From: Candidatus Aenigmatarchaeota archaeon
GTDB lineage: Archaea > Aenigmatarchaeota > Aenigmatarchaeia > QMZP01
Assembly: GCA_043824495.1 (NCBI GenBank)
Contig: JBDRSV010000005.1
Location: 32,001 to 96,000, forward strand
Direction: 5' to 3'
Length of the DNA: 64,000 nt
The translations under genes were made by a program, and so were the position numbers. Below are positions 1 through 64,000 of the stretch, in pieces. The notes beneath the pieces were generated by a model, which worked only from the letters and a program-made list of their open reading frames with translations, was not told the DNA's origin and ran no database searches. Every line of letters begins with the position of its first letter. Position 1 is the stretch's first letter.

Positions 1-1256
1 GTGTAAGAAATATCAAATCTCTGAGGCATTTGGAAATCTACTTGTATAGTTGCGCATTGCCAGCTTCTTCCCAAAGAATCTTTTATGTGGAAGTCAATTT
101 TAGGTCCATAGAAAGCTCCATCACCTGGATTGAGTTTGTAATTCATTTTCAGCTTCTTTAGAGAATCTTCTAAAGCTTTCTCAGCTTTATCCCATATCTC
201 TTTTGAACCCATTGCCTTTTCAGGTCTTGTAGATAATTCTATATCGAATTTGAAACCGAATTTTTTGTAAAAACTTGTAACCATTTCAGCAACATTTTCT
301 ATTTCTTTTTCTAGTTGCTCTTCGGTCACGAAAATATGAGCATCGTCTTGAGTGAAAGCTCTTAATCTAAATAGTCCAGATAAAACACCACTCAATTCAT
401 TTCTATGTACAAGTCCAAGTTCTGCTAGTTTTAGAGGTAAATCCCTGTAACTCTTTTTTCCATTCTTGTAAACTAAGATAGCTCCAGGGCAATTCATTGG
501 TTTAACAGCAAAATCAACTTCGTCTATGTTAGTAAAAAACATGTTCTCTTTGTAGTGGTCCCAGTGACCACTTATTTCCCATATATTCTTGTTCATGATA
601 AGAGGAGTGTTAATCTCTTTGTAATCATATTTTACGTGTTCTTGTCTCCAGAATTCAATCATGTTATTCAAAATAACTTTTCCTTTTGGATGGAAGAATA
701 CCATACCAGGGGCAACTTCTTGGAAACTATACAAATCTAATTTCTGTCCAAGTATTCTGTGATCATTTTCACTTAGTTCTTCTCTGCTTAAGTGGGTTTT
801 ACCTGTAATTGTTTTAACATCCTTTTTCTGCTCTTCTTTTGCACTGATTTGTTTACTTAGTTCAGATAATGGGTGTCCTTTACAAGATAAATTGAAAGCT
901 TTGTACCAACCAAATGGAGCGCTTTTTATAGGAATTTTCTTCTTGGAAAGTTCCTGTTCTATTCTTTCAAGTACATGCATTGCGGTGTGAGGACTTGACA
1001 GATTCGGCGATAAATGAGCATAAGGATAAATTACAACATTTTTTGCTTTTACTTGTTCTAAAACTTTTATGATTTCTATTACAGTGTCACCTACAATCTT
1101 GTCTGGATTTTTTTCATCGTCCTTCTCAACTGCAGACATCACAACTAGAGCGTCTTCTACTCTTACCTTTCCTTTTTCTACATCATCTGCAGTTTTGATA
1201 GCCTTTTTCTTAGGTTCCCATTCCACAAAATCCGTGTGCAGTAAAAGTATCTTCAT
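1..1256 (-). CDS. thrS: Threonyl-tRNA synthetase, 5' part (runs off the window start); archaeal-type N-terminal editing domain plus class II catalytic domain
   Basis: Not in the ORF track because it is open at the edge. Manual translation from the ATG at 1256 gives MKILLLHTDFVEWEPKKKA...YPYAHL...APFGWYKAFNLSCKGHPL (editing domain), then VKPMNCPG, AFTQDDAHIF and GAFYGPKIDF (catalytic motifs). Confidence 0.95.
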   Translation of the reverse strand, partial: MKILLLHTDFVEWEPKKKAIKTADDVEKGKVRVEDALVVMSAVEKDDEKNPDKIVGDTVIEIIKVLEQVKAKNVVIYPYAHLSPNLSSPHTAMHVLERIEQELSKKKIPIKSAPFGWYKAFNLSCKGHPLSELSKQISAKEEQKKDVKTITGKTHLSREELSENDHRILGQKLDLYSFQEVAPGMVFFHPKGKVILNNMIEFWRQEHVKYDYKEINTPLIMNKNIWEISGHWDHYKENMFFTNIDEVDFAVKPMNCPGAILVYKNGKKSYRDLPLKLAELGLVHRNELSGVLSGLFRLRAFTQDDAHIFVTEEQLEKEIENVAEMVTSFYKKFGFKFDIELSTRPEKAMGSKEIWDKAEKALEDSLKKLKMNYKLNPGDGAFYGPKIDFHIKDSLGRSWQCATIQVDFQMPQRFDISY

Positions 1257-1320
1257 ATAACCACTATATAATTTATGTAATAGATGTTTTATAAATTAGA
1301 ATAACATAAATACACAATAT

Positions 1321-1393
1321 AGCCCTGTAGTCTAGTGGTCAAGGATGCGAGGTTCTGGTCCTCGTGACAGCGGTTCGAATCCGCTCGGGGCTA
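1321..1393 (+). tRNA. tRNA-Gln (anticodon CUG), no encoded CCA
   Basis: Cloverleaf with acceptor AGCCCTG/CGGGGCT, anticodon arm CGAGG-TTCTGGT-CCTCG, T arm AGCGG-TTCGAAT-CCGCT and discriminator A. The A1:U72 pair is typical of archaeal tRNA-Gln. Confidence 0.95.
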
Positions 1394-2461
1394 TGTTCCT
1401 ATATTCTTTACGTTCTTCCATATACCCTTAAATGATGATAAAAGTATATCACTGATACCCCCGGGATCATATGCTTTGAGGATTGCAAACACATATTTCG
1501 ACTTGAAATTTGGTGGATAAAAGGCCATGTATTTTGGTTCCCAGAAAGTTGGGCCGAACTTTTGTTTATAATTAAAAAGAGGTTTGAATTTATAAAAGTA
1601 GTTAAGATTATTGTATGCAAAATCAAGAGCTTTGTATATGAATTCTTTTTTCTTCTCATCTTTTGTAACATCAGCTAACGGGGCCGAACCTAAAGTAACA
1701 AGTTTGTATCCTTGTTCTCTTAGTATTCGAAATGTATCGGTTATTAATAATTCTGTTGTTCCTTTTTCTGGATCTTCCTTTCTCCTAAGTATATCAAAAT
1801 AAACACCATTACGAGAAAATATAGGTACACACACAAGAAAAGCCTCTAGCTTATTTTCTTGATTAAAGACAAGAAAATATTTTCTATCACGGGGATCATC
1901 TAGAGACGCTGTACCAACTAGAAATGAGAATTCTCCTGTTTTCTTTGATTTTTGCCATAATTCAGAAAGAGCTGCCATATGGTATTCGTAATCTCTGTCC
2001 CGTTTTTCTAATGGTCTATACTCCTCCACTCTGAAACCGTCTTTTTTTGCATGGTTTATTTCATTGCGCAGGTCCATGAATCTGCCTCCTGCAGTGTTCC
2101 ATTCATCTAAGTCAAAAAACGGCTCTTCTCCTATCTTAATATAGTTGAATCCCATTATCTCTAGAATATCTTTAACCTTCTTGCTGATTGCCTGAAAACA
2201 ACAGTCTTTATTGTTTCTTCGGCAAAATAATCTAAACTCGTGGACAAAATTTATAATGTTCTGGTCATCACACACCGGATCACCGGCAACAAGAAAAATA
2301 TCCGCTATTTCAATATAAGCTATAACACCTTCTATTCCTTTCTCGCTGAAAAAATATTTCTTATTGCCAATTAGTATATTATAAGAAGTTGAGTTGTATC
2401 CGTATTTTCTAATCAAGTCTAATATTCTATATTCATTCTCACCAAAATCGACATCATTCAT
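1391..2461 (-). CDS. Stand-alone MprF/aminoacyl-phosphatidylglycerol synthase C-terminal (DUF2156-like) domain protein
   Basis: Motifs VAGDPVC, KIGEEPFFDL, YFDILRR, GTTELLI, LGSAPLA, YKFKPLFNYKQKFGPTFWEPKY; no transmembrane flippase domain. Likely start is MNDVDF at 2461 (track start 2491). Confidence 0.8.
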   Translation of the reverse strand: MNDVDFGENEYRILDLIRKYGYNSTSYNILIGNKKYFFSEKGIEGVIAYIEIADIFLVAGDPVCDDQNIINFVHEFRLFCRRNNKDCCFQAISKKVKDILEIMGFNYIKIGEEPFFDLDEWNTAGGRFMDLRNEINHAKKDGFRVEEYRPLEKRDRDYEYHMAALSELWQKSKKTGEFSFLVGTASLDDPRDRKYFLVFNQENKLEAFLVCVPIFSRNGVYFDILRRKEDPEKGTTELLITDTFRILREQGYKLVTLGSAPLADVTKDEKKKEFIYKALDFAYNNLNYFYKFKPLFNYKQKFGPTFWEPKYMAFYPPNFKSKYVFAILKAYDPGGISDILLSSFKGIWKNVKNIGT

Positions 2462-2824
2462 ATAACGATTGGCATGACATGGTACAGCCACGAGTTTTTA
2501 AAAACTGATGATGACGTTGCGGGTCGCCACAAGGCTCATCCCCGATAAGCATATAACCACTTATGAGAGCTTAATGCTGCCATACCCATCCCCTCCATGG
2601 AATAATATTGGTGAAGTTAATAAATTCGTTCTCCAGAATGTCTTCATAATTTTCTCTTATTATTAATGCAATGCGAAAGAACAGTTAGAACATTTGTAGC
2701 TGTCGTGGGTTCAATTATGAAGAAAAACTGAATCAGTTATGATACTATATTGTAAGTTCCTTGGAATATGAATTTAATAAGGAATTCTACTTCTTATTTG
2801 GAGACCCCAAATGGAGGTGGTTAT

Positions 2825-2983
2825 ATGTGCCCTTTGCAGGCATTTCAGTTCCTAGAGCCCATAGAATTCAATATCTGTGATAAGTGTAGATCTTACAACA
2901 AACATCTAGAATCAACGGATATAGGATGGATATGTAGGTCATGTGTGAGGAGAGAATATATTGGAGGGGGAATGTTTATATGA
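2825..2983 (+). CDS. Small zinc-finger-like protein (CxxC...CxxC)
   Basis: GGAGGTGG Shine-Dalgarno before the ATG at 2825; CDKC and CRSC motifs; ATGA overlap with the next ORF. Confidence 0.5.
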   Translation: MCPLQAFQFLEPIEFNICDKCRSYNKHLESTDIGWICRSCVRREYIGGGMFI

Positions 2984-3126
2984 AAGAAGACGTTAAACTA
3001 GTCCCTGGAAAACAAGAGGAGGCGCCTGATATTCAATTAGTGCCATTCAGCAAACAATTGGTATCGCCCGCTGAACAAGAAGATGTATACCTTGACTTGT
3101 TTGACGTTGAATCTATCCTCGTTTAA
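2980..3126 (+). CDS. Small acidic hypothetical protein
   Basis: GGAGGGGG upstream; ATGA coupling with the preceding ORF; MKEDVKLVPGKQ... Confidence 0.4.
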   Translation: MKEDVKLVPGKQEEAPDIQLVPFSKQLVSPAEQEDVYLDLFDVESILV

Positions 3127-3137
3127 TTTTTATTTTT

Positions 3138-3425
3138 TTATTTTCTTGTTGTATATACAAGAGCAATAAGACCTCCTAGCTCTAATAAGTTCAATATTGA
3201 GTTGTGGAAGTTTACTCCATTTATATAGTCTATTCCAGAAAATAATCTAAAGTAAACAGAAGAAACATTGTTAAGGAACAATAGAACTACAAAGAAAAGG
3301 AGACCTCCTGTAAACCCGGATTTTATCTTTTTGTGAGTCTTTCCATAAAAAATCACAAGGTATAGTAATAGTAGGCTGTTTATTATGCGGACACCGATAG
3401 CGAAGTAAATGATATCGAAACTCAT
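3138..3425 (-). CDS. Small three-TM membrane protein
   Basis: Three hydrophobic segments; lies directly downstream of an ArsR-like regulator. Confidence 0.6.
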   Translation of the reverse strand: MSFDIIYFAIGVRIINSLLLLYLVIFYGKTHKKIKSGFTGGLLFFVVLLFLNNVSSVYFRLFSGIDYINGVNFHNSILNLLELGGLIALVYTTRK

Positions 3426-3461
3426 ATTTATTTACACCCTTAGCTTCTTTTTATTTCTTTC

Positions 3462-3785
3462 TCATAATCTCTTCTTAATTTCTTCAAGTGTGGCCTTTTC
3501 GCTTTCGAAAAGCTCGGTAAAAAAATATATTTCACCATACGTCTTGCCCTCAGAGTAAATAATATTGTTATCAACAAGAATTTTTATGTGATGTAGTATT
3601 GTTCTATAATCCACATCGAGTTGTTTGCTTAACTGGTGCATGTTATACGGTCTTTGTTTCAAAAGCTCGACAATTTTTAATCTGGTTGTTCCACCCTTTG
3701 TACCTACGAAAATGTACCACATGAGATTCCTAAATCTCTGAGGAGTTATCATGTTAATAATATGATTTTTATATTTAAATCCCAA
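3462..3785 (-). CDS. ArsR-like winged-helix transcription regulator
   Basis: LMWYIFVGTKGGTTRLKIVELLKQRPYNMHQLSKQLDVDYRTILHHIKIL has an HTH pattern typical of archaeal ArsR-like proteins. Confidence 0.8.
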   Translation of the reverse strand: MGFKYKNHIINMITPQRFRNLMWYIFVGTKGGTTRLKIVELLKQRPYNMHQLSKQLDVDYRTILHHIKILVDNNIIYSEGKTYGEIYFFTELFESEKATLEEIKKRL

Positions 3786-3832
3786 CCTGAAGCATAACAG
3801 TTACTTGTTCTCATATTCTACTCTGCGCGGGG

Positions 3833-4825
3833 CTATCTTTTTTCTGCAATGACTACATGCATCATTACATCTTCTCTTACTTCTCCATCGGGGATCTTTG
3901 GATCGTGTCCCCAATCAACAAGAGCACCATTTTCATAACTAAATCTATTATTTTGTCCTACATCAGATGGTACGCCCATGAGCATCATGGCTCTTTCACT
4001 TATTTCATTTTTAGTTGATCTAGCGTTCGCTCGGACTCTGCCTGCTTGTTCTAATCCGAATCCAGAATTTTCCAAAACTTGAGCCATATACGCTGTTAAA
4101 TAATCATTAACTCCGATGGGTCCATATTCAATAGAATCAAATGATCGAAGAAATACTCCCCTATCATAAAGACGATTATTTACAATGAAAAGTTTCTCTT
4201 CATACTCACATGGAATATCTGGACTGGCTCCCATCGCTAATCTTTTTGCAGATTCTCTCATAAGAAGAGCTGGTTCTCCTGGCTGTAAATCTTGAAAATG
4301 AACAAAATGTCCACCTGGTCTTAGGCATCTCTTCGTTTCTTCTGCAGCTATTTCCTGAAAAACAATTCCATCCCATGAACTAAGACCTGCAATTACATCT
4401 ACACTAGCGTCAGATAAGGGCATATCATACATGCTCCCAACATCTACTCTAGGAGTTCTACCAAGACTCTGACTAAATTCTCTATTGTGTTCTACCGCCT
4501 GTGGATTGATATCAAATTGTCGCCAGTCAAGACCTTCTGGAAGATAGAAATTTTGTAACCAACCACGAACACCAGAACCAAATTCTGCACCTTGGTTTAT
4601 TGACGAGAAATCGAATGCACTTCTTACTAGTTTTTTTGCAGCTTCCATTATTCTAAATCTTACAATTCTATAATGGTGCTGGTAATCAATAGAATCATTT
4701 GCTAGCCAACCAGTCTCATATGCTAACGCTTCATCTGTAAGAAATCCTTCGCCGGCTAATCTATAATCTCTCCTTACTTCATCACCTGTGACGATTCTAC
4801 TATAATTTCTATTATGTACTTCCAT
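3833..4825 (-). CDS. Class I SAM-dependent methyltransferase-like protein
   Basis: GAEFGSGVRG (motif I), FDINPQAV, GSMYDMPLSDASVDVI, RCLRPGGHF. Confidence 0.7.
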   Translation of the reverse strand: MEVHNRNYSRIVTGDEVRRDYRLAGEGFLTDEALAYETGWLANDSIDYQHHYRIVRFRIMEAAKKLVRSAFDFSSINQGAEFGSGVRGWLQNFYLPEGLDWRQFDINPQAVEHNREFSQSLGRTPRVDVGSMYDMPLSDASVDVIAGLSSWDGIVFQEIAAEETKRCLRPGGHFVHFQDLQPGEPALLMRESAKRLAMGASPDIPCEYEEKLFIVNNRLYDRGVFLRSFDSIEYGPIGVNDYLTAYMAQVLENSGFGLEQAGRVRANARSTKNEISERAMMLMGVPSDVGQNNRFSYENGALVDWGHDPKIPDGEVREDVMMHVVIAEKR

Positions 4826-4955
4826 GGTTTAGGAAGTGAGCTTAATTTTAAATAGATACGCCCAGAAGAGTGAATCCGAAGATGACCATAAATCTACCTT
4901 ATAAGAAGTAAAACACAATTATATATTATTAAAATACCAATATGGAGGTAAAATT

Positions 4956-5189
4956 ATGGCTACAGCCAAAAGAGAAGAACGAAGAGAAGAACGAAGAGAA
5001 GAACGAAGAGAAACACGAAGAGACGGAAGAGTGGATGTTGCAAGATTGGATGTACGAGTTGAAAGAGACATTTCCGATGTACGAAGAGAAGCAGCAGAAG
5101 CAAGAAGAGACGCATCAGAAGCACGAAGAGAAGCATCAGAAGCACGAAGAATGATTGAAGAAAGACTTTTAGAAGAAAGAAGAAGATAA
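4956..5189 (+). CDS. Arg/Glu-rich low-complexity small protein
   Basis: GGAGGT SD before the ATG at 4956; REER and EAxEARR repeats; long T-rich tract downstream. Confidence 0.6.
   Translation: MATAKREERREERREERRETRRDGRVDVARLDVRVERDISDVRREAAEARRDASEARREASEARRMIEERLLEERRR
4971..5018 (+). repeat. 12-nt tandem repeat AGAGAAGAACGA (3 exact copies + 1 variant), coding
   Basis: Units at 4971, 4983, 4995 and a variant at 5007; encodes REER. Confidence 0.9.
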
Positions 5190-5240
5190 ATTTCATTTTT
5201 TTTGGAAGTCTTTTTTTATTATTTTTTTTATTATTTTATT
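5190..5240 (+). terminator. T-rich tract between convergent genes, candidate archaeal terminator
   Basis: Several T7-T8 runs directly after the 4956..5189 stop. Confidence 0.5.
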
Positions 5241-5281
5241 GTATACAATCTTTTATTGTGTTCTCTATAATACTCAGAATC

Positions 5282-5500
5282 CTATTTCTCATACTTGATA
5301 ATTTTTACTTTGTATTGTGCTGCTAAACAAATAATCATTATTACAAGATAAAAATACCAAGGAAATTCCATGGCGTCGCTTCTAAATTGTGGCCATGCTG
5401 TGTATAGAAAAAGTATAAAGAACATTGTAGCTATTATAAGAAGAACTACGTGATATCTCTTCATTTCAAATGTATCATGAAATCTGTCACTTAACCACAT
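5282..5500 (-). CDS. Small two-TM membrane protein
   Basis: Two hydrophobic helices; ORF track. Confidence 0.5.
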   Translation of the reverse strand: MWLSDRFHDTFEMKRYHVVLLIIATMFFILFLYTAWPQFRSDAMEFPWYFYLVIMIICLAAQYKVKIIKYEK

Positions 5501-5588
5501 AATTATCTGCTTCTAGTTTAAACTTCCCCATCAATACTTATAAAACTTGAACACAAGAATAAACATAAAAAATCAGAGAGGTGTAAAC

Positions 5589-5759
5589 ATGCCTGTAAAG
5601 ACAGGAGAATTTAAAGGACATAAAACATTGACCTTGATGAGGAATGAGGATGATAAATACCCATTCACTTTCGGTGTTGCAAAAGCAAAGTTAATAATGG
5701 AATACTTCGAAGACATCAAGAAATTTGTTGAAGAAAGCGACGCACAACCAGAGGAATAA
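5589..5759 (+). CDS. Small conserved-looking hypothetical protein (MPVKTGEFKGHKTLTL...YPFTFGVAKAKLI)
   Basis: GAGGTG SD before the ATG at 5589; compact, non-repetitive sequence. Confidence 0.65.
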   Translation: MPVKTGEFKGHKTLTLMRNEDDKYPFTFGVAKAKLIMEYFEDIKKFVEESDAQPEE

Positions 5760-5778
5760 ACACCTCTGGAGTGATGAT

Positions 5779-6243
5779 ATGAAAAAAGAGTTGGTTTTTG
5801 GTATTGTGGTTATAGCAGTGGTAGCCTATACAGCCTTTTTTTATCAAGACCCTTACACGAGTATCCAGGTCACTGGAGCTCAAACTGAAGATCAAGCAGT
5901 TGAACTTAAACAGCAAGTTCTAAATGTTATAGGAAGTAAACTGTCCTCTGTTACTGATGTGATTATACATGAGAAAGGAGAGGAAATAGAAACCGGAGAC
6001 AAAGTAAAGTTAGTGGAAATAGAGAGAGCAGACGGGAAAGTGGTTACATATCTAGGAAATCCAAAAGCTCAATTATCTCCCATAGTTCCTAAATTCATGA
6101 GTGTTTTCTGTACTTCTCAAGTAGTTGAGAAGCATTGTTATGCAAAACCTCTAGCAAATGGAGACTTTGTTCACTATTACTGTGACGCATCTACTTGTTC
6201 TTGTACCCATCCAACGGTGAATGACCCATGCTCAACAGAGTGA
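5779..6243 (+). CDS. Membrane-anchored/secreted protein with Cys-rich C-terminus
   Basis: GGAGTG SD; N-terminal hydrophobic helix MKKELVFGIVVIAVV; six Cys in the last ~50 aa. Confidence 0.6.
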   Translation: MKKELVFGIVVIAVVAYTAFFYQDPYTSIQVTGAQTEDQAVELKQQVLNVIGSKLSSVTDVIIHEKGEEIETGDKVKLVEIERADGKVVTYLGNPKAQLSPIVPKFMSVFCTSQVVEKHCYAKPLANGDFVHYYCDASTCSCTHPTVNDPCSTE

Positions 6244-6272
6244 TATATATAGTCTATAATTAGTGTATACTT

Positions 6273-6569
6273 ATGAGAAATATCATCAATTTTTTGCTTG
6301 TAGTTGCACTGACGGTATCAACACTATCTATTACAGCGTTAGCACAAACACCTGAAGCTTATGGCGATGTAGGAATTCTAGCTGGTATGGCAATTTTATG
6401 GACGGCTATTGCAGTCATAAATGTCATCATCTTCATACTGGTTTTGATTGACATCTTGAAAGCCAAAAATGCTGCATCTTGGAAAGTAACATGGTTGATA
6501 GTGGTTTTGATATTAGGCATAATTGGACTACTGTTATACTGGTTCATAGGAAGAAAGAAGAAAGTTTGA
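6273..6569 (+). CDS. Membrane protein with PLDc_N-like (cardiolipin synthase N-terminal) domain
   Basis: IDILKAKNAASWKVTWLIVVLILGIIGLLLYWFIGRK. Confidence 0.7.
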   Translation: MRNIINFLLVVALTVSTLSITALAQTPEAYGDVGILAGMAILWTAIAVINVIIFILVLIDILKAKNAASWKVTWLIVVLILGIIGLLLYWFIGRKKKV

Positions 6570-6665
6570 TCTTCTTCCTGTAATCAAAGTAATTCCTCAA
6601 AAGTAGTGAAAACAATACCTTTATAAAGTTTTATGTTATGTTTTTAGCATAAAATTGGAGTTTAT

Positions 6666-8735
6666 ATGAAAATCGCTTTAATTACCCTCGTTTTGACTAT
6701 GATCTTAGTTTTAGGTTTATCTCAAACAGTTCTAGCACAAGTCAATGTAGGAGATTTACCTGCTAAAGGCAATTCTGATGCTCCTATTACAATAGTAGAG
6801 TTCTCAGATTTTCAATGTTCATTCTGTGCAAGATTTACATCACAAACTCTTCTAGAAATACAAACTAAATATATAGACACCGGTAAAGTCAAATTCTATT
6901 TCAGAGACTTTCCTTTAAGTTTCCATCAGCAAGCAAAGCCAGCTGCTTTAGCAGCAAGATGTGCAGATGATCAAGGTAAGTTCTGGGAATTTCATGACTT
7001 AATTTTCGAAAATCAACAAGACCTAAGTGAAGCAACATACAAACAATGGGCATCTGATCTCGAATTAAATACTGTAGAGTTCAATTCATGTTTCGATTCA
7101 AATAAATACAGCGCTGAAATTGACGCTGATTTTTCAGCAGGTCAAGCAGTGGGTGTAAGCGGTACACCATCATTCTTTATTAACGGGCACAAAGTTGTAG
7201 GAGCTCAACCATTTGCAGCATTTGAAAATGTAATAGAACAACTTTTAGATGGAACTTTAGAACCAGTTGATCCTACTGATATACCAGAACCTACTATTCC
7301 AGAAACGCAACCAGTACCACCATTACCTGAAATTGTTGATGTTGATGTTGGAAGCTTACCAGTAAAAGGTGCTTCAAATGCTCCAGTAACAATTATAGAA
7401 TTCTCTGATTTCGAATGTCCATTCTGTGGAAGATTCACATCACAAACTCTTTCAATGATTGAATCTGAATATGTAGACACAGGAAAGGTAAAATTCTACT
7501 ACAGAGATTTCCCATTGAGTTTTCATCAACAAGCAATGCCGGCAGCTATTGCTGCAAGATGTGCAAATGAGCAAGGAGAGTTCTGGGCATTTCATGATTT
7601 AAATTACGAAAACCAACAGAATCTTGGTGAATCAGTATACAAACAATGGGCATCTAATCTTGGTTTAAACATAGCTCAATTCAATTCATGCTTTGATTCA
7701 GAAAAATATGAAACAGCTGTTCAAGCAGACTTTGCAGCAGGTCAGGCAGCAGGTGTAAGTGGAACGCCATCATTCTTTATTGGAAACAGTCAGGACGGAT
7801 ACCAAAAATTGGTTGGAGCTCAATCATTTGCAGCATTCAAAACAGTTATAGATCAGCAACTTGGTGTAGAACCAGATCCTTATCCTGATACACCGGGAAC
7901 AGAAGATATGCAACCAGAACCAGTTAAAGGAAATCCAAACGCTCCAGTAACAATCGTAGAATTCTCTGATTTCGAATGTCCATTCTGTGCAAGATTCTTT
8001 ACAAGTACTCATGGACAAATTGTTTCAGAATATGTAGATGCTGGTCATGCAAAAATAACATTTAGTAATTTCCCTCTAAGTTTCCATCAGAATGCACAGT
8101 CAGCTGCAGAGGCTTCTGAGTGTGCTCATGAACAAGGTAAATTCTGGGAATTCCATGATCTTGTATTTGAAAATCAAAATTCTCTAGATGTAACACAATA
8201 TAAACAGTGGGCATCACAACTAGGGTTGAATACAGCAAGATTTAATTCTTGTGTAGATACACACAAATATGCACCTGAAGTGAGACATGATTTTGCTCAA
8301 GGACAAGCAAAAGGAGTTCGTGGAACACCATCATTCTTCATCAATGGTGAGAACCTTGTAGGTGCTCAACCATTCTCAGCATTCAAAGCTGTGATAGATA
8401 AATACTTGGATACAGATGAACCAGAAACACAGCCAGATGATATAGACACAGAGATCTTAGACATTGTATTCAAGCTTGAGAGCTTGGGAATCAAAGTAGA
8501 TAAGTTAGCAACACTATCAGGATCACTAGCTTCATATTACTCAAACACAGGTGATTTCGCAAGAGCAACTCACTGGCAAGAAGTCGCAAACATGTTCGAT
8601 AATGTAATGGATTTCATGGATGAGATAAAGAGCGAATTAAACAGAACAAGAGATCTATTTGATGCAAGAAACAGCATCTCTGAATTAACAAGCTTCATAG
8701 GAAGTATAATTAACAAGATATTAGGATTTGTATGA
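6666..8735 (+). CDS. Secreted protein with three tandem DsbA-like thioredoxin domains
   Basis: Signal peptide; EFSDFQCSFC, EFSDFECPFC and EFSDFECPFC active sites, each followed by a GTPSFF cis-Pro loop; Pro-rich linkers; helical C-tail. Confidence 0.9.
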   Translation: MKIALITLVLTMILVLGLSQTVLAQVNVGDLPAKGNSDAPITIVEFSDFQCSFCARFTSQTLLEIQTKYIDTGKVKFYFRDFPLSFHQQAKPAALAARCADDQGKFWEFHDLIFENQQDLSEATYKQWASDLELNTVEFNSCFDSNKYSAEIDADFSAGQAVGVSGTPSFFINGHKVVGAQPFAAFENVIEQLLDGTLEPVDPTDIPEPTIPETQPVPPLPEIVDVDVGSLPVKGASNAPVTIIEFSDFECPFCGRFTSQTLSMIESEYVDTGKVKFYYRDFPLSFHQQAMPAAIAARCANEQGEFWAFHDLNYENQQNLGESVYKQWASNLGLNIAQFNSCFDSEKYETAVQADFAAGQAAGVSGTPSFFIGNSQDGYQKLVGAQSFAAFKTVIDQQLGVEPDPYPDTPGTEDMQPEPVKGNPNAPVTIVEFSDFECPFCARFFTSTHGQIVSEYVDAGHAKITFSNFPLSFHQNAQSAAEASECAHEQGKFWEFHDLVFENQNSLDVTQYKQWASQLGLNTARFNSCVDTHKYAPEVRHDFAQGQAKGVRGTPSFFINGENLVGAQPFSAFKAVIDKYLDTDEPETQPDDIDTEILDIVFKLESLGIKVDKLATLSGSLASYYSNTGDFARATHWQEVANMFDNVMDFMDEIKSELNRTRDLFDARNSISELTSFIGSIINKILGFV
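7396..7989 (+). repeat. 33-bp exact intragenic direct repeat between DsbA domains 2 and 3
   Basis: TAGAATTCTCTGATTTCGAATGTCCATTCTGTG at 7396-7428 and 7957-7989. Confidence 0.85.
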
Positions 8736-8965
8736 AGGGAATTCAAATAGCTTTGATAATTTTGGTAATATTGGTCTTAGTTAGCTTTGGTTACATTGCT
8801 AGCACAACATACACAGGTATGATAGTTGGAGACAATACGGACAATGATAACACAGTTACAATTTCTGATAATCCAGAACAAAACGAGATCAAAGATGTGC
8901 AGAAGCAATTGAGCGAAATACAAAAAGATCTCAAGGATCTACAAGACCAATTAGCTGACATTTAA
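8732..8965 (+). CDS. Small membrane-anchored coiled-coil protein
   Basis: N-terminal TM helix, C-terminal heptad pattern; ATGA overlap with the DsbA gene. Confidence 0.55.
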   Translation: MKGIQIALIILVILVLVSFGYIASTTYTGMIVGDNTDNDNTVTISDNPEQNEIKDVQKQLSEIQKDLKDLQDQLADI

Positions 8966-10395
8966 AGTTTCTTCTTAAGAGCACTAGCTATTTGATCGCC
9001 TGACGCTTTACCCTTAAACTTACCCATGAGTATACCCATGTAAGCACCAAATGATAAGCCTGGTTTTTCTTTCATGAGCTTATCAATTTCTGTATCTAGA
9101 TCTATATCTCCACTCATCTGATATTTCCTGAAGTCTAGCTTCTTGCCATTAGCTACACCAGCTAGTATTTCCATCACAGCGTCCTTAGAAATCTTACCTG
9201 CGTCTAGCTCTTTGAACACAGATGTGAGGTGTTCACCTGAGATTTTATCAACATTAGCGCTTTTGTTCTTTTTGTGTATTTCAGATTTGTATGAAACAAT
9301 TGTTTCAGCAATGAAAGCAGGCTTTATTTTTTTGAAATTAGAAAGATCTGAGAATACTTCATAATACTCTTTATTGTTTCCAATTTTAGTTGCAAGATCA
9401 TGTCCTAATCCAGCAGCTTCTAATTTTTCAATCTTATCTTCTATTAGTTCAGTCTTAATCTTCTTCAAATCATCAAGTAAATACTTTGTAATTCTTATTG
9501 GGGGTATATCGGTTTCAGGATACAACCTAGCAGCTCCTGGAAGTGGTCTCATGAATTGTGTAGTTCCGTTAGCCATTGGTTTTCTTACATCACCTGAAAC
9601 TTTCTGTTTCTTCTTGATTAACTCCTGTTGTCTTAGAATTTCATTTTCAACATATTTCGGAATCATATTCAATTCCTGAACACCTTTGATTTCAACTCTG
9701 TGTCCACCAGCAATTGAAACATTTACATCCTGTCTAATTGTTCCTAAACCAGATTTTACTTTACCAGTTGATTTTAGAATCATTCCCAGTTTCTGAGAAA
9801 CTTCTTTGGCTTGTTCTGGTGTGTGTATATCAGGATCTGTTCCTATTTCAACCAAAGGGATACCCAATCTATCTAAACCGTATCTAGACTCTTTATCATC
9901 CTTACCTAGTATCTGGCAAGATTCTTCCTCAACAGCTACACTTGTTATTCCGACCTTACCAAAGCTGGTTTCAATCCAACCATCCATCCCAACTATAGCT
10001 GTCCTCTGGAATCCAGATGTGTTAGAGCCGTCTATCACAGTCTTTCTCATCACATGTATCTCGTCTGGTATGTCACAATTAAGCATCAAAGCTATTCTTA
10101 AGCTAAGTTCTAAAGCTTCTTTATTCAGTTCGTGTGGAGGTTCATCATCGGCTTCAACCAAACAGCTTTCAGCAGGATAAACACTGTAAACAAAGTCCTT
10201 GTTCTTGAAGAACTCGTGTAAAGCAGCTGTGTCTAGCTCTCCTAATTCCCCTGATACAGCTCTAAGCTTCCTTTTGAAAGTCATGTAAGCTTTGTCAGCT
10301 AATCTAGAATCACAACTACAGAAAAGTTTGTGCTGCATATCTAATTGTCTATGAATCTCAATTCCACTTTTCAAGCCGATTTTTTTGTAGTCCAT
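8962..10395 (-). CDS. gatE: Glu-tRNA(Gln) amidotransferase subunit E (short form)
   Basis: GLKSGIEIHRQL, MRKTVIDGSNTSGFQRT, LDRLGIPLVEIGT, GLGTIRQDVNVSI, MRPLPGAARLYPETDIPP. Confidence 0.95.
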   Translation of the reverse strand: MDYKKIGLKSGIEIHRQLDMQHKLFCSCDSRLADKAYMTFKRKLRAVSGELGELDTAALHEFFKNKDFVYSVYPAESCLVEADDEPPHELNKEALELSLRIALMLNCDIPDEIHVMRKTVIDGSNTSGFQRTAIVGMDGWIETSFGKVGITSVAVEEESCQILGKDDKESRYGLDRLGIPLVEIGTDPDIHTPEQAKEVSQKLGMILKSTGKVKSGLGTIRQDVNVSIAGGHRVEIKGVQELNMIPKYVENEILRQQELIKKKQKVSGDVRKPMANGTTQFMRPLPGAARLYPETDIPPIRITKYLLDDLKKIKTELIEDKIEKLEAAGLGHDLATKIGNNKEYYEVFSDLSNFKKIKPAFIAETIVSYKSEIHKKNKSANVDKISGEHLTSVFKELDAGKISKDAVMEILAGVANGKKLDFRKYQMSGDIDLDTEIDKLMKEKPGLSFGAYMGILMGKFKGKASGDQIASALKKKL

Positions 10396-10403
10396 TATTT
10401 CAC

Positions 10404-11765
10404 CTAATATAAGAATGTTTCAGGTAAGCTTCTTTTAGTTATCTCGCCTGCATAATTTGTTAGCATCATTTCTCTTACTTTTCCAGGAACTTTTGTGTGA
10501 CCTAGAACCCAACCCAACTTTACATAAGCAGTCTCAGTGAGCATATCATCTGCTGGTATTGCTCCAGTTTCGTGGAATAAAATTCTCAAGTTCGTATAAA
10601 CATTTGCATTTACACGACCGTAGATGGATTGAGATGTGACAACTACAGCAATTCCTTTTTTAGTCAGTTTCTTGACTGTTTCAATCCAAGGCTTTCTTGC
10701 AAATGTTGGAACATGACCAAAAGCAGTTCCTTCGATTACTATTCCTTTGTAACCTTTGTCTGCATAGAAATCTAATACTTTGGGATCAGCGCCTGGATAA
10801 GCTTTGACTATCGCGACTTTAGGCTCAAACTTGGAATCAACTTCAACTTTCCCTTTTCTTCTAGGAATACTGTCACCAATCTTTAGAATCTTTCCATCTG
10901 ACCAAACCTTTGCAATGGGTAAATCATTGATTGGTCTAAAGGCATCTCTTCTAGATGTGTGCATTTTCTTGACCTTAGTTCCTCTCATAAACATACAATA
11001 ATCATCTGACATGTGTCCATGCATGCAAATTCCCACACCAGATAATTCACTCTTAGCTATATGAGCAGAGCATATCAAGTTCATTCCAGCATCTGAACTG
11101 CCACGATCACTTGATCTCTGTGAACCCATCAAAACAACTGGTTTAGTCAAGCCTCGTAAGAAGAATGAAAGAGCAGCTGAAGTATATTGTAAAGTATCAG
11201 TTCCATGTATGACAATCACACCTTCTGCACTAGAATTAAGTTCTTTTGCAACAACTGTAGCTATTTCTTGCCAATCTAGATAGTCCATGTCCTCACTCAT
11301 TTTTGTAAAAGGACAAACAACTCTCTTCAGATTGGCTATTTTAGATAATTCAGGAACATTATGTAAGAACTCCTTGGGATCCATCATTCCTGTAACTCCA
11401 CCAGTTTTATAATCCACTCTAGAAGCTACAGTTCCTCCTGTAGCAATCAAAGAAACAGCTGGTTTACTAGCATCATACTTAATCCTTACTAAATCCTTAT
11501 TGATCTTGCCTAGCTCGAAAGCTCTCTCTTCTTTGATGTTTTTAGGAGTCTTATGTTTACTATGAGAAATATCAAAATTACCTTTACATTCTATACCAAA
11601 ATTATAACCTGTATTTAGCTTCAGAACAACGCATGTAGGATCTCCAACTTCTGTCTTAGGCATAAGAAGTCCTTCATATTCTTTGCCACCAGTTTTAACA
11701 AGAATTCTATCACTTGGTTTGATTCTCTTTTTCTTAAGAAGCAGTTCAATCTTCTTCGAATACAT
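10404..11765 (-). CDS. gatD: Glu-tRNA(Gln) amidotransferase subunit D
   Basis: TGGTVASRVDYKTG, HGTDTLQYT, GSQRSSDRGSSD, KKMHTSRRDAF, DMLTETAYVKL; adjacent to gatE. Confidence 0.97.
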   Translation of the reverse strand: MYSKKIELLLKKKRIKPSDRILVKTGGKEYEGLLMPKTEVGDPTCVVLKLNTGYNFGIECKGNFDISHSKHKTPKNIKEERAFELGKINKDLVRIKYDASKPAVSLIATGGTVASRVDYKTGGVTGMMDPKEFLHNVPELSKIANLKRVVCPFTKMSEDMDYLDWQEIATVVAKELNSSAEGVIVIHGTDTLQYTSAALSFFLRGLTKPVVLMGSQRSSDRGSSDAGMNLICSAHIAKSELSGVGICMHGHMSDDYCMFMRGTKVKKMHTSRRDAFRPINDLPIAKVWSDGKILKIGDSIPRRKGKVEVDSKFEPKVAIVKAYPGADPKVLDFYADKGYKGIVIEGTAFGHVPTFARKPWIETVKKLTKKGIAVVVTSQSIYGRVNANVYTNLRILFHETGAIPADDMLTETAYVKLGWVLGHTKVPGKVREMMLTNYAGEITKRSLPETFLY

Positions 11766-11790
11766 GAATATAATTTATTTTAGAGTCTTA

Positions 11791-12492
11791 TTAATCTGTA
11801 AACTCTTTTTTAGCTAAATGCCAGTATAACCCAGCTACATGTACCATATAATCAACCATCTCATCTATTCCTAGTTTACTATCCCCTTCTGCTCTATCCT
11901 TGAAAACATAGGAGATTTCTTTAGCTTTCTCATATTTCCCTTTAACTAGAATTTCTAAACCAATTTTATATCCTCTAGGATTAAGTTTGACACCTTTAAT
12001 TACACTCTTCCTCAGAAAGAAAAACCCAGACATTGGATCCTTTATGTTTGTTACAGGAGCTGCAAGTAAAGTAGCGCCCTTAGAGACTATTTTCCTTTTC
12101 AGAGGCCAGTTCTTGATTCCACCACCAGGAACATATCTACTCCCTATAACAATATCATTTGTCTTTAATGCTTTGATCATATAAGGTATCTTGTTTACAG
12201 GATGAGAGAAATCAGCATCCATTACACCTAAAATATCACCCTTAGCTTCTTTGAATCCTCTCAAAACAGCAGAACTTAATCCTAGTTTACCTCTCCTCTT
12301 TACAACATGAACCTGAAATCTCTTTTCCATTTTCTTAACAACTTCAGCTGTTCCATCAGGTGAATTATCATCAACTATTATCACTTCGCCTCGAATATTA
12401 TTTTTAGAGAAAGTACTGAATATTTCAGGGAGTAGCCTTTTCACATTATCCTTTTCATTGTATGTGGGTATAATCACAGATACTTCGATCAT
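11791..12492 (-). CDS. GT2 polyprenol/dolichol-phosphate mannosyltransferase-like protein
   Basis: IIPTYNEKDN, IIVDDNSPDGT, VMDADFSHP, GSRYVPGGG, DPMSGFF. Confidence 0.9.
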   Translation of the reverse strand: MIEVSVIIPTYNEKDNVKRLLPEIFSTFSKNNIRGEVIIVDDNSPDGTAEVVKKMEKRFQVHVVKRRGKLGLSSAVLRGFKEAKGDILGVMDADFSHPVNKIPYMIKALKTNDIVIGSRYVPGGGIKNWPLKRKIVSKGATLLAAPVTNIKDPMSGFFFLRKSVIKGVKLNPRGYKIGLEILVKGKYEKAKEISYVFKDRAEGDSKLGIDEMVDYMVHVAGLYWHLAKKEFTD

Positions 12493-12528
12493 ATATAAAA
12501 TTTAGAAATAATCTATATATAGAGAGTT

Positions 12529-14646
12529 ATGGACGAAGAGAAACCAGTGGAAAAAGAGCAAGAAAAGGAACAAGAAAAGGAAGAGAGAACAAAAAATGAG
12601 ATTACTTCTCTAGATCTCAGATTCATAATGAAAGAGCTAAAAGAATTACTCGTCGGTGGGCTCTTCAGGAAAATATACCAATACGGAGATGCCAAATCAA
12701 AAAGACTCTTCTTTGAAGTCTACATGCCAGAAAAAGGAAATAAATGGCTATTCATAGATTCTAACAAACTATTCATAACAGATACAAGAAAACCATCTCC
12801 ACAAGAACCTCCTAGTTTTTGTATGTTTTTGAGAAAACATTTGATGAACAAGAAAATAATAGATGTCAAGCAACACGATTTTGATAGAATAATAGAAATA
12901 TACACAGAAGATAATATCTTAATATTAGAGTTATTCTCAAAGGGAAATGTAATTCTAACAGATACAAAAAAGAAAATAATAATGCCATTGGAGATGCAGA
13001 AATGGAAGGACAGAGAAATAAGACCCAAAGTTCCTTATGAATACCCACCAAGAAAAATAAATCCATTTGGTATAAGCTTTGATGTAATAATGACCCTCCT
13101 AAAGAAAGGAGAGAAAAAGCTTATTTCCATGCTTGCATCTGATCTCGGTTTCGGAGCTATCTATGCATCTGAAATATGCATAAGAGCTGAACTAAATGAA
13201 GATACACCAACAGGGGAAATCTCCATACACAAAGTGGTCAACCTGCATAGAGTGATAGAAGATCTGGATAAAATAGAAATAGAACCTTGTATATACAAAA
13301 ACACAGTATCACCATTTCCCTTAAGAACATATAATTTTGAATTACCTGAGAAAACTGATACATTCTCAGAAGCTTTAGATCGCTTTTTCACATCTCAAAT
13401 GACTGAAGAAGAAAGGAAAGAAGAACAAGCAATTACAAATGAAGTGAAAGATGAACAAGAAAGAATATTAGAACAACAACAAGATGCTAAAGATAAGTGG
13501 AGTGAAACAGACAAGGAATCAAAAGAGATTGCAAATGCTATTTACAACAATTACAGTACAGTAGAATCTATTCTAACAGGACTGAAAAAAGCAAGAGATT
13601 CTGGGATAGATTGGAAAGATCTAAAAGAAAAAATAAAATCAGAACAAACACCAGAAGCAGAAGCCATAAAAGAGATTAGAGAAGGTGATGCAGCTGTAGT
13701 AGTAAGCTTAGATGGGAAGGATATAGAGCTAGATATAAGAAAAACAGTTGAAGAGAACGCTGCTAGTTATTATGAAGAGTCTAAACATGCAAGAGGAAAA
13801 GCAACTAGAACAGAAAGTGCTATAGGTAAAACAGAATCGGCCATAGAACAACTAGAAAGAGAAGACAAGGAAAGAGCAGAGCAACTAGCAAGACAAGCAG
13901 AACATCCAACTAGTCCAGCGGTTCAACAAGAACAAGAAGCACAAGACCAAGATCAAATAGATCAGACACAAGAAGATGAAGAACAATCACCAGAAAAGAA
14001 GACCAGAAAGAAATGGTATGAGAAGTTCAGATGGTTCTTCTCATCTGATGGATTCCTAGTAATAGCAGGAAGAAGTGCAGATCAAAATGAAATGATTCTT
14101 AAGAAACACACAGATTCAACAGATATAGTGTTCCATGCAGATATCCCAGGAGCAGCTTTCGTGGTAATTAAGGGTCAGGGTATGGAACCTCCTCATGAAA
14201 CAATTAAAGAAGCTGCAGAGTTCTCAGCAGCTAACTCAAAGGCATGGTCCAAGGGCCTAGGAACTGTTGACGTATTCTGCGTTCCAAGAGCGCAGGTAAG
14301 CAAGAGTCCACCTTCAGGTCAGCACCTTCCTAAGGGATCTTTCATGGTCACAGGAGAGAGAATATGGTTTAGAGACATGGAGCTCAAGGTCTCTGTGGGA
14401 GTAAAAATAGAAGATGGTGTTCCTAAAGCTATTGCAGGTCCTGTGATGGCCATGAGAAAGAATAGTAAATACTTTGTAACAATCAGACCAGGCTTCAAGA
14501 AGAGCTTAGATCTATCCAAAGCAATCAAAAACAAACTCCTCATAAAAGCAAATCCAGAGGACAAGAACATAATCAATCAAGTAAATCCAGATGAATTCCA
14601 AGTCCTAGTCCCATCAGGAACAGGTGAGATTGTAGAAGTTGTTTAA
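12529..14646 (+). CDS. rqcH: Ribosome quality-control factor Rqc2/NEMF (NFACT family)
   Basis: PPSFCMFLRKHL, QHDFDRII, ELFSKGNVILTD, WYEKFRWFFSSDGFLVIAGRSADQNE, FHADIPGA, GSFMVTGER. Confidence 0.92.
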   Translation: MDEEKPVEKEQEKEQEKEERTKNEITSLDLRFIMKELKELLVGGLFRKIYQYGDAKSKRLFFEVYMPEKGNKWLFIDSNKLFITDTRKPSPQEPPSFCMFLRKHLMNKKIIDVKQHDFDRIIEIYTEDNILILELFSKGNVILTDTKKKIIMPLEMQKWKDREIRPKVPYEYPPRKINPFGISFDVIMTLLKKGEKKLISMLASDLGFGAIYASEICIRAELNEDTPTGEISIHKVVNLHRVIEDLDKIEIEPCIYKNTVSPFPLRTYNFELPEKTDTFSEALDRFFTSQMTEEERKEEQAITNEVKDEQERILEQQQDAKDKWSETDKESKEIANAIYNNYSTVESILTGLKKARDSGIDWKDLKEKIKSEQTPEAEAIKEIREGDAAVVVSLDGKDIELDIRKTVEENAASYYEESKHARGKATRTESAIGKTESAIEQLEREDKERAEQLARQAEHPTSPAVQQEQEAQDQDQIDQTQEDEEQSPEKKTRKKWYEKFRWFFSSDGFLVIAGRSADQNEMILKKHTDSTDIVFHADIPGAAFVVIKGQGMEPPHETIKEAAEFSAANSKAWSKGLGTVDVFCVPRAQVSKSPPSGQHLPKGSFMVTGERIWFRDMELKVSVGVKIEDGVPKAIAGPVMAMRKNSKYFVTIRPGFKKSLDLSKAIKNKLLIKANPEDKNIINQVNPDEFQVLVPSGTGEIVEVV

Positions 14647-14850
14647 GCCTTATTATAAGAAATCTAAATCGCTACCAGGACTTTTGTATCTTTTCTGATA
14701 TCCCTGAATTTTTTGGTGATAGTCCCCAATATAAAAAACATCATATCCGCCTTTACCAAGAGGGTGACGGTCATCCAATCCTGTTTTATATCGCTTTAAA
14801 TCTCCCATAATAAGACTTTCCATTCAAGAGTTTAAATAAGAAAAATCAGG

Positions 14851-14946
14851 CTAATCAATGTCGATTATACAATCTAGGCATATAAAATAAGCTATCATAA
14901 GCTGGCCATCTTCATGTTGTTCATTACACTCTGTACAGATCTTCAT
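14851..14946 (-). CDS. 31-aa CxxC...CxxC micro-protein
   Basis: Manual translation MKICTECNEQHEDGQLMIAYFICLDCIIDID; below the ORF-track cutoff. Confidence 0.4.
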   Translation of the reverse strand: MKICTECNEQHEDGQLMIAYFICLDCIIDID

Positions 14947-15038
14947 GTTATTCACTTAACAAAACCTATGATACTCATGTTTTTAAGTGTTTCCCTCTAT
15001 TAGAGTCTATTTAAATTAAAATCATCTTATTATATTAC

Positions 15039-15203
15039 ATGGAACAATCAACAGTATGCAGTCAGTGTGGAGAGCTCGCAAGACCTCCAAAGAGCTGCAA
15101 TATGTGTGGTGCCATTGTGTGTGGCAAGTGTATAGATCATAATATCGGCCTTTGTAAATTTTGTAGAGCAAAGGCAAAACACCCAAGACCACCTAAGTTT
15201 TAG
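15039..15203 (+). CDS. 54-aa eight-Cys zinc-finger micro-protein
   Basis: Manual translation MEQSTVCSQCGELARPPKSCNMCGAIVCGKCIDHNIGLCKFCRAKAKHPRPPKF; four CxxC pairs. Confidence 0.7.
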   Translation: MEQSTVCSQCGELARPPKSCNMCGAIVCGKCIDHNIGLCKFCRAKAKHPRPPKF

Positions 15204-15441
15204 TAAATTCTACAAACATAGTGCATGACTACGAAAACCTAGATTGAAATGCCTATTTAAATTTTACCTTTAAGTTCTATTCATCATGCTCCACAATTCA
15301 CGCCATTTAAGTCTTTTGACTGATTATTACCAAAATATCTGGTAATAGTTTGGCTTTTGTATTTTAGGTAAAACAACGGAAGACTACTAAAGTCTTCACA
15401 TCATAGAGAAACGCTTAGTTTTGAGAATATGGGGGTGTGAA

Positions 15442-15786
15442 ATGCGTACAGAAACATTATGGACAGGCATGATCTCCGAAGAATATGGTTTCAGATGTGG
15501 TCCAGTTCCAGAGATCTATGAATTCAAAGTGACAAGAGAAGGAGGAATCTGCTTCGTCCAACAGAACAAGGGACCAACTGGACTCGTGACACTAAACGTA
15601 GAACCTATTACAGGGAAAGTCAAACTCAAGACAGGGGATGTTATTGAGACTCCGGACAAATGGGTAAGGTACGTCTTACAGGAACATCAATCGGCAGTGG
15701 GAATCGAGATCCCTGTCCGTCAGGACCTCGAAGAAATAGACCCTGAAGACGATCTTCGTACCTTACCAACACCAGGCTGGTTCTGA
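15442..15786 (+). CDS. Hypothetical protein (start of a GC-richer segment)
   Basis: GGGGTG SD before the ATG at 15442; ORF track 15421..15786. Confidence 0.55.
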   Translation: MRTETLWTGMISEEYGFRCGPVPEIYEFKVTREGGICFVQQNKGPTGLVTLNVEPITGKVKLKTGDVIETPDKWVRYVLQEHQSAVGIEIPVRQDLEEIDPEDDLRTLPTPGWF

Positions 15787-15858
15787 GTTTGGTGTAAACT
15801 GGGAGAGCAGAGGGAAAGCAAATTATAGATGAATTTGAACCAGTAAAGGAGTACAACC

Positions 15859-16443
15859 ATGCCGTTCAAGATTATCCTAGTTGATGGAGACGGTGCCGGA
15901 GTGAGCGGTGTCGATATCCAACTCAATTTCCATGGTGTAAAGCCGGATGAAAGATTCACAGTAGGCACAACTGACGCAAACGGTGAGTTGGAACTGGCAG
16001 TCACCACCGTTGACGATGTAGAACTGAAGAGCGCAATCTTTGATATCTCGTTGGACGGTGAGAATTTCATGGAATGCGCGACCTTCACCTACGTTCCTGG
16101 TGAATCTCTGAAACTGAGTAAAATTCCAGTTTCAATGGCCACTTCGCCAGACAGTTTCCAAGTTCTGATCTTACAGGAAAACGACAATACACCAGTAGAA
16201 GGTGCAAGTGTCGCGATGCTCAAGGGAGGCAAGGTCGTTTGGAGCACACTGACAAGTGAGCATGGCCTCGCAACCATAGACAACGCGCAAACCGAAAAAT
16301 GTGAGTTGTGGGTCCAAGGTTCTCTCGTTAAGATCCGTGATGAACTCCATGATGACAGAGGAACCATTCGCATTGTTCATGTGGGCGAGCCCGATGGAAC
16401 TACATGGGCACTTGTCACAGGGATCGATGCCGACGAAGAATAA
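15859..16443 (+). CDS. Beta-rich protein with carboxypeptidase-regulatory/prealbumin-like repeats, paralog A
   Basis: AAGGAG SD; GTTDANGE and PVEGASV-type strands; similar to 16518..17150. Confidence 0.6.
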   Translation: MPFKIILVDGDGAGVSGVDIQLNFHGVKPDERFTVGTTDANGELELAVTTVDDVELKSAIFDISLDGENFMECATFTYVPGESLKLSKIPVSMATSPDSFQVLILQENDNTPVEGASVAMLKGGKVVWSTLTSEHGLATIDNAQTEKCELWVQGSLVKIRDELHDDRGTIRIVHVGEPDGTTWALVTGIDADEE

Positions 16444-16517
16444 TCATATGTCCTACGACAAAGAATTCATTGAATGGGAGTTATAATCACACCCCACTAA
16501 CCAGAAGGAGTACACCC

Positions 16518-17150
16518 ATGTACAGAGTTTCGTTAGGGAGGGATGGAGTTAAAGTTGAGCTCGATTGCTCCAAAACAACACCGGACACCGGAACCGCTGA
16601 AGCCGTCACGACTGCGAATGGCGGCGTCGCCGAGTTTCAGGTCACCGTGAATGGAACCGAAATTGACGGCGAATTAATCACATTGAAGCTGAACGGCGCC
16701 GAATTTGCGGACGGAGCGCAGTTCACTTACACACCCGGTGAAATCCTGGAACTTCATGAGGTTCCTGCTGTCACAGTGACATCACCCGCAGAATTCCGTG
16801 TCCGGGTTCTGAGGGTAGCGACAGATGCCGAAACGGTTCCAGTACCTGTGCAGGACGTATCTGTTCTGATCACCGAGTCAGATAGCAGCAAAATTCTCCT
16901 GAACACACGGACGGACGCCAGGGGATTTGCTATTATGGTAGAACCAACCGGTGAAGAGATCAGGATCTTTGTCGACGGTGTGGATCTTGATATCGATCCT
17001 CCCTACGGTGACGCAGGAACCGTTCACGTCGTGTTCGTGGACGATGTCGACGAGGGGACCAACTGGGTTCTCACAACCCCGCTTGGTGTCAAGGTCGAGG
17101 ATGCCGGCGACTTAGCCGACAAAACCAAAGAAGTGTCGCAGCAGTCGTAA
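16518..17150 (+). CDS. Beta-rich protein, paralog B of 15859..16443
   Basis: AAGGAG SD before the ATG at 16518; shares FTYxPGE, TSP, GTxWxL and TxxxG motifs with paralog A. Confidence 0.6.
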   Translation: MYRVSLGRDGVKVELDCSKTTPDTGTAEAVTTANGGVAEFQVTVNGTEIDGELITLKLNGAEFADGAQFTYTPGEILELHEVPAVTVTSPAEFRVRVLRVATDAETVPVPVQDVSVLITESDSSKILLNTRTDARGFAIMVEPTGEEIRIFVDGVDLDIDPPYGDAGTVHVVFVDDVDEGTNWVLTTPLGVKVEDAGDLADKTKEVSQQS

Positions 17151-17176
17151 TTCACGGCGACACCACACAAACTCGT

Positions 17177-17206
17177 GCCGGGGATGGGTTCATGCCTGTC
17201 CTCGGC
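17177..17206 (+). terminator. GC-rich stem-loop downstream of paralog B
   Basis: GCCGGGGATGGG-TTCATG-CCTGTCCTCGGC forms a 12-bp stem with G:U pairs; no U-tract follows, so function is uncertain. Confidence 0.45.
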
Positions 17207-17223
17207 TCCTGAAGGAGATGAAC

Positions 17224-17388
17224 ATGGGATTCTGGTTAAGATCTGCTGATGATGGTTCAGAAGGTCTTTCGGTTCTCGAGATAGTGGGAGTTGCTATCAT
17301 CGCTGGAATCGTGTTGGTGGCAGCTATTAGTGTGCCTATTATCATTTTTTCCCCTAAGATCAATAATCAGAGAAACAAAACCATATGA
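17224..17388 (+). CDS. 54-aa membrane peptide with a class III (prepilin-like) signal pattern
   Basis: AAGGAG SD; MGFWLRSADDGSEG|LSVLEIVGVAIIAGIVLVAAISVPIII has Gly at -1, Glu at +5 and a hydrophobic helix. Confidence 0.5.
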   Translation: MGFWLRSADDGSEGLSVLEIVGVAIIAGIVLVAAISVPIIIFSPKINNQRNKTI

Positions 17389-17489
17389 GAAGATGTGAAT
17401 TTTGCTCTGATTGTTTTATATTGTCTACTTAAAGGGATAAAATAGAATGAAAAATAACTTAAATACGGCAGTGTATATTCTTCTTATAT

Positions 17490-17571
17490 GCCGGGATGGC
17501 AGAATGGTTAATGCGCACGACTGGAAATCGTGTGCCCTTTGGGCTTGGGGGTTCGAATCCCTCTCCCGGCG
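17490..17571 (+). tRNA. tRNA-Ser (anticodon GGA), long variable arm, no encoded CCA
   Basis: Acceptor GCCGGGA/TCCCGGC; anticodon arm CACGA-CTGGAAA-TCGTG; variable arm GCCC-TTT-GGGC; T loop TTCGAAT; discriminator G. Confidence 0.95.
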
Positions 17572-17713
17572 TTTCTTTATTTAATAAGGTCACAGAAATA
17601 AACAAAAGATCTAAATAATGTATTTTAATGTGCCCTTACAGAAAATGTATGCATGGGCACCAAATTAAACAAAAATAGATAATTTTATATATTATTGTGC
17701 CCATATATAAAAT

Positions 17714-18652
17714 ATGGTTTATTTAGAGAAGATTCAGAGAAGAGACAAAACTTATTACTACGTCACAAAAAACTTTAGGATCAACGATAAGAAATGGAAA
17801 AAAATAAGAAAATATGTAGGTAACACTCCTCCTTCAAAAGAAGACACAAAAAAAGCAATAAAGGAGATTGAGAGAGAAGCAATAGAAAGAAACCTGAAGA
17901 AGTCCTCTTCTAAGTATAATTACCTGAGCAATGAAGAAGCGGAAAAGTTGCAGGACTTGAAAGAGATTTTTAACAAATGGTACGGAAAGCTGACTGGTAT
18001 TGCGAAAAAAAAATATGAAGAGGATTTTGTTGTAAGATTCACATATAATTCGAATGCTATTGAAGGCAATCGTTTAAGTCTTCGTGAAACAAGTATGATT
18101 TTAACAGAAAATATAATACCTTCGGGTGCTATACCTAATGATTACAATGAAACTATCAACTCAAAAGACTGCTATGAATTCATGAAAGAGTATAAAGGAG
18201 AATTCAATCAGAAATTTCTACTCAAGATCCAGGAGCTTCTCACAAAGAATACTAATTGTAGGATTACAGGAAGATACAGGGATCATGAAGTTAGGATTTC
18301 TGGTTCTGAATGGATTCCTCCTCCACATAAAAAAGTCAAAGAGGAAATGAGAAAGGTTTTTCAATGGTACTATTCTGCTAGTAAGAAGTTACATCCTGTG
18401 GAGCTCGGAGCAATTCTGCATAATAAATTAATAAGAATTCATCCATTCTCTGACGGAAACGGGAGAACATCAAGGGTTGTAATGAATTGGATATTAATGA
18501 GGAGTGATTTCCCTATGGTTTACATAGAATTAAAAGATAAGGCGGCGTATTATGATGCTATTGAACAGGGAGACAAAGGAAAAGATGATGCAATAGTACA
18601 TTACATTACCTCTACTCTTATGAAACAGCACACGTTTAAACCGGAAAATTAG
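17714..18652 (+). CDS. Fic family protein (AMPylase)
   Basis: Canonical IHPFSDGNGRTSR motif; YNSNAIEGN; GRYRDHEVRISG. Confidence 0.92.
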   Translation: MVYLEKIQRRDKTYYYVTKNFRINDKKWKKIRKYVGNTPPSKEDTKKAIKEIEREAIERNLKKSSSKYNYLSNEEAEKLQDLKEIFNKWYGKLTGIAKKKYEEDFVVRFTYNSNAIEGNRLSLRETSMILTENIIPSGAIPNDYNETINSKDCYEFMKEYKGEFNQKFLLKIQELLTKNTNCRITGRYRDHEVRISGSEWIPPPHKKVKEEMRKVFQWYYSASKKLHPVELGAILHNKLIRIHPFSDGNGRTSRVVMNWILMRSDFPMVYIELKDKAAYYDAIEQGDKGKDDAIVHYITSTLMKQHTFKPEN

Positions 18653-18763
18653 TCATTAAATTTCAAGAATCCCAGTCCCGGTGTCTTAAAAAGCAATCCT
18701 AGTTTAATAATAATGGAACTTGTATAAGGGTTTCATGACTAAGGAAGACATAAAAACAAAAAT

Positions 18764-20128
18764 CTAAACTCTCCGATACAGGTTAATAGTAAATGAATCT
18801 CCAAAATGAAGTTTTGAATTGAAAGTCTTGTTAAGGTAGTATTTTCCTGGAAGTATATCCTCTATGTCTCTTGAGAGATCAGGAGTAAAGAACCCATCTA
18901 AAACAATGATATCAAAGAATCTATTATCAACCGCTTCTTTAAAATCATTAAATGTCGATAGAGTGTCCCCATCATAATCTAAGTAGAATGTTGCATGAGT
19001 TTGCTTATTTGGTTCTCTCATAAAATAATATATATATGAATTTGATTCTCCAAGAATAATATTAGCATCGGGCATGCTTCTTATATAATCCACTGGTTCA
19101 GATATATTTGGATACGAACGGTCTAAATAATACACAAAAAATCCAGATGATATTACAAAGGCAATCAAAACAATACCCCCAATTTTTACTCGTAGTCTTA
19201 CAATTCCAGCAGCCATGAGAGGAGAGAGAAAAATAAATGGATATGCCATGTGCTTAAACATTGTATACTCAAAATTGAAAGTGAATACATGAAAAATAAA
19301 CATTAAGAGAGATCCGAATAACAAATATTTCCATTCCTTGATCCTATTCTTTGCCAATAATGCCAAAGAGAAGGGAATGACAAAGTAGAAAAGAATACTA
19401 ATAAATCTCGTAATATCGATTTGAGCTAATGAATTTAGATGCTTATCAGAGAAAAATGATAATAATGATATCAAAGAAGAAAAGAACAATATAGCATAAA
19501 TAGAAAGAAATAATAAAAATACAATCAAGAAGTATAGGCCCTTCTTTTTATTTTTAGAATAAATGAATGGGAATAAGACTACTGTATATATTATTGCAAT
19601 ATATTTTGATATTACTGAGAAGAAAAATGATATCGGTGATAGATAAAATCCTTTATTTTTTGATCCAGCAATTGCAAAGTAAAAACCAGCAGATAGGAAA
19701 AAGATGGAGAATATTTCAAACGATACCATTCTACTGACAAATATGAATGGCGCATTTAAAACAAATATGGAAAGAGATACAAGAGCTAGCTTTCTATCTA
19801 ATAGTTCTCTAGATGTAAGATAGACAAAAAATGAAGTCCCAGTAGCTAAAATTACACTGAGCAAGCGTGCTGCAAAAAGTCCTCCGATTAAATCCATTAT
19901 TCCATAAATTAATGGGAAAAGAGTACTACCAAATATATATCTTGGAGGATCGCCACCAAAATCATAAATATCCCGTAACTCATTCCCTATGATAAGATAC
20001 TGTGACTCATCAGTGAAAATAGTATTGAAATTCAGATTAGCAGCCTCGAAAAGGAAGAACAGAACAAGTATGATAACAAGGATGTATTTGGCATCAGTTC
20101 TTTGTATCCATTCAGGCACCGAATTCAT
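18764..20128 (-). CDS. GT-C fold membrane glycosyltransferase (ArnT/PMT, GT39-like)
   Basis: FTDESQY luminal acidic motif, ARLLSV, many TM helices, SKYIA. Confidence 0.75.
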   Translation of the reverse strand: MNSVPEWIQRTDAKYILVIILVLFFLFEAANLNFNTIFTDESQYLIIGNELRDIYDFGGDPPRYIFGSTLFPLIYGIMDLIGGLFAARLLSVILATGTSFFVYLTSRELLDRKLALVSLSIFVLNAPFIFVSRMVSFEIFSIFFLSAGFYFAIAGSKNKGFYLSPISFFFSVISKYIAIIYTVVLFPFIYSKNKKKGLYFLIVFLLFLSIYAILFFSSLISLLSFFSDKHLNSLAQIDITRFISILFYFVIPFSLALLAKNRIKEWKYLLFGSLLMFIFHVFTFNFEYTMFKHMAYPFIFLSPLMAAGIVRLRVKIGGIVLIAFVISSGFFVYYLDRSYPNISEPVDYIRSMPDANIILGESNSYIYYFMREPNKQTHATFYLDYDGDTLSTFNDFKEAVDNRFFDIIVLDGFFTPDLSRDIEDILPGKYYLNKTFNSKLHFGDSFTINLYRRV

Positions 20129-20169
20129 AAAACATTATTTCTTTAGAATCATAAATATCTAATGTTCCA

Positions 20170-20204
20170 TTTGGGCTTGGGGGTTCAAATCCCTCCTCCG
20201 GCGT
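20170..20204 (+). repeat. Degenerate copy of the tRNA-Ser 3' end (attR-like)
   Basis: TTTGGGCTTGGGGGTTCAAATCCCTCCTCCGGCGT versus tRNA TTTGGGCTTGGGGGTTCGAATCCCTCTCCCGGCGT. Confidence 0.85.
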
Positions 20205-20256
20205 CTTTTCTATATCAGACCTAGTTATATAAAATTTACTATGTTTAATCTTTTAC

Positions 20257-20622
20257 ATGAACTTCGACGATATGTTCAAACCATATTCTCCTAAAATTAG
20301 AGGAGATCTGAAAATATACTTAAGAGAACATGATGGAATGAGAGCAGATAGTCTATTTCATGGTTCTGAGTACTTTTTTGTTATCAGAGATAAAGGGTGG
20401 ATGATTCCAGGTTATACATATATAAGAGTGAATCAAAGTCCTATTCCAGATATTGGTTATTTTGTAAATGATGATTTTTTGTTAGAAAGTATGGGAACTG
20501 GAGACCCTAATATGAGTCTTATGGGTGCAAAAAAAGGTATTTATGATCCAAGTGATGCATTAAAAGACCGAACGTGGTCAATTTCAGGTTTGGAGCTTGA
20601 ACCCGACATCTTCGAAGTTTAA
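20257..20622 (+). CDS. Hypothetical protein
   Basis: ORF track; no recognisable motif. Confidence 0.5.
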   Translation: MNFDDMFKPYSPKIRGDLKIYLREHDGMRADSLFHGSEYFFVIRDKGWMIPGYTYIRVNQSPIPDIGYFVNDDFLLESMGTGDPNMSLMGAKKGIYDPSDALKDRTWSISGLELEPDIFEV

Positions 20623-21701
20623 TAAACAACAACATCAGCGTTTTCTTTCAGACTTTTTACGTAGCTAGTTAAGATTGTGTTCTGTTTATCAGTTAGGAGT
20701 TCTCCTGAAAGTTGTTCTTTTACGTCAGAGAAAGAAAGCATTTTAGCGTTTTTCTTTCCTGTTAGCATGATAACATGATAACCGAATTCTGTCTGTACAG
20801 GAGTTTCTGTGTATTCTCCAACTGCTTTTAAAGAGAATGCTGCAGTCTCGAACTCTGGAACCATTGCTCCTACGCCAAAGTATCCCAAGTCACCACCTAC
20901 TGTGGCACTAGGTCCTATTGAGTTTTCTTTTGCTAAAGTGGCGAAATTCTCTCCTAGACCAAGCTTTTTGATTAGATCTTCTGCTTCTTCTTTTGTGTTA
21001 ACTAAAATGTGACTTGCACTGATTTGTTCCTCTGTGATGAAAGCATCAGAATTCTGATCATAAAAGTCCTTGAGTTCTTGTTCAGTGACAATAACATTAC
21101 TGGTTATTGAATCGGTAATGAAAGAGTTGATTGTAATCTGTCTCTGGACATAATCAATGAATGAGTCATAATTGATATTGTTGGCATTCAGTGATTCTAA
21201 GAATTGTTCCATGTCAAATGAAGGGTTCTGTGAAAGAATAGTCTCGGCTTCACTTGAGTTTGTTGAATATCCTTGTTTTTGAGCTTCTTGTAATAATAAT
21301 TTCTCAGTTACTGTGTTATCTATAAGCTGCTCTTCTGGTATTTGATCCCTGTAGCTAGCTGGAACTCCCTGAAGGAATAAGTATATTGAGACGTCATCAT
21401 TGAAGCTGTTAGTGTAAATATTTTCACCATTCACTTGTGCAGTAATGTCTTGATCTTGACTCATGAGGATTTGTCCATCACTTATCATTGCTCCAGTAGT
21501 ATCTGAGTTTGCATAAAAACCGCCATATAGAACGGCCAATGCACCAACTATAATAATAACGATAATGGCTAGAATAGCATAAGACTTTCTAGAAGAAGAT
21601 GTCTTCTTCTCAGTAACTTTCTTGTTCTCAGTGTTCTTAATCTCTTCTTTCTTTGTCTCAGGTTGAGAATTCACTTTATCAGCTTTTGAGTCCTTTTCCA
21701 T
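20619..21701 (-). CDS. Membrane-anchored parvulin-type peptidyl-prolyl isomerase (SurA/PrsA-like)
   Basis: TM anchor, SurA-N-like region, ISASHILV, FATLAKENS, GGDLGYF, MVPEFETAAF, PVQTEFGYHVI. Confidence 0.9.
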   Translation of the reverse strand: MEKDSKADKVNSQPETKKEEIKNTENKKVTEKKTSSSRKSYAILAIIVIIIVGALAVLYGGFYANSDTTGAMISDGQILMSQDQDITAQVNGENIYTNSFNDDVSIYLFLQGVPASYRDQIPEEQLIDNTVTEKLLLQEAQKQGYSTNSSEAETILSQNPSFDMEQFLESLNANNINYDSFIDYVQRQITINSFITDSITSNVIVTEQELKDFYDQNSDAFITEEQISASHILVNTKEEAEDLIKKLGLGENFATLAKENSIGPSATVGGDLGYFGVGAMVPEFETAAFSLKAVGEYTETPVQTEFGYHVIMLTGKKNAKMLSFSDVKEQLSGELLTDKQNTILTSYVKSLKENADVVVY

Positions 21702-21925
21702 TAAATCGCCTTCTATTTCTTATGTACTTAGCAATATTAGATCATTATGTTTTTTAAGTGTTATGGATCTAAGGTCCACATTCAGGATAATATGGTGGAT
21801 ATTGTGCACTCGAATTCAGGAATTCTATCCATCTCGGGATTCTCAACCTCCAATTAAAGAAGTTTTTTCAAATTAAACATGTTCTTATAATACCTGAATA
21901 TAACCATCGAGAAAGGAGAGATTAT

Positions 21926-22195
21926 ATGACATATGTAATTATTAGACATGAAGTTAAAGACTACAGAACATGGAAAAAGGCCTTTGATGATCATGGATCA
22001 ATGCGAAAAGAAAATGGAGAGCAAAGTATACAAATCTTCAGAGAAGCAGACCATGAAAACGTGATCATAGCTATGGCAAAATGGGACACACTTGAAAGAG
22101 CAAAACAATTCTTTGAATCCGACGATCTGAAAAAAGGAATGGAAGAAGCTGGTGTTGTAGGAAAGCCTCATATGCATTTCTTGAATGAAATCTGA
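21926..22195 (+). CDS. ABM-like dimeric alpha/beta-barrel protein
   Basis: IRHEVKDYRTWKKAFD...WDTLERAKQFFESDDLKKGMEEAGVVGKP; GGAG SD. Confidence 0.7.
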   Translation: MTYVIIRHEVKDYRTWKKAFDDHGSMRKENGEQSIQIFREADHENVIIAMAKWDTLERAKQFFESDDLKKGMEEAGVVGKPHMHFLNEI

Positions 22196-22327
22196 ATTAA
22201 TTGTGTATAATAAAAACCAGGTCGGACATATACAATATGTAGTGGAGTACTGAGCTATTTATGTAAATCCCTCTTGGGATTCCAATTCTTATTGGTATCG
22301 GTTTTGGCGTAAACTTGGGACTTTAAA

Positions 22328-24817
22328 CTAAATCTGAATATTTATTCCAGCGTCATCTAGGATTTGCTGAGCTTGTTGTTTTTCTGATTGTGTTGGATTT
22401 GGAGTAGGAACTCCACTCATATCAACATTCCCACAGTCATTCGGATTCTCTGCTCCTGCAAATAAAATGTCTATAAGCCACCCTAAATCTAAAGCGTCAA
22501 TCTGTCCATCACCATTAATATCCCCAGATTCAACAGGAATTGGTTCTGCCCCTCCTGCAAAAAGATAATCAATTAAATAACCGAGATCTAAGGCATCTAT
22601 AAAGCCAGATGCGTCTACATCACCGCATCCACAATCCACATTGTATAATTCACAGACATTGACTTCATTCCCAATTGAAGAGATATATGGCAAAAACGGA
22701 CACCAACCACCTCCCCAAACATCAATCCAATAGTCTAGATTTTCCTCTATATCTATTGGCCTCCCATCACATGTTTCCCCTGGCATCACATCACAAAAAT
22801 CACTAATATCATCTTTAATAATAATCGAACTAGGTTTTACATGCCAACTCCAGGGGGAATTAAAGTTAGCATTGTTTCTAAAGACTCTTCCCCCACCCTC
22901 TCCACCACATAACCCATAATCCCCAACCCAAGCAATTGCATTGTTTATAGACTCCTCATCTGTTACAAGAATTGTGGCAGTGCGTTCGGGAGTTTCAATT
23001 ACAGAACCATTTGTGAGCCCCACAGTTAAATTAAAAAATCTACCTTTTCCGAACCTTTCTATGCAATACCCGTACTCTTCTACACAAACTTTCTCTTTAG
23101 GACAACCGCAAGTGTTGCATTGATCAGACACAAATCCAATATTCCCATTATAGTCATAACCACATAAAGAATAATCCTCGTAGCGATCATCAGAAAAACA
23201 CTCTCCAAATTGAACTTCTGTGTCTGTACCTGGGTCATAACAAACACTACGGGGTATAATTAGAGATATGGCTACTAAAGCCCAATTATCATTTGTTTGT
23301 AAGACTCTTATCTCCATATTATTAAATTCATCAATATACGTCTGACCTTCTTCAAGATATACATACCCATAATCATAACAACCTTGAGAACAATCTCCAA
23401 GAGTAGAGTTTCCTGGATGCAAATTTAAAAGTACTGAATTCCCCAACCAATATCCTACGTTTGTCCCATTTTCATCATGAAGATAATTGTCACCCTTGCC
23501 TAACTTTATTAGGACGCCATTTTCTTGAGTTTTGATAGAGTCAAAACCAGTATTTGTTTTATACTCTAAAAAGTAATAATTCATTCCAAAAACATCAAAA
23601 AGATTTACTTCTGGAGAACCCTCCCCAGCCTTGAATGTAATATTGTTTTCGCTCCAATTAATCGGAATCTTTAATCCTTTTATTTCATTACCTGTGGCCA
23701 GAGTATTTATGGGGCTTATAAAATAAGTTCCTTCAGTCACTTCAGGAACATTCGCGTCAGCAATCCATCCCAAATTAACAAGTCTAAACCCTAGACCAAA
23801 AGTTTTAAACGGATTTGCCTCCCCCATAACATCATAAAAATCGCCGTACTCCCGGTACGTGCATTTGTGACCTAGAGTTGATTCATTTTCTAGTTCTCCA
23901 CCAAACAATTGTTGAGTTTCACTCCCCCCACATATAAGAACAGAAGCATGACCTAATCCAAAATTATGTCCCATTTCATGAGCGAGAATTCCAAAATGGG
24001 GGTTCTCGTGAAAAAAAGTATTGAACCAAATTTGATATAGTTTAACATTGCCTTCATCAGTAAAAGCGTCTAATTTCCCTAAGGAAGCAAGCCCTGGATA
24101 CCAACTACACGAAGTGTTCGGATGAAATACAATTAATCCATCATATTCTGTAAAATTGATAAAAGGATCTATTTTTCTAATTGCATCCGTATAAATATCT
24201 CCTTCAAAACACAAAGATTCATTAAAACTAAAATTTCCAACATAACCAGAACTAACACCGGCTTTCCCGTAGGAAGATTCATTAATAAAAGCATTTGTTA
24301 GATTAAACGTGTAATTCGTATAAGTCATAAAATCAAACTGAGTTTCATTTTCTCTAAAGAAAAAAACAACAGCGTATTTTTGTTCTCCAAGCGTTGGAGG
24401 CCAGGGTTCCAAATCACCGGCATTTTTATCTCCAGTCGTTTCAATAGAATCTACAATAAATTTATCTCCTTCTATAATTCCCAAAACACTAACTTCCCCT
24501 ACATAAACCCTAAGAAAATTATCTTCAAACTCCAACTCATATCTTTTTCCATCATCAGTCCTCATATAATAAGTATATTCTGCTCTATTATTCTCAAAAT
24601 CATCCACAATAATTGTTTCAATGGTCCCTGTAAACTCAATAATATTTGTTTCAGTCTCCAAAGGTACACTTACCTCAGCAGGTTCTGTCATCAAAGGAGC
24701 AACTAAAGGAACCCTAAATTGCCCAGCAGGACTCTCATACACAGAAGAAATAGCAAACACTCCTACTATTACTATGCAAGCAAAAATAATTGAATATGAT
24801 AATGGAGTTAAACCCAT
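22328..24817 (-). CDS. Secreted metzincin metalloprotease (M11/M6-like) with a BP74-like domain and a C-terminal dockerin-like module
   Basis: HEMGHNFGLGHA, Met-turn EYGDFYDVMG; NSPWSWHVKP...CDGRP...WCPF; two EF-hand repeats DVDASGFIDALD and DINGDGQIDALD. Confidence 0.8.
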   Translation of the reverse strand: MGLTPLSYSIIFACIVIVGVFAISSVYESPAGQFRVPLVAPLMTEPAEVSVPLETETNIIEFTGTIETIIVDDFENNRAEYTYYMRTDDGKRYELEFEDNFLRVYVGEVSVLGIIEGDKFIVDSIETTGDKNAGDLEPWPPTLGEQKYAVVFFFRENETQFDFMTYTNYTFNLTNAFINESSYGKAGVSSGYVGNFSFNESLCFEGDIYTDAIRKIDPFINFTEYDGLIVFHPNTSCSWYPGLASLGKLDAFTDEGNVKLYQIWFNTFFHENPHFGILAHEMGHNFGLGHASVLICGGSETQQLFGGELENESTLGHKCTYREYGDFYDVMGEANPFKTFGLGFRLVNLGWIADANVPEVTEGTYFISPINTLATGNEIKGLKIPINWSENNITFKAGEGSPEVNLFDVFGMNYYFLEYKTNTGFDSIKTQENGVLIKLGKGDNYLHDENGTNVGYWLGNSVLLNLHPGNSTLGDCSQGCYDYGYVYLEEGQTYIDEFNNMEIRVLQTNDNWALVAISLIIPRSVCYDPGTDTEVQFGECFSDDRYEDYSLCGYDYNGNIGFVSDQCNTCGCPKEKVCVEEYGYCIERFGKGRFFNLTVGLTNGSVIETPERTATILVTDEESINNAIAWVGDYGLCGGEGGGRVFRNNANFNSPWSWHVKPSSIIIKDDISDFCDVMPGETCDGRPIDIEENLDYWIDVWGGGWCPFLPYISSIGNEVNVCELYNVDCGCGDVDASGFIDALDLGYLIDYLFAGGAEPIPVESGDINGDGQIDALDLGWLIDILFAGAENPNDCGNVDMSGVPTPNPTQSEKQQAQQILDDAGINIQI

Positions 24818-24920
24818 AATATAGTATTGTGTAATAACATATAATAATCATATACAAGAGCTTGAACTATTGTCTTAATCCTTCTCGGGGCTTTATTACA
24901 CTAGAGACCAATGTATCAAT

Positions 24921-25334
24921 ATGCTTGTCAAGAACGTGATGAAGAAGGATGTCACTACAGCTTCAGAGGAGACGACAATCCAGGAAGCGTCAAGAATAAT
25001 GGCGGACAATCATATAGGATGTCTAGTTATTACTAAAAACAATACAGTCACAGGCATAGTCACAGAGTATGATATTTTGAGGTCTGTTGCTGAAGGTAAG
25101 GATGCAGAAAAGAAAACAGTTGCACATATAATGACACCATATATTCATGCTGTCACACCTGACCAGAAACTTGAAGCAGCGATTAAAATCTTGAAAAAGG
25201 AAAGAATAAAAAAACTTCTGGTGATGGACGGAAGAAAGCTGATAGGAATTCTCACAGCTACTGATATTATAATCAGCCAACCACAAATGATATCTGAACT
25301 GAAGTCTGTATTAAAAAAGAAGAGATCAGGTTGA
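24921..25334 (+). CDS. CBS-domain protein
   Basis: Two CBS repeats (VKNVMKKDV...GIVTEYDI; VAHIMTP...GILTATDI). Confidence 0.9.
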   Translation: MLVKNVMKKDVTTASEETTIQEASRIMADNHIGCLVITKNNTVTGIVTEYDILRSVAEGKDAEKKTVAHIMTPYIHAVTPDQKLEAAIKILKKERIKKLLVMDGRKLIGILTATDIIISQPQMISELKSVLKKKRSG

Positions 25335-25444
25335 ATGTCTAGATCGGTGGTGAAAAATGGGAGCCTGAAGAAAAACCTTGTCCTCGGTATACTCCTGACG
25401 GTCAAATGATATGGTAAACGAGTCCGATATACATTGAAAATAAC

Positions 25445-25849
25445 CTAAGTTTTGATCTTCATTGGCTCTAGTTTAAGCGAAGGCATTTTAACTTTTTTCC
25501 CTTCCATTTTAGCTAGTTTGATCTCTACAAAAAGACTAGTTACCATGTCATCAACTGTTTTGAGCACTTTAACCATTGGGCTCTCAACATTCAATACAAA
25601 CATCTTAGCTCTTCCGACTGTTCTTCTTTGTTTTATGATACCAAGATCGATAAATTGTTTGTATATTGAACTCATGGTTGCCCAGGAGATCCCCGATTTT
25701 TTAGCGATCTCAGTAAGACTATAATCGAAGTTTCCGTCAGTATTCAGCAAGAAATCCATGACTTTTATGAATGGAGAATCGCCAAAGACTTTTTTAAAAC
25801 TAGAGTCTCCCATCCGACTTCTATTATTGTTATTGTCCATCCAAGTCAC
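25445..25849 (-). CDS. Winged-helix DNA-binding protein
   Basis: FGDSPFIKVMDFLL...DYSLTEIAKKSGISWATM...RTVGRAKMF. Confidence 0.75.
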   Translation of the reverse strand: MTWMDNNNNRSRMGDSSFKKVFGDSPFIKVMDFLLNTDGNFDYSLTEIAKKSGISWATMSSIYKQFIDLGIIKQRRTVGRAKMFVLNVESPMVKVLKTVDDMVTSLFVEIKLAKMEGKKVKMPSLKLEPMKIKT

Positions 25850-26015
25850 CTCTATTAATGTAAATATTGTATTATAACGCTATGTTTTGTAGCGTTACAC
25901 TTTGTTATATAACTAATTATGGACTATAATCTTTATAAAGGTATGTATTTTGTATATATTTAAACTCATTAATTGAGTTAAGTATTTAAGTACAGAATGT
26001 AAAATATTTCAATGT

Positions 26016-26288
26016 ATGGAAGATTTAGAGAAAATCATACTGAGAACTCTATTGAGGCACAACAAAATTGGAGAGAATTACACAAAAATACAACACGCCA
26101 CTTCAAAAGTGCCTAACAGTACCAAAAGTGCGGACATTAAAAAAGCCATCAAGAATCTTCGTAATGCGGGCTGGATAGAACTGCATAAAAAGAATACCTG
26201 TATTTCTCTAACAGGGAACCGAGGGCGCATAGAAGAGATTAAGAAGCTTATAGGATTTACGAGATCACTTTTTTCTCTGTTATTTTAA
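26016..26288 (+). CDS. Small basic winged-helix-like hypothetical protein
   Basis: IKKAIKNLRNAGWIELHK; divergent from 25445..25849. Confidence 0.55.
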   Translation: MEDLEKIILRTLLRHNKIGENYTKIQHATSKVPNSTKSADIKKAIKNLRNAGWIELHKKNTCISLTGNRGRIEEIKKLIGFTRSLFSLLF

Positions 26289-26447
26289 TCTACTTCTCCT
26301 AATCAACTCAATACCAACAATAAGAACTATCACACCACAAATACCAGCAATAACAATAAGTCCCTGAGTTAAGGTATCCGTGACATAAGTATTCTTATAT
26401 ATGGGGAATAATCGATGTCCCCATTTATTTTTCTTTTATTTATTATA

Positions 26448-27914
26448 TCATTTCAAAGCCGGTCCCTGTAATCCAGGCACAAAATCACAATTACATCCTT
26501 CCCAGCACATGTATTTCTTGTTGAACACCTTACAGAAGTTGTTTACAGATACATGTATAGGTTCTTCGTCCCAAAAGACTCCATCTGTTACGTTTACTGT
26601 GAAATCATATTCTCCGCTGGAGGATGGTCCAGTTTTCCATTGGAAATATGAGCCTGACCAGGTAAATACTGGGTTATCTATGTGGTATGTTAAATCATCT
26701 CCGTTTCTATCCAATGCTTCTGGATAAATTCTTACTAATCCCATTTCATTAACTGTTATATTTTGGAATGGTTCTAGGACAGGTGCTACCGCTTCACTGA
26801 CGTTAATTTGATAGCTTTGTTCATCGAATAAGAAGCCATCGGAGACTCTTAGTGTTACTGTATAATTCCCTGATTGATTATAATTAGGCGACCATGTTAC
26901 CAATCCATTTAGACTGTCTATTATCATTTCTGGTGGGTATTGGATTAAGAAATAATTCAATATGAAACTTCCAGGATAATAAACTTCAACATCATATGAA
27001 TAAAATTCACCTCCCACTACTTCTGTTATGGGGGTTGATGTTATTTCTGGTACAAAGCTTCCGCCAAGTGGTTTGTGATCTATTCCATCAAAAGGACCCG
27101 GAACGATGTAAGTGTATGGGTATCCAGGGTTTGTTTCAAAATCTCCCCAATAGTTTCCCATCACCGAGTTATTCCAATAGTTGTTTTCAGCTTGAACTTC
27201 TTCAAAAGCGTTTATCGAATTATTGTACATAGAATTATTCCAGAATATGTTATTATGCGCTTTATGAACTCTTAGTCCGTATATATTATTCTCGTATAGT
27301 ACGTTTTCAAATAATTGTGCATAATCTGTTTCACCGACAAGAATTCCGTAGTTGTTATTGTGCGCAATGTTTTTTGATAACACACTTCTGTGTGCAAAAT
27401 TCTGATTTGCAATCCCCTGGTTATTCAAAAAAATATGATTTCTAGATATTATGGTGTTTTGACTGCCAATGATTAATAATCCGGCATCAAAGTTATCATG
27501 GACTGTATTATTTTCTAGAGTGTTATTGTTGGCCGCCGAATATATTTTTATTCCGTGAAGAAAATCGGTAACTTCGCAATTTTTGATAATTACATTGTCA
27601 TATCCTTCATTTGAAATGCCTTCATAGAGCATGCTATTAATACCATCTAGTAAATGGCCATTGCAATCTAGTGTTACATTGTTGGCAGCTATTCTAATTG
27701 GTATTCCACTACAGCTTGTGATGTCATACCACATTGTGTGATTAGAAGATAAATAATCACCACATTGACATGCAACGAGATCACCGCATATACCTTCAGG
27801 GCTGTTTATTTCATTGACTTCCAAATTCTCAGCTGATAGTTTCTGTCCATAAACAAAACTAACACTGATAGAAGCAACAATTACACATACTAGTAGTACG
27901 AGAGCAACCCTCAT
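26448..27914 (-). CDS. Secreted right-handed beta-helix (NosD/CASH-like) protein with two Ig/cadherin-like domains
   Basis: Signal peptide; VTLDCNGHLLDG; Asn-ladder repeats; GNYWGD; PEITSTP...GLVTWSP...VTLRVSDG; Cys-rich tail. Confidence 0.8.
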   Translation of the reverse strand: MRVALVLLVCVIVASISVSFVYGQKLSAENLEVNEINSPEGICGDLVACQCGDYLSSNHTMWYDITSCSGIPIRIAANNVTLDCNGHLLDGINSMLYEGISNEGYDNVIIKNCEVTDFLHGIKIYSAANNNTLENNTVHDNFDAGLLIIGSQNTIISRNHIFLNNQGIANQNFAHRSVLSKNIAHNNNYGILVGETDYAQLFENVLYENNIYGLRVHKAHNNIFWNNSMYNNSINAFEEVQAENNYWNNSVMGNYWGDFETNPGYPYTYIVPGPFDGIDHKPLGGSFVPEITSTPITEVVGGEFYSYDVEVYYPGSFILNYFLIQYPPEMIIDSLNGLVTWSPNYNQSGNYTVTLRVSDGFLFDEQSYQINVSEAVAPVLEPFQNITVNEMGLVRIYPEALDRNGDDLTYHIDNPVFTWSGSYFQWKTGPSSSGEYDFTVNVTDGVFWDEEPIHVSVNNFCKVFNKKYMCWEGCNCDFVPGLQGPALK

Positions 27915-27927
27915 AATTAGAATAGAT

Positions 27928-27950
27928 AGAAAGATTTAAAATACTTTTTA
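27928..27950. promoter_or_regulatory. Candidate back-to-back BRE/TATA elements serving divergent genes
   Basis: GAAAGATTTAAAAA on + about 25-30 nt before the ATG at 27973, and AAAAAGTATTTTTAAA on - before the ATG at 27914. Confidence 0.45.
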
Positions 27951-27972
27951 ATCCTCCCTCTAAGATTTTGTT

Positions 27973-28110
27973 ATGAGCAAATCATTCAAGTGTAGTTTAG
28001 GAATCCACAAATACCAGAAGTTCATGGGATATCAGAATGTGGGTGGAGGAAAGTTCAGACAGCAATACAAATGTATCCACTGTGACCATATCATGGAGAA
28101 AATTGCATGA
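27973..28110 (+). CDS. 45-aa zinc-ribbon-like micro-protein
   Basis: Manual translation MSKSFKCSLGIHKYQKFMGYQNVGGGKFRQQYKCIHCDHIMEKIA; CxxxxH + CxxC; ATGA overlap with the next ORF. Confidence 0.6.
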   Translation: MSKSFKCSLGIHKYQKFMGYQNVGGGKFRQQYKCIHCDHIMEKIA

Positions 28111-28553
28111 AACTACCAACTAGAAGAAAAGAAGATACTAGTAAGAAAAGACTATTCAAATTACCAACCTTTATTATGGTCCTTTATCCTGGTTGGCAAC
28201 TATATAGAGATATTACGGATCCGATATCATTTTTTAATAATAAAAAAGGAATAATCCAGGTTTTAACATTCACAAGAGATAAAGAAATAGAATTGGGTGC
28301 CACAAAACCAGAAGAAGTTTTGAAAAAATATATAGAGAAAGAGACAAAGTCTGAAGTGAAAATGAAACGCTTTGAAAAGAATGATTCTACTTACGTTTTA
28401 TCTGACTATTACAAAACAAAGGATAAAACTATGAGAGCAATGTTCATTGAGAATAAGAAGAAAGCCGCATTTGTCACATTTGCTCATGAAACAATCCCCA
28501 AAGATGATGAAGACATAGAAAAAATGCTCATATCCTTTGAGTTAGGGAATTGA
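28107..28553 (+). CDS. Hypothetical protein
   Basis: ORF track; translationally coupled to 27973..28110. Confidence 0.55.
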   Translation: MKLPTRRKEDTSKKRLFKLPTFIMVLYPGWQLYRDITDPISFFNNKKGIIQVLTFTRDKEIELGATKPEEVLKKYIEKETKSEVKMKRFEKNDSTYVLSDYYKTKDKTMRAMFIENKKKAAFVTFAHETIPKDDEDIEKMLISFELGN

Positions 28554-28866
28554 TAGAAAGATTTAAAAAGACTTTTATGGTCTTGTACGAAGGTCTTGTA
28601 CGAAGATTTAGTAATGAAGAGTTGGGTTCTCTCCCAACGTGTTAATTTCTACTAAAATAAACAATTATTAGACCTAGAACACCTATGAATATTCCTATTA
28701 CTGTTTGGATTGTTGGATCGAAAATTGACCAGTCCACAATAATATTGTCTGCGACTCCTAGAAATAGTAATGAAACAAATATCAGTATTAGTCCAAATAA
28801 TAACATACCTGAGGGTTTCATGAAGATCTTTTAGCAGATGGTATTAAAACGTTTAAGTTGAAGTAT

Positions 28867-29772
28867 TTACCTGCTTGCCCTCAAAACGCCTGTAGGCACT
28901 TTAGTTACGTCAACAGAGTTTCCAAGAGTTTCGAGATATTTTCTTACAAAGCTTCCATTTCTCATGAAGTATAAACTAGATGAATCGTACCTATCATGCC
29001 AATTAATAAGAAAATCTGGGAAGTCTGAATCGGATATAAACTTTTCTGATAATCTCAAATCATTGAGGCTTCTACTTCTTGTGTTGTCTAGACAATCTCC
29101 ATCAGAATAACCTTGTTGATTCCAGAACATTTTTTCAAGTCTGTAAGCAGTACCTTCAGATAAACCATAAAGAACTTTTAAAACATCTCCAAATTCCTCG
29201 TCTCTTTCTATGACTCGCTTCATTATATCTATCATGTTCCCATCAACTCCATGAACAGATTTCATATAGTCCATTGTGAGTATTAGTGCGTTTATTACAG
29301 GAATATCTTGAATAGAGTAGCATGCGAACTTACTTAGAACGTGTATGAATGAGTCTGCATATTTAGGAAGTTTGGGTCTCCTCTCTGTGCTAACACCTAA
29401 ATTTTCTTCCCCAACAACAAAAACAGGTGCAGTTTTTAGTTTAATCTGAACTGGTGCTGGTTTTATTTCGATGGCAGATGGTGAAATTGTAATATCAGCT
29501 TCTTCGTCAGTATGAAATCCTTTGAAATGATCATAACCAAATCTTCTTGGTTCAATATCATGTTCTATCCCAAATCCTGAAGCTCGAACGCCTGTCATTG
29601 TTTCAGGTCCTATAGGATTGAAACTTTCTTCATCTACAGACGCCAAGCCCATTCCTATTCTAACTAAATCCGAGCCAAGAAGACCCCTATAAAAATCCTT
29701 GAGACGATCTTCATACTCGGAAACAAGTTCAGCCATTCCAGGCTCCATGTTTCTTGTAAATTCTTCTAGCAT
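28867..29772 (-). CDS. Hypothetical protein
   Basis: 301-aa ORF, no recognisable motif. Confidence 0.6.
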   Translation of the reverse strand: MLEEFTRNMEPGMAELVSEYEDRLKDFYRGLLGSDLVRIGMGLASVDEESFNPIGPETMTGVRASGFGIEHDIEPRRFGYDHFKGFHTDEEADITISPSAIEIKPAPVQIKLKTAPVFVVGEENLGVSTERRPKLPKYADSFIHVLSKFACYSIQDIPVINALILTMDYMKSVHGVDGNMIDIMKRVIERDEEFGDVLKVLYGLSEGTAYRLEKMFWNQQGYSDGDCLDNTRSRSLNDLRLSEKFISDSDFPDFLINWHDRYDSSSLYFMRNGSFVRKYLETLGNSVDVTKVPTGVLRASR

Positions 29773-30018
29773 ATATTTGAGTCTTGAATGTAAAATTTAA
29801 ATTCGTTTAATGTACTACAAGAACTTAAATTCTATCAAAACCAATTATATATACATATTATAATATTTAGAATCGATAGGATGATCATATGATTACACCA
29901 AATAGCTTAATGCCACTCCCAATAAGAATACTGATTGCAATCATTATACTTTTGATAATATTTTTCGTTTATGGTTGGCCTTTTGTTTAATTGAATAAGT
30001 TTTTAAGAGCGTTTATTG

Positions 30019-30531
30019 CTAATCATCGAATATTTCTCTGGGCCAGTGGTGTGTGAGTGCGAAGTATGCTCCTGCATCTACGTCTTCTTTCTCTTGCCGA
30101 CTTAGACGGGAGAATTTTATTGGATTTCTTTTGTTGTAAACTTTCTCTGGGAAGCTTTCTGGGAGACCTTCTTCTGGGAGGAAAGTATATGGATCGCAGT
30201 CTCTATCGCATCCAAACCAGAGGTTATGATTTCTATATAGTCTTATGCCGAGTTGAGCTGGACTAAAATCCACGTCTAATATTTTGAGTCTTCCATAGCC
30301 GGAATAACGGCCTTTATGTTTACCTCTTTTCCTGGGTTTTACTGTGCTTGGTATTGGTCTTATCTCGAATCCGCAGTAGAAAGCATCTCTATAATAATAC
30401 TTTGCTTTGAGTGTGAAGTATATTGTTTCAAATCCTTTCTTGCTTACATAACCTCGGTGTTCATAGCTAAGTCGCATCCCAGACATTTCTTCTTCTAAGA
30501 ATTCTCTAATAAAATCTGGAACTTCATTCAT
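30019..30531 (-). CDS. Hypothetical protein
   Basis: 170-aa ORF, no recognisable motif. Confidence 0.55.
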   Translation of the reverse strand: MNEVPDFIREFLEEEMSGMRLSYEHRGYVSKKGFETIYFTLKAKYYYRDAFYCGFEIRPIPSTVKPRKRGKHKGRYSGYGRLKILDVDFSPAQLGIRLYRNHNLWFGCDRDCDPYTFLPEEGLPESFPEKVYNKRNPIKFSRLSRQEKEDVDAGAYFALTHHWPREIFDD

Positions 30532-30641
30532 TACTATCTTTAATATGTAGTGTTGTATTTTTGATAATCATTTATGTGAGAAAATGTGTGTACTGTTGTT
30601 ATATTGGATATACTTTTAACTCCTTTTACTAAGTCTTCTAT

Positions 30642-30905
30642 ATGCATTGTGATAAATGTAAGAAAACAGTAACTCAGGCAGTATTTAATTATTCTGTAGC
30701 GAAATATGAAAAAACTCTATGTATGAGTTGTCAAAGAGTGTATACAACTGTAACACGTAAGGTCGTTGGGGATAAGAGTAAAGAAGTTGGAGAAGATCTA
30801 CATTGCGATAAATGTAAGAAAAATGTGAGTCAAGCAGTGTATGATTATTCTAAAAAGAGACATGAAAGAGCTCTATGCATGAACTGTCAAAAAAGGGTTA
30901 AGTAA
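30642..30905 (+). CDS. Protein of two tandem C4 zinc fingers
   Basis: HCDKCKKxVxQAVxxYS...LCMxCQ occurs twice. Confidence 0.75.
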   Translation: MHCDKCKKTVTQAVFNYSVAKYEKTLCMSCQRVYTTVTRKVVGDKSKEVGEDLHCDKCKKNVSQAVYDYSKKRHERALCMNCQKRVK

Positions 30906-30938
30906 AAATAGAAAGAATTGAAAGTCTTTTTAGTGTTA

Positions 30939-33035
30939 CTATCTCCTACAAGTTGGGGCTGGATCGCCTGCGAATAAGTGATCAATCATTATAGCCAAAT
31001 CCAATGCAGTTGGAAAACCATCCCCATCTAAGTCAGCAAGCCATGGAGGATCAGGCAGAGGTTCTCCTGCGAACAGTATGTCAATAAGTTTTGCAAGATC
31101 TAACGCTGTGAGGAAGCCGTCATAGTCTAAGTCTCCGCATACAATATTGTTGACAGTTATAGTAACTTCCTGTTCATCATAAAGTTCAGTAGTGTCTGTA
31201 ACTCTGAATGTAACATTATATACTCCAGAATCATTAAATGTTGGAGTCCAGTTGAATAATCCAGTTTGTGGATCAAATGAGTATGGGCTTGGTAGGCCTT
31301 CATCTATTTCGAAGGATAAATCATCTTCATTAGCATCTGTAGCATTTAATTGAATAACTACTGAATATGTTTCATAAACTTCTTGATTGGCAATAGTATC
31401 AAGAACGGGTGGTGTTGGACCAATTATTGCAGTTATCAATTGTGAGTCATTGTTGTTTGAATTATTCATTTCTATTTTTACTAGATCCTCATCAACTCTA
31501 GCTTCTATTAGATGATCACCTATACCAGAAACTATGTGAAGTAGTACAAACTGTTTAAGGTTGTATTTGTTGATATTTTGGAAATCTTCAACAAGAAGTT
31601 CATCATTATCATATATTTTGGTTGAGATGTTTTTCATATTAACTCCTCCAATATTGTTAATAGTAACAGTGATTGTAATTTCTTCGCCATCAATTGGATT
31701 TTCATTGGAAATGTTAATTGTTGGAATTAGATCACCAAACCAGTCAAAGTCGCTGTATGGCATAGTAGGAGTTTGATTACTGTTTGATATATTTCTTGCA
31801 CCAAAACCATGACCATCTACTCCACCACCAGAGTAATAATTCCACATTGGATCAGTTTGTGTCAAATAGTCTGTGTGTCCCATTGCTCTACCAAAAATAT
31901 TAATCACAAAAGCGTCAGTGTAATAGATGTATGGTGGACCCAAGCTGAATGTTCTATCAAGTGTATCTTTGTTGTCATTTAATATTTTGTAGAATCGTTC
32001 TCTATCCATACCTTCTTCATATTCCAGTTTAGATAATAAATGACCTGTAATGTCGTATCCGTGAGATCTCTGAAGCTCTCTGTCATATATAGTAGTATCA
32101 TGATAATCATTTGCAACATAAGCTGCCCATTGATACCCTGAGAATCCGTTTTCTAAATATGTATCAGCTGTTTCTTGGTTAATTGCACCGGATATAGCAT
32201 TAACATTATACATGTGATGTTCAGCAAAGCCTTCTGTCAACCATGATCTAGTGTATATTGGATATGGGTTAATAGAGTGAGACGCTTCATGGAGTGCCGT
32301 ATTCATGTATGGCCACCAATCACCTAATTCACCAGTGTTGTTGTAATATGTGGTCCCATTCACGTAATATGGCTTATTACAACCAGTCTTATACATTGGA
32401 TCAGAGAAAACAACATTAGAGTGTGTAGGAGAAGCATTTCCACCGTAACAGGCTGCAGGATGTCCGTAATTATATATCTCTAAAGGAACTCCAAACCATC
32501 CTTTTGAACTCCAACCAGTTATATTCTTTAGAATTTCATACCTTGGTACGAAATTATCCCAGAAAGCGTCTAATGTTGCCTGGTTGTTCGAATAGAAAAC
32601 ACTTTCGATGTAAATGTCAAGTGAAACATTTCCTTGATCATCAAAATATGGTTTATGCACAAAGGTTGATTCTGGAGAATTTATTTCAACGGGTGTTTTT
32701 ATAATATTTTTAAGGGGCTTTTCTTTTGTTTTTTCTAAAGGCTGTCCTTCTGGATATTGAAGCTCATCAACAACAATTGGGGTTTCTACACCATCAAGAT
32801 TAACAATACCCTTTGCAAAATCAATTTCAAGAATAGAACCCTCTCCTGTTACAACAGTCTTGACGTTTGAGCTATCTCCATTAAGCATCAAAAAGCTGTC
32901 AGTTAAATCAATTGGTTCTACACTTCTTATTTGAGCAGCTGCTTGACCAAAGAAAAATAATGTTACTCCTGTCATTATAGAAAATATGATTAAACTCATT
33001 AAATATTTCTGAATCTTGTCATTCATGATTAACAT
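30939..33035 (-). CDS. Secreted gluzincin-type metallopeptidase with CARDB-like, Ig/cadherin-like and C-terminal dockerin-like modules
   Basis: LHEASHS...WLTEGFAEH (HExxH+E); GDLIPTINIS...TINNIGG (CARDB-like); PPVLDTI...LFNWTPTF; CGDLDYDGFLTALD/ADLDGDGFPTALD. Confidence 0.8.
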   Translation of the reverse strand: MLIMNDKIQKYLMSLIIFSIMTGVTLFFFGQAAAQIRSVEPIDLTDSFLMLNGDSSNVKTVVTGEGSILEIDFAKGIVNLDGVETPIVVDELQYPEGQPLEKTKEKPLKNIIKTPVEINSPESTFVHKPYFDDQGNVSLDIYIESVFYSNNQATLDAFWDNFVPRYEILKNITGWSSKGWFGVPLEIYNYGHPAACYGGNASPTHSNVVFSDPMYKTGCNKPYYVNGTTYYNNTGELGDWWPYMNTALHEASHSINPYPIYTRSWLTEGFAEHHMYNVNAISGAINQETADTYLENGFSGYQWAAYVANDYHDTTIYDRELQRSHGYDITGHLLSKLEYEEGMDRERFYKILNDNKDTLDRTFSLGPPYIYYTDAFVINIFGRAMGHTDYLTQTDPMWNYYSGGGVDGHGFGARNISNSNQTPTMPYSDFDWFGDLIPTINISNENPIDGEEITITVTINNIGGVNMKNISTKIYDNDELLVEDFQNINKYNLKQFVLLHIVSGIGDHLIEARVDEDLVKIEMNNSNNNDSQLITAIIGPTPPVLDTIANQEVYETYSVVIQLNATDANEDDLSFEIDEGLPSPYSFDPQTGLFNWTPTFNDSGVYNVTFRVTDTTELYDEQEVTITVNNIVCGDLDYDGFLTALDLAKLIDILFAGEPLPDPPWLADLDGDGFPTALDLAIMIDHLFAGDPAPTCRR

Positions 33036-33133
33036 TAACAGAAAGATTTATATTGGTTTTAAGACGCGTTTCTATTCATTGTTTTCTTATTAGAAAATCT
33101 TGAACATATATCCCTTTTATTTGACAATACAAA

Positions 33134-33167
33134 GGGGATGGTCCATCACTGTAGACCATTAATCCCC
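33134..33167 (-). terminator. Hairpin followed by UUUGU, bacterial-type intrinsic terminator candidate
   Basis: Minus strand GGGGATTAATGGTC...GACCATCCCC then TTTGT, a few nt after the 33173 stop. Confidence 0.55.
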
Positions 33168-33172
33168 ATAAG

Positions 33173-35257
33173 TCAGACTTTCATGACTTTGTCGCATTCA
33201 CGTCCGACGCGTCCACCTCGGCATACTTCGGATATCATGAAATGAGCAGAATGATCTGCTTGGCGAGATATGGAATCGTTCAAATTACATCCACACGCTT
33301 CTTGTATACAGTTCATGATAGCCTTTCTTGCAAATTCCGTGCTAGCATTGTCAGTGTCTGGCAGGTTAGTGATACTCAGTGGCACATCTGTCAGGCGGTC
33401 AGTCTTCAGATTTCTTTCCGTGAGACCATGATCACCGCCCGTAGCAACCTTCCATGCCATTTCAAGCGCACGTGTCATCGGAGCAGCGTGGTCGATCAGC
33501 CATCCCACAGCCTCGGATGCATCAATAGAATGTCCACTCAAGAGCATGTAGATGATTTTAGGCCAATCAGTTCTACGTGCCTTGCGAAATGGCCAGTGGC
33601 ATCCTTCCATGCCAGGGACAACCGGAAGCGTCACCTCTGGCATGCCGAGCTTTGCATCATTAACTGAAATCAGAAAGTGACAATGCATGAGAAGCTCAAG
33701 CATACCACCTAGACAGCGCTTGCCATTGACAAACCCAACGGATACCTTGAACTTATCATTGAGCCTTCTGGCTGTACGAGACCACTGCATGGATATTCTG
33801 TGTCCAGTATGTACATTCTCAAGCGCAGGATAGAACTCGCTTGTGTCCGCGCCGACTAGCTGAGTGGAGAGATGGAAGTCGCCGGAGACAATCACGCGTT
33901 CGATTCCTTCGGCTTTCAGCCAATCAATGGCTCGGTTGAGTTCAGCGTCGACATCGCTGTTGTAACTCTCGCGACTTATGGCGATGACACCAACTGTTCC
34001 ATCATGTTCTGCGTTGACGTACAACTGCTGCCATTCTGGTGTGTCCATATGACCAAAGACACTCGGACACCAGCAGACGCTCGCTGCTTCTGGATGTGAC
34101 AGGTGATAAGATTCCACGGTCCTGATCACATTATCCGGACCAAGTCCACGAATGACAGCGAGTATACCGTGATTGAACTGAGCACAGAGTTCACCGATGG
34201 CGTTGATGTGGGAGAGATGGCCGCGATTTTCATGAAGCATGAGACTGGTCATTTGGAACAGAGGACCGAGAATCCATGTTTTGAACTCGTCAACTCCGGC
34301 TGTATCCAAACTCCAGTTCACAAGAGGACGGAAGTGATCTGGTGGATACCAGTCTTGTCTACTTTCCTTATGTTCCATCAACTCAGGAGTTGGCGCGAAC
34401 AATTCAGCACCATAATGCTCATGTAAGTGGTGGAGACATGACCAGGTAAGGAAGTTCGCACCAGCCGCACCGATCGCGTCATGCGCTCGGAACGGGTTCG
34501 GACCAAGCAACTTGCGGATAAATTTGTCGATCTTCCAGTAGGGCATGTTGCTGGCCTGGTGATAACGCAATCCGGCGAGCGTCAGGCCGCAGAACAAGAC
34601 ATCGAGAACAAACGACCATTTGTCAGCAACAGGAATCGGGATCATACCCAAAGCCCAGAAGAGCTTATCGGTAGATGTGTCATCTCCCACAGTCTCCCAC
34701 ACTTTGCTGACCTCATGTGGGAATGCCGGATGTGCGATGCCAACTCCCAGTTCTGAACTTGGGAATCCCGAGGTTACGGATCTGATGTGGATACCCGGGA
34801 ATGCTGCTCTGAAGAGACCGTAGTGATCCTTCTTGACACTGAGAATCTCTGGAATTGCTTCCAACAGAAATTTCGGATTGAATTGGCCGAGTTCACCTGG
34901 AAGAGTAGTTCCGTCATAACTCATACGGATAATACTCCTCATGATCTCATCAGCCTTTGACCTACCAAAGGCGCGTACCAATCCTGGGTACTGTCTCCCA
35001 ATGCCATCAGGTGCACTGGGGAAATCTAGTCCGATGATACGAACACCGTGTGGTTGAAGCCGGGAACCGAGTTGCATTGTCTTGCCAGCACCAACAATTC
35101 CATTGGCGCCGGAGATGACAAGTGATCCTCGATTACTTGCTTTACCAAACACATTCGAAACTGCATCGGATGCAGTGACAGGTAATCCATTCTTGAAGAT
35201 CCCGAGAACAGTTCCGAGACCCAATGTTTGGATTGTTGAAGTTCTCATCATTTTCAT
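33173..35257 (-). CDS. 3-hydroxyacyl-CoA dehydrogenase-like / enoyl-CoA hydratase-like fusion protein
   Basis: N-terminal Rossmann ISGANGIVGAG, LLEAIPEIL; C-terminal crotonase motifs CLGGMLEL, LGMPEVTLPVVPGMEG. Confidence 0.75.
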   Translation of the reverse strand: MKMMRTSTIQTLGLGTVLGIFKNGLPVTASDAVSNVFGKASNRGSLVISGANGIVGAGKTMQLGSRLQPHGVRIIGLDFPSAPDGIGRQYPGLVRAFGRSKADEIMRSIIRMSYDGTTLPGELGQFNPKFLLEAIPEILSVKKDHYGLFRAAFPGIHIRSVTSGFPSSELGVGIAHPAFPHEVSKVWETVGDDTSTDKLFWALGMIPIPVADKWSFVLDVLFCGLTLAGLRYHQASNMPYWKIDKFIRKLLGPNPFRAHDAIGAAGANFLTWSCLHHLHEHYGAELFAPTPELMEHKESRQDWYPPDHFRPLVNWSLDTAGVDEFKTWILGPLFQMTSLMLHENRGHLSHINAIGELCAQFNHGILAVIRGLGPDNVIRTVESYHLSHPEAASVCWCPSVFGHMDTPEWQQLYVNAEHDGTVGVIAISRESYNSDVDAELNRAIDWLKAEGIERVIVSGDFHLSTQLVGADTSEFYPALENVHTGHRISMQWSRTARRLNDKFKVSVGFVNGKRCLGGMLELLMHCHFLISVNDAKLGMPEVTLPVVPGMEGCHWPFRKARRTDWPKIIYMLLSGHSIDASEAVGWLIDHAAPMTRALEMAWKVATGGDHGLTERNLKTDRLTDVPLSITNLPDTDNASTEFARKAIMNCIQEACGCNLNDSISRQADHSAHFMISEVCRGGRVGRECDKVMKV

Positions 35258-36459
35258 TTGCCACTGCTCCCTTCATCAACCTTGAAGATCGCCGCTATAC
35301 CAACATCACCGGCAGCACAACCGAAGATGAGAACATATCCGCCACCGAGCGAGACCGCCTCTACAAAGGATTCAATCAGAACTCTCGTAAGAGTCGGTCC
35401 TTGCGGATGACCCCATACAAGCGGGCAGCCGGTTTTGTTCATGTTGTGCCAGTCGTAGTCCATGACCTTCGCGAAGATGGCGTCGTTGACTGCGAACGGA
35501 TTGTGGTTTTTCACCACGATCATATCAGCCATTGTCAGTCCGGTGCGGCGCAGAAGTTTTTGTACCGCCAACGCAGGTGCTTCGGGCATGAGACTCGGAT
35601 GCGCGCGTACTTCGGTTTTTGCGATAAAGGTAATATCGATCTCTGGTTGCGAACTGAAGTCTGAAACTCTCTCCTTGTTCACAACCAGTAGGCACGCCAT
35701 GCCGTCAGATGCATGTGTCTGTGTGCCGGTGGTCACGCAGGTATCGAGTTCGAAAAGGCGGTTCAATCCATCCATCGTCAGCTTGCGGACGCCGAAATCG
35801 TCGTCGATTGTTCCCATGGGCTTGCCCTGGAGATTGAGGATTTCGAGCGGGACAAGCACCTTGTCGAGAAAGCCAGATTCTTTGGCTTGAAAATACTGCT
35901 CATGCCGATGGAAGGCGATCTCGTCCACTTCTTTACGGTTGATCTTGTGCTTCCTTGCGGCCTCTCCTCCGCAAGCAATCATTGCTTTTCCGGTTGCCGG
36001 ATCGAAACCAAAGTTGTCCCATACATCGGCGAGTGCTTCTGTCCGACGATAACTGCGACGCTCTGGGAAGACACCAGCCGGAGAGTCACTTGTCCGGTCG
36101 AATGTCAGAACGCCGACGACATCGTGCGAACCACTGTTCACCTCTGCACCCGCAAGGAGCACTGCCTGTAGACCTGTAGCACATGCCTGTTCAACGTGGA
36201 ATCCTGGGATTCGAATTCCCATACAACTGGCCACCAACGGGGCATTCCAGAATTTCCAGTGCCACGGGATAGTTGATCCGATGACAAGGTACTCGAGCAG
36301 ACTCTTGGGCACTTTCCTTAACCCAAGAATCCTGTTCATTGCTTCCCCGGCGAACTGGCCTGGATTGACCTCCGCCAGGGGTGAAGTTTGCCAGGCAGGG
36401 AAATAACTACTCCCCCAAGTCCCGTATGGGATCCTGGCATTTGGGTACATCGGTTGCAT
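35254..36459 (-). CDS. Thiolase family protein (acetyl-CoA acyltransferase)
   Basis: VEQACATGLQA (catalytic Cys), THASDGMA, WGHPQGPT, FGCAAGDVG; AAGGAGAGG SD; ATGA overlap with the downstream gene. Confidence 0.88.
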   Translation of the reverse strand: MQPMYPNARIPYGTWGSSYFPAWQTSPLAEVNPGQFAGEAMNRILGLRKVPKSLLEYLVIGSTIPWHWKFWNAPLVASCMGIRIPGFHVEQACATGLQAVLLAGAEVNSGSHDVVGVLTFDRTSDSPAGVFPERRSYRRTEALADVWDNFGFDPATGKAMIACGGEAARKHKINRKEVDEIAFHRHEQYFQAKESGFLDKVLVPLEILNLQGKPMGTIDDDFGVRKLTMDGLNRLFELDTCVTTGTQTHASDGMACLLVVNKERVSDFSSQPEIDITFIAKTEVRAHPSLMPEAPALAVQKLLRRTGLTMADMIVVKNHNPFAVNDAIFAKVMDYDWHNMNKTGCPLVWGHPQGPTLTRVLIESFVEAVSLGGGYVLIFGCAAGDVGIAAIFKVDEGSSGK

Positions 36460-36781
36460 AAACCCTCTCCTTCCGTAGAAAAAGACCTAAACAAAACTAA
36501 CATCAATTTGTCTGTCGTTTACGTATGATGTCGATTCCTAAGATGCAGTACCAATTCCAGTATCGAACAGATGTCGACAATAGTCAGCGTCAGCTGATTG
36601 GCAATTATATTGTTTTGGGAAGCATGAATGCGAAGATATTACTTTCTATATAACTAAAATTTATAAAACCAAAAAACTCGCTATAACAATTTATAATTGA
36701 TAGAAAATTTTAAGAAGATTTATATTGGTTTTTAAGATATGAAGAGTAGCCTATTTATTCTTTCATAAACAAATAAATTGC

Positions 36782-37072
36782 ATGGATAGATTAAGTGATG
36801 ATGTTAGAAAACTTATGAACATCATGGAAACTTCTATGACTACAGATGACATATTCTTTCATGCAACAAACCAGATAGCAAGACAATTACCTCGATTACA
36901 GAGATTGCGACAGGCTGAAGAGAGACCTGGTCAATTTAATGAAGAAGTTGCAGAAATGGCTATTCTAGTGGCTATGCTGAGAGATATTGGTGGAGTTCCT
37001 GATTTCATGATTTCTGACAAAATGAGTGAACTCATAAATGAGGCTAACAGTAATCATAGAAGAAATAGATGA
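36782..37072 (+). CDS. Small helical hypothetical protein
   Basis: ORF track; follows the right-hand direct repeat. Confidence 0.55.
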   Translation: MDRLSDDVRKLMNIMETSMTTDDIFFHATNQIARQLPRLQRLRQAEERPGQFNEEVAEMAILVAMLRDIGGVPDFMISDKMSELINEANSNHRRNR

Positions 37073-37323
37073 TTTCACCTATAAATTATTTCATTTTAAG
37101 ACATAATGAATGACAGAGGATATACAAAACTACGTTGAGGAAGTCACTAGATACGGAACGAGTGTAGAAACTGGAGAGTTTAGTGAATGGAAAATCAGAT
37201 ACGTGCCGTCTAGAATGTCATCGTTTTCTAAGCGGTGATTTGAGAGATGAGAGGTCATCAAGAGAAGAGAGAGAAGATTTCAAATGTAGACAGAAAGCAT
37301 TTGAATATATACTCAGAGTGAAT

Positions 37324-38280
37324 ATGGGAAATATTCTAAATCGTCTTGTAAATCCAGACAAACTCGAAGAGTATGAAAGTCCTTCTCTCTACGGAGATGG
37401 TGTTATTTCATATGATATTGACATGGATCATGAGTTCGGTTTTCGTGAATTAACAAGAGCAGATAAAATAGCAAATAATCTTAAATTTACGAGGGAGTTT
37501 CAAAACGCTATAAGCGGGCTTTCTAGAAGTAAGGGAGTTAATGCAGTTGTAGATGATTATGTTAGAGTTCAAGAACTTCTAGTAGATCCAAATGGATTTG
37601 GTGATCTTGCTAAATGGTGCGAACCAGTTATTGATAGATGGACATATGATTTTAGTGTGGGTGGAGTGGATAGAGAAGATCAGCATCAAGAAGGTCTTTT
37701 AACACTGTGGGCAGCAGATCCTAAATACCAAGGAAGAAATTTTGCAAGATTTCATACTATGCTAAGAGCATCTCTACGTTTCAAGCTTCTCAACATGCTT
37801 AGATATTCTTACGCTGATAAGAGAAGAATAAATCGAGATACATTGGCTATGGGATCTGCAACAAATCCTGGAGATTCTTATTATGCTAGTCTACTTGACC
37901 AATTTTCACGTGATGCATGGAAACTTGAACAAACAGAGCAGAATCTAAATGACAATCCTGATCCATTTGCCACAACACCTTTAGTCGATATGATGAATGT
38001 TTCTAGAGAATTCAAGAAAGCAAGAGTTAGACAAGTTACCACAAGAAAAAAATCAACTTGGAGAAGAGACGAATATGGTGGTATAGAAGAAGTGTGGGGA
38101 GATGAAATAGATCAAGATAATTTCCCTTACTTAGATGAAGAAAAGTTGAGAATCATGTTAGAGCTCGATACAGATCCAGGGCATAGACCTATGGCAGTAA
38201 AATGGAATGGTCTTAGTGTTCCTGCTAAACATGAAAGAGTAGTGATTAGCAGGGAATCTATGTATGATAGATGGGAGTAG
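37324..38280 (+). CDS. Hypothetical protein containing a sigma-70 region-2-like segment
   Basis: LAKWCEPVIDRWTYDFSVGGVDREDQHQEGLLTLW...FHTMLRASLRFKLLNMLR...KRRIN; likely start MGNIL at 37324 (track start 37183). Confidence 0.55.
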   Translation: MGNILNRLVNPDKLEEYESPSLYGDGVISYDIDMDHEFGFRELTRADKIANNLKFTREFQNAISGLSRSKGVNAVVDDYVRVQELLVDPNGFGDLAKWCEPVIDRWTYDFSVGGVDREDQHQEGLLTLWAADPKYQGRNFARFHTMLRASLRFKLLNMLRYSYADKRRINRDTLAMGSATNPGDSYYASLLDQFSRDAWKLEQTEQNLNDNPDPFATTPLVDMMNVSREFKKARVRQVTTRKKSTWRRDEYGGIEEVWGDEIDQDNFPYLDEEKLRIMLELDTDPGHRPMAVKWNGLSVPAKHERVVISRESMYDRWE

Positions 38281-38281
38281 A

Positions 38282-39271
38282 TTACTCAGACATCTGTTTC
38301 AAGCCCGTTCTACCTTGATTGAGCCAGTATTCATTTTCTTCAGTATTATCACCTTCTCCGACTTTCTCATAATTAGCTCTTATTACATGCATTGCGTGAG
38401 CAAGTTTTATGTATGTAGGAAGAACTTCTAATTCTCTTGGTGTTAGTTCAATGGATTTTTGATATTCATCTAGAGCTGTATTGAGATTTGCTTGGCTTTT
38501 CTCTTTACTTTTTTCATCGAAAAGAATATTACAAGCCATTACAGATAGCTCTTGTATACGAGGATAATAGTTTGAGACTGCAAAATCAATGATCCAGATC
38601 TTGTTATTTTTGTCTTTCATTACATTTGTTGCAATGAAATCCCCATGAACAAAACAGTGAGGTAGCTCTTCTATATTCATGTTCTTGAATTCTTCTATTA
38701 GAGGTTCTATTGTTTGTTTATCTTCAGAAGAGAGGAAATCTCCTTTCTTTTCGTATTCTTTGAGTATGCTTGTGATAGCCCAGGAATCATATACAAATTC
38801 TGGATTGATAGTCATACTGTTTGTGAGAGCAGCTTGACGAGCTAGTTCTCTAATTTCTTCTTCTGCAGGCTTAGTTTTCAGATTGAAATAATCTTTACCA
38901 TCTATGAATCGCATGACTACAAGTCTGATTCTAGTGCTATGGACATCTGTTATGTGTAGATAGCCTTGGTCAGATTTGTATAATTTTGGGAAAGAAATAT
39001 CATTTTCTATTACTTTGAGCATGACATCAACATATCTCCGACAATCTTCATCCTTTCTGAAATTGGAGAATGTTTTGATGAAGTATTTGCCTTTTGTCGT
39101 TTCTATGATAAAGTTGAAATCTTCATATCCTAGTTCTATGAGCTTGTCTGATTTGAATTCTCCGAGATTGAAGTCCTTACAAATAGCTTTGGAAATATCA
39201 GATAGTTCTCCTTCATAACCTATTCTTGTGTAGAATTGTTTCATAATATTCTTCTTATAAAGCCACCACAT
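38282..39271 (-). CDS. APH/homoserine kinase type II-like phosphotransferase
   Basis: GYEDFNF, KYFIK, HCFVHGDFIATNVM, IIDF; true start may be MKQFY. Confidence 0.8.
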   Translation of the reverse strand: MWWLYKKNIMKQFYTRIGYEGELSDISKAICKDFNLGEFKSDKLIELGYEDFNFIIETTKGKYFIKTFSNFRKDEDCRRYVDVMLKVIENDISFPKLYKSDQGYLHITDVHSTRIRLVVMRFIDGKDYFNLKTKPAEEEIRELARQAALTNSMTINPEFVYDSWAITSILKEYEKKGDFLSSEDKQTIEPLIEEFKNMNIEELPHCFVHGDFIATNVMKDKNNKIWIIDFAVSNYYPRIQELSVMACNILFDEKSKEKSQANLNTALDEYQKSIELTPRELEVLPTYIKLAHAMHVIRANYEKVGEGDNTEENEYWLNQGRTGLKQMSE

Positions 39272-40208
39272 TGTCTGGGTTGCCTTTCAGATATGTTCTT
39301 ATATCATTTAGAGTTGTTTCTCTTAGTCTTTGTTGGGCTTCTTTTGTCATCCAGCCAAAGTGTGGCGTGAGATAAATGTTGTCTAGGGCTCCGAACTTAT
39401 CTCTTATGTCCTTTTCTTCTATTGCTTCAAACCAGGCAGTAAGTTTCTTCTCTTTACAAAGATTATATACAACATTCAGGTCAACAAGTTCTGATCTTCC
39501 TGGATCAAGTAAAACAGCACCTGGTTTCATGAGTTTTAATTTTGATTCAGTAAGAATTTTTTCTGTATCCTTGTTCAAGGAGCAGTTTAAGCTTACAACG
39601 TCACTCTCTCTTAATAAGTCGTCGAGTTTAGTATATTTCATGCCCTTTGTATCTAATTCAGGTTTTTTTGTACGAGAATAGTGCATTACATTCATCCCGA
39701 GACCCTGGGCAATCTCTGCAACTCTGGTTCCTATTCTTCCTATTCCAATAATTCCTAATGTTTTGCCTTTGAGTTCCCAGCCCATAAAATTTTCAAAACC
39801 CCAGTTACCTTGTTTGACAAAAGTCATTGCGTCGTGAGTTTGTCTTGAAATATTCAGGAGTGCTGAAATTGTTAGTTCTGCAACTGCCTCAGAAGAATAT
39901 CCAGGGACGTTTGCTAATATTATACCATTCTTTTTTAGCAGGTCTAGATTGAAGTTGGAATAATCAGTATGAGTTGTGACTACATATTTCAGCGTTCCCT
40001 GTGTGAACACACCATCTTCATAGAAATCAAGGAGTCGTGTTACTAAAGCATCTGCTCCTTTCATATGTTCTGGTTTCAGAGATCTTGTATATTCTTTTTC
40101 AGCAAAAACAATCTCTACTACATCAGCAAACTCTTTGAGTTTATTAACAAACTCTTTTTCAAGAGGTTCTACACTTAAATCATATAATATGAGTTTTTTG
40201 AATTTCAT
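39255..40208 (-). CDS. D-isomer-specific 2-hydroxyacid dehydrogenase
   Basis: NVPGYSSEAVAE, LKGKTLGIIGIGRIG, LLRESDVVSL, MKPGAVL, LTPHFGW. Confidence 0.9.
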   Translation of the reverse strand: MKFKKLILYDLSVEPLEKEFVNKLKEFADVVEIVFAEKEYTRSLKPEHMKGADALVTRLLDFYEDGVFTQGTLKYVVTTHTDYSNFNLDLLKKNGIILANVPGYSSEAVAELTISALLNISRQTHDAMTFVKQGNWGFENFMGWELKGKTLGIIGIGRIGTRVAEIAQGLGMNVMHYSRTKKPELDTKGMKYTKLDDLLRESDVVSLNCSLNKDTEKILTESKLKLMKPGAVLLDPGRSELVDLNVVYNLCKEKKLTAWFEAIEEKDIRDKFGALDNIYLTPHFGWMTKEAQQRLRETTLNDIRTYLKGNPDNVVAL

Positions 40209-40702
40209 TTTCTGAAAAACTCCTTTGTGATGTCTTTTCTGGTGTCTATGTAGTTTCCTTTGATATCACTTTCTGAAGTGACCCAGATTTTCTCTGGAGT
40301 GAATTTGAAAACTCTTCTAGGGAAAACGCCTAAAAATTCTTTGGTTGATCTTGGTTTTTTCTTTTTTCTTTGGTAGTGGAGTTTTAGAGCCTTAATAATT
40401 TCTATTATATCCTTTTTTTCTAACTGTTTTGCTTTCCCCTTCATGTAGATTCCATAACCCGTTCCTTCAGGAGCTGTTGTATCATAGATTACTGCGAAAA
40501 CTCTTCCATTTTCTATTATATTTTTTGAGTGTTGGTTCTTGTTCCAGGAAAGCCAATAGAAATTATAATTCTTATCAAAGGATGTGTAGACTGGTGAGTT
40601 CCAAGGTTCACCTTTGTTGCTTGATGTTGCAAGAGTTATGTAAATAATCTTGTCTATAACAGCTTTTGCTTGTTTTGTTAATTCTTTGATATTTTTTGTC
40701 AT
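40205..40702 (-). CDS. Pyridoxamine 5'-phosphate oxidase-like FMN-binding protein
   Basis: YITLATSSNKGEPWNSPVY...SKNQHSKNI...GIYMKGKA. Confidence 0.8.
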   Translation of the reverse strand: MTKNIKELTKQAKAVIDKIIYITLATSSNKGEPWNSPVYTSFDKNYNFYWLSWNKNQHSKNIIENGRVFAVIYDTTAPEGTGYGIYMKGKAKQLEKKDIIEIIKALKLHYQRKKKKPRSTKEFLGVFPRRVFKFTPEKIWVTSESDIKGNYIDTRKDITKEFFRK

Positions 40703-40752
40703 AATACTAAATTAAGAAAAATACTTAAAAGATTTTATGTTTCAGTGTGGGT

Positions 40753-42447
40753 CTATAAAGAATTAGTACATGCACTGTCTACACAAGTCTGATTTACTGT
40801 ACAATTAGCATCTTCTGTACACTCTGGAGGAGTTGTGTCTTCCACACAAATATTATCTATACATATTTGGCCATCTGCACAACCCGTAGCAATTGTACAC
40901 TCTACATCGGGTATATCTACACATACATTGTCTACACAAGTCTGATTTACTGTACAATTAGCATCTTCTGTGCATTCAGGAGGTTCTTGTTGTTGTGTGC
41001 ATATACCATTTGTGCACCCATATCCTTCTTCACAATCATCGTTTACTGTGCATTCATTCTCGGTTGCATTCACGTCTTTGCCTACAACTCCACTCTTTCC
41101 AATAACTGGTAGCAAATTGTATCTGTTTGTGTTTCCTCTTTTAACAACGTTTATGTCAAATACAAATTTTGTTGTTTCTCCTGCTACAATTCTGAAAGGT
41201 CTTACTATTTGTAATTTGTTGCTTGGAACCTGCACTTCAACTGTTTCACCGTCCACAACACCATCGACATCAGAAACATGGAGTTCAACTTTTGAGTATG
41301 ATCCCTCTTCTAAGTTGATGTTTAAAATTGAGATTGCTTGTTCTCCAATTACCTGAGTAAGATCAACCGATGTTCCATTCAAGTCAAATTCTTCAAAACC
41401 TTCGTTGAAAACTCTTGCTTTTGAGAAAGTAACTATAAGTGCATCAAAATCTCCTATATCAGCTTCTTTATCAGAGACGAATAGGTTGAAGTTTCCTCTT
41501 TCGGTTCCCATGCCTCTGATTATATCATCTACATTCTGTTTTACATCATCTGGGATGTTTTCTGGTATGTTGCCTAAGTTATCTGCTTGTTTCAATGTCT
41601 CAATTACCCTTTCCCTTTCTTGAGTAGAAATCTGCAATGCGTTTTGTATTGCATTCTTGGCTTGTTCTGGTATATTTTCATAACCATAAACCATGCTAAG
41701 AACTTCTGCATGTCTGGTAGTTGCCTGAGCTACAAGCTGATCAACTGTAGTTGTGTCTTTTCCAATTGTCTTTGCAATTTCTGATATTCTGTTTGTTTCT
41801 GTCAGTCTGTTGGTGTATTCATTAAGGTCGTCATCAACATCAAAATCGCCACCAACAGCTCTTATTCGAACTCTTTCTAATTTCTTGTCAGCTATTCTAA
41901 ATTGAATTTCAGCGGCTCTTTCTGGTCTTTCTCTCTCCAGGGCTGCTAAAGCTGCTGTATTCCCTGTTTCAGAAGCTTGTAAGGCTCTTTGTATTCCTGT
42001 TCTTGCCTGTTCCGGTACTTTTTCAAGAATACCCGCTAAAATATCATTATGTAATGATGTTGCAACTGCAACACGTTCTCTGACTTCTGTTGTGTCTCTT
42101 CCAGCTGCTTGGACCGTCTGAGCTATTTCATTTGCTTTCACTATGTTCTGTTCATATTCATCTACCAAATTATCTACAAATTCAGGTTTGTTTTGTTCAG
42201 CCATTGCTTTGGCTTCTGCTAATCTCATTTCTGCAGATCTTATGTGTTTTCCTGCTCTTGCTACGTCATCAAAAGTAAATGCAAAATCTACACTCTCAAA
42301 AAACCTTCCAAAACCATACATGAAAGAGTCTGGAGTATTACCAACCTCTGGTAAGCCTTCTTCAAATGCTGTTGGTAAATCTATTGCTGCTACTGATTGG
42401 ATTGATGCTAACATGACTATTGTCAAGAGAATAGCGTATACTTTCAT
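40753..42447 (-). CDS. Secreted protein: duplicated helical DUF5667-like region + DUF4382-like beta domain + Cys-rich repeats
   Basis: Signal peptide; GNTPDSFMYGFGRFFE...AEMRLAE; repeated PEQAxxxIQxAL; LFVSDKEADIGDF...VPSNKLQI...FVFDINV; ECTxDxxC repeats. Confidence 0.7.
   Translation of the reverse strand: MKVYAILLTIVMLASIQSVAAIDLPTAFEEGLPEVGNTPDSFMYGFGRFFESVDFAFTFDDVARAGKHIRSAEMRLAEAKAMAEQNKPEFVDNLVDEYEQNIVKANEIAQTVQAAGRDTTEVRERVAVATSLHNDILAGILEKVPEQARTGIQRALQASETGNTAALAALERERPERAAEIQFRIADKKLERVRIRAVGGDFDVDDDLNEYTNRLTETNRISEIAKTIGKDTTTVDQLVAQATTRHAEVLSMVYGYENIPEQAKNAIQNALQISTQERERVIETLKQADNLGNIPENIPDDVKQNVDDIIRGMGTERGNFNLFVSDKEADIGDFDALIVTFSKARVFNEGFEEFDLNGTSVDLTQVIGEQAISILNINLEEGSYSKVELHVSDVDGVVDGETVEVQVPSNKLQIVRPFRIVAGETTKFVFDINVVKRGNTNRYNLLPVIGKSGVVGKDVNATENECTVNDDCEEGYGCTNGICTQQQEPPECTEDANCTVNQTCVDNVCVDIPDVECTIATGCADGQICIDNICVEDTTPPECTEDANCTVNQTCVDSACTNSL
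40777..40971 (-). repeat. 42-bp exact intragenic direct repeat in the Cys-rich tail
   Basis: GTCTACACAAGTCTGATTTACTGTACAATTAGCATCTTCTGT at 40777-40818 and 40930-40971. Confidence 0.9.
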
Positions 42448-42479
42448 ATATAGTAATATTACTGTTATAGTATATAAGA

Positions 42480-43574
42480 CTATTTTGCAAGAGATTGTAC
42501 GCGTGCTAGGATTTCTGGTTGGATGTAGTGGTGTATTGTGACATTGTAACCTTCTTTCCAGGTTTGTTCTTTTTTGTCAAATCTTTTGTGTCCTAGATCA
42601 GCTGCTATACTTGTAAATAGTTCTCTTATTTCCTTTTTTGTGGCGGTTGTGTGTGTTGATAAGAATTGTTTCGCTTCTTTAGTTGCATAATAAGATCTTA
42701 CTATATGTGGATAGAATTCCTTTCCACAGTATTTCTTGAAAGCTTTCTTGAAGTGCTTGTCATCTAAAGGGTGACCTGTATGGCTTGTAAATACAAATGA
42801 TGATGATTCTAAAGGCTGAAGCATACTATATAGTCTTTCTATATATATCCCTGGGAATTCTCTTGTTATGTTTCTAGGAACCCCATCCTTTGCTTTATAT
42901 TTGAACGTGACTTCTTTCCCATCGATCTTGATGTCAGATTTCTTTAGTGTAGTAAGACCTTTATGACCATGAGCTTTGTAGTAAATTTCATTGCCTATTC
43001 TCATATGTGTTTTGAGTAGAGTGTACATGGGAACTGCTATGGCATCCTCTTTATCGCTTAAAGCTGCTAATACATTTTGCTCTAACTTAGAATAGTATTT
43101 ACCGAATTCTTCAACTGATTTGTATTTCTTTTTTGTGAATTCAGCTTTCTTTTCAAGGGTGTATACGTAAGAGTAAGTTCCTCCTGGGTTCCTGTATAAT
43201 ACATCCCAGTGGTCATTTGACTCTTCATCATGCACAGTGAGCTGTTCTGCGAAGAGAGAATAGGCCTTATCTAGCTTTCTACCATCAGGTAATATGTTTA
43301 TTCTAGCTCCTTGACATTTCCCTTCGGGTGATAGTTGTCCTTTTAGAAATGTTGGGTCCTTCTTATCTATTAGGAAGTCATAGCTGCTATGAAACATGAA
43401 TAGTTTTACAACTTCCATTGTTTCAGTAAATTCTCTATCTATTTTCTTCCATGTAGAAGCCGTTCTTATTACAGTATCTAAACCTCTAGCTTTAATTCTG
43501 ATTGTTCCAGCAAGAAGAGGCTTATATTTTTTTCGTTTTCTTGGTTTCTTAAATCCAGGCTTTTTCATAGCCAT
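42480..43574 (-). CDS. DNA topoisomerase IB (compact form)
   Basis: MRIGNEIYYKAHGHKGLTTL, FKYKAKDG, FYPHIVRSYYAT, IAADLGH, IHHYIQP; the R-K-R-H-Y catalytic set is present. Confidence 0.8.
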   Translation of the reverse strand: MAMKKPGFKKPRKRKKYKPLLAGTIRIKARGLDTVIRTASTWKKIDREFTETMEVVKLFMFHSSYDFLIDKKDPTFLKGQLSPEGKCQGARINILPDGRKLDKAYSLFAEQLTVHDEESNDHWDVLYRNPGGTYSYVYTLEKKAEFTKKKYKSVEEFGKYYSKLEQNVLAALSDKEDAIAVPMYTLLKTHMRIGNEIYYKAHGHKGLTTLKKSDIKIDGKEVTFKYKAKDGVPRNITREFPGIYIERLYSMLQPLESSSFVFTSHTGHPLDDKHFKKAFKKYCGKEFYPHIVRSYYATKEAKQFLSTHTTATKKEIRELFTSIAADLGHKRFDKKEQTWKEGYNVTIHHYIQPEILARVQSLAK

Positions 43575-43713
43575 AATTATAATTAGGTTTGATTATTTTA
43601 TAAGGAGATACTTCAACTAGAAGAGGTTTGTATGATTTTCGTTTTCTTGGCTTAGGTCTATTTCTCATCTTTATAATTAGTTTTCAATTGTTATATAGTG
43701 AAATTGACTATAA

Positions 43714-44088
43714 TTACTTCTTTTCTTTGAATTTGAGAGCTGCAGAGTTTATGCAATACGTTTTTCCAGTTGGTTTGTCTTTATCTCTGAATAAATGACC
43801 AAGATGACCTTTACATTTACTACATAAGATCTCAGTTCTTGGTATTATCAATTTCAAGTCTAGCTTCTTCTCTATAGCGTCTTTCTTAGCGTCCCAGAAA
43901 CTTGGTCACCCGCTACCAGAGTCATATTTCTTATCTGAACTGAAGAGTTCTGCTCCACAACCAGCACACATGTATACGCCTTTCTTTTTGTGTTCATTGT
44001 ATTTGCCTGTGAATGCTCTCTCTGTTCCTTTCTCTCTAAGAATATGATATTGTTCAGGAGTAAGCTTCTTTTTCCATTCATCTGCCAT
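43714..44088 (-). pseudogene. msrB: Methionine-R-sulfoxide reductase MsrB interrupted by one in-frame TGA (43906-43908)
   Basis: Read-through gives ...YDSGSG*PSFWD...RTEILCSKCKGHLGHLF...TYCINSAAL; the TGA sits at the Trp of the GWPSF motif. Confidence 0.85.
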
Positions 44089-44152
44089 GTGTATAATTTA
44101 TTTTCTGGTTATATAATCGCTTAGAGCTATCAGATTTATGCAACTTGGATTA

Positions 44153-44395
44153 CTAATTAGATTCTTCCCAGAAAATTACTCTTCTTTCTATGGTGTCTAT
44201 GAGATAGAAAAATGCTATTCCTGCAAGTGATATCATAACTATGCCTGCGAATAGCAAGCTAGTCTCCAGATAGTAAGAGGATGTTACTATCAAATGACCT
44301 ATTCCTGCTGAGGCTCCTGTAAATTCAGTAATAGTAGCTCCTACCACAGATAGAGTAGTTGCAGAAACAAAATACGCATCAGAAGTACGTATCAT
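44153..44395 (-). pseudogene. C-terminal fragment of a SsuC/TauC-type ABC permease
   Basis: VVGATITEFTGASAGIGHLI...LLFAGIVMISLAG...IERRV; N-terminal half and partner genes are absent. Confidence 0.6.
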
Positions 44396-44502
44396 AGTTT
44401 ATGAGATGAAGAGACAGAATAATAGCTAACGCTGTAGCTGATAAAAATAAAAAATGTTAAAATTTAATAAATACTTAAATTCATAAGAATACGCTTTTAC
44501 TC

Positions 44503-44763
44503 TTACTTATCTTCTTCGGTTTCTTCTTCAACTTCTTCAGTTTCTTCTTCAGTTGATTCTGTTTCTGCGGAACCAGCCAATGTTACGTTTACTGCTTTTG
44601 GACCTTTGTCTCCTTGCTCAACGTCAAAGTTAACTTCATCGTTTTCTCTGATTGTGACGCCTTCTTTAAGACCAGTTATGTGAACGAAATATTCTTTGTC
44701 GTCTTCGCCTGCTATAAATCCAAATCCTTTACTATCGTTGAAAAATTTTACTTTTCCTTTCAT
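44503..44763 (-). CDS. cspA: Cold-shock domain protein with acidic tail
   Basis: KGKVKFFNDSKGFGFI (RNP1), YFVH (RNP2), GDKGPKAVNV. Confidence 0.93.
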   Translation of the reverse strand: MKGKVKFFNDSKGFGFIAGEDDKEYFVHITGLKEGVTIRENDEVNFDVEQGDKGPKAVNVTLAGSAETESTEEETEEVEEETEEDK

Positions 44764-44858
44764 TTAATACCTCAAATTTTTATTATCAGAAATAATACAA
44801 AATACCTTTCCGATACTCAGTAGATGAATTCTTTCTTTATAAAGGCATAAATAGCTGT

Positions 44859-45134
44859 TTAGAGGCCAAATTCTTCAACAAAGCCCACGATGGACTGGTA
44901 TTTACGTAAGAAATCGAAGCCTTTGTCTGTGAGTGTGATGAATTTTCTTCCTTTCTTATCTGCCTCTTCTCTGATGAATTTCTTCTCTATGAGCTCTTCA
45001 TAATACTCTGCGAATCTTTGAGAAGACATATTAGAGAATCTAAGTAAAGGGGTAGGTTTTATAGAGTTATTGTGTTCCCTAATAATATCTAGAATATCAT
45101 AGATTATTTCCATTCTATTTCTTTTTTTTATCAT
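44859..45134 (-). CDS. Archaeal winged-helix regulator
   Basis: KRNRMEIIYDIL...TDKGFDFL. Confidence 0.8.
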   Translation of the reverse strand: MIKKRNRMEIIYDILDIIREHNNSIKPTPLLRFSNMSSQRFAEYYEELIEKKFIREEADKKGRKFITLTDKGFDFLRKYQSIVGFVEEFGL

Positions 45135-45798
45135 TGGAAATTAGCCTTTTCTTAACCTTCAAATAGATTGAAAGGAAGATGAGTGCAGATATGATGTAAA
45201 TTGATGCTTTAGCTTCGAATTGGATAAATCTGCTTGAAGCAAGTAAATTGATTATCCAAAAGACTAACAAAGAAGTTATTATTATTCTATTTTGTTTTGA
45301 AACATGACCTTTAGTAATGGCCTTCTTGGATGACATTAACATGACAGATCCTATAAGAATTGCTGTCTGTAATAGCACCAATATGTCTGCAGATCTTGTA
45401 GCTAGCGAGAAGACGGAGAGTATTATAGCTGCTATGTGCATGAAACTGCTCAGGTTATGCCTGCTGATGTCTATCTTCCTGGACATTATAGTCATAACAA
45501 CTGAGAATACAGCTAAAGTGCTAAAATAACCTACAAGTAGGAATGTCAAGTCTTGATATGATAGCAAGAATCTAAACATTGGCCCTCTCATAGGACCGTG
45601 GGAAAACACTACAAATATGAAGAGGAATCTGAATATGTATGAAATAGCAAAGTAAAGGAAAATGTTTCTGAAATGGAATATTCCGCTGTGTTTTGATAAA
45701 CTGTAGATTCTTTGTGTCTTGATATATGTAGCTAAACAAATCACTGCAATTGCAATAGAATATATTATCTCTAGTATTAACCAATCTAATGGTGTCAT
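45115..45798 (-). CDS. Multi-pass membrane protein
   Basis: About seven hydrophobic segments; overlaps the regulator start. Confidence 0.65.
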   Translation of the reverse strand: MTPLDWLILEIIYSIAIAVICLATYIKTQRIYSLSKHSGIFHFRNIFLYFAISYIFRFLFIFVVFSHGPMRGPMFRFLLSYQDLTFLLVGYFSTLAVFSVVMTIMSRKIDISRHNLSSFMHIAAIILSVFSLATRSADILVLLQTAILIGSVMLMSSKKAITKGHVSKQNRIIITSLLVFWIINLLASSRFIQFEAKASIYIISALIFLSIYLKVKKRLISNDKKKK

Positions 45799-45934
45799 GA
45801 TTCTAAGTTATCCTCTCGGTATAAAAAGAATTATGGACTTGAAATGCACATTTCTACTCCTATCACTTAAATATAGTCTTCTGTCCAATTCAAGTTTAGG
45901 TGAAAAAGACCTTAAAAATCCAGAGGTGGAGTGA

Positions 45935-46576
45935 ATGAACGTGATATATGCGATGCTTGCAATATTTGTTGTGAGCGTTGCTACAGTTTCGGGCGCATAT
46001 GCCTTGGGACCAAGCCTGTTGGGACCAGCAAATGAAGAAGTTAAAAACGCACTAGCTAACGGAGACTATAATGCCTTCGTCGCATTAATGCAAGACAGAA
46101 TTCCAGAAACAATAACAGAAGAGAGATTTAACATGCTAGCTGGCAGATTTGCTACACATGAGGCAATGATGACAGCAGTAGAAAATGAAGACTATGATGC
46201 ATGGACATCTGCAATCTCGGATGAATATCCAAGAAAGGCAACAAGCCTTACTCAGGATGACTTCCAACAAATGATTGACAGACACGCATCAATGGAAGAA
46301 ATTAGATTGGCTATAGAAAATCGAGACTATGATGCTTGGTTAGAAGCCCAATCCAATCTCCAATTCGGATCAAAGTTCACACAACTTATAACTGAAGATG
46401 AATTTGATACGTTTGTGGACATGCATAATGCCAAAATGAACGGTGATTTTGATACCGCTAAAGAGCTCGCAGAACAGCTCGATTTAGATGGTTTCAGAAA
46501 CGGCTTTAGTAAACATGGCAACCCCCATGGAAAAGTTGGTTTTATGCACGGTGAGTGTATGGGAGCGGGAGCTTAG
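45935..46576 (+). CDS. Secreted helical protein with internal repeats
   Basis: Signal peptide; repeated A(I/V)ENxDYDAW; GGAGTG SD. Confidence 0.65.
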   Translation: MNVIYAMLAIFVVSVATVSGAYALGPSLLGPANEEVKNALANGDYNAFVALMQDRIPETITEERFNMLAGRFATHEAMMTAVENEDYDAWTSAISDEYPRKATSLTQDDFQQMIDRHASMEEIRLAIENRDYDAWLEAQSNLQFGSKFTQLITEDEFDTFVDMHNAKMNGDFDTAKELAEQLDLDGFRNGFSKHGNPHGKVGFMHGECMGAGA

Positions 46577-46646
46577 TCTCCCCTCCTCATTCTTTCTTAA
46601 ACAGCTAGATGCAAACCTTTATATAATTTAATATTGTTCTAGTCTT

Positions 46647-47036
46647 ATGCCAATACATGCATATGCTTGTGGAGAAGATGAATGTAATTTTACTAGTGAT
46701 TACCTTATTCGTAATGCGGCTGATATTCCAACTGTGTGTCCTTGGTGTGAAACTGTTGGTTCTTTAGCAAGAGATTACAAGAGCGAGGGATTTGCTGCTC
46801 ATACATCTAGAAGAGCAGGTTCTGGTCACATTGTAGATTTTAAAACACGTCCAGATTTAGATGCTCCTCCATTAACTGGAGTGCTTGGTTTTCCATTGCT
46901 GGATGGTAGTATTTTATCTGCGCCAGATGGAGATTATCATGTTATAGAAGATAGTGGCGATCTTAGAATTAGACATGTTTTTGCTTCGAGAAATGGACAA
47001 GCAGAATATGTCCTCAAAAGTGTTGAGAGAAAGTGA
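46647..47036 (+). CDS. FmdB-like zinc-ribbon protein
   Basis: MPIHAYACGEDEC...CPWCE. Confidence 0.6.
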   Translation: MPIHAYACGEDECNFTSDYLIRNAADIPTVCPWCETVGSLARDYKSEGFAAHTSRRAGSGHIVDFKTRPDLDAPPLTGVLGFPLLDGSILSAPDGDYHVIEDSGDLRIRHVFASRNGQAEYVLKSVERK

Positions 47037-47085
47037 TTACTTCTTGAAAAGAAAAAAGATTTAAGCAACTGAAGCTAATTTTTAA

Positions 47086-47454
47086 TTGATGATAGAACTC
47101 TCGTTGATTATAGTTGCAATTGCAGCTCTTGTAGTTATAATTGCTGTTGTAGGAGCAGTTGAGTGGAAAAAGAAAGAGAAGCATAAAGAACCAGATTACT
47201 ACATATTCTTTTTAATGGGTTTGATATGGGTAATTATAGGAATATTTTCATTGTTCATGTATGATGATTTTGAATTTAGTCCATTATTTACTTTAGGAAT
47301 AATATTTCTAGCTGTGGGATTAGCAAACAAGAGTAAATGGAAGAAACAGAAAACACCTTTAGCTCACTCACATAAAATGCTTGCTGTGATTAGTGTGTTA
47401 ATAGTAGTGTTTGTAATTGCGCTTGCTTTCTTATTAGCAAGAGGATTTATCTAA
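47086..47454 (+). CDS. Small four-TM membrane protein
   Basis: Four hydrophobic helices. Confidence 0.6.
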   Translation: MMIELSLIIVAIAALVVIIAVVGAVEWKKKEKHKEPDYYIFFLMGLIWVIIGIFSLFMYDDFEFSPLFTLGIIFLAVGLANKSKWKKQKTPLAHSHKMLAVISVLIVVFVIALAFLLARGFI

Positions 47455-47455
47455 T

Positions 47456-48100
47456 TCAACCACACAAGAATCTAATGAGTTCTGGTATTGATCTTCCACC
47501 TAATTTTGGGGTTTCTTCTGCTAATTCTGGCCAATTGAAATCATATACACTACCTATTACATTTCCAAGCTCAGCTGCTAAAATAGTATCTTCTGGACTA
47601 ACACATAAGAGACTCTTTCCCCATACTTCTATTGCTTTGCCTGCATCGATGGGTTTATCAGTTAAGTAAGCAACAGGTTCAAAATCATCTTGTGCCATCT
47701 CGCTTCCTACTGCTCTAAAAGAATCTGGATTTTCCCTACTTCTACTACCAAAAGAATAATAACCATCTACTAAAGGATCTATTCCCAGAGCTTTGTATGT
47801 TCTCTGAGACTCATCAACTGTTGCTCCTGCAGCTACAACAAAACCTAACCCTAAATCTCTTATAGCTGTGATGACGTCTGGAATAATAGGATGTATAAGC
47901 TCACGTGTTGGTTTATCAAGTCTCTGTGTCCTAATCGCAGCTGTTACAAGTTTGTATGCATATCTTCTTCTTTGACTTGATGGTTGTCTTTCTATGTCAT
48001 CCCATATTAATTGCCGTCCCAAATACGCCTTAATATGAGGAACTTCTAATAAACTTGGAGTTAGGGTATCATCTGTGTTAGTAGCTACTACGTATTTCAT
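47456..48100 (-). CDS. Degenerate HAD-like protein
   Basis: VATNTDDTL resembles HAD motif I without the first Asp; YLTDKPIDA resembles motif IV. Confidence 0.4.
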   Translation of the reverse strand: MKYVVATNTDDTLTPSLLEVPHIKAYLGRQLIWDDIERQPSSQRRRYAYKLVTAAIRTQRLDKPTRELIHPIIPDVITAIRDLGLGFVVAAGATVDESQRTYKALGIDPLVDGYYSFGSRSRENPDSFRAVGSEMAQDDFEPVAYLTDKPIDAGKAIEVWGKSLLCVSPEDTILAAELGNVIGSVYDFNWPELAEETPKLGGRSIPELIRFLCG

Positions 48101-48287
48101 ATTTGATCACTAGAAGTAAAATTTAAAAGGGTTTTATGTCATCTTAATATCTCATAATCTCTTGCCAAATTTTTTGATTTCTTAAGTGTAAGGTCAACAT
48201 TTATACCATGCTCTTCCAAGACCTGCATCATCTCATCAAGTTTTCCTCACCTAAAATAATGTCCGTTGATGTCACTGATTCTTCCTG

Positions 48288-51200
48288 CTAGCAAGTAGGT
48301 TCAGGTGCACCTGCAAACAAGTGGTCAATCATAATTGCTAGATCAAGAGCTGTTGGGAAACCATCTCCGTCCAGATCAGCTATCCATGGAGGATCAGGTA
48401 ATGGGTGTCCAGCGAATAGAATGTCAATCATGATTGCAAGGTCAAGAGCTGTTAAGAAACCATCTTTGTCCAGGTCGCCGCAAATATCTAGAGTAGAGAT
48501 TTCAAGTTCTCTGAAATTTATGTCATAATTTCCATTTTGATCTGTAGCTGAAATCGCATACAAATACTCGTCTCCTATGGTACCTTCAACATTCCAGCTT
48601 ACAATAACTGAAGTGCCTGGATTGATTGATCCTAGAGGCTGTGAGATTGGATCTATTACAAAAAAATCATCACTTATATTCAAGGAAGCGACAGTGTTGA
48701 TGAGAGTATAATCTCCGAGATTTGTTATTTCAGCTGAGATTGTGGTTGTTTCACTTACTTCTGGAGATTCTGGAAAATGCATCATACCACTTACTTGAAT
48801 AACTGGAGGCGATAAGACATCTATTCCTTCTACTATTGTCTTGAATCCGGTGTCAGATGAATCTGCTGCTAAAACAAAGTTGTGTTCGCCTGAGTGTATT
48901 ATTTTCATAGGAATATTAGCTACATCTGTTTGTCCTGCTGACAGGCTTGATATGGCATATGTAACATCAGAAGTGGCATAGAACGGTGTTATTAGTCTCA
49001 CTTCTATATCATTAATTTGTGATCCTAGTAGATTTTCAACTGAAACAGTTGCAGTGAAAGTCTGATTCACATCTACTACTAAAGGGATTGTGAGTGTCAC
49101 ATCAAGACCTGGGTCAACTGTGAAGAAGGAGAGGTCAAAACAATCTTCGGTAGTTGTTGTTACTTCAAAATCTCCGTTATCAACATAATCTGTACTTGTG
49201 ATTATAAAGCTCTTGGAAACTGAGCTAGAAGGCGGTATGGTAAGACTATCAAAGTCATTTAAGATTAAAATTTCGCTTGGTATTGTGTGCTGTGGAGCAA
49301 ATTGGACAGTCTCTTCTATTAGAGGTGTTCTTACATTTATTTCTGAATTCACGTTTTGTGTAATTGCTCCATTGTTCTGGAATTCAATTGTCAAATTCAC
49401 ATCTTCTCCGAAAATATAATCTGATTTGTCTGTAGATGTTGTGATGGTAAGATCACAGGAGTTTAGGCTTGAGAATGATTTTGGAGGCATAGGAGGCGTG
49501 GGTTTTGATGTATTATATTCTTTTATAAGACTTGTCTTATTTCCTGTGTTAGGATCTTGAGTAACTGGAGCAGCTGTAGGTCTTCCAGTTCTTGGTCCAC
49601 CTTCACAAGAATGATCTCTCCAATAGTCCTCTTGTGTTACACCTGTGTCTTCGTAGCCACCAGTTGCATCTAGAATCAGCCACTGAGTTCCATTCCAGTA
49701 TTCTGCCCAGCAGTGATAGTTCCATAAGCTTGTAGCAGTTTTTCTAACCCATTGTCCTGTAACAGCCCTTGCTGGAATATTCTCTGCTCTGAGTTTACCA
49801 ACCAGAACCATACAGTTATCACTACATTCGCCATCTGCCCAGCCGCTTGGACCTGTTGATCCATTTGAGTGAGCTAATAAAGCATTTAGGTATGTTTTAA
49901 TGTTTGCATAACAACCGTTTCCGTAAGTTGTATGCTCAGTTACCCATTCTCTCTTTTTCTTTGCAGCATCATCCTCGTCTGTCGTTCCATTTTCAATCTC
50001 ATTTATTTCTCTAGTATACAGCGCATTATAAATATCAAGTTGTACTACTCTTCCAATCTCTCTAGCAGGGCTCCATCTTGTGTCATAAAGTGACTCGTTT
50101 GTTCCGTGTTTCCATTGCAACCACTCTGCATTTGACCAGCTTGCAGGTTTCGTCATACTGAAAATAACTGTAAAATCTCTTGTTATGTCTATTGTGTCTA
50201 TTCCATTGGTTATTGAAATTGTAGCGGTGTATTTACCAATTGGTCCAGCAGCAGATGTTGAGATCTTGAAAACTTCGTAATGAAATCCTTCTGGTGCAAT
50301 TAATTTTTTCTTGCTTAACACCTCGGTTGCATTCAGTTTGTTACCTAAAGAATCAACAACAGTTATGTTTTTAGCTGATAGGTTGTTTCTTTTCACAATA
50401 TAAATATAGACATCTTCTCCTCTCCTGTAAGTTGTAGCTTCATATCTCTTGTCATTGTTTGCAACTGTGACACTTATCTCGTTCAGTATCAAAGGTGTGA
50501 CAGCATTCACTCTAATGTCAAAGAAAATATTATCAAAGCCACCAAAATTATCATCCACCAAAACCTCAATAAAATAATCCCCAGCATCTCCAATACCTGT
50601 CTGCCAGAAAAAGTCTCCAGTAATAGGATCTATTACTGGACAATCCAAAACTCCACATTCAGCTTGTGTTAGTGAATAAGTGACAAGATCGTCTCCGCAT
50701 ATTTGCATGTCTAAGTCAACTGCATTGGCAGAAGTAAAAGCGAAATCTCCTTCGTTAATTGTAATGGTGGAAATTGGATCTAGTTCTGGAAGCCTGTTGA
50801 TATTAAGGACGTTTATAGAAACGTCTGAAGATCCTAGAGGAACATAACATTCTTGGCCTGCTTCAGAGGTAAATATATAATATTCAGACTGACAGTTATT
50901 AGGAGTCCAAGTAAATGTGCCTTGAACTTCTCCTGGAGCTGATACTGTTGGATAAGTTGCTCCTGGAGGTAAATTATTTGACCATGTGCAAATAGGTAGT
51001 GCTGGGTTTGGAGGATTCCATCCCCAAGTCATATAAAATTCAAGTAGCTCTCCTTCTTCTACATCACAAAAACATTCTCCAAAATTCACACATTCTGGCT
51101 CTTCAAAGTTACAATAATACTGAGCGTCTTTGTTTGATGAATCGGATGAAACCATGCTTTGTATAGAAGATGGTATAGGCTCAATTTGTAATGTATTTTG

Positions 51201-51353
51201 AGAACCTGAAGTTATTATTAGATTTTTTGTCTCTTCTGTAAAAGAAATTCGACCTGGTTTTTGAGTAAGCTCAATTGCATTTATGGTACCCATAGCTAGA
51301 ATTATTCCAAGAACCAAAGACACAACAATTGTAATTTTCGTTGCAGCTAGCAA
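48288..51353 (-). CDS. Secreted transglutaminase-like (Cys-His-Asp) protein with Ig/CARDB-like domains and a C-terminal dockerin-like module
   Basis: GECSDNCMVLVGKLRAENIPARAVTG, YHCWAEYW, LILDATG; NRLPELDPI cadherin-like domain; CGDLDKDGFLTALD/ADLDGDGFPTALD. Confidence 0.82.
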   Translation of the reverse strand: MLAATKITIVVSLVLGIILAMGTINAIELTQKPGRISFTEETKNLIITSGSQNTLQIEPIPSSIQSMVSSDSSNKDAQYYCNFEEPECVNFGECFCDVEEGELLEFYMTWGWNPPNPALPICTWSNNLPPGATYPTVSAPGEVQGTFTWTPNNCQSEYYIFTSEAGQECYVPLGSSDVSINVLNINRLPELDPISTITINEGDFAFTSANAVDLDMQICGDDLVTYSLTQAECGVLDCPVIDPITGDFFWQTGIGDAGDYFIEVLVDDNFGGFDNIFFDIRVNAVTPLILNEISVTVANNDKRYEATTYRRGEDVYIYIVKRNNLSAKNITVVDSLGNKLNATEVLSKKKLIAPEGFHYEVFKISTSAAGPIGKYTATISITNGIDTIDITRDFTVIFSMTKPASWSNAEWLQWKHGTNESLYDTRWSPAREIGRVVQLDIYNALYTREINEIENGTTDEDDAAKKKREWVTEHTTYGNGCYANIKTYLNALLAHSNGSTGPSGWADGECSDNCMVLVGKLRAENIPARAVTGQWVRKTATSLWNYHCWAEYWNGTQWLILDATGGYEDTGVTQEDYWRDHSCEGGPRTGRPTAAPVTQDPNTGNKTSLIKEYNTSKPTPPMPPKSFSSLNSCDLTITTSTDKSDYIFGEDVNLTIEFQNNGAITQNVNSEINVRTPLIEETVQFAPQHTIPSEILILNDFDSLTIPPSSSVSKSFIITSTDYVDNGDFEVTTTTEDCFDLSFFTVDPGLDVTLTIPLVVDVNQTFTATVSVENLLGSQINDIEVRLITPFYATSDVTYAISSLSAGQTDVANIPMKIIHSGEHNFVLAADSSDTGFKTIVEGIDVLSPPVIQVSGMMHFPESPEVSETTTISAEITNLGDYTLINTVASLNISDDFFVIDPISQPLGSINPGTSVIVSWNVEGTIGDEYLYAISATDQNGNYDINFRELEISTLDICGDLDKDGFLTALDLAIMIDILFAGHPLPDPPWIADLDGDGFPTALDLAIMIDHLFAGAPEPTC

Positions 51354-51479
51354 ATTATCACACCTTAATCTAAATGAAATTATACTCTTTTAAAAAAAGG
51401 ATGGATTGAAGTTTTATAAAACCATGTGGTGTTTAAGACAATCAGTAAGAATTAATATATTGTCCATACAAGCGGGTTG

Positions 51480-51746
51480 TTACCAACCACAAAGCATCTT
51501 CTTCTCAGCGTGACTTAGGGTTTTGATCTTCTCTTTGAGACTATGAGCTTCTTTTCTTGTTTTACACACATGAGACCATACTAAACGGACAATACTAGGT
51601 CCGCTCTTTTTATTCTCTTTTTTCTTGTAGTTTAGATTTTCTATATGAGAACTCATCTCAGTTAGGATATTTGATGTGTCTCCTACGTAGAAATTAGTGA
51701 ACTTTCTGTCTTTGTAGCATTTTAACATGTACACCCAGTAAGTCAT
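51480..51746 (-). CDS. GIY-YIG nuclease-like small protein
   Basis: YWVYMLKC...FYVGDTSN...KTRKEA; the catalytic Arg/Glu look degenerate. Confidence 0.65.
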   Translation of the reverse strand: MTYWVYMLKCYKDRKFTNFYVGDTSNILTEMSSHIENLNYKKKENKKSGPSIVRLVWSHVCKTRKEAHSLKEKIKTLSHAEKKMLCGW

Positions 51747-51789
51747 AAACTAGACTTGGAATTAGGGTTTAAAAAGATTTGTTAGGGTA

Positions 51790-51930
51790 TTATTCTAATT
51801 TTTTTATTATGTATTCAGCGTACCAAGCAGGCCAATTTTCATCTCTGTGTCCAAGCTGAGTTTCATATACTCCATGAGCTTTCTCAGCTTCTTTTAAGAG
51901 CTCTTCTAATTTTTCTTTTGTTAATATCAT
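51790..51930 (-). CDS. 46-aa small helical protein
   Basis: Manual translation MILTKEKLEELLKEAEKAHGVYETQLGHRDENWPAWYAEYIIKKLE; below the track cutoff. Confidence 0.65.
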   Translation of the reverse strand: MILTKEKLEELLKEAEKAHGVYETQLGHRDENWPAWYAEYIIKKLE

Positions 51931-51945
51931 TAATATCAAATATGA

Positions 51946-54900
51946 TTACATACATGTCCATGTGTTTGTGTACTTATCATATTCACAGTCAGTTCCTTGG
52001 TCACCGTTTCCAGTGCTTGGAGATTCATCTGGTGTTGCAGTTATATACTCCCAATTAGTTTCACATCCATATAATGCATTACATCCCCTTACAGCAAATT
52101 CATATGTATTGCTAGGGTTTAGACCATTGAATTCAACTTCATTTGGATAATCTTTATCAGGTAACGGTCCTGTTACACTCCAGGCGTCACCAACTTTTCT
52201 CATCTTAACCTCATAAATACTTGCTCCTCTACTACCCCAAGTAAGCTTTACTGACCAGATATCAGTTGTTGCAATTATGTTATTAACTGATGGTATGACT
52301 GATCCTTGGTTAAGTCCCTTTTTAATTGAAATATCATCTATGTAATTGAATGGTTGTGCATATCCTCCTCTGCTGTTTATATTTGTTTTTACTGTTCCTG
52401 GGACATCATCTGACAAGCTATTCCCACTATGGAAATCACATGAATATTCAGCCCAGTCGCTTGTTGGGTAGACTTCACATCGCATAAGATTTTTCCATGG
52501 ATTTGGAGATTCAGGTCTTCGTCTCTCTACCCAGAATAACTGAGTTGATCCATTTAAAGGATCTCCTTTCTTTGCCCAGAAAGAGAATGCATAATCTGTG
52601 TCTGCTTCAAGTACAATGTCGTGTTGCCATGGCTCCCAACTATTTACACTCTGCACGCAATAATCTCCTGTATGGCAGTCTGTATCTACACCATCTTCTG
52701 CTATGAATGCTGAATCATCTGCAGGTTCATTTACCCATCCCCAGTTCTCTACGTTATTACCATTTATTGTTTCAAATCCATGGTTCAATACATAATTCTG
52801 CTCAACAGTGAATGTTCCTGGAGTAGCAGCAGAACAATCGCCTTGTGAGTCACAAACAAATGCATAATACTGGTTAGTTCCAATATCATCTTCTGTTGTT
52901 GTGTAAATGCATGTGGAAGGACTTGTACCATCTAGAGATGATTCACACCAATCACCGCCTGTACAAAAAGCAGGTGCTCCAGGAGTGATAGCATTTGTTC
53001 TGCAAATATGAGCTCTTACCAAATCGGTTGGGTTATCGTCTGTCCAATCAGTAGTAAATGTAATAACTTCTCCTATGCTTACACTATTAGGATTTTCTGT
53101 AACGCCTACAATTGTAGGAACAATATTTAACTGTAAGAATTCATTCTCAACTATCATGTTACCCATTATATCATATACATAGTGATAGATAGCAACTATT
53201 TGTCCTGACGCCACATCTTCTACAGCCCTTCTAACTCTTAATCCGCTATAATCATAATCATAATACTCTTTTATGCCCTGTCCTGTTAAGTCTGCAGCTG
53301 CCATTCTATTTTCAGGATCATAAGTGAATACAGCTGATATACAATCAGGTTCTCCTGAACATACTTTTGTTTGTAGATTACCTCTCTCATCATACTGCAT
53401 GTTTATTACTGGAACACTTGCTGAAAGTACTTGTTTAAGTGCTTGACTGCTTCCACTAACCTCAAATGCATATTGGTATGTTTTTGTTGGTTCTCCTGCT
53501 CTTGTTTCATCTTGTCTGTTCCCTGCCTTATCATAATTATATGTCGCTTCACCAAATGGTGTATCTTCATAAACTAACCTATGTACATTATCATATCTGA
53601 ATTCTTTGTTTGGTTGTCCAGGTGATGTAATTGTCTCCACATTACCTACGTCATCATGTATGTATGACTCAGAAAAGTGTGTTGTTCCTAGTTTTGTTGT
53701 AACTACATCTGTGACCCAATCTCTACTTGGATGATAACTATAATCTGTTTGAACCGTGTTACCAAATGTTACCAAGTCCATTGTTCCTGTTGGGTTGTAT
53801 ATGATAGACGCAGAAAATGTTCCGTCCTCAATTCCTTCAACTTGACCAAATGCATTGTAAATATAACTAACTGTTACACCGCCTTCAGGATAAGTAATTG
53901 TTCTTATGGAATCTGATTCAGTGTATGTATATGTTGTTGTATATGTTCCTTCATTCATGATGTTTTTTGTTATTGAATCTAGTCTACCAAAACTATCATA
54001 ACCTAGTGTAGTTATTATTACATTGCTTCCAGATCCTTCTGTTATTGTGCAAAGTTTTCCAGAATGACATACATCATAAACAAAAGTCACATCCCTCCAA
54101 GGAGAAGGGTAATTTATTGTTTTTAATCTATCTAATTCATCATAAGTATATGTCATTGTAACGGTTCCGTGTGTTTTTGTTCTAGTGTTTCCATGATCAT
54201 CGTATGTGTAACCAATTGATCCAATATCTGGATTGGCAAATGCACTTAGTCTGTGTAGGCTGTCATAACCATAATCTGTTAAATGATTTTCAGCATCTGT
54301 GATGGTATCTATGTTATCAACTGCTGTATATAAAAAATCATTTTCATAATCGTAATTATTTCCATCTGTTGAGTTCTCTTTTAGAGTTACTATGTTTCCC
54401 CAACCATCAAAAGAAGACATTTTCCATTTATTTTCTTCATCCATTACCTTTGTGTATTCTTTTCCAGAACTATCTATACCATGATTTGTCTGAATCGTTG
54501 TAGAATCAGGGTTTGTTATTGTTGTTATTCTGCTTAAAGGGTCTCCAGCAATATATGAAAATACTGTACCTGCACCTGCAGTTTCTCCTGTTGCAGTTCT
54601 ATGAGTAGTTTGTATTCTTCCAGAAGTATCATAATCTGTTTGTGTGTTTATCTTTTTTGTTGCGTCTCCTGCATCTTGTATGACAGTTTTAAAATTTCTT
54701 CCATGTGCATCATAATATGATGTAGTAGTTGCATCCTTACCAGCAATAGAATCAATTATAGAAGTTGCTGTTACTGTTTCAGGTCCACTTTTTGATATGT
54801 CATATGTGTAAAGTATGTCCGGATTTTCACTAGTTCCCTCTTGTATAGCTTTCCACAATCTTCCATAGTTATCATATTCATATGTTGTTGTTGCGCCACC

Positions 54901-55752
54901 AAATGGTGTTATTGTTTTTGGTTTTCTCAATTCATTATCCCATGTATAACTTGCTGAATAACTGCCGGGTCCTGTTTCTGATTGGAGTAATCCATCTGTA
55001 GTGTAACCATATGTAACTGTTTGACTCATTGCATCCTCTCCTGTGCCGCCTTCTGTTGCAAGTATTTTTGGTGGGATAGTCATACTCAATGGCTGGCTAA
55101 AACTGTTATATTCCCCATAAGTTGTGGTAATCCATCTAATATCATCTGCATAATAATCCTGCGTTGTTTCAGGAACTACTCTTTCAAGATCATATAAATT
55201 ACAATTCCTTGTTTCGTCTGGCTTATCAAATGTGGTTCCACAAGTATCTGGATCTACATCAGTGCAGGTTCTTGTTTGTTGACCTAATGTGCATGCTCCC
55301 CAATTTGTACATTGCCAATCTTCAGGGCAAGGACAGTTGTCATCTAATGGATTTCCAGGAGGATATTTATCTTGGCATGCACCCCATGTAGTTATACTAA
55401 AACCCAAAAAATTTCCTGGAATACATTGCATTTGACCATTACATATCTGATCATTTGCCTCATAACTACAATCAGCAGTTGCTCCTGGACTAGCACATTC
55501 ACAGTTAAATGCTGGAACTCCTATTCCTTGAAAATTACTAGGACATGTTTGAGGTGTCCATCCACCGGAAGCACATGTTTGTGTTCCATAACATTTTACT
55601 GCAGCACCAAGACATGTGGGCGTTATATCACCATTTACGTCATAGCATGTGGTGCATGTATCTGTACTACCTATCTGACAAAAAGCGTCTGATGTATTGG
55701 TTAACATAGCTAAAACAAATACTGTAACTAATATTGTATATATTATTTTCAT
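51946..55752 (-). CDS. RHS/YD-repeat middle subunit with Cys-rich N-terminus and C-terminal Ig-like, CBM-like and FN3-like domains; lacks the RHS core
   Basis: Signal peptide; many YD repeats (YEYDNYGRL, YTYDELDRL, FRYDNVHRL, YNYDKAGNR, FTYDPENRM); repeats stop at YVYDIMGNMIVENE; NHGFE...YAFSFWAK; FNGLNPSNTYEFAVRGCN. Confidence 0.88.
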   Translation of the reverse strand: MKIIYTILVTVFVLAMLTNTSDAFCQIGSTDTCTTCYDVNGDITPTCLGAAVKCYGTQTCASGGWTPQTCPSNFQGIGVPAFNCECASPGATADCSYEANDQICNGQMQCIPGNFLGFSITTWGACQDKYPPGNPLDDNCPCPEDWQCTNWGACTLGQQTRTCTDVDPDTCGTTFDKPDETRNCNLYDLERVVPETTQDYYADDIRWITTTYGEYNSFSQPLSMTIPPKILATEGGTGEDAMSQTVTYGYTTDGLLQSETGPGSYSASYTWDNELRKPKTITPFGGATTTYEYDNYGRLWKAIQEGTSENPDILYTYDISKSGPETVTATSIIDSIAGKDATTTSYYDAHGRNFKTVIQDAGDATKKINTQTDYDTSGRIQTTHRTATGETAGAGTVFSYIAGDPLSRITTITNPDSTTIQTNHGIDSSGKEYTKVMDEENKWKMSSFDGWGNIVTLKENSTDGNNYDYENDFLYTAVDNIDTITDAENHLTDYGYDSLHRLSAFANPDIGSIGYTYDDHGNTRTKTHGTVTMTYTYDELDRLKTINYPSPWRDVTFVYDVCHSGKLCTITEGSGSNVIITTLGYDSFGRLDSITKNIMNEGTYTTTYTYTESDSIRTITYPEGGVTVSYIYNAFGQVEGIEDGTFSASIIYNPTGTMDLVTFGNTVQTDYSYHPSRDWVTDVVTTKLGTTHFSESYIHDDVGNVETITSPGQPNKEFRYDNVHRLVYEDTPFGEATYNYDKAGNRQDETRAGEPTKTYQYAFEVSGSSQALKQVLSASVPVINMQYDERGNLQTKVCSGEPDCISAVFTYDPENRMAAADLTGQGIKEYYDYDYSGLRVRRAVEDVASGQIVAIYHYVYDIMGNMIVENEFLQLNIVPTIVGVTENPNSVSIGEVITFTTDWTDDNPTDLVRAHICRTNAITPGAPAFCTGGDWCESSLDGTSPSTCIYTTTEDDIGTNQYYAFVCDSQGDCSAATPGTFTVEQNYVLNHGFETINGNNVENWGWVNEPADDSAFIAEDGVDTDCHTGDYCVQSVNSWEPWQHDIVLEADTDYAFSFWAKKGDPLNGSTQLFWVERRRPESPNPWKNLMRCEVYPTSDWAEYSCDFHSGNSLSDDVPGTVKTNINSRGGYAQPFNYIDDISIKKGLNQGSVIPSVNNIIATTDIWSVKLTWGSRGASIYEVKMRKVGDAWSVTGPLPDKDYPNEVEFNGLNPSNTYEFAVRGCNALYGCETNWEYITATPDESPSTGNGDQGTDCEYDKYTNTWTCM

Positions 55753-58700
55753 TATTCATACACCTTATATTCTGTTTTTGTTAAAAGTCCACCTGGGCTA
55801 TTTATTTGTGAAGGTAGTGTGAGCATGAATTTATTGGATAGTCTATCTTTAACATTTGTATCTGGATCAGAGGCGAATGCGTATGAGATTGATGTAGTTT
55901 TTGCTGCTCCGCTTGAAGGTGTTAGAGTTGTGCCTGTAGACAATATGATTGTTTCATGTGGTAATTGGCCTGTTCTTGCGAAAGAGGCATAAGAGTAAGA
56001 TATTGAAGATATTGATGTATAAGATGGGTTCGTCCAATCGTATAATTTTGTAGTTGTGGAATCTGGTAAATCAATTGTTTTCCAGAAAAGTGCTGTTCTT
56101 GTGTGATCGTAAGCCGGATCTTCTACAGTTATTGGACCAGTTTCAAATTCATTATTAGAATAACTACCTCTAGCTACTGATACTTCTTTAACCAATCCGA
56201 GTGTTGTGTCTCCAGTAAAACTACCAGTAGATTTGTAATATCTTACAAGTTCTGGATATCCCATGAAACCATCATTCTTATCTGGGATTAATGTGGCTGA
56301 TTGTTTTCCTGGGATATTCTCACACCAACGTCTGGAATTATGATAAAAACACAAAAAACTCCCACTGAAAACAGTTGATTGCTTACCACTTGATTCAAAT
56401 TGATCAGTAGAGTAATATGTTATTATGTGTCCTATCCCACCTGGTAAGGTTAGTTTAGTTTTTGGATAATAGACAAATTCACCTACATCATCAAATGAAC
56501 TTGGAAGGAAGTAATAATCACCAGTAGCAGACAGTCTTTCTTGTACAAATTTATCTGGTATTCTATTTATATTACCTGCGTCTCCTATTCCTGATTCAGC
56601 TAAGTAGTCTTGTGTATATACATATGAATCCCCTGAAGGATCCTCAACCGTTGTTGAGATGAGCCTTGCCCCGCCCATTCTGTATATATATTGACCATCA
56701 TTGTCTTGGAATACTGTATTACCTCTAGTATCTACAATATTGAATTGTTGATTGATTTTATGTGTTTCGTAATTATATGTGACTTTCAGTCCTGTTGGAT
56801 AGCTTATTTTATACAGACTCCAAACCTCTGCATCTGCTAGATCTACACCTGCGAATGCCCCTTCTGAATCTAAATTCATCCCATCTGGATTTGATGTGTA
56901 ATATCCAAATAAGTCTCTATAATCATATAAACTTGTCCTACTACATCCTGGTAATAATGCTGGTCCAGGATTATATGCAAACTCATAAGGTTCCAGAGTA
57001 TCAATAGCAGTCTTGCCCTGGACGTTTATTTGTGTGAGCATTAATTTGCTTTGATGAGTTCCATCCGGTATTGTGTTTCCAGCATCATTATCTATACATA
57101 CAGTAGGACTGTATTCATTTATTCCACTAGCTAGATTATTATTCTGGTTATAGACGAAACTAATAACATTTAATGTTGAACTTTTTGATAGTGTGATTGA
57201 GTTAAGATGTTTGGTTGCCTCTTTACTACCTCCATCACTATTATAATCTATCTCATATTCTGATAACAAATAATTAGCTGGTGTTGCAACACCATCACCT
57301 ACAAAAGTAAATGTTGCAGTGTGACCACTGGATGTTGTTACTGTATTTGGATATGCAATCTCTCTATATATAACTCTACTATCAGGACCAGTTCCATCAA
57401 AATCATAATGATAATCAACTACATCATAATTAATTGCTATCCAACTGCCTGCATTGTTTCCATCTGTTGGATCAAGTACATTCCCTGCACTATCCCTGTA
57501 GCCAGGAGAGAGAATTGCTGTTAATTTCCATTCCATAGCTCCTTTAGGAGAAGCTGGTAATCTTGATACATCTCCATTGTCATAGGCATCTACATAGGAC
57601 TCTTTTACTGGTTGATTGTAAACAAATTTTGTTCCATCTGCTGTGATTAGGACAAATCCATCATAATCATATCCATACTGGACTGTTTTTGTTGTTCCCA
57701 ATATGTTTAATCTGTATGGTGTATTAGCACTTTTTGGTTCGAATTCTGGATTCTCTACTGTTCCAAAATTAAAGAATTTATCTCCCCCGCTTGGGAATGT
57801 AACATACATTGCATCTCCTACAACATCAGCTCTTGTATGAGAATATGTGGTTGGTTCAATTGTATCTTCTCTACAATCATTTGGACAAGCAGATGTTGAA
57901 CCCATCAGATCATTAGCACCATCATAACTCTCTCCAAATTCACATCTCCCATTATTATTACAGGAGCCAACCGCTACTGCAGCACAATCGCTTGGAGCAC
58001 AATAATAATTCTCTCCTCCACCTACTGTTGTCTGACATGTTCCATCAGAAGTGCTTGGAGTTTGACTCCAACAATCTAAATTACAATTAAACCATGTTTC
58101 ACCAATGTCACATACTCCATTACCACAACCTTGTGTACAAGTTGAATCAATAAAACAAGGTGCGGATTGAGAACATTTAGTAAGATCGACATTTCCAGAT
58201 GCACAGTATATTGCCTCACAATCATTCCCATCATAACATTCACTGGAAAAACAAACTTCTTCATTATTGACACCATATGTACTTACACTACAAGATCCCC
58301 AATAATCTGGTGTCCAGCAACTTCCGGCCTGGTCTTTGCATGGATATTCACCATCATCTTCATCACCGGGACCACCAAAATAACAATCAGTATCATCTTG
58401 TAGTTGTGGACAAACTTGATCTTGGCCAACAGTTATTTTTGGCCAACACCATCCATAATTAGTATTAGGATTAAAACAAGGGCGATCTATATTAGGGCAA
58501 GCATCTGAATCATCAGACGTGCCCCCTGTACACTGTTCTGCTTCACAATTGTGATTCCAATTGGTACAATCTAAACCGCCTGGATTTATGTTTGGCGGAT
58601 CGCATGCAGGAACACCGCCTTGTAACCCACCTGGATGTGTTTGATATTCACCACATTCACAAATATTATCACTTGCAGATGTTGTTCCAGTACAATCTTT

Positions 58701-64000: not shown

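Follow-up and report, generated by a model that had tools for sequence, protein, structure and literature searches.

A shared dockerin type on unrelated exported enzymes of a DPANN archaeon and a candidate cohesin partner on a predicted surface protein

Why should unrelated secreted enzymes of a small archaeal genome end in the same module, and what could that module bind? The question arises from a stretch of 64,000 nucleotides (the window, meaning the whole of the DNA analysed) in which an earlier note singled out a metzincin, a gluzincin and a transglutaminase-like protein as possible members of a cellulosome-like protease complex. The three ORFs are open, on the minus strand, at the very positions given in that note. 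The window genes lie on contig C5 of a 1.01 Mb assembly, 80% complete, of a DPANN archaeon (Woesearchaeota/Nanoarchaeota-like). No 16S rRNA was found in the assembly, and we assign it to Archaea because ribosomal protein L31e is present and L28 absent. A GC-rich stretch at 32-36 kb was considered as a possible rRNA locus and rejected, as Rfam was negative and thiolase-type genes lie there.

Unrelated exported enzymes with one C-terminal module

The metzincin-type metallopeptidase (22328..24817, minus strand; identified by its open ORF, motif and Pfam matches) is a putative exported protein of 829 aa. A hydrophobic leader opens the protein at its N-terminus; an HExxHxxGxxH motif (aa 280), the zinc motif of metzincins (clan MA(M)), and a BP74_N-like domain follow, and a C-terminal Cys-flanked dockerin (aa 731-795; 22433..22627, minus strand) precedes a 34-aa tail. 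Its matches to Reprolysin_5 (24.2 bits), Reprolysin_3 (20.6 bits) and Reprolysin_4 (17.1 bits) each fall under the respective Pfam cut-off.

The second enzyme, a putative exported M1-like gluzincin of 698 aa and of an unnamed family (30939..33035, minus strand; open ORF, motif and fold), consists of a signal peptide, a catalytic domain (HEASH, WLTEGFAE), a CARDB domain, a He_PIG Ig domain and a dockerin that runs from Cys to Cys (aa 633-696; 30948..31139, minus strand). No Pfam or NCBIfam family was found for the catalytic domain, which is why we call it M1-like by fold and place it outside family M1; a sequence search of the PDB was also empty. Since sequence searches gave no family, the assignment was made from motif and fold. 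HExxH and WLxEGF-E are near-invariant across 47 homologues, and the AlphaFold model (pLDDT 89) has only M1 aminopeptidases as top Foldseek matches, of modest strength (E 3e-5, query-normalised TM-score 0.36-0.45). The HExxH motif, the downstream Glu ligand and the thermolysin-like catalytic fold are those of a gluzincin (clan MA(E)).

The third, a putative exported transglutaminase-like protein (Cys-His-Asp) of 1021 aa (48288..51353, minus strand; open ORF and Pfam), carries a signal peptide, Ig/CARDB-type repeats and a C-terminal dockerin, again from Cys to Cys (aa 958-1021; 48291..48482, minus strand). Its Transglut_core domain (PF01841) reaches 42.8 bits (cut-off 23), with a candidate triad of Cys aa 510, His aa 547 and Asp aa 562 in the expected motifs. 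The signal peptide is obtained with a TTG start; the database copy of the protein, started at an ATG 20 codons downstream, is without it.

All three C-terminal modules exceed the gathering cut-off of Pfam Dockerin_1 (PF00404; 22.9 bits), with 41.5, 29.8 and 32.6 bits in the order given above, and thus bear out the dockerin-like tag of the earlier note. Every copy is built as that note described it, a Ca-loop plus helix, twice, between Cys residues. The six halves all fit a pattern of about 22 residues, in which a 12-residue Ca-loop (D/N at positions 1, 3 and 5; D at position 12) is followed by the helix. The A-L pair said to be kept at the specificity positions is indeed present at loop positions 10/11 in 6/6 half-repeats, as is an I-D pair at positions 17/18. 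Loop positions 10/11 are the recognition positions, through which dockerins bind cohesins. We refer to dockerins with these two pairs, an LFAG helix end and the flanking Cys pair as type A. The nearest solved dockerin by sequence is 8X39, from a C. thermocellum S8 protease (E 2e-5).

The gluzincin and transglutaminase-like modules were aligned by hand in the earlier note at 57/64 identical residues, and this count is exact. Their DNA is identical at 140/192 nucleotides; of the codons that differ, 31 do so synonymously and 7 non-synonymously, and the similarity ends abruptly upstream of the first Cys. By the Nei-Gojobori method pS is 0.84 (saturated) and pN 0.095. With synonymous sites saturated and pN low, we conclude, as had been suggested, that this pair of modules is under strong purifying selection; the saturation also rules out a recent gene conversion as the source of the 57/64 identity. 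The leader and tail of the metzincin also occur in an S8 peptidase of contig C9. The C-termini of these two proteins are identical at 257/297 nucleotides, a match that reflects a more recent exchange.

Five enzymes of the genome carry type-A dockerins: the three of the window, a C25 gingipain-like peptidase and an S8 subtilase, the latter two encoded elsewhere in the genome and likewise above the Dockerin_1 cut-off. Within type A, the metzincin and S8 modules make up class A1 and the C25 module class A3. A-L and I-D are found in 10/10 half-repeats of these five, and from these residues type-A dockerins appear to form one specificity group. In all, about 10 genes bear dockerins, 8 of them with a peptidase or transglutaminase-like domain in the Pfam domain scan (metzincin, M1-like gluzincin, transglutaminase-like, C25 and four S8). 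With C25 and S8 peptidases sharing the type-A dockerin, the predicted cargo proves more uniform in its proteolytic character than the window alone showed. The Pfam scan found no glycoside hydrolase or other carbohydrate-active enzyme among the dockerin proteins; their sole carbohydrate-binding-type domains are a CBM96 and a Laminin_G_3 on a 3981-aa anchored S8 giant (contig C10), which bears half a type-A module. A second type of dockerin (type B) is found on three S8 proteins, including the S8 that spans contigs C29 and C9, and a 1394-aa protein encoded near the window genes carries 5-6 heterogeneous dockerins in tandem.

Bacterial and other archaeal enzymes carry modules that match the subtype formed by the gluzincin and transglutaminase-like modules (type A2) at 56-82% identity. 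The closest external copy of the subtype (82% identical) belongs to a C25 peptidase on a bacterial contig, although identity between the catalytic domains is only 24%. The Cys-flanked dockerin subtype is thus shared with other genomes. In another Nanoarchaeota MAG, the gluzincin has a 57%-identical orthologue with a different dockerin flavour, and judged from this protein the flavour is specific to the genome. Species-specific matching is a known pattern in cohesin-dockerin pairs.

A cohesin near the tip of a predicted anchored protein

No cohesin had been recognised in the window, and none was detected on contig C5 by the Pfam model or a family HMM. The genome-wide HMM search for Dockerin_1 and Cohesin that the earlier note proposed returned, besides the dockerin genes, one genuine cohesin on another contig (C24), at aa 471-640 of a 3096-aa protein, close to its N-terminal tip. 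Against Pfam Cohesin (PF00963, cut-off 24.1 bits) this domain reaches a marginal 25.1 bits when scanned by itself and 17.5 bits when the entire protein is scanned, and 59/59 of its short homologues match the same model. As a single-sequence query it retrieved nothing from the PDB; the family profile was needed, and this matches 31 solved cohesin sequences (best 3l8q, 7e-13; 2vn5, 1e-10; Archaeoglobus 2xdh, 7.5e-4). The AlphaFold model (pLDDT 91.5) is all-beta with the nine-stranded jelly-roll fold of cohesins, and its top Foldseek matches are all cohesins (1g1k, 6.6e-10; 2xdh, target-normalised TM-score 0.84). On the family profile and the predicted structure, we regard the domain as a genuine cohesin.

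The carrier consists of a signal peptide, an M6 metallopeptidase domain adjoining the cohesin (TIGR03296, 205 bits), an Ig/PKD-type stalk of about 2300 residues and, at the C-terminal end, a single transmembrane helix with a cytoplasmic tail, and is thus predicted to be an exported, membrane-anchored surface protein. Both contigs, C5 and C24, are MAG contigs; leader motifs common to several contigs argue for a single organism, without proving it.

No further cohesin was found in the 1.01 Mb, 80% complete assembly by the Pfam model, jackhmmer or a family HMM of 59 sequences. A marginal extra match on contig C19 (E 9e-4) was rejected as an archaeal type IV pilin with CARDB. Neither a multi-cohesin scaffoldin nor a CBM-bearing scaffold was found in the assembly, from which more cohesins may be absent, given its completeness. 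The common scaffold or anchor of the earlier note thus stands in part: a cohesin does sit on a predicted membrane-anchored surface protein, but the assembly, with one cohesin only, holds no scaffoldin that would gather several enzymes. The term "cellulosome-like" was overstated, since a single cohesin module leaves a multi-enzyme complex of that kind without support. The cross-linking role of the transglutaminase-like protein, which might also be a protease or a deamidase, and the remodelling of a host S-layer are likewise conjectures of the earlier note that gained no support.

A true cellulosome-like complex, in which a scaffold with several sockets gathers many hydrolases together, is for these reasons an unlikely reading. 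It draws on relatives of the same family and order, which own multi-cohesin proteins and cohesin-plus-dockerin adaptor proteins, with up to 10 cohesin matches in relative G024 and 3 to 8 cohesin stretches in the homologues P0006, P0017 and P0088, and on the poly-dockerin protein, which could cross-link several cohesin carriers. Set against it are the single cohesin module returned by three search methods and a set of dockerin proteins without carbohydrate-active enzymes.

One socket or another partner

Dockerin and cohesin co-occur across related genomes, strongly so within the order, where 12 of 41 genomes have both modules, 2 a dockerin only, 1 a cohesin only and 26 neither. Among 150 genomes sampled from the phylum, a cohesin is present in every genome with at least 4 dockerin matches. 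The same sample contains 26 dockerin-bearing genomes, 12 of them without a Pfam-detectable cohesin, so that orphan dockerins are common in the phylum.

Such orphans would fit a reading in which the modules are EF-hand-like Ca2+-binding tails that stabilise or solubilise the enzymes and have no docking role, and weak sub-threshold EF-hand matches do lie over the dockerins of the poly-dockerin protein and two type-B fragments. We nevertheless hold this explanation to be quite unlikely, because a stabiliser needs Ca ligands and a hydrophobic core, not identical exposed pairs, and surface residues at the recognition positions stay constant in five unrelated enzymes even though synonymous changes have reached saturation. 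The presence of a real cohesin in the genome and the co-occurrence of the two modules across genomes also speak against it.

The reading that we prefer, to which we give about even odds (a probability near 0.5), is a minimal, non-cellulosomal cohesin-dockerin system that displays interchangeable hydrolases on a single socket rather than on a multi-enzyme scaffold. The exported dockerin would fold round two Ca2+ ions, its ends clasped by a disulfide that the flanking Cys pair probably forms. A type-A dockerin is then predicted to plug into the sole cohesin of the genome. Every molecule of the 3096-aa carrier would in this way present one exchangeable hydrolase next to the M6 domain that it bears itself, at a great distance from the membrane. 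The purpose may be cell-bound protein degradation for scavenging, or attack on the surface of a partner, by an organism with a reduced genome.

One cohesin stands against about 10 dockerin genes, and the C24 cohesin might just as well pair with type-B dockerins or with the poly-dockerin protein. In a more tentative alternative, to which we grant a lesser but real chance, that cohesin serves type B or the poly-dockerin protein, and type-A dockerins bind something else: a cohesin encoded in the ~20% of the genome that the assembly lacks, a cohesin of another organism such as a host or neighbour, or a non-cohesin surface ligand. The coexistence of two distinct dockerin types and a heterogeneous poly-dockerin protein with one cohesin fits this alternative, as do the 80% completeness of the genome, the 12/26 dockerin-bearing genomes of the phylum sample in which no cohesin is detectable and the resemblance of type A2 to bacterial and other archaeal modules, closest on a bacterial contig. 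Cohesin-dockerin binding across species has also been documented (PMC12484212). Three observations weigh on the other side. Within the order, both modules are found in 12 genomes and only one of them in 3. Of the dockerin groups, type A has the most members and is the best conserved, so that one would expect the genome to encode its partner. The best structural matches of the C24 cohesin are cohesins of C. cellulolyticum, whose natural dockerins also have pairs of the Ala-Leu or Ala-Ile type.

The enzymes might instead, or in addition, plug into cohesins on other cells, those of a host or of bacterial neighbours, and so deliver mixed proteases onto a foreign surface. This suggestion derives from the ~10 dockerin genes for one own cohesin, the 82%-identical bacterial module and the cross-species binding documented in bacteria; we consider it very unlikely.

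Relation to known systems and implications

Single-socket display of peptidases, our preferred reading, has partial counterparts in bacteria. The double-dockerin of a C. thermocellum S8 protease (PDB 8X39/8X3A) binds the cell-bound ScaD, and a cysteine peptidase of R. flavefaciens is docked on ScaE of the ruminococcal cellulosome (PMC12484212). As in these clostridial and ruminococcal enzymes, a type-I-like dockerin sits at the C-terminus of a peptidase; their partner is a cell-bound cohesin carrier and not the enzyme-integrating scaffoldin (PMC12484212), and a cell-bound carrier is predicted here too. The differences lie in cargo and anchoring. Peptidases make up nearly the entire cargo in our genome, whereas they are accessory to glycoside hydrolases in those bacteria. 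The carrier is an archaeal transmembrane-anchored giant with its own M6 peptidase, with neither an SLH domain nor sortase anchoring, and each enzyme has one dockerin, with a flanking Cys pair.

For Candidatus Stygibacter (Cloacimonadota), a cellulosome-like complex acting on polypeptides and polysaccharides has been proposed (PMC8542988). It shares with our system S8 and C25 gingipain-like peptidases that have signal peptides and C-terminal dockerins, as well as a proposed degradation of polypeptides at the surface, and both systems are known from genomes alone (PMC8542988). Stygibacter, however, is a bacterium; its 3755-aa non-catalytic scaffoldin bears CBMs as well as tandem cohesins, and glycoside hydrolases belong to its cargo (PMC8542988), whereas we found a single cohesin, and neither a glycoside hydrolase domain nor a CBM-bearing scaffoldin.

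Among archaea, non-cellulosomal cohesin and dockerin modules are described from Archaeoglobus fulgidus (2xdh) and ANME-1/-2 (PMC9012536, which cites Peer et al. 2009). There, as here, the modules are unrelated to cellulose degradation and a classical large scaffoldin is missing; with Archaeoglobus there is in addition the superposition of the C24 cohesin model on 2xdh. The ANME cargo is mainly substrate-binding and S-layer proteins (PMC9012536), in contrast to the 8 peptidase or transglutaminase-like proteins of this 1 Mb DPANN genome. Dockerin peptidases (clostridia, Cloacimonadota) and archaeal cohesin-dockerin pairs (Archaeoglobus, ANME) are thus already known; in the literature that we searched, we found no paper on DPANN dockerins.

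The genomes of DPANN archaea are reduced, and these organisms probably live on other cells or at their expense. To our knowledge, how they handle external protein or attack the surfaces of their partners is mostly unknown. The locus offers a concrete hypothesis for a DPANN surface machine, in which at least five unrelated hydrolases share a conserved docking tag, and a giant anchored protease would offer the single hypothesised socket at its tip. If the predicted binding is false, the many orphan dockerins of the phylum will require another explanation. If it is true, cohesin-dockerin biology would reach to a nearly purely proteolytic, single-socket archaeal system, and the interaction would provide a handle to locate the tagged enzymes on cells.

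Dockerin modules on three exported enzymes of the window

A putative metzincin (22328-24817), an M1-like gluzincin (30939-33035) and a transglutaminase-like protein (48288-51353) are encoded by open reading frames on the minus strand, each with an N-terminal hydrophobic leader. The earlier note had described a dockerin-like C-terminal tag on these proteins, and Pfam Dockerin_1 matched all three C-termini (41.5, 29.8 and 32.6 bits, respectively) above its curated cut-off of 22.9 bits. Bounded by a Cys two residues ahead of the first Ca-loop and a Cys past the second helix, the modules occupy 22433-22627, 30948-31139 and 48291-48482 (minus strand). The A-L pair at loop positions 10/11, reported before for all six half-repeats, was found in 6/6 when tabulated, as was I-D at positions 17/18. 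We conclude that the window dockerins are real and form one conserved specificity group (hereafter type A) on unrelated exported hydrolases.

The gluzincin and transglutaminase-like dockerins (subtype A2) share 57/64 residues, exactly as counted by hand in the earlier note, and 140/192 bases; this likeness breaks off sharply upstream of the first Cys. Their codon differences (31 synonymous, 7 non-synonymous; Nei-Gojobori pS 0.84, saturated, and pN 0.095) bear out the purifying selection previously read from third positions. Saturated pS rules out recent conversion as the cause of the match, and the two values point to an old duplication or transfer, maintained by selection. The C-termini of the metzincin and of an S8 subtilase on contig C9 (C9:1140-3134) have in common the dockerin plus a tail of ~34 aa after it (22328-22432 in the metzincin), ending QQAQQILDDAGINIQI. 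Identity across their final 99 aa is 84/99 residues and 257/297 nt, and this exchange is far more recent than that between the gluzincin and the transglutaminase-like protein.

The metzincin carries HExxHxxGxxH at aa 280, with Reprolysin matches below threshold and a BP74_N-like domain after it. The catalytic domain of 30939-33035 has no family match in Pfam or NCBIfam; its family, which has no name, numbers at least 70 proteins encoded by DPANN and Zixibacteria-type genomes, with Dockerin_1 recorded on 16, and HExxH and WLxEGF-E are near-invariant among 47 homologues. Because the top Foldseek matches of its AlphaFold model (pLDDT 89) were all M1 aminopeptidases (E 3e-5, query-normalised TM-scores 0.36–0.45) and no family was matched, it is an M1-like gluzincin by fold, outside family M1. 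The transglutaminase-like protein matches Transglut_core (Pfam, 42.8 bits) and has the expected Cys, His and Asp; protease, cross-linker and deamidase are alike candidate activities.

Several other genes of the window were also recorded. A SurA-like/PPIC-type peptidyl-prolyl isomerase with an N-terminal hydrophobic segment (20619-21701, minus strand) adjoins the metzincin gene and may assist the folding of exported proteins. Directly upstream of the transglutaminase-like gene, 51946-59096 (minus strand) holds a 1268-aa Cys-rich RHS/YD-repeat ORF and an overlapping 1114-aa ORF; the latter has no Pfam match, and neither carries a dockerin. On the minus strand, 42480-43574 encodes a 364-aa protein that matches the eukaryotic-type topoisomerase IB catalytic core (PF01028, 52.6 bits). 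The segment 33173-36459 (minus strand) has 46% GC against ~36% elsewhere and may be horizontally acquired; it carries a thiolase-like gene along with a 694-aa ORF weakly matching enoyl-CoA hydratase, and its reading as rRNA was rejected.

Dockerin genes across the genome

The assembly (1.01 Mb, 29 contigs, 80% complete, ~36% GC) contains the archaeal ribosomal protein L31e and lacks the bacterial L28, and gluzincin orthologues occur in MAGs titled Nanoarchaeota and Candidatus Woesearchaeota; the source organism is a DPANN archaeon. A whole-genome search with the Pfam model over six frames and an HMM trained on the modules of this genome, with other domains identified by Pfam scans, yielded ~10 dockerin genes. 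Besides the three window genes, type A occurs on a C25 gingipain-like peptidase with an NHL propeller (C23:544-3672), on the C9 S8 subtilase, which has an I9 propeptide, and in the second half of an internal dockerin of a 3981-aa anchored giant with S8, CBM96, LamG and FG-GAP domains (C10:86633-98575). A second group, type B, is found on an S8 protein with a beta-helix (C29:1-3237, running on into C9:1-369, with overlapping ends) and on a truncated paralogue of it at the end of contig C4. A type-B-like dockerin on an S8 protein with FG-GAP (C24:49575-53690) was found by the genome's own HMM only (35 bits). Recognisable peptidase or transglutaminase-like domains are present in 8/10 dockerin genes, and Pfam scans of the ~10 found no glycoside hydrolase. 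Type A sits on five unrelated catalytic domains, with A-L and I-D kept in 10/10 half-repeats.

The remaining gene, on the window's own contig ~27 kb past the window end (C5:123226-127407), encodes a lipoprotein-like protein of 1394 aa with a lipobox-like N-terminus (..LVSGC), Cys-rich repeats, PKD domains and 5–6 heterogeneous tandem dockerins. It resembles an "inverted scaffoldin" that could link several cohesin carriers together. The 3' end of the C29 gene (C29:1-60) and the first C9 ORF (C9:1-140) overlap in protein sequence, so the two contigs join within a type-B dockerin; its close paralogue is cut by the C4 end, and the assembly seems to be broken by repeated dockerin genes.

Nearly all dockerin modules of the genome are Cys-flanked, and a disulfide clasp joining the two dockerin termini is a reasonable inference. 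A 689-aa protein with three DsbA/Thioredoxin_4 domains (6666-8735, plus strand; 369 bits) is a candidate for disulfide formation outside the cytoplasm, in keeping with the abundance of Cys-rich exported proteins and with the Cys residues flanking the dockerins. Six large exported proteins, four of them peptidases and two without a Pfam domain, share a near-identical N-terminal leader, MGL(T/S)PxSYSIIFAC..., ~20 hydrophobic residues, then SSVYxxPAGxFR (C4:9122-11704, C4:12016-16503, the metzincin at C5:54331-56847, C9:1140-3134, C29:1-3237 and C24:49575-53690). A cleaved signal peptide would usually have a shorter hydrophobic stretch, and this leader may therefore act as a signal-anchor or as a sorting signal specific to the lineage.

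A cohesin on an anchored giant protein

The earlier note recognised no cohesin in the window, in agreement with a whole-genome search that placed the only Pfam Cohesin site at aa 471-640 of a 3096-aa ORF on contig C24 (C24:26948-36235). One marginal extra match was a pilin, and no second cohesin was found in the assembly. Since the Pfam score was itself marginal (domain scanned alone 25.1 bits, whole protein 17.5; cut-off 24.1), three additional tests were applied to the domain. A full HMMER scan against 1.84 billion representatives retrieved 233 homologues, of which some carry as many as 8 repeats, and all 59 short aligned homologues matched Pfam Cohesin (best 3e-18). The profile of this alignment matched 31 solved cohesin sequences (3l8q 7e-13, 2vn5 1e-10, A. 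fulgidus 2xdh 7.5e-4). The AlphaFold model is all-beta (pLDDT 91.5), and its top Foldseek matches were all cohesins: 1g1k (6.6e-10), then 2vn5/2vn6, then 2xdh (target-normalised TM-score 0.84). Profile and model together identify the domain as a genuine cohesin.

The carrier bears a signal peptide and, immediately ahead of the cohesin, an M6 metallopeptidase domain (TIGR03296 205 bits, Pfam M6 67 bits); PKD and Big_13 repeats come next, then one hydrophobic helix at the C-terminal end and a ~125-aa cytoplasmic tail. This order would place the cohesin at the outer end of a long stalk anchored in the membrane, beside a protease. The one real cohesin of the genome thus shares an anchored giant with an M6 peptidase.

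Related genomes and a possible surface display

A dockerin census across related genomes showed that dockerin and cohesin co-occur. Among 41 genomes of the same order (E 1e-4 or better), 12 had both modules, 2 dockerin only, 1 cohesin only and 26 neither; in a phylum sample of 150 (E 1e-5 or better), the figures were 14, 12 (single match each), 4 and 120. These are counts without a statistical test, since related genomes are not independent. Cohesin was present in every phylum-sample genome with at least 4 dockerin matches, and the window's own genome, excluded from the phylum count, ranks second in that sample with 10. Some relatives encode multi-cohesin and cohesin-plus-dockerin adaptor proteins. 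The orthologous gluzincin of another MAG is 57% identical yet has a quite different dockerin, and dockerin flavour is genome-specific.

In public data, the A2 subtype (PPW linker, Cys-flanked) was found at 56–82% identity on C25, S8, BNR/sialidase-like, LamG, M36 and arylsulfotransferase-type proteins. The best outside match is the Cys-flanked C-terminal dockerin of a C25 peptidase (GCA_017973895.1, JAEMOI010000354.1, 10001-13087), 82% identical with S-L replacing A-L at positions 10/11. Its contig is bacterial-type, with GGDEF/CHASE2 and six-domain S1 protein genes, and its catalytic domain shares only 24% identity with the archaeal C25. This disparity implies that the module travels, or is preserved, across domains of life independently of the enzyme that carries it, and suggests that A2 has moved between them.

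Dockerin-bearing peptidases on cell-bound cohesins are known from C. thermocellum and R. flavefaciens (PMC12484212), and among solved dockerins the window module is closest to the double dockerin of that C. thermocellum S8 protease (8X39; E 2e-5). For Cloacimonadota, a cellulosome-like complex has been put forward whose dockerin enzymes include S8 and C25 peptidases (PMC8542988), and non-cellulosomal cohesin-dockerin pairs are described in Archaeoglobus and ANME (PMC9012536). Our literature search found no paper on DPANN dockerins. What is distinctive here is the nearly pure proteolytic cargo, the giant anchored stalk on which cohesin and M6 peptidase are fused, the dockerin module flanked by Cys and the size of the dockerin expansion within a 1 Mb genome.

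With one cohesin in this 80%-complete assembly, the multi-enzyme "cellulosome-like" scaffold proposed in the earlier note is not supported. Pairing of type A with the C24 cohesin is itself weakened by the ratio of one cohesin to ~10 dockerin genes, by the presence of type B and of a poly-dockerin protein in the same genome, by the incompleteness of that genome and by the frequency of orphan dockerins in the phylum. In the favoured reading, type-A dockerins would bind the C24 cohesin, so that each C24 giant would display one interchangeable hydrolase beside its M6 head. Such a display would serve protein scavenging or an attack on a partner's surface.
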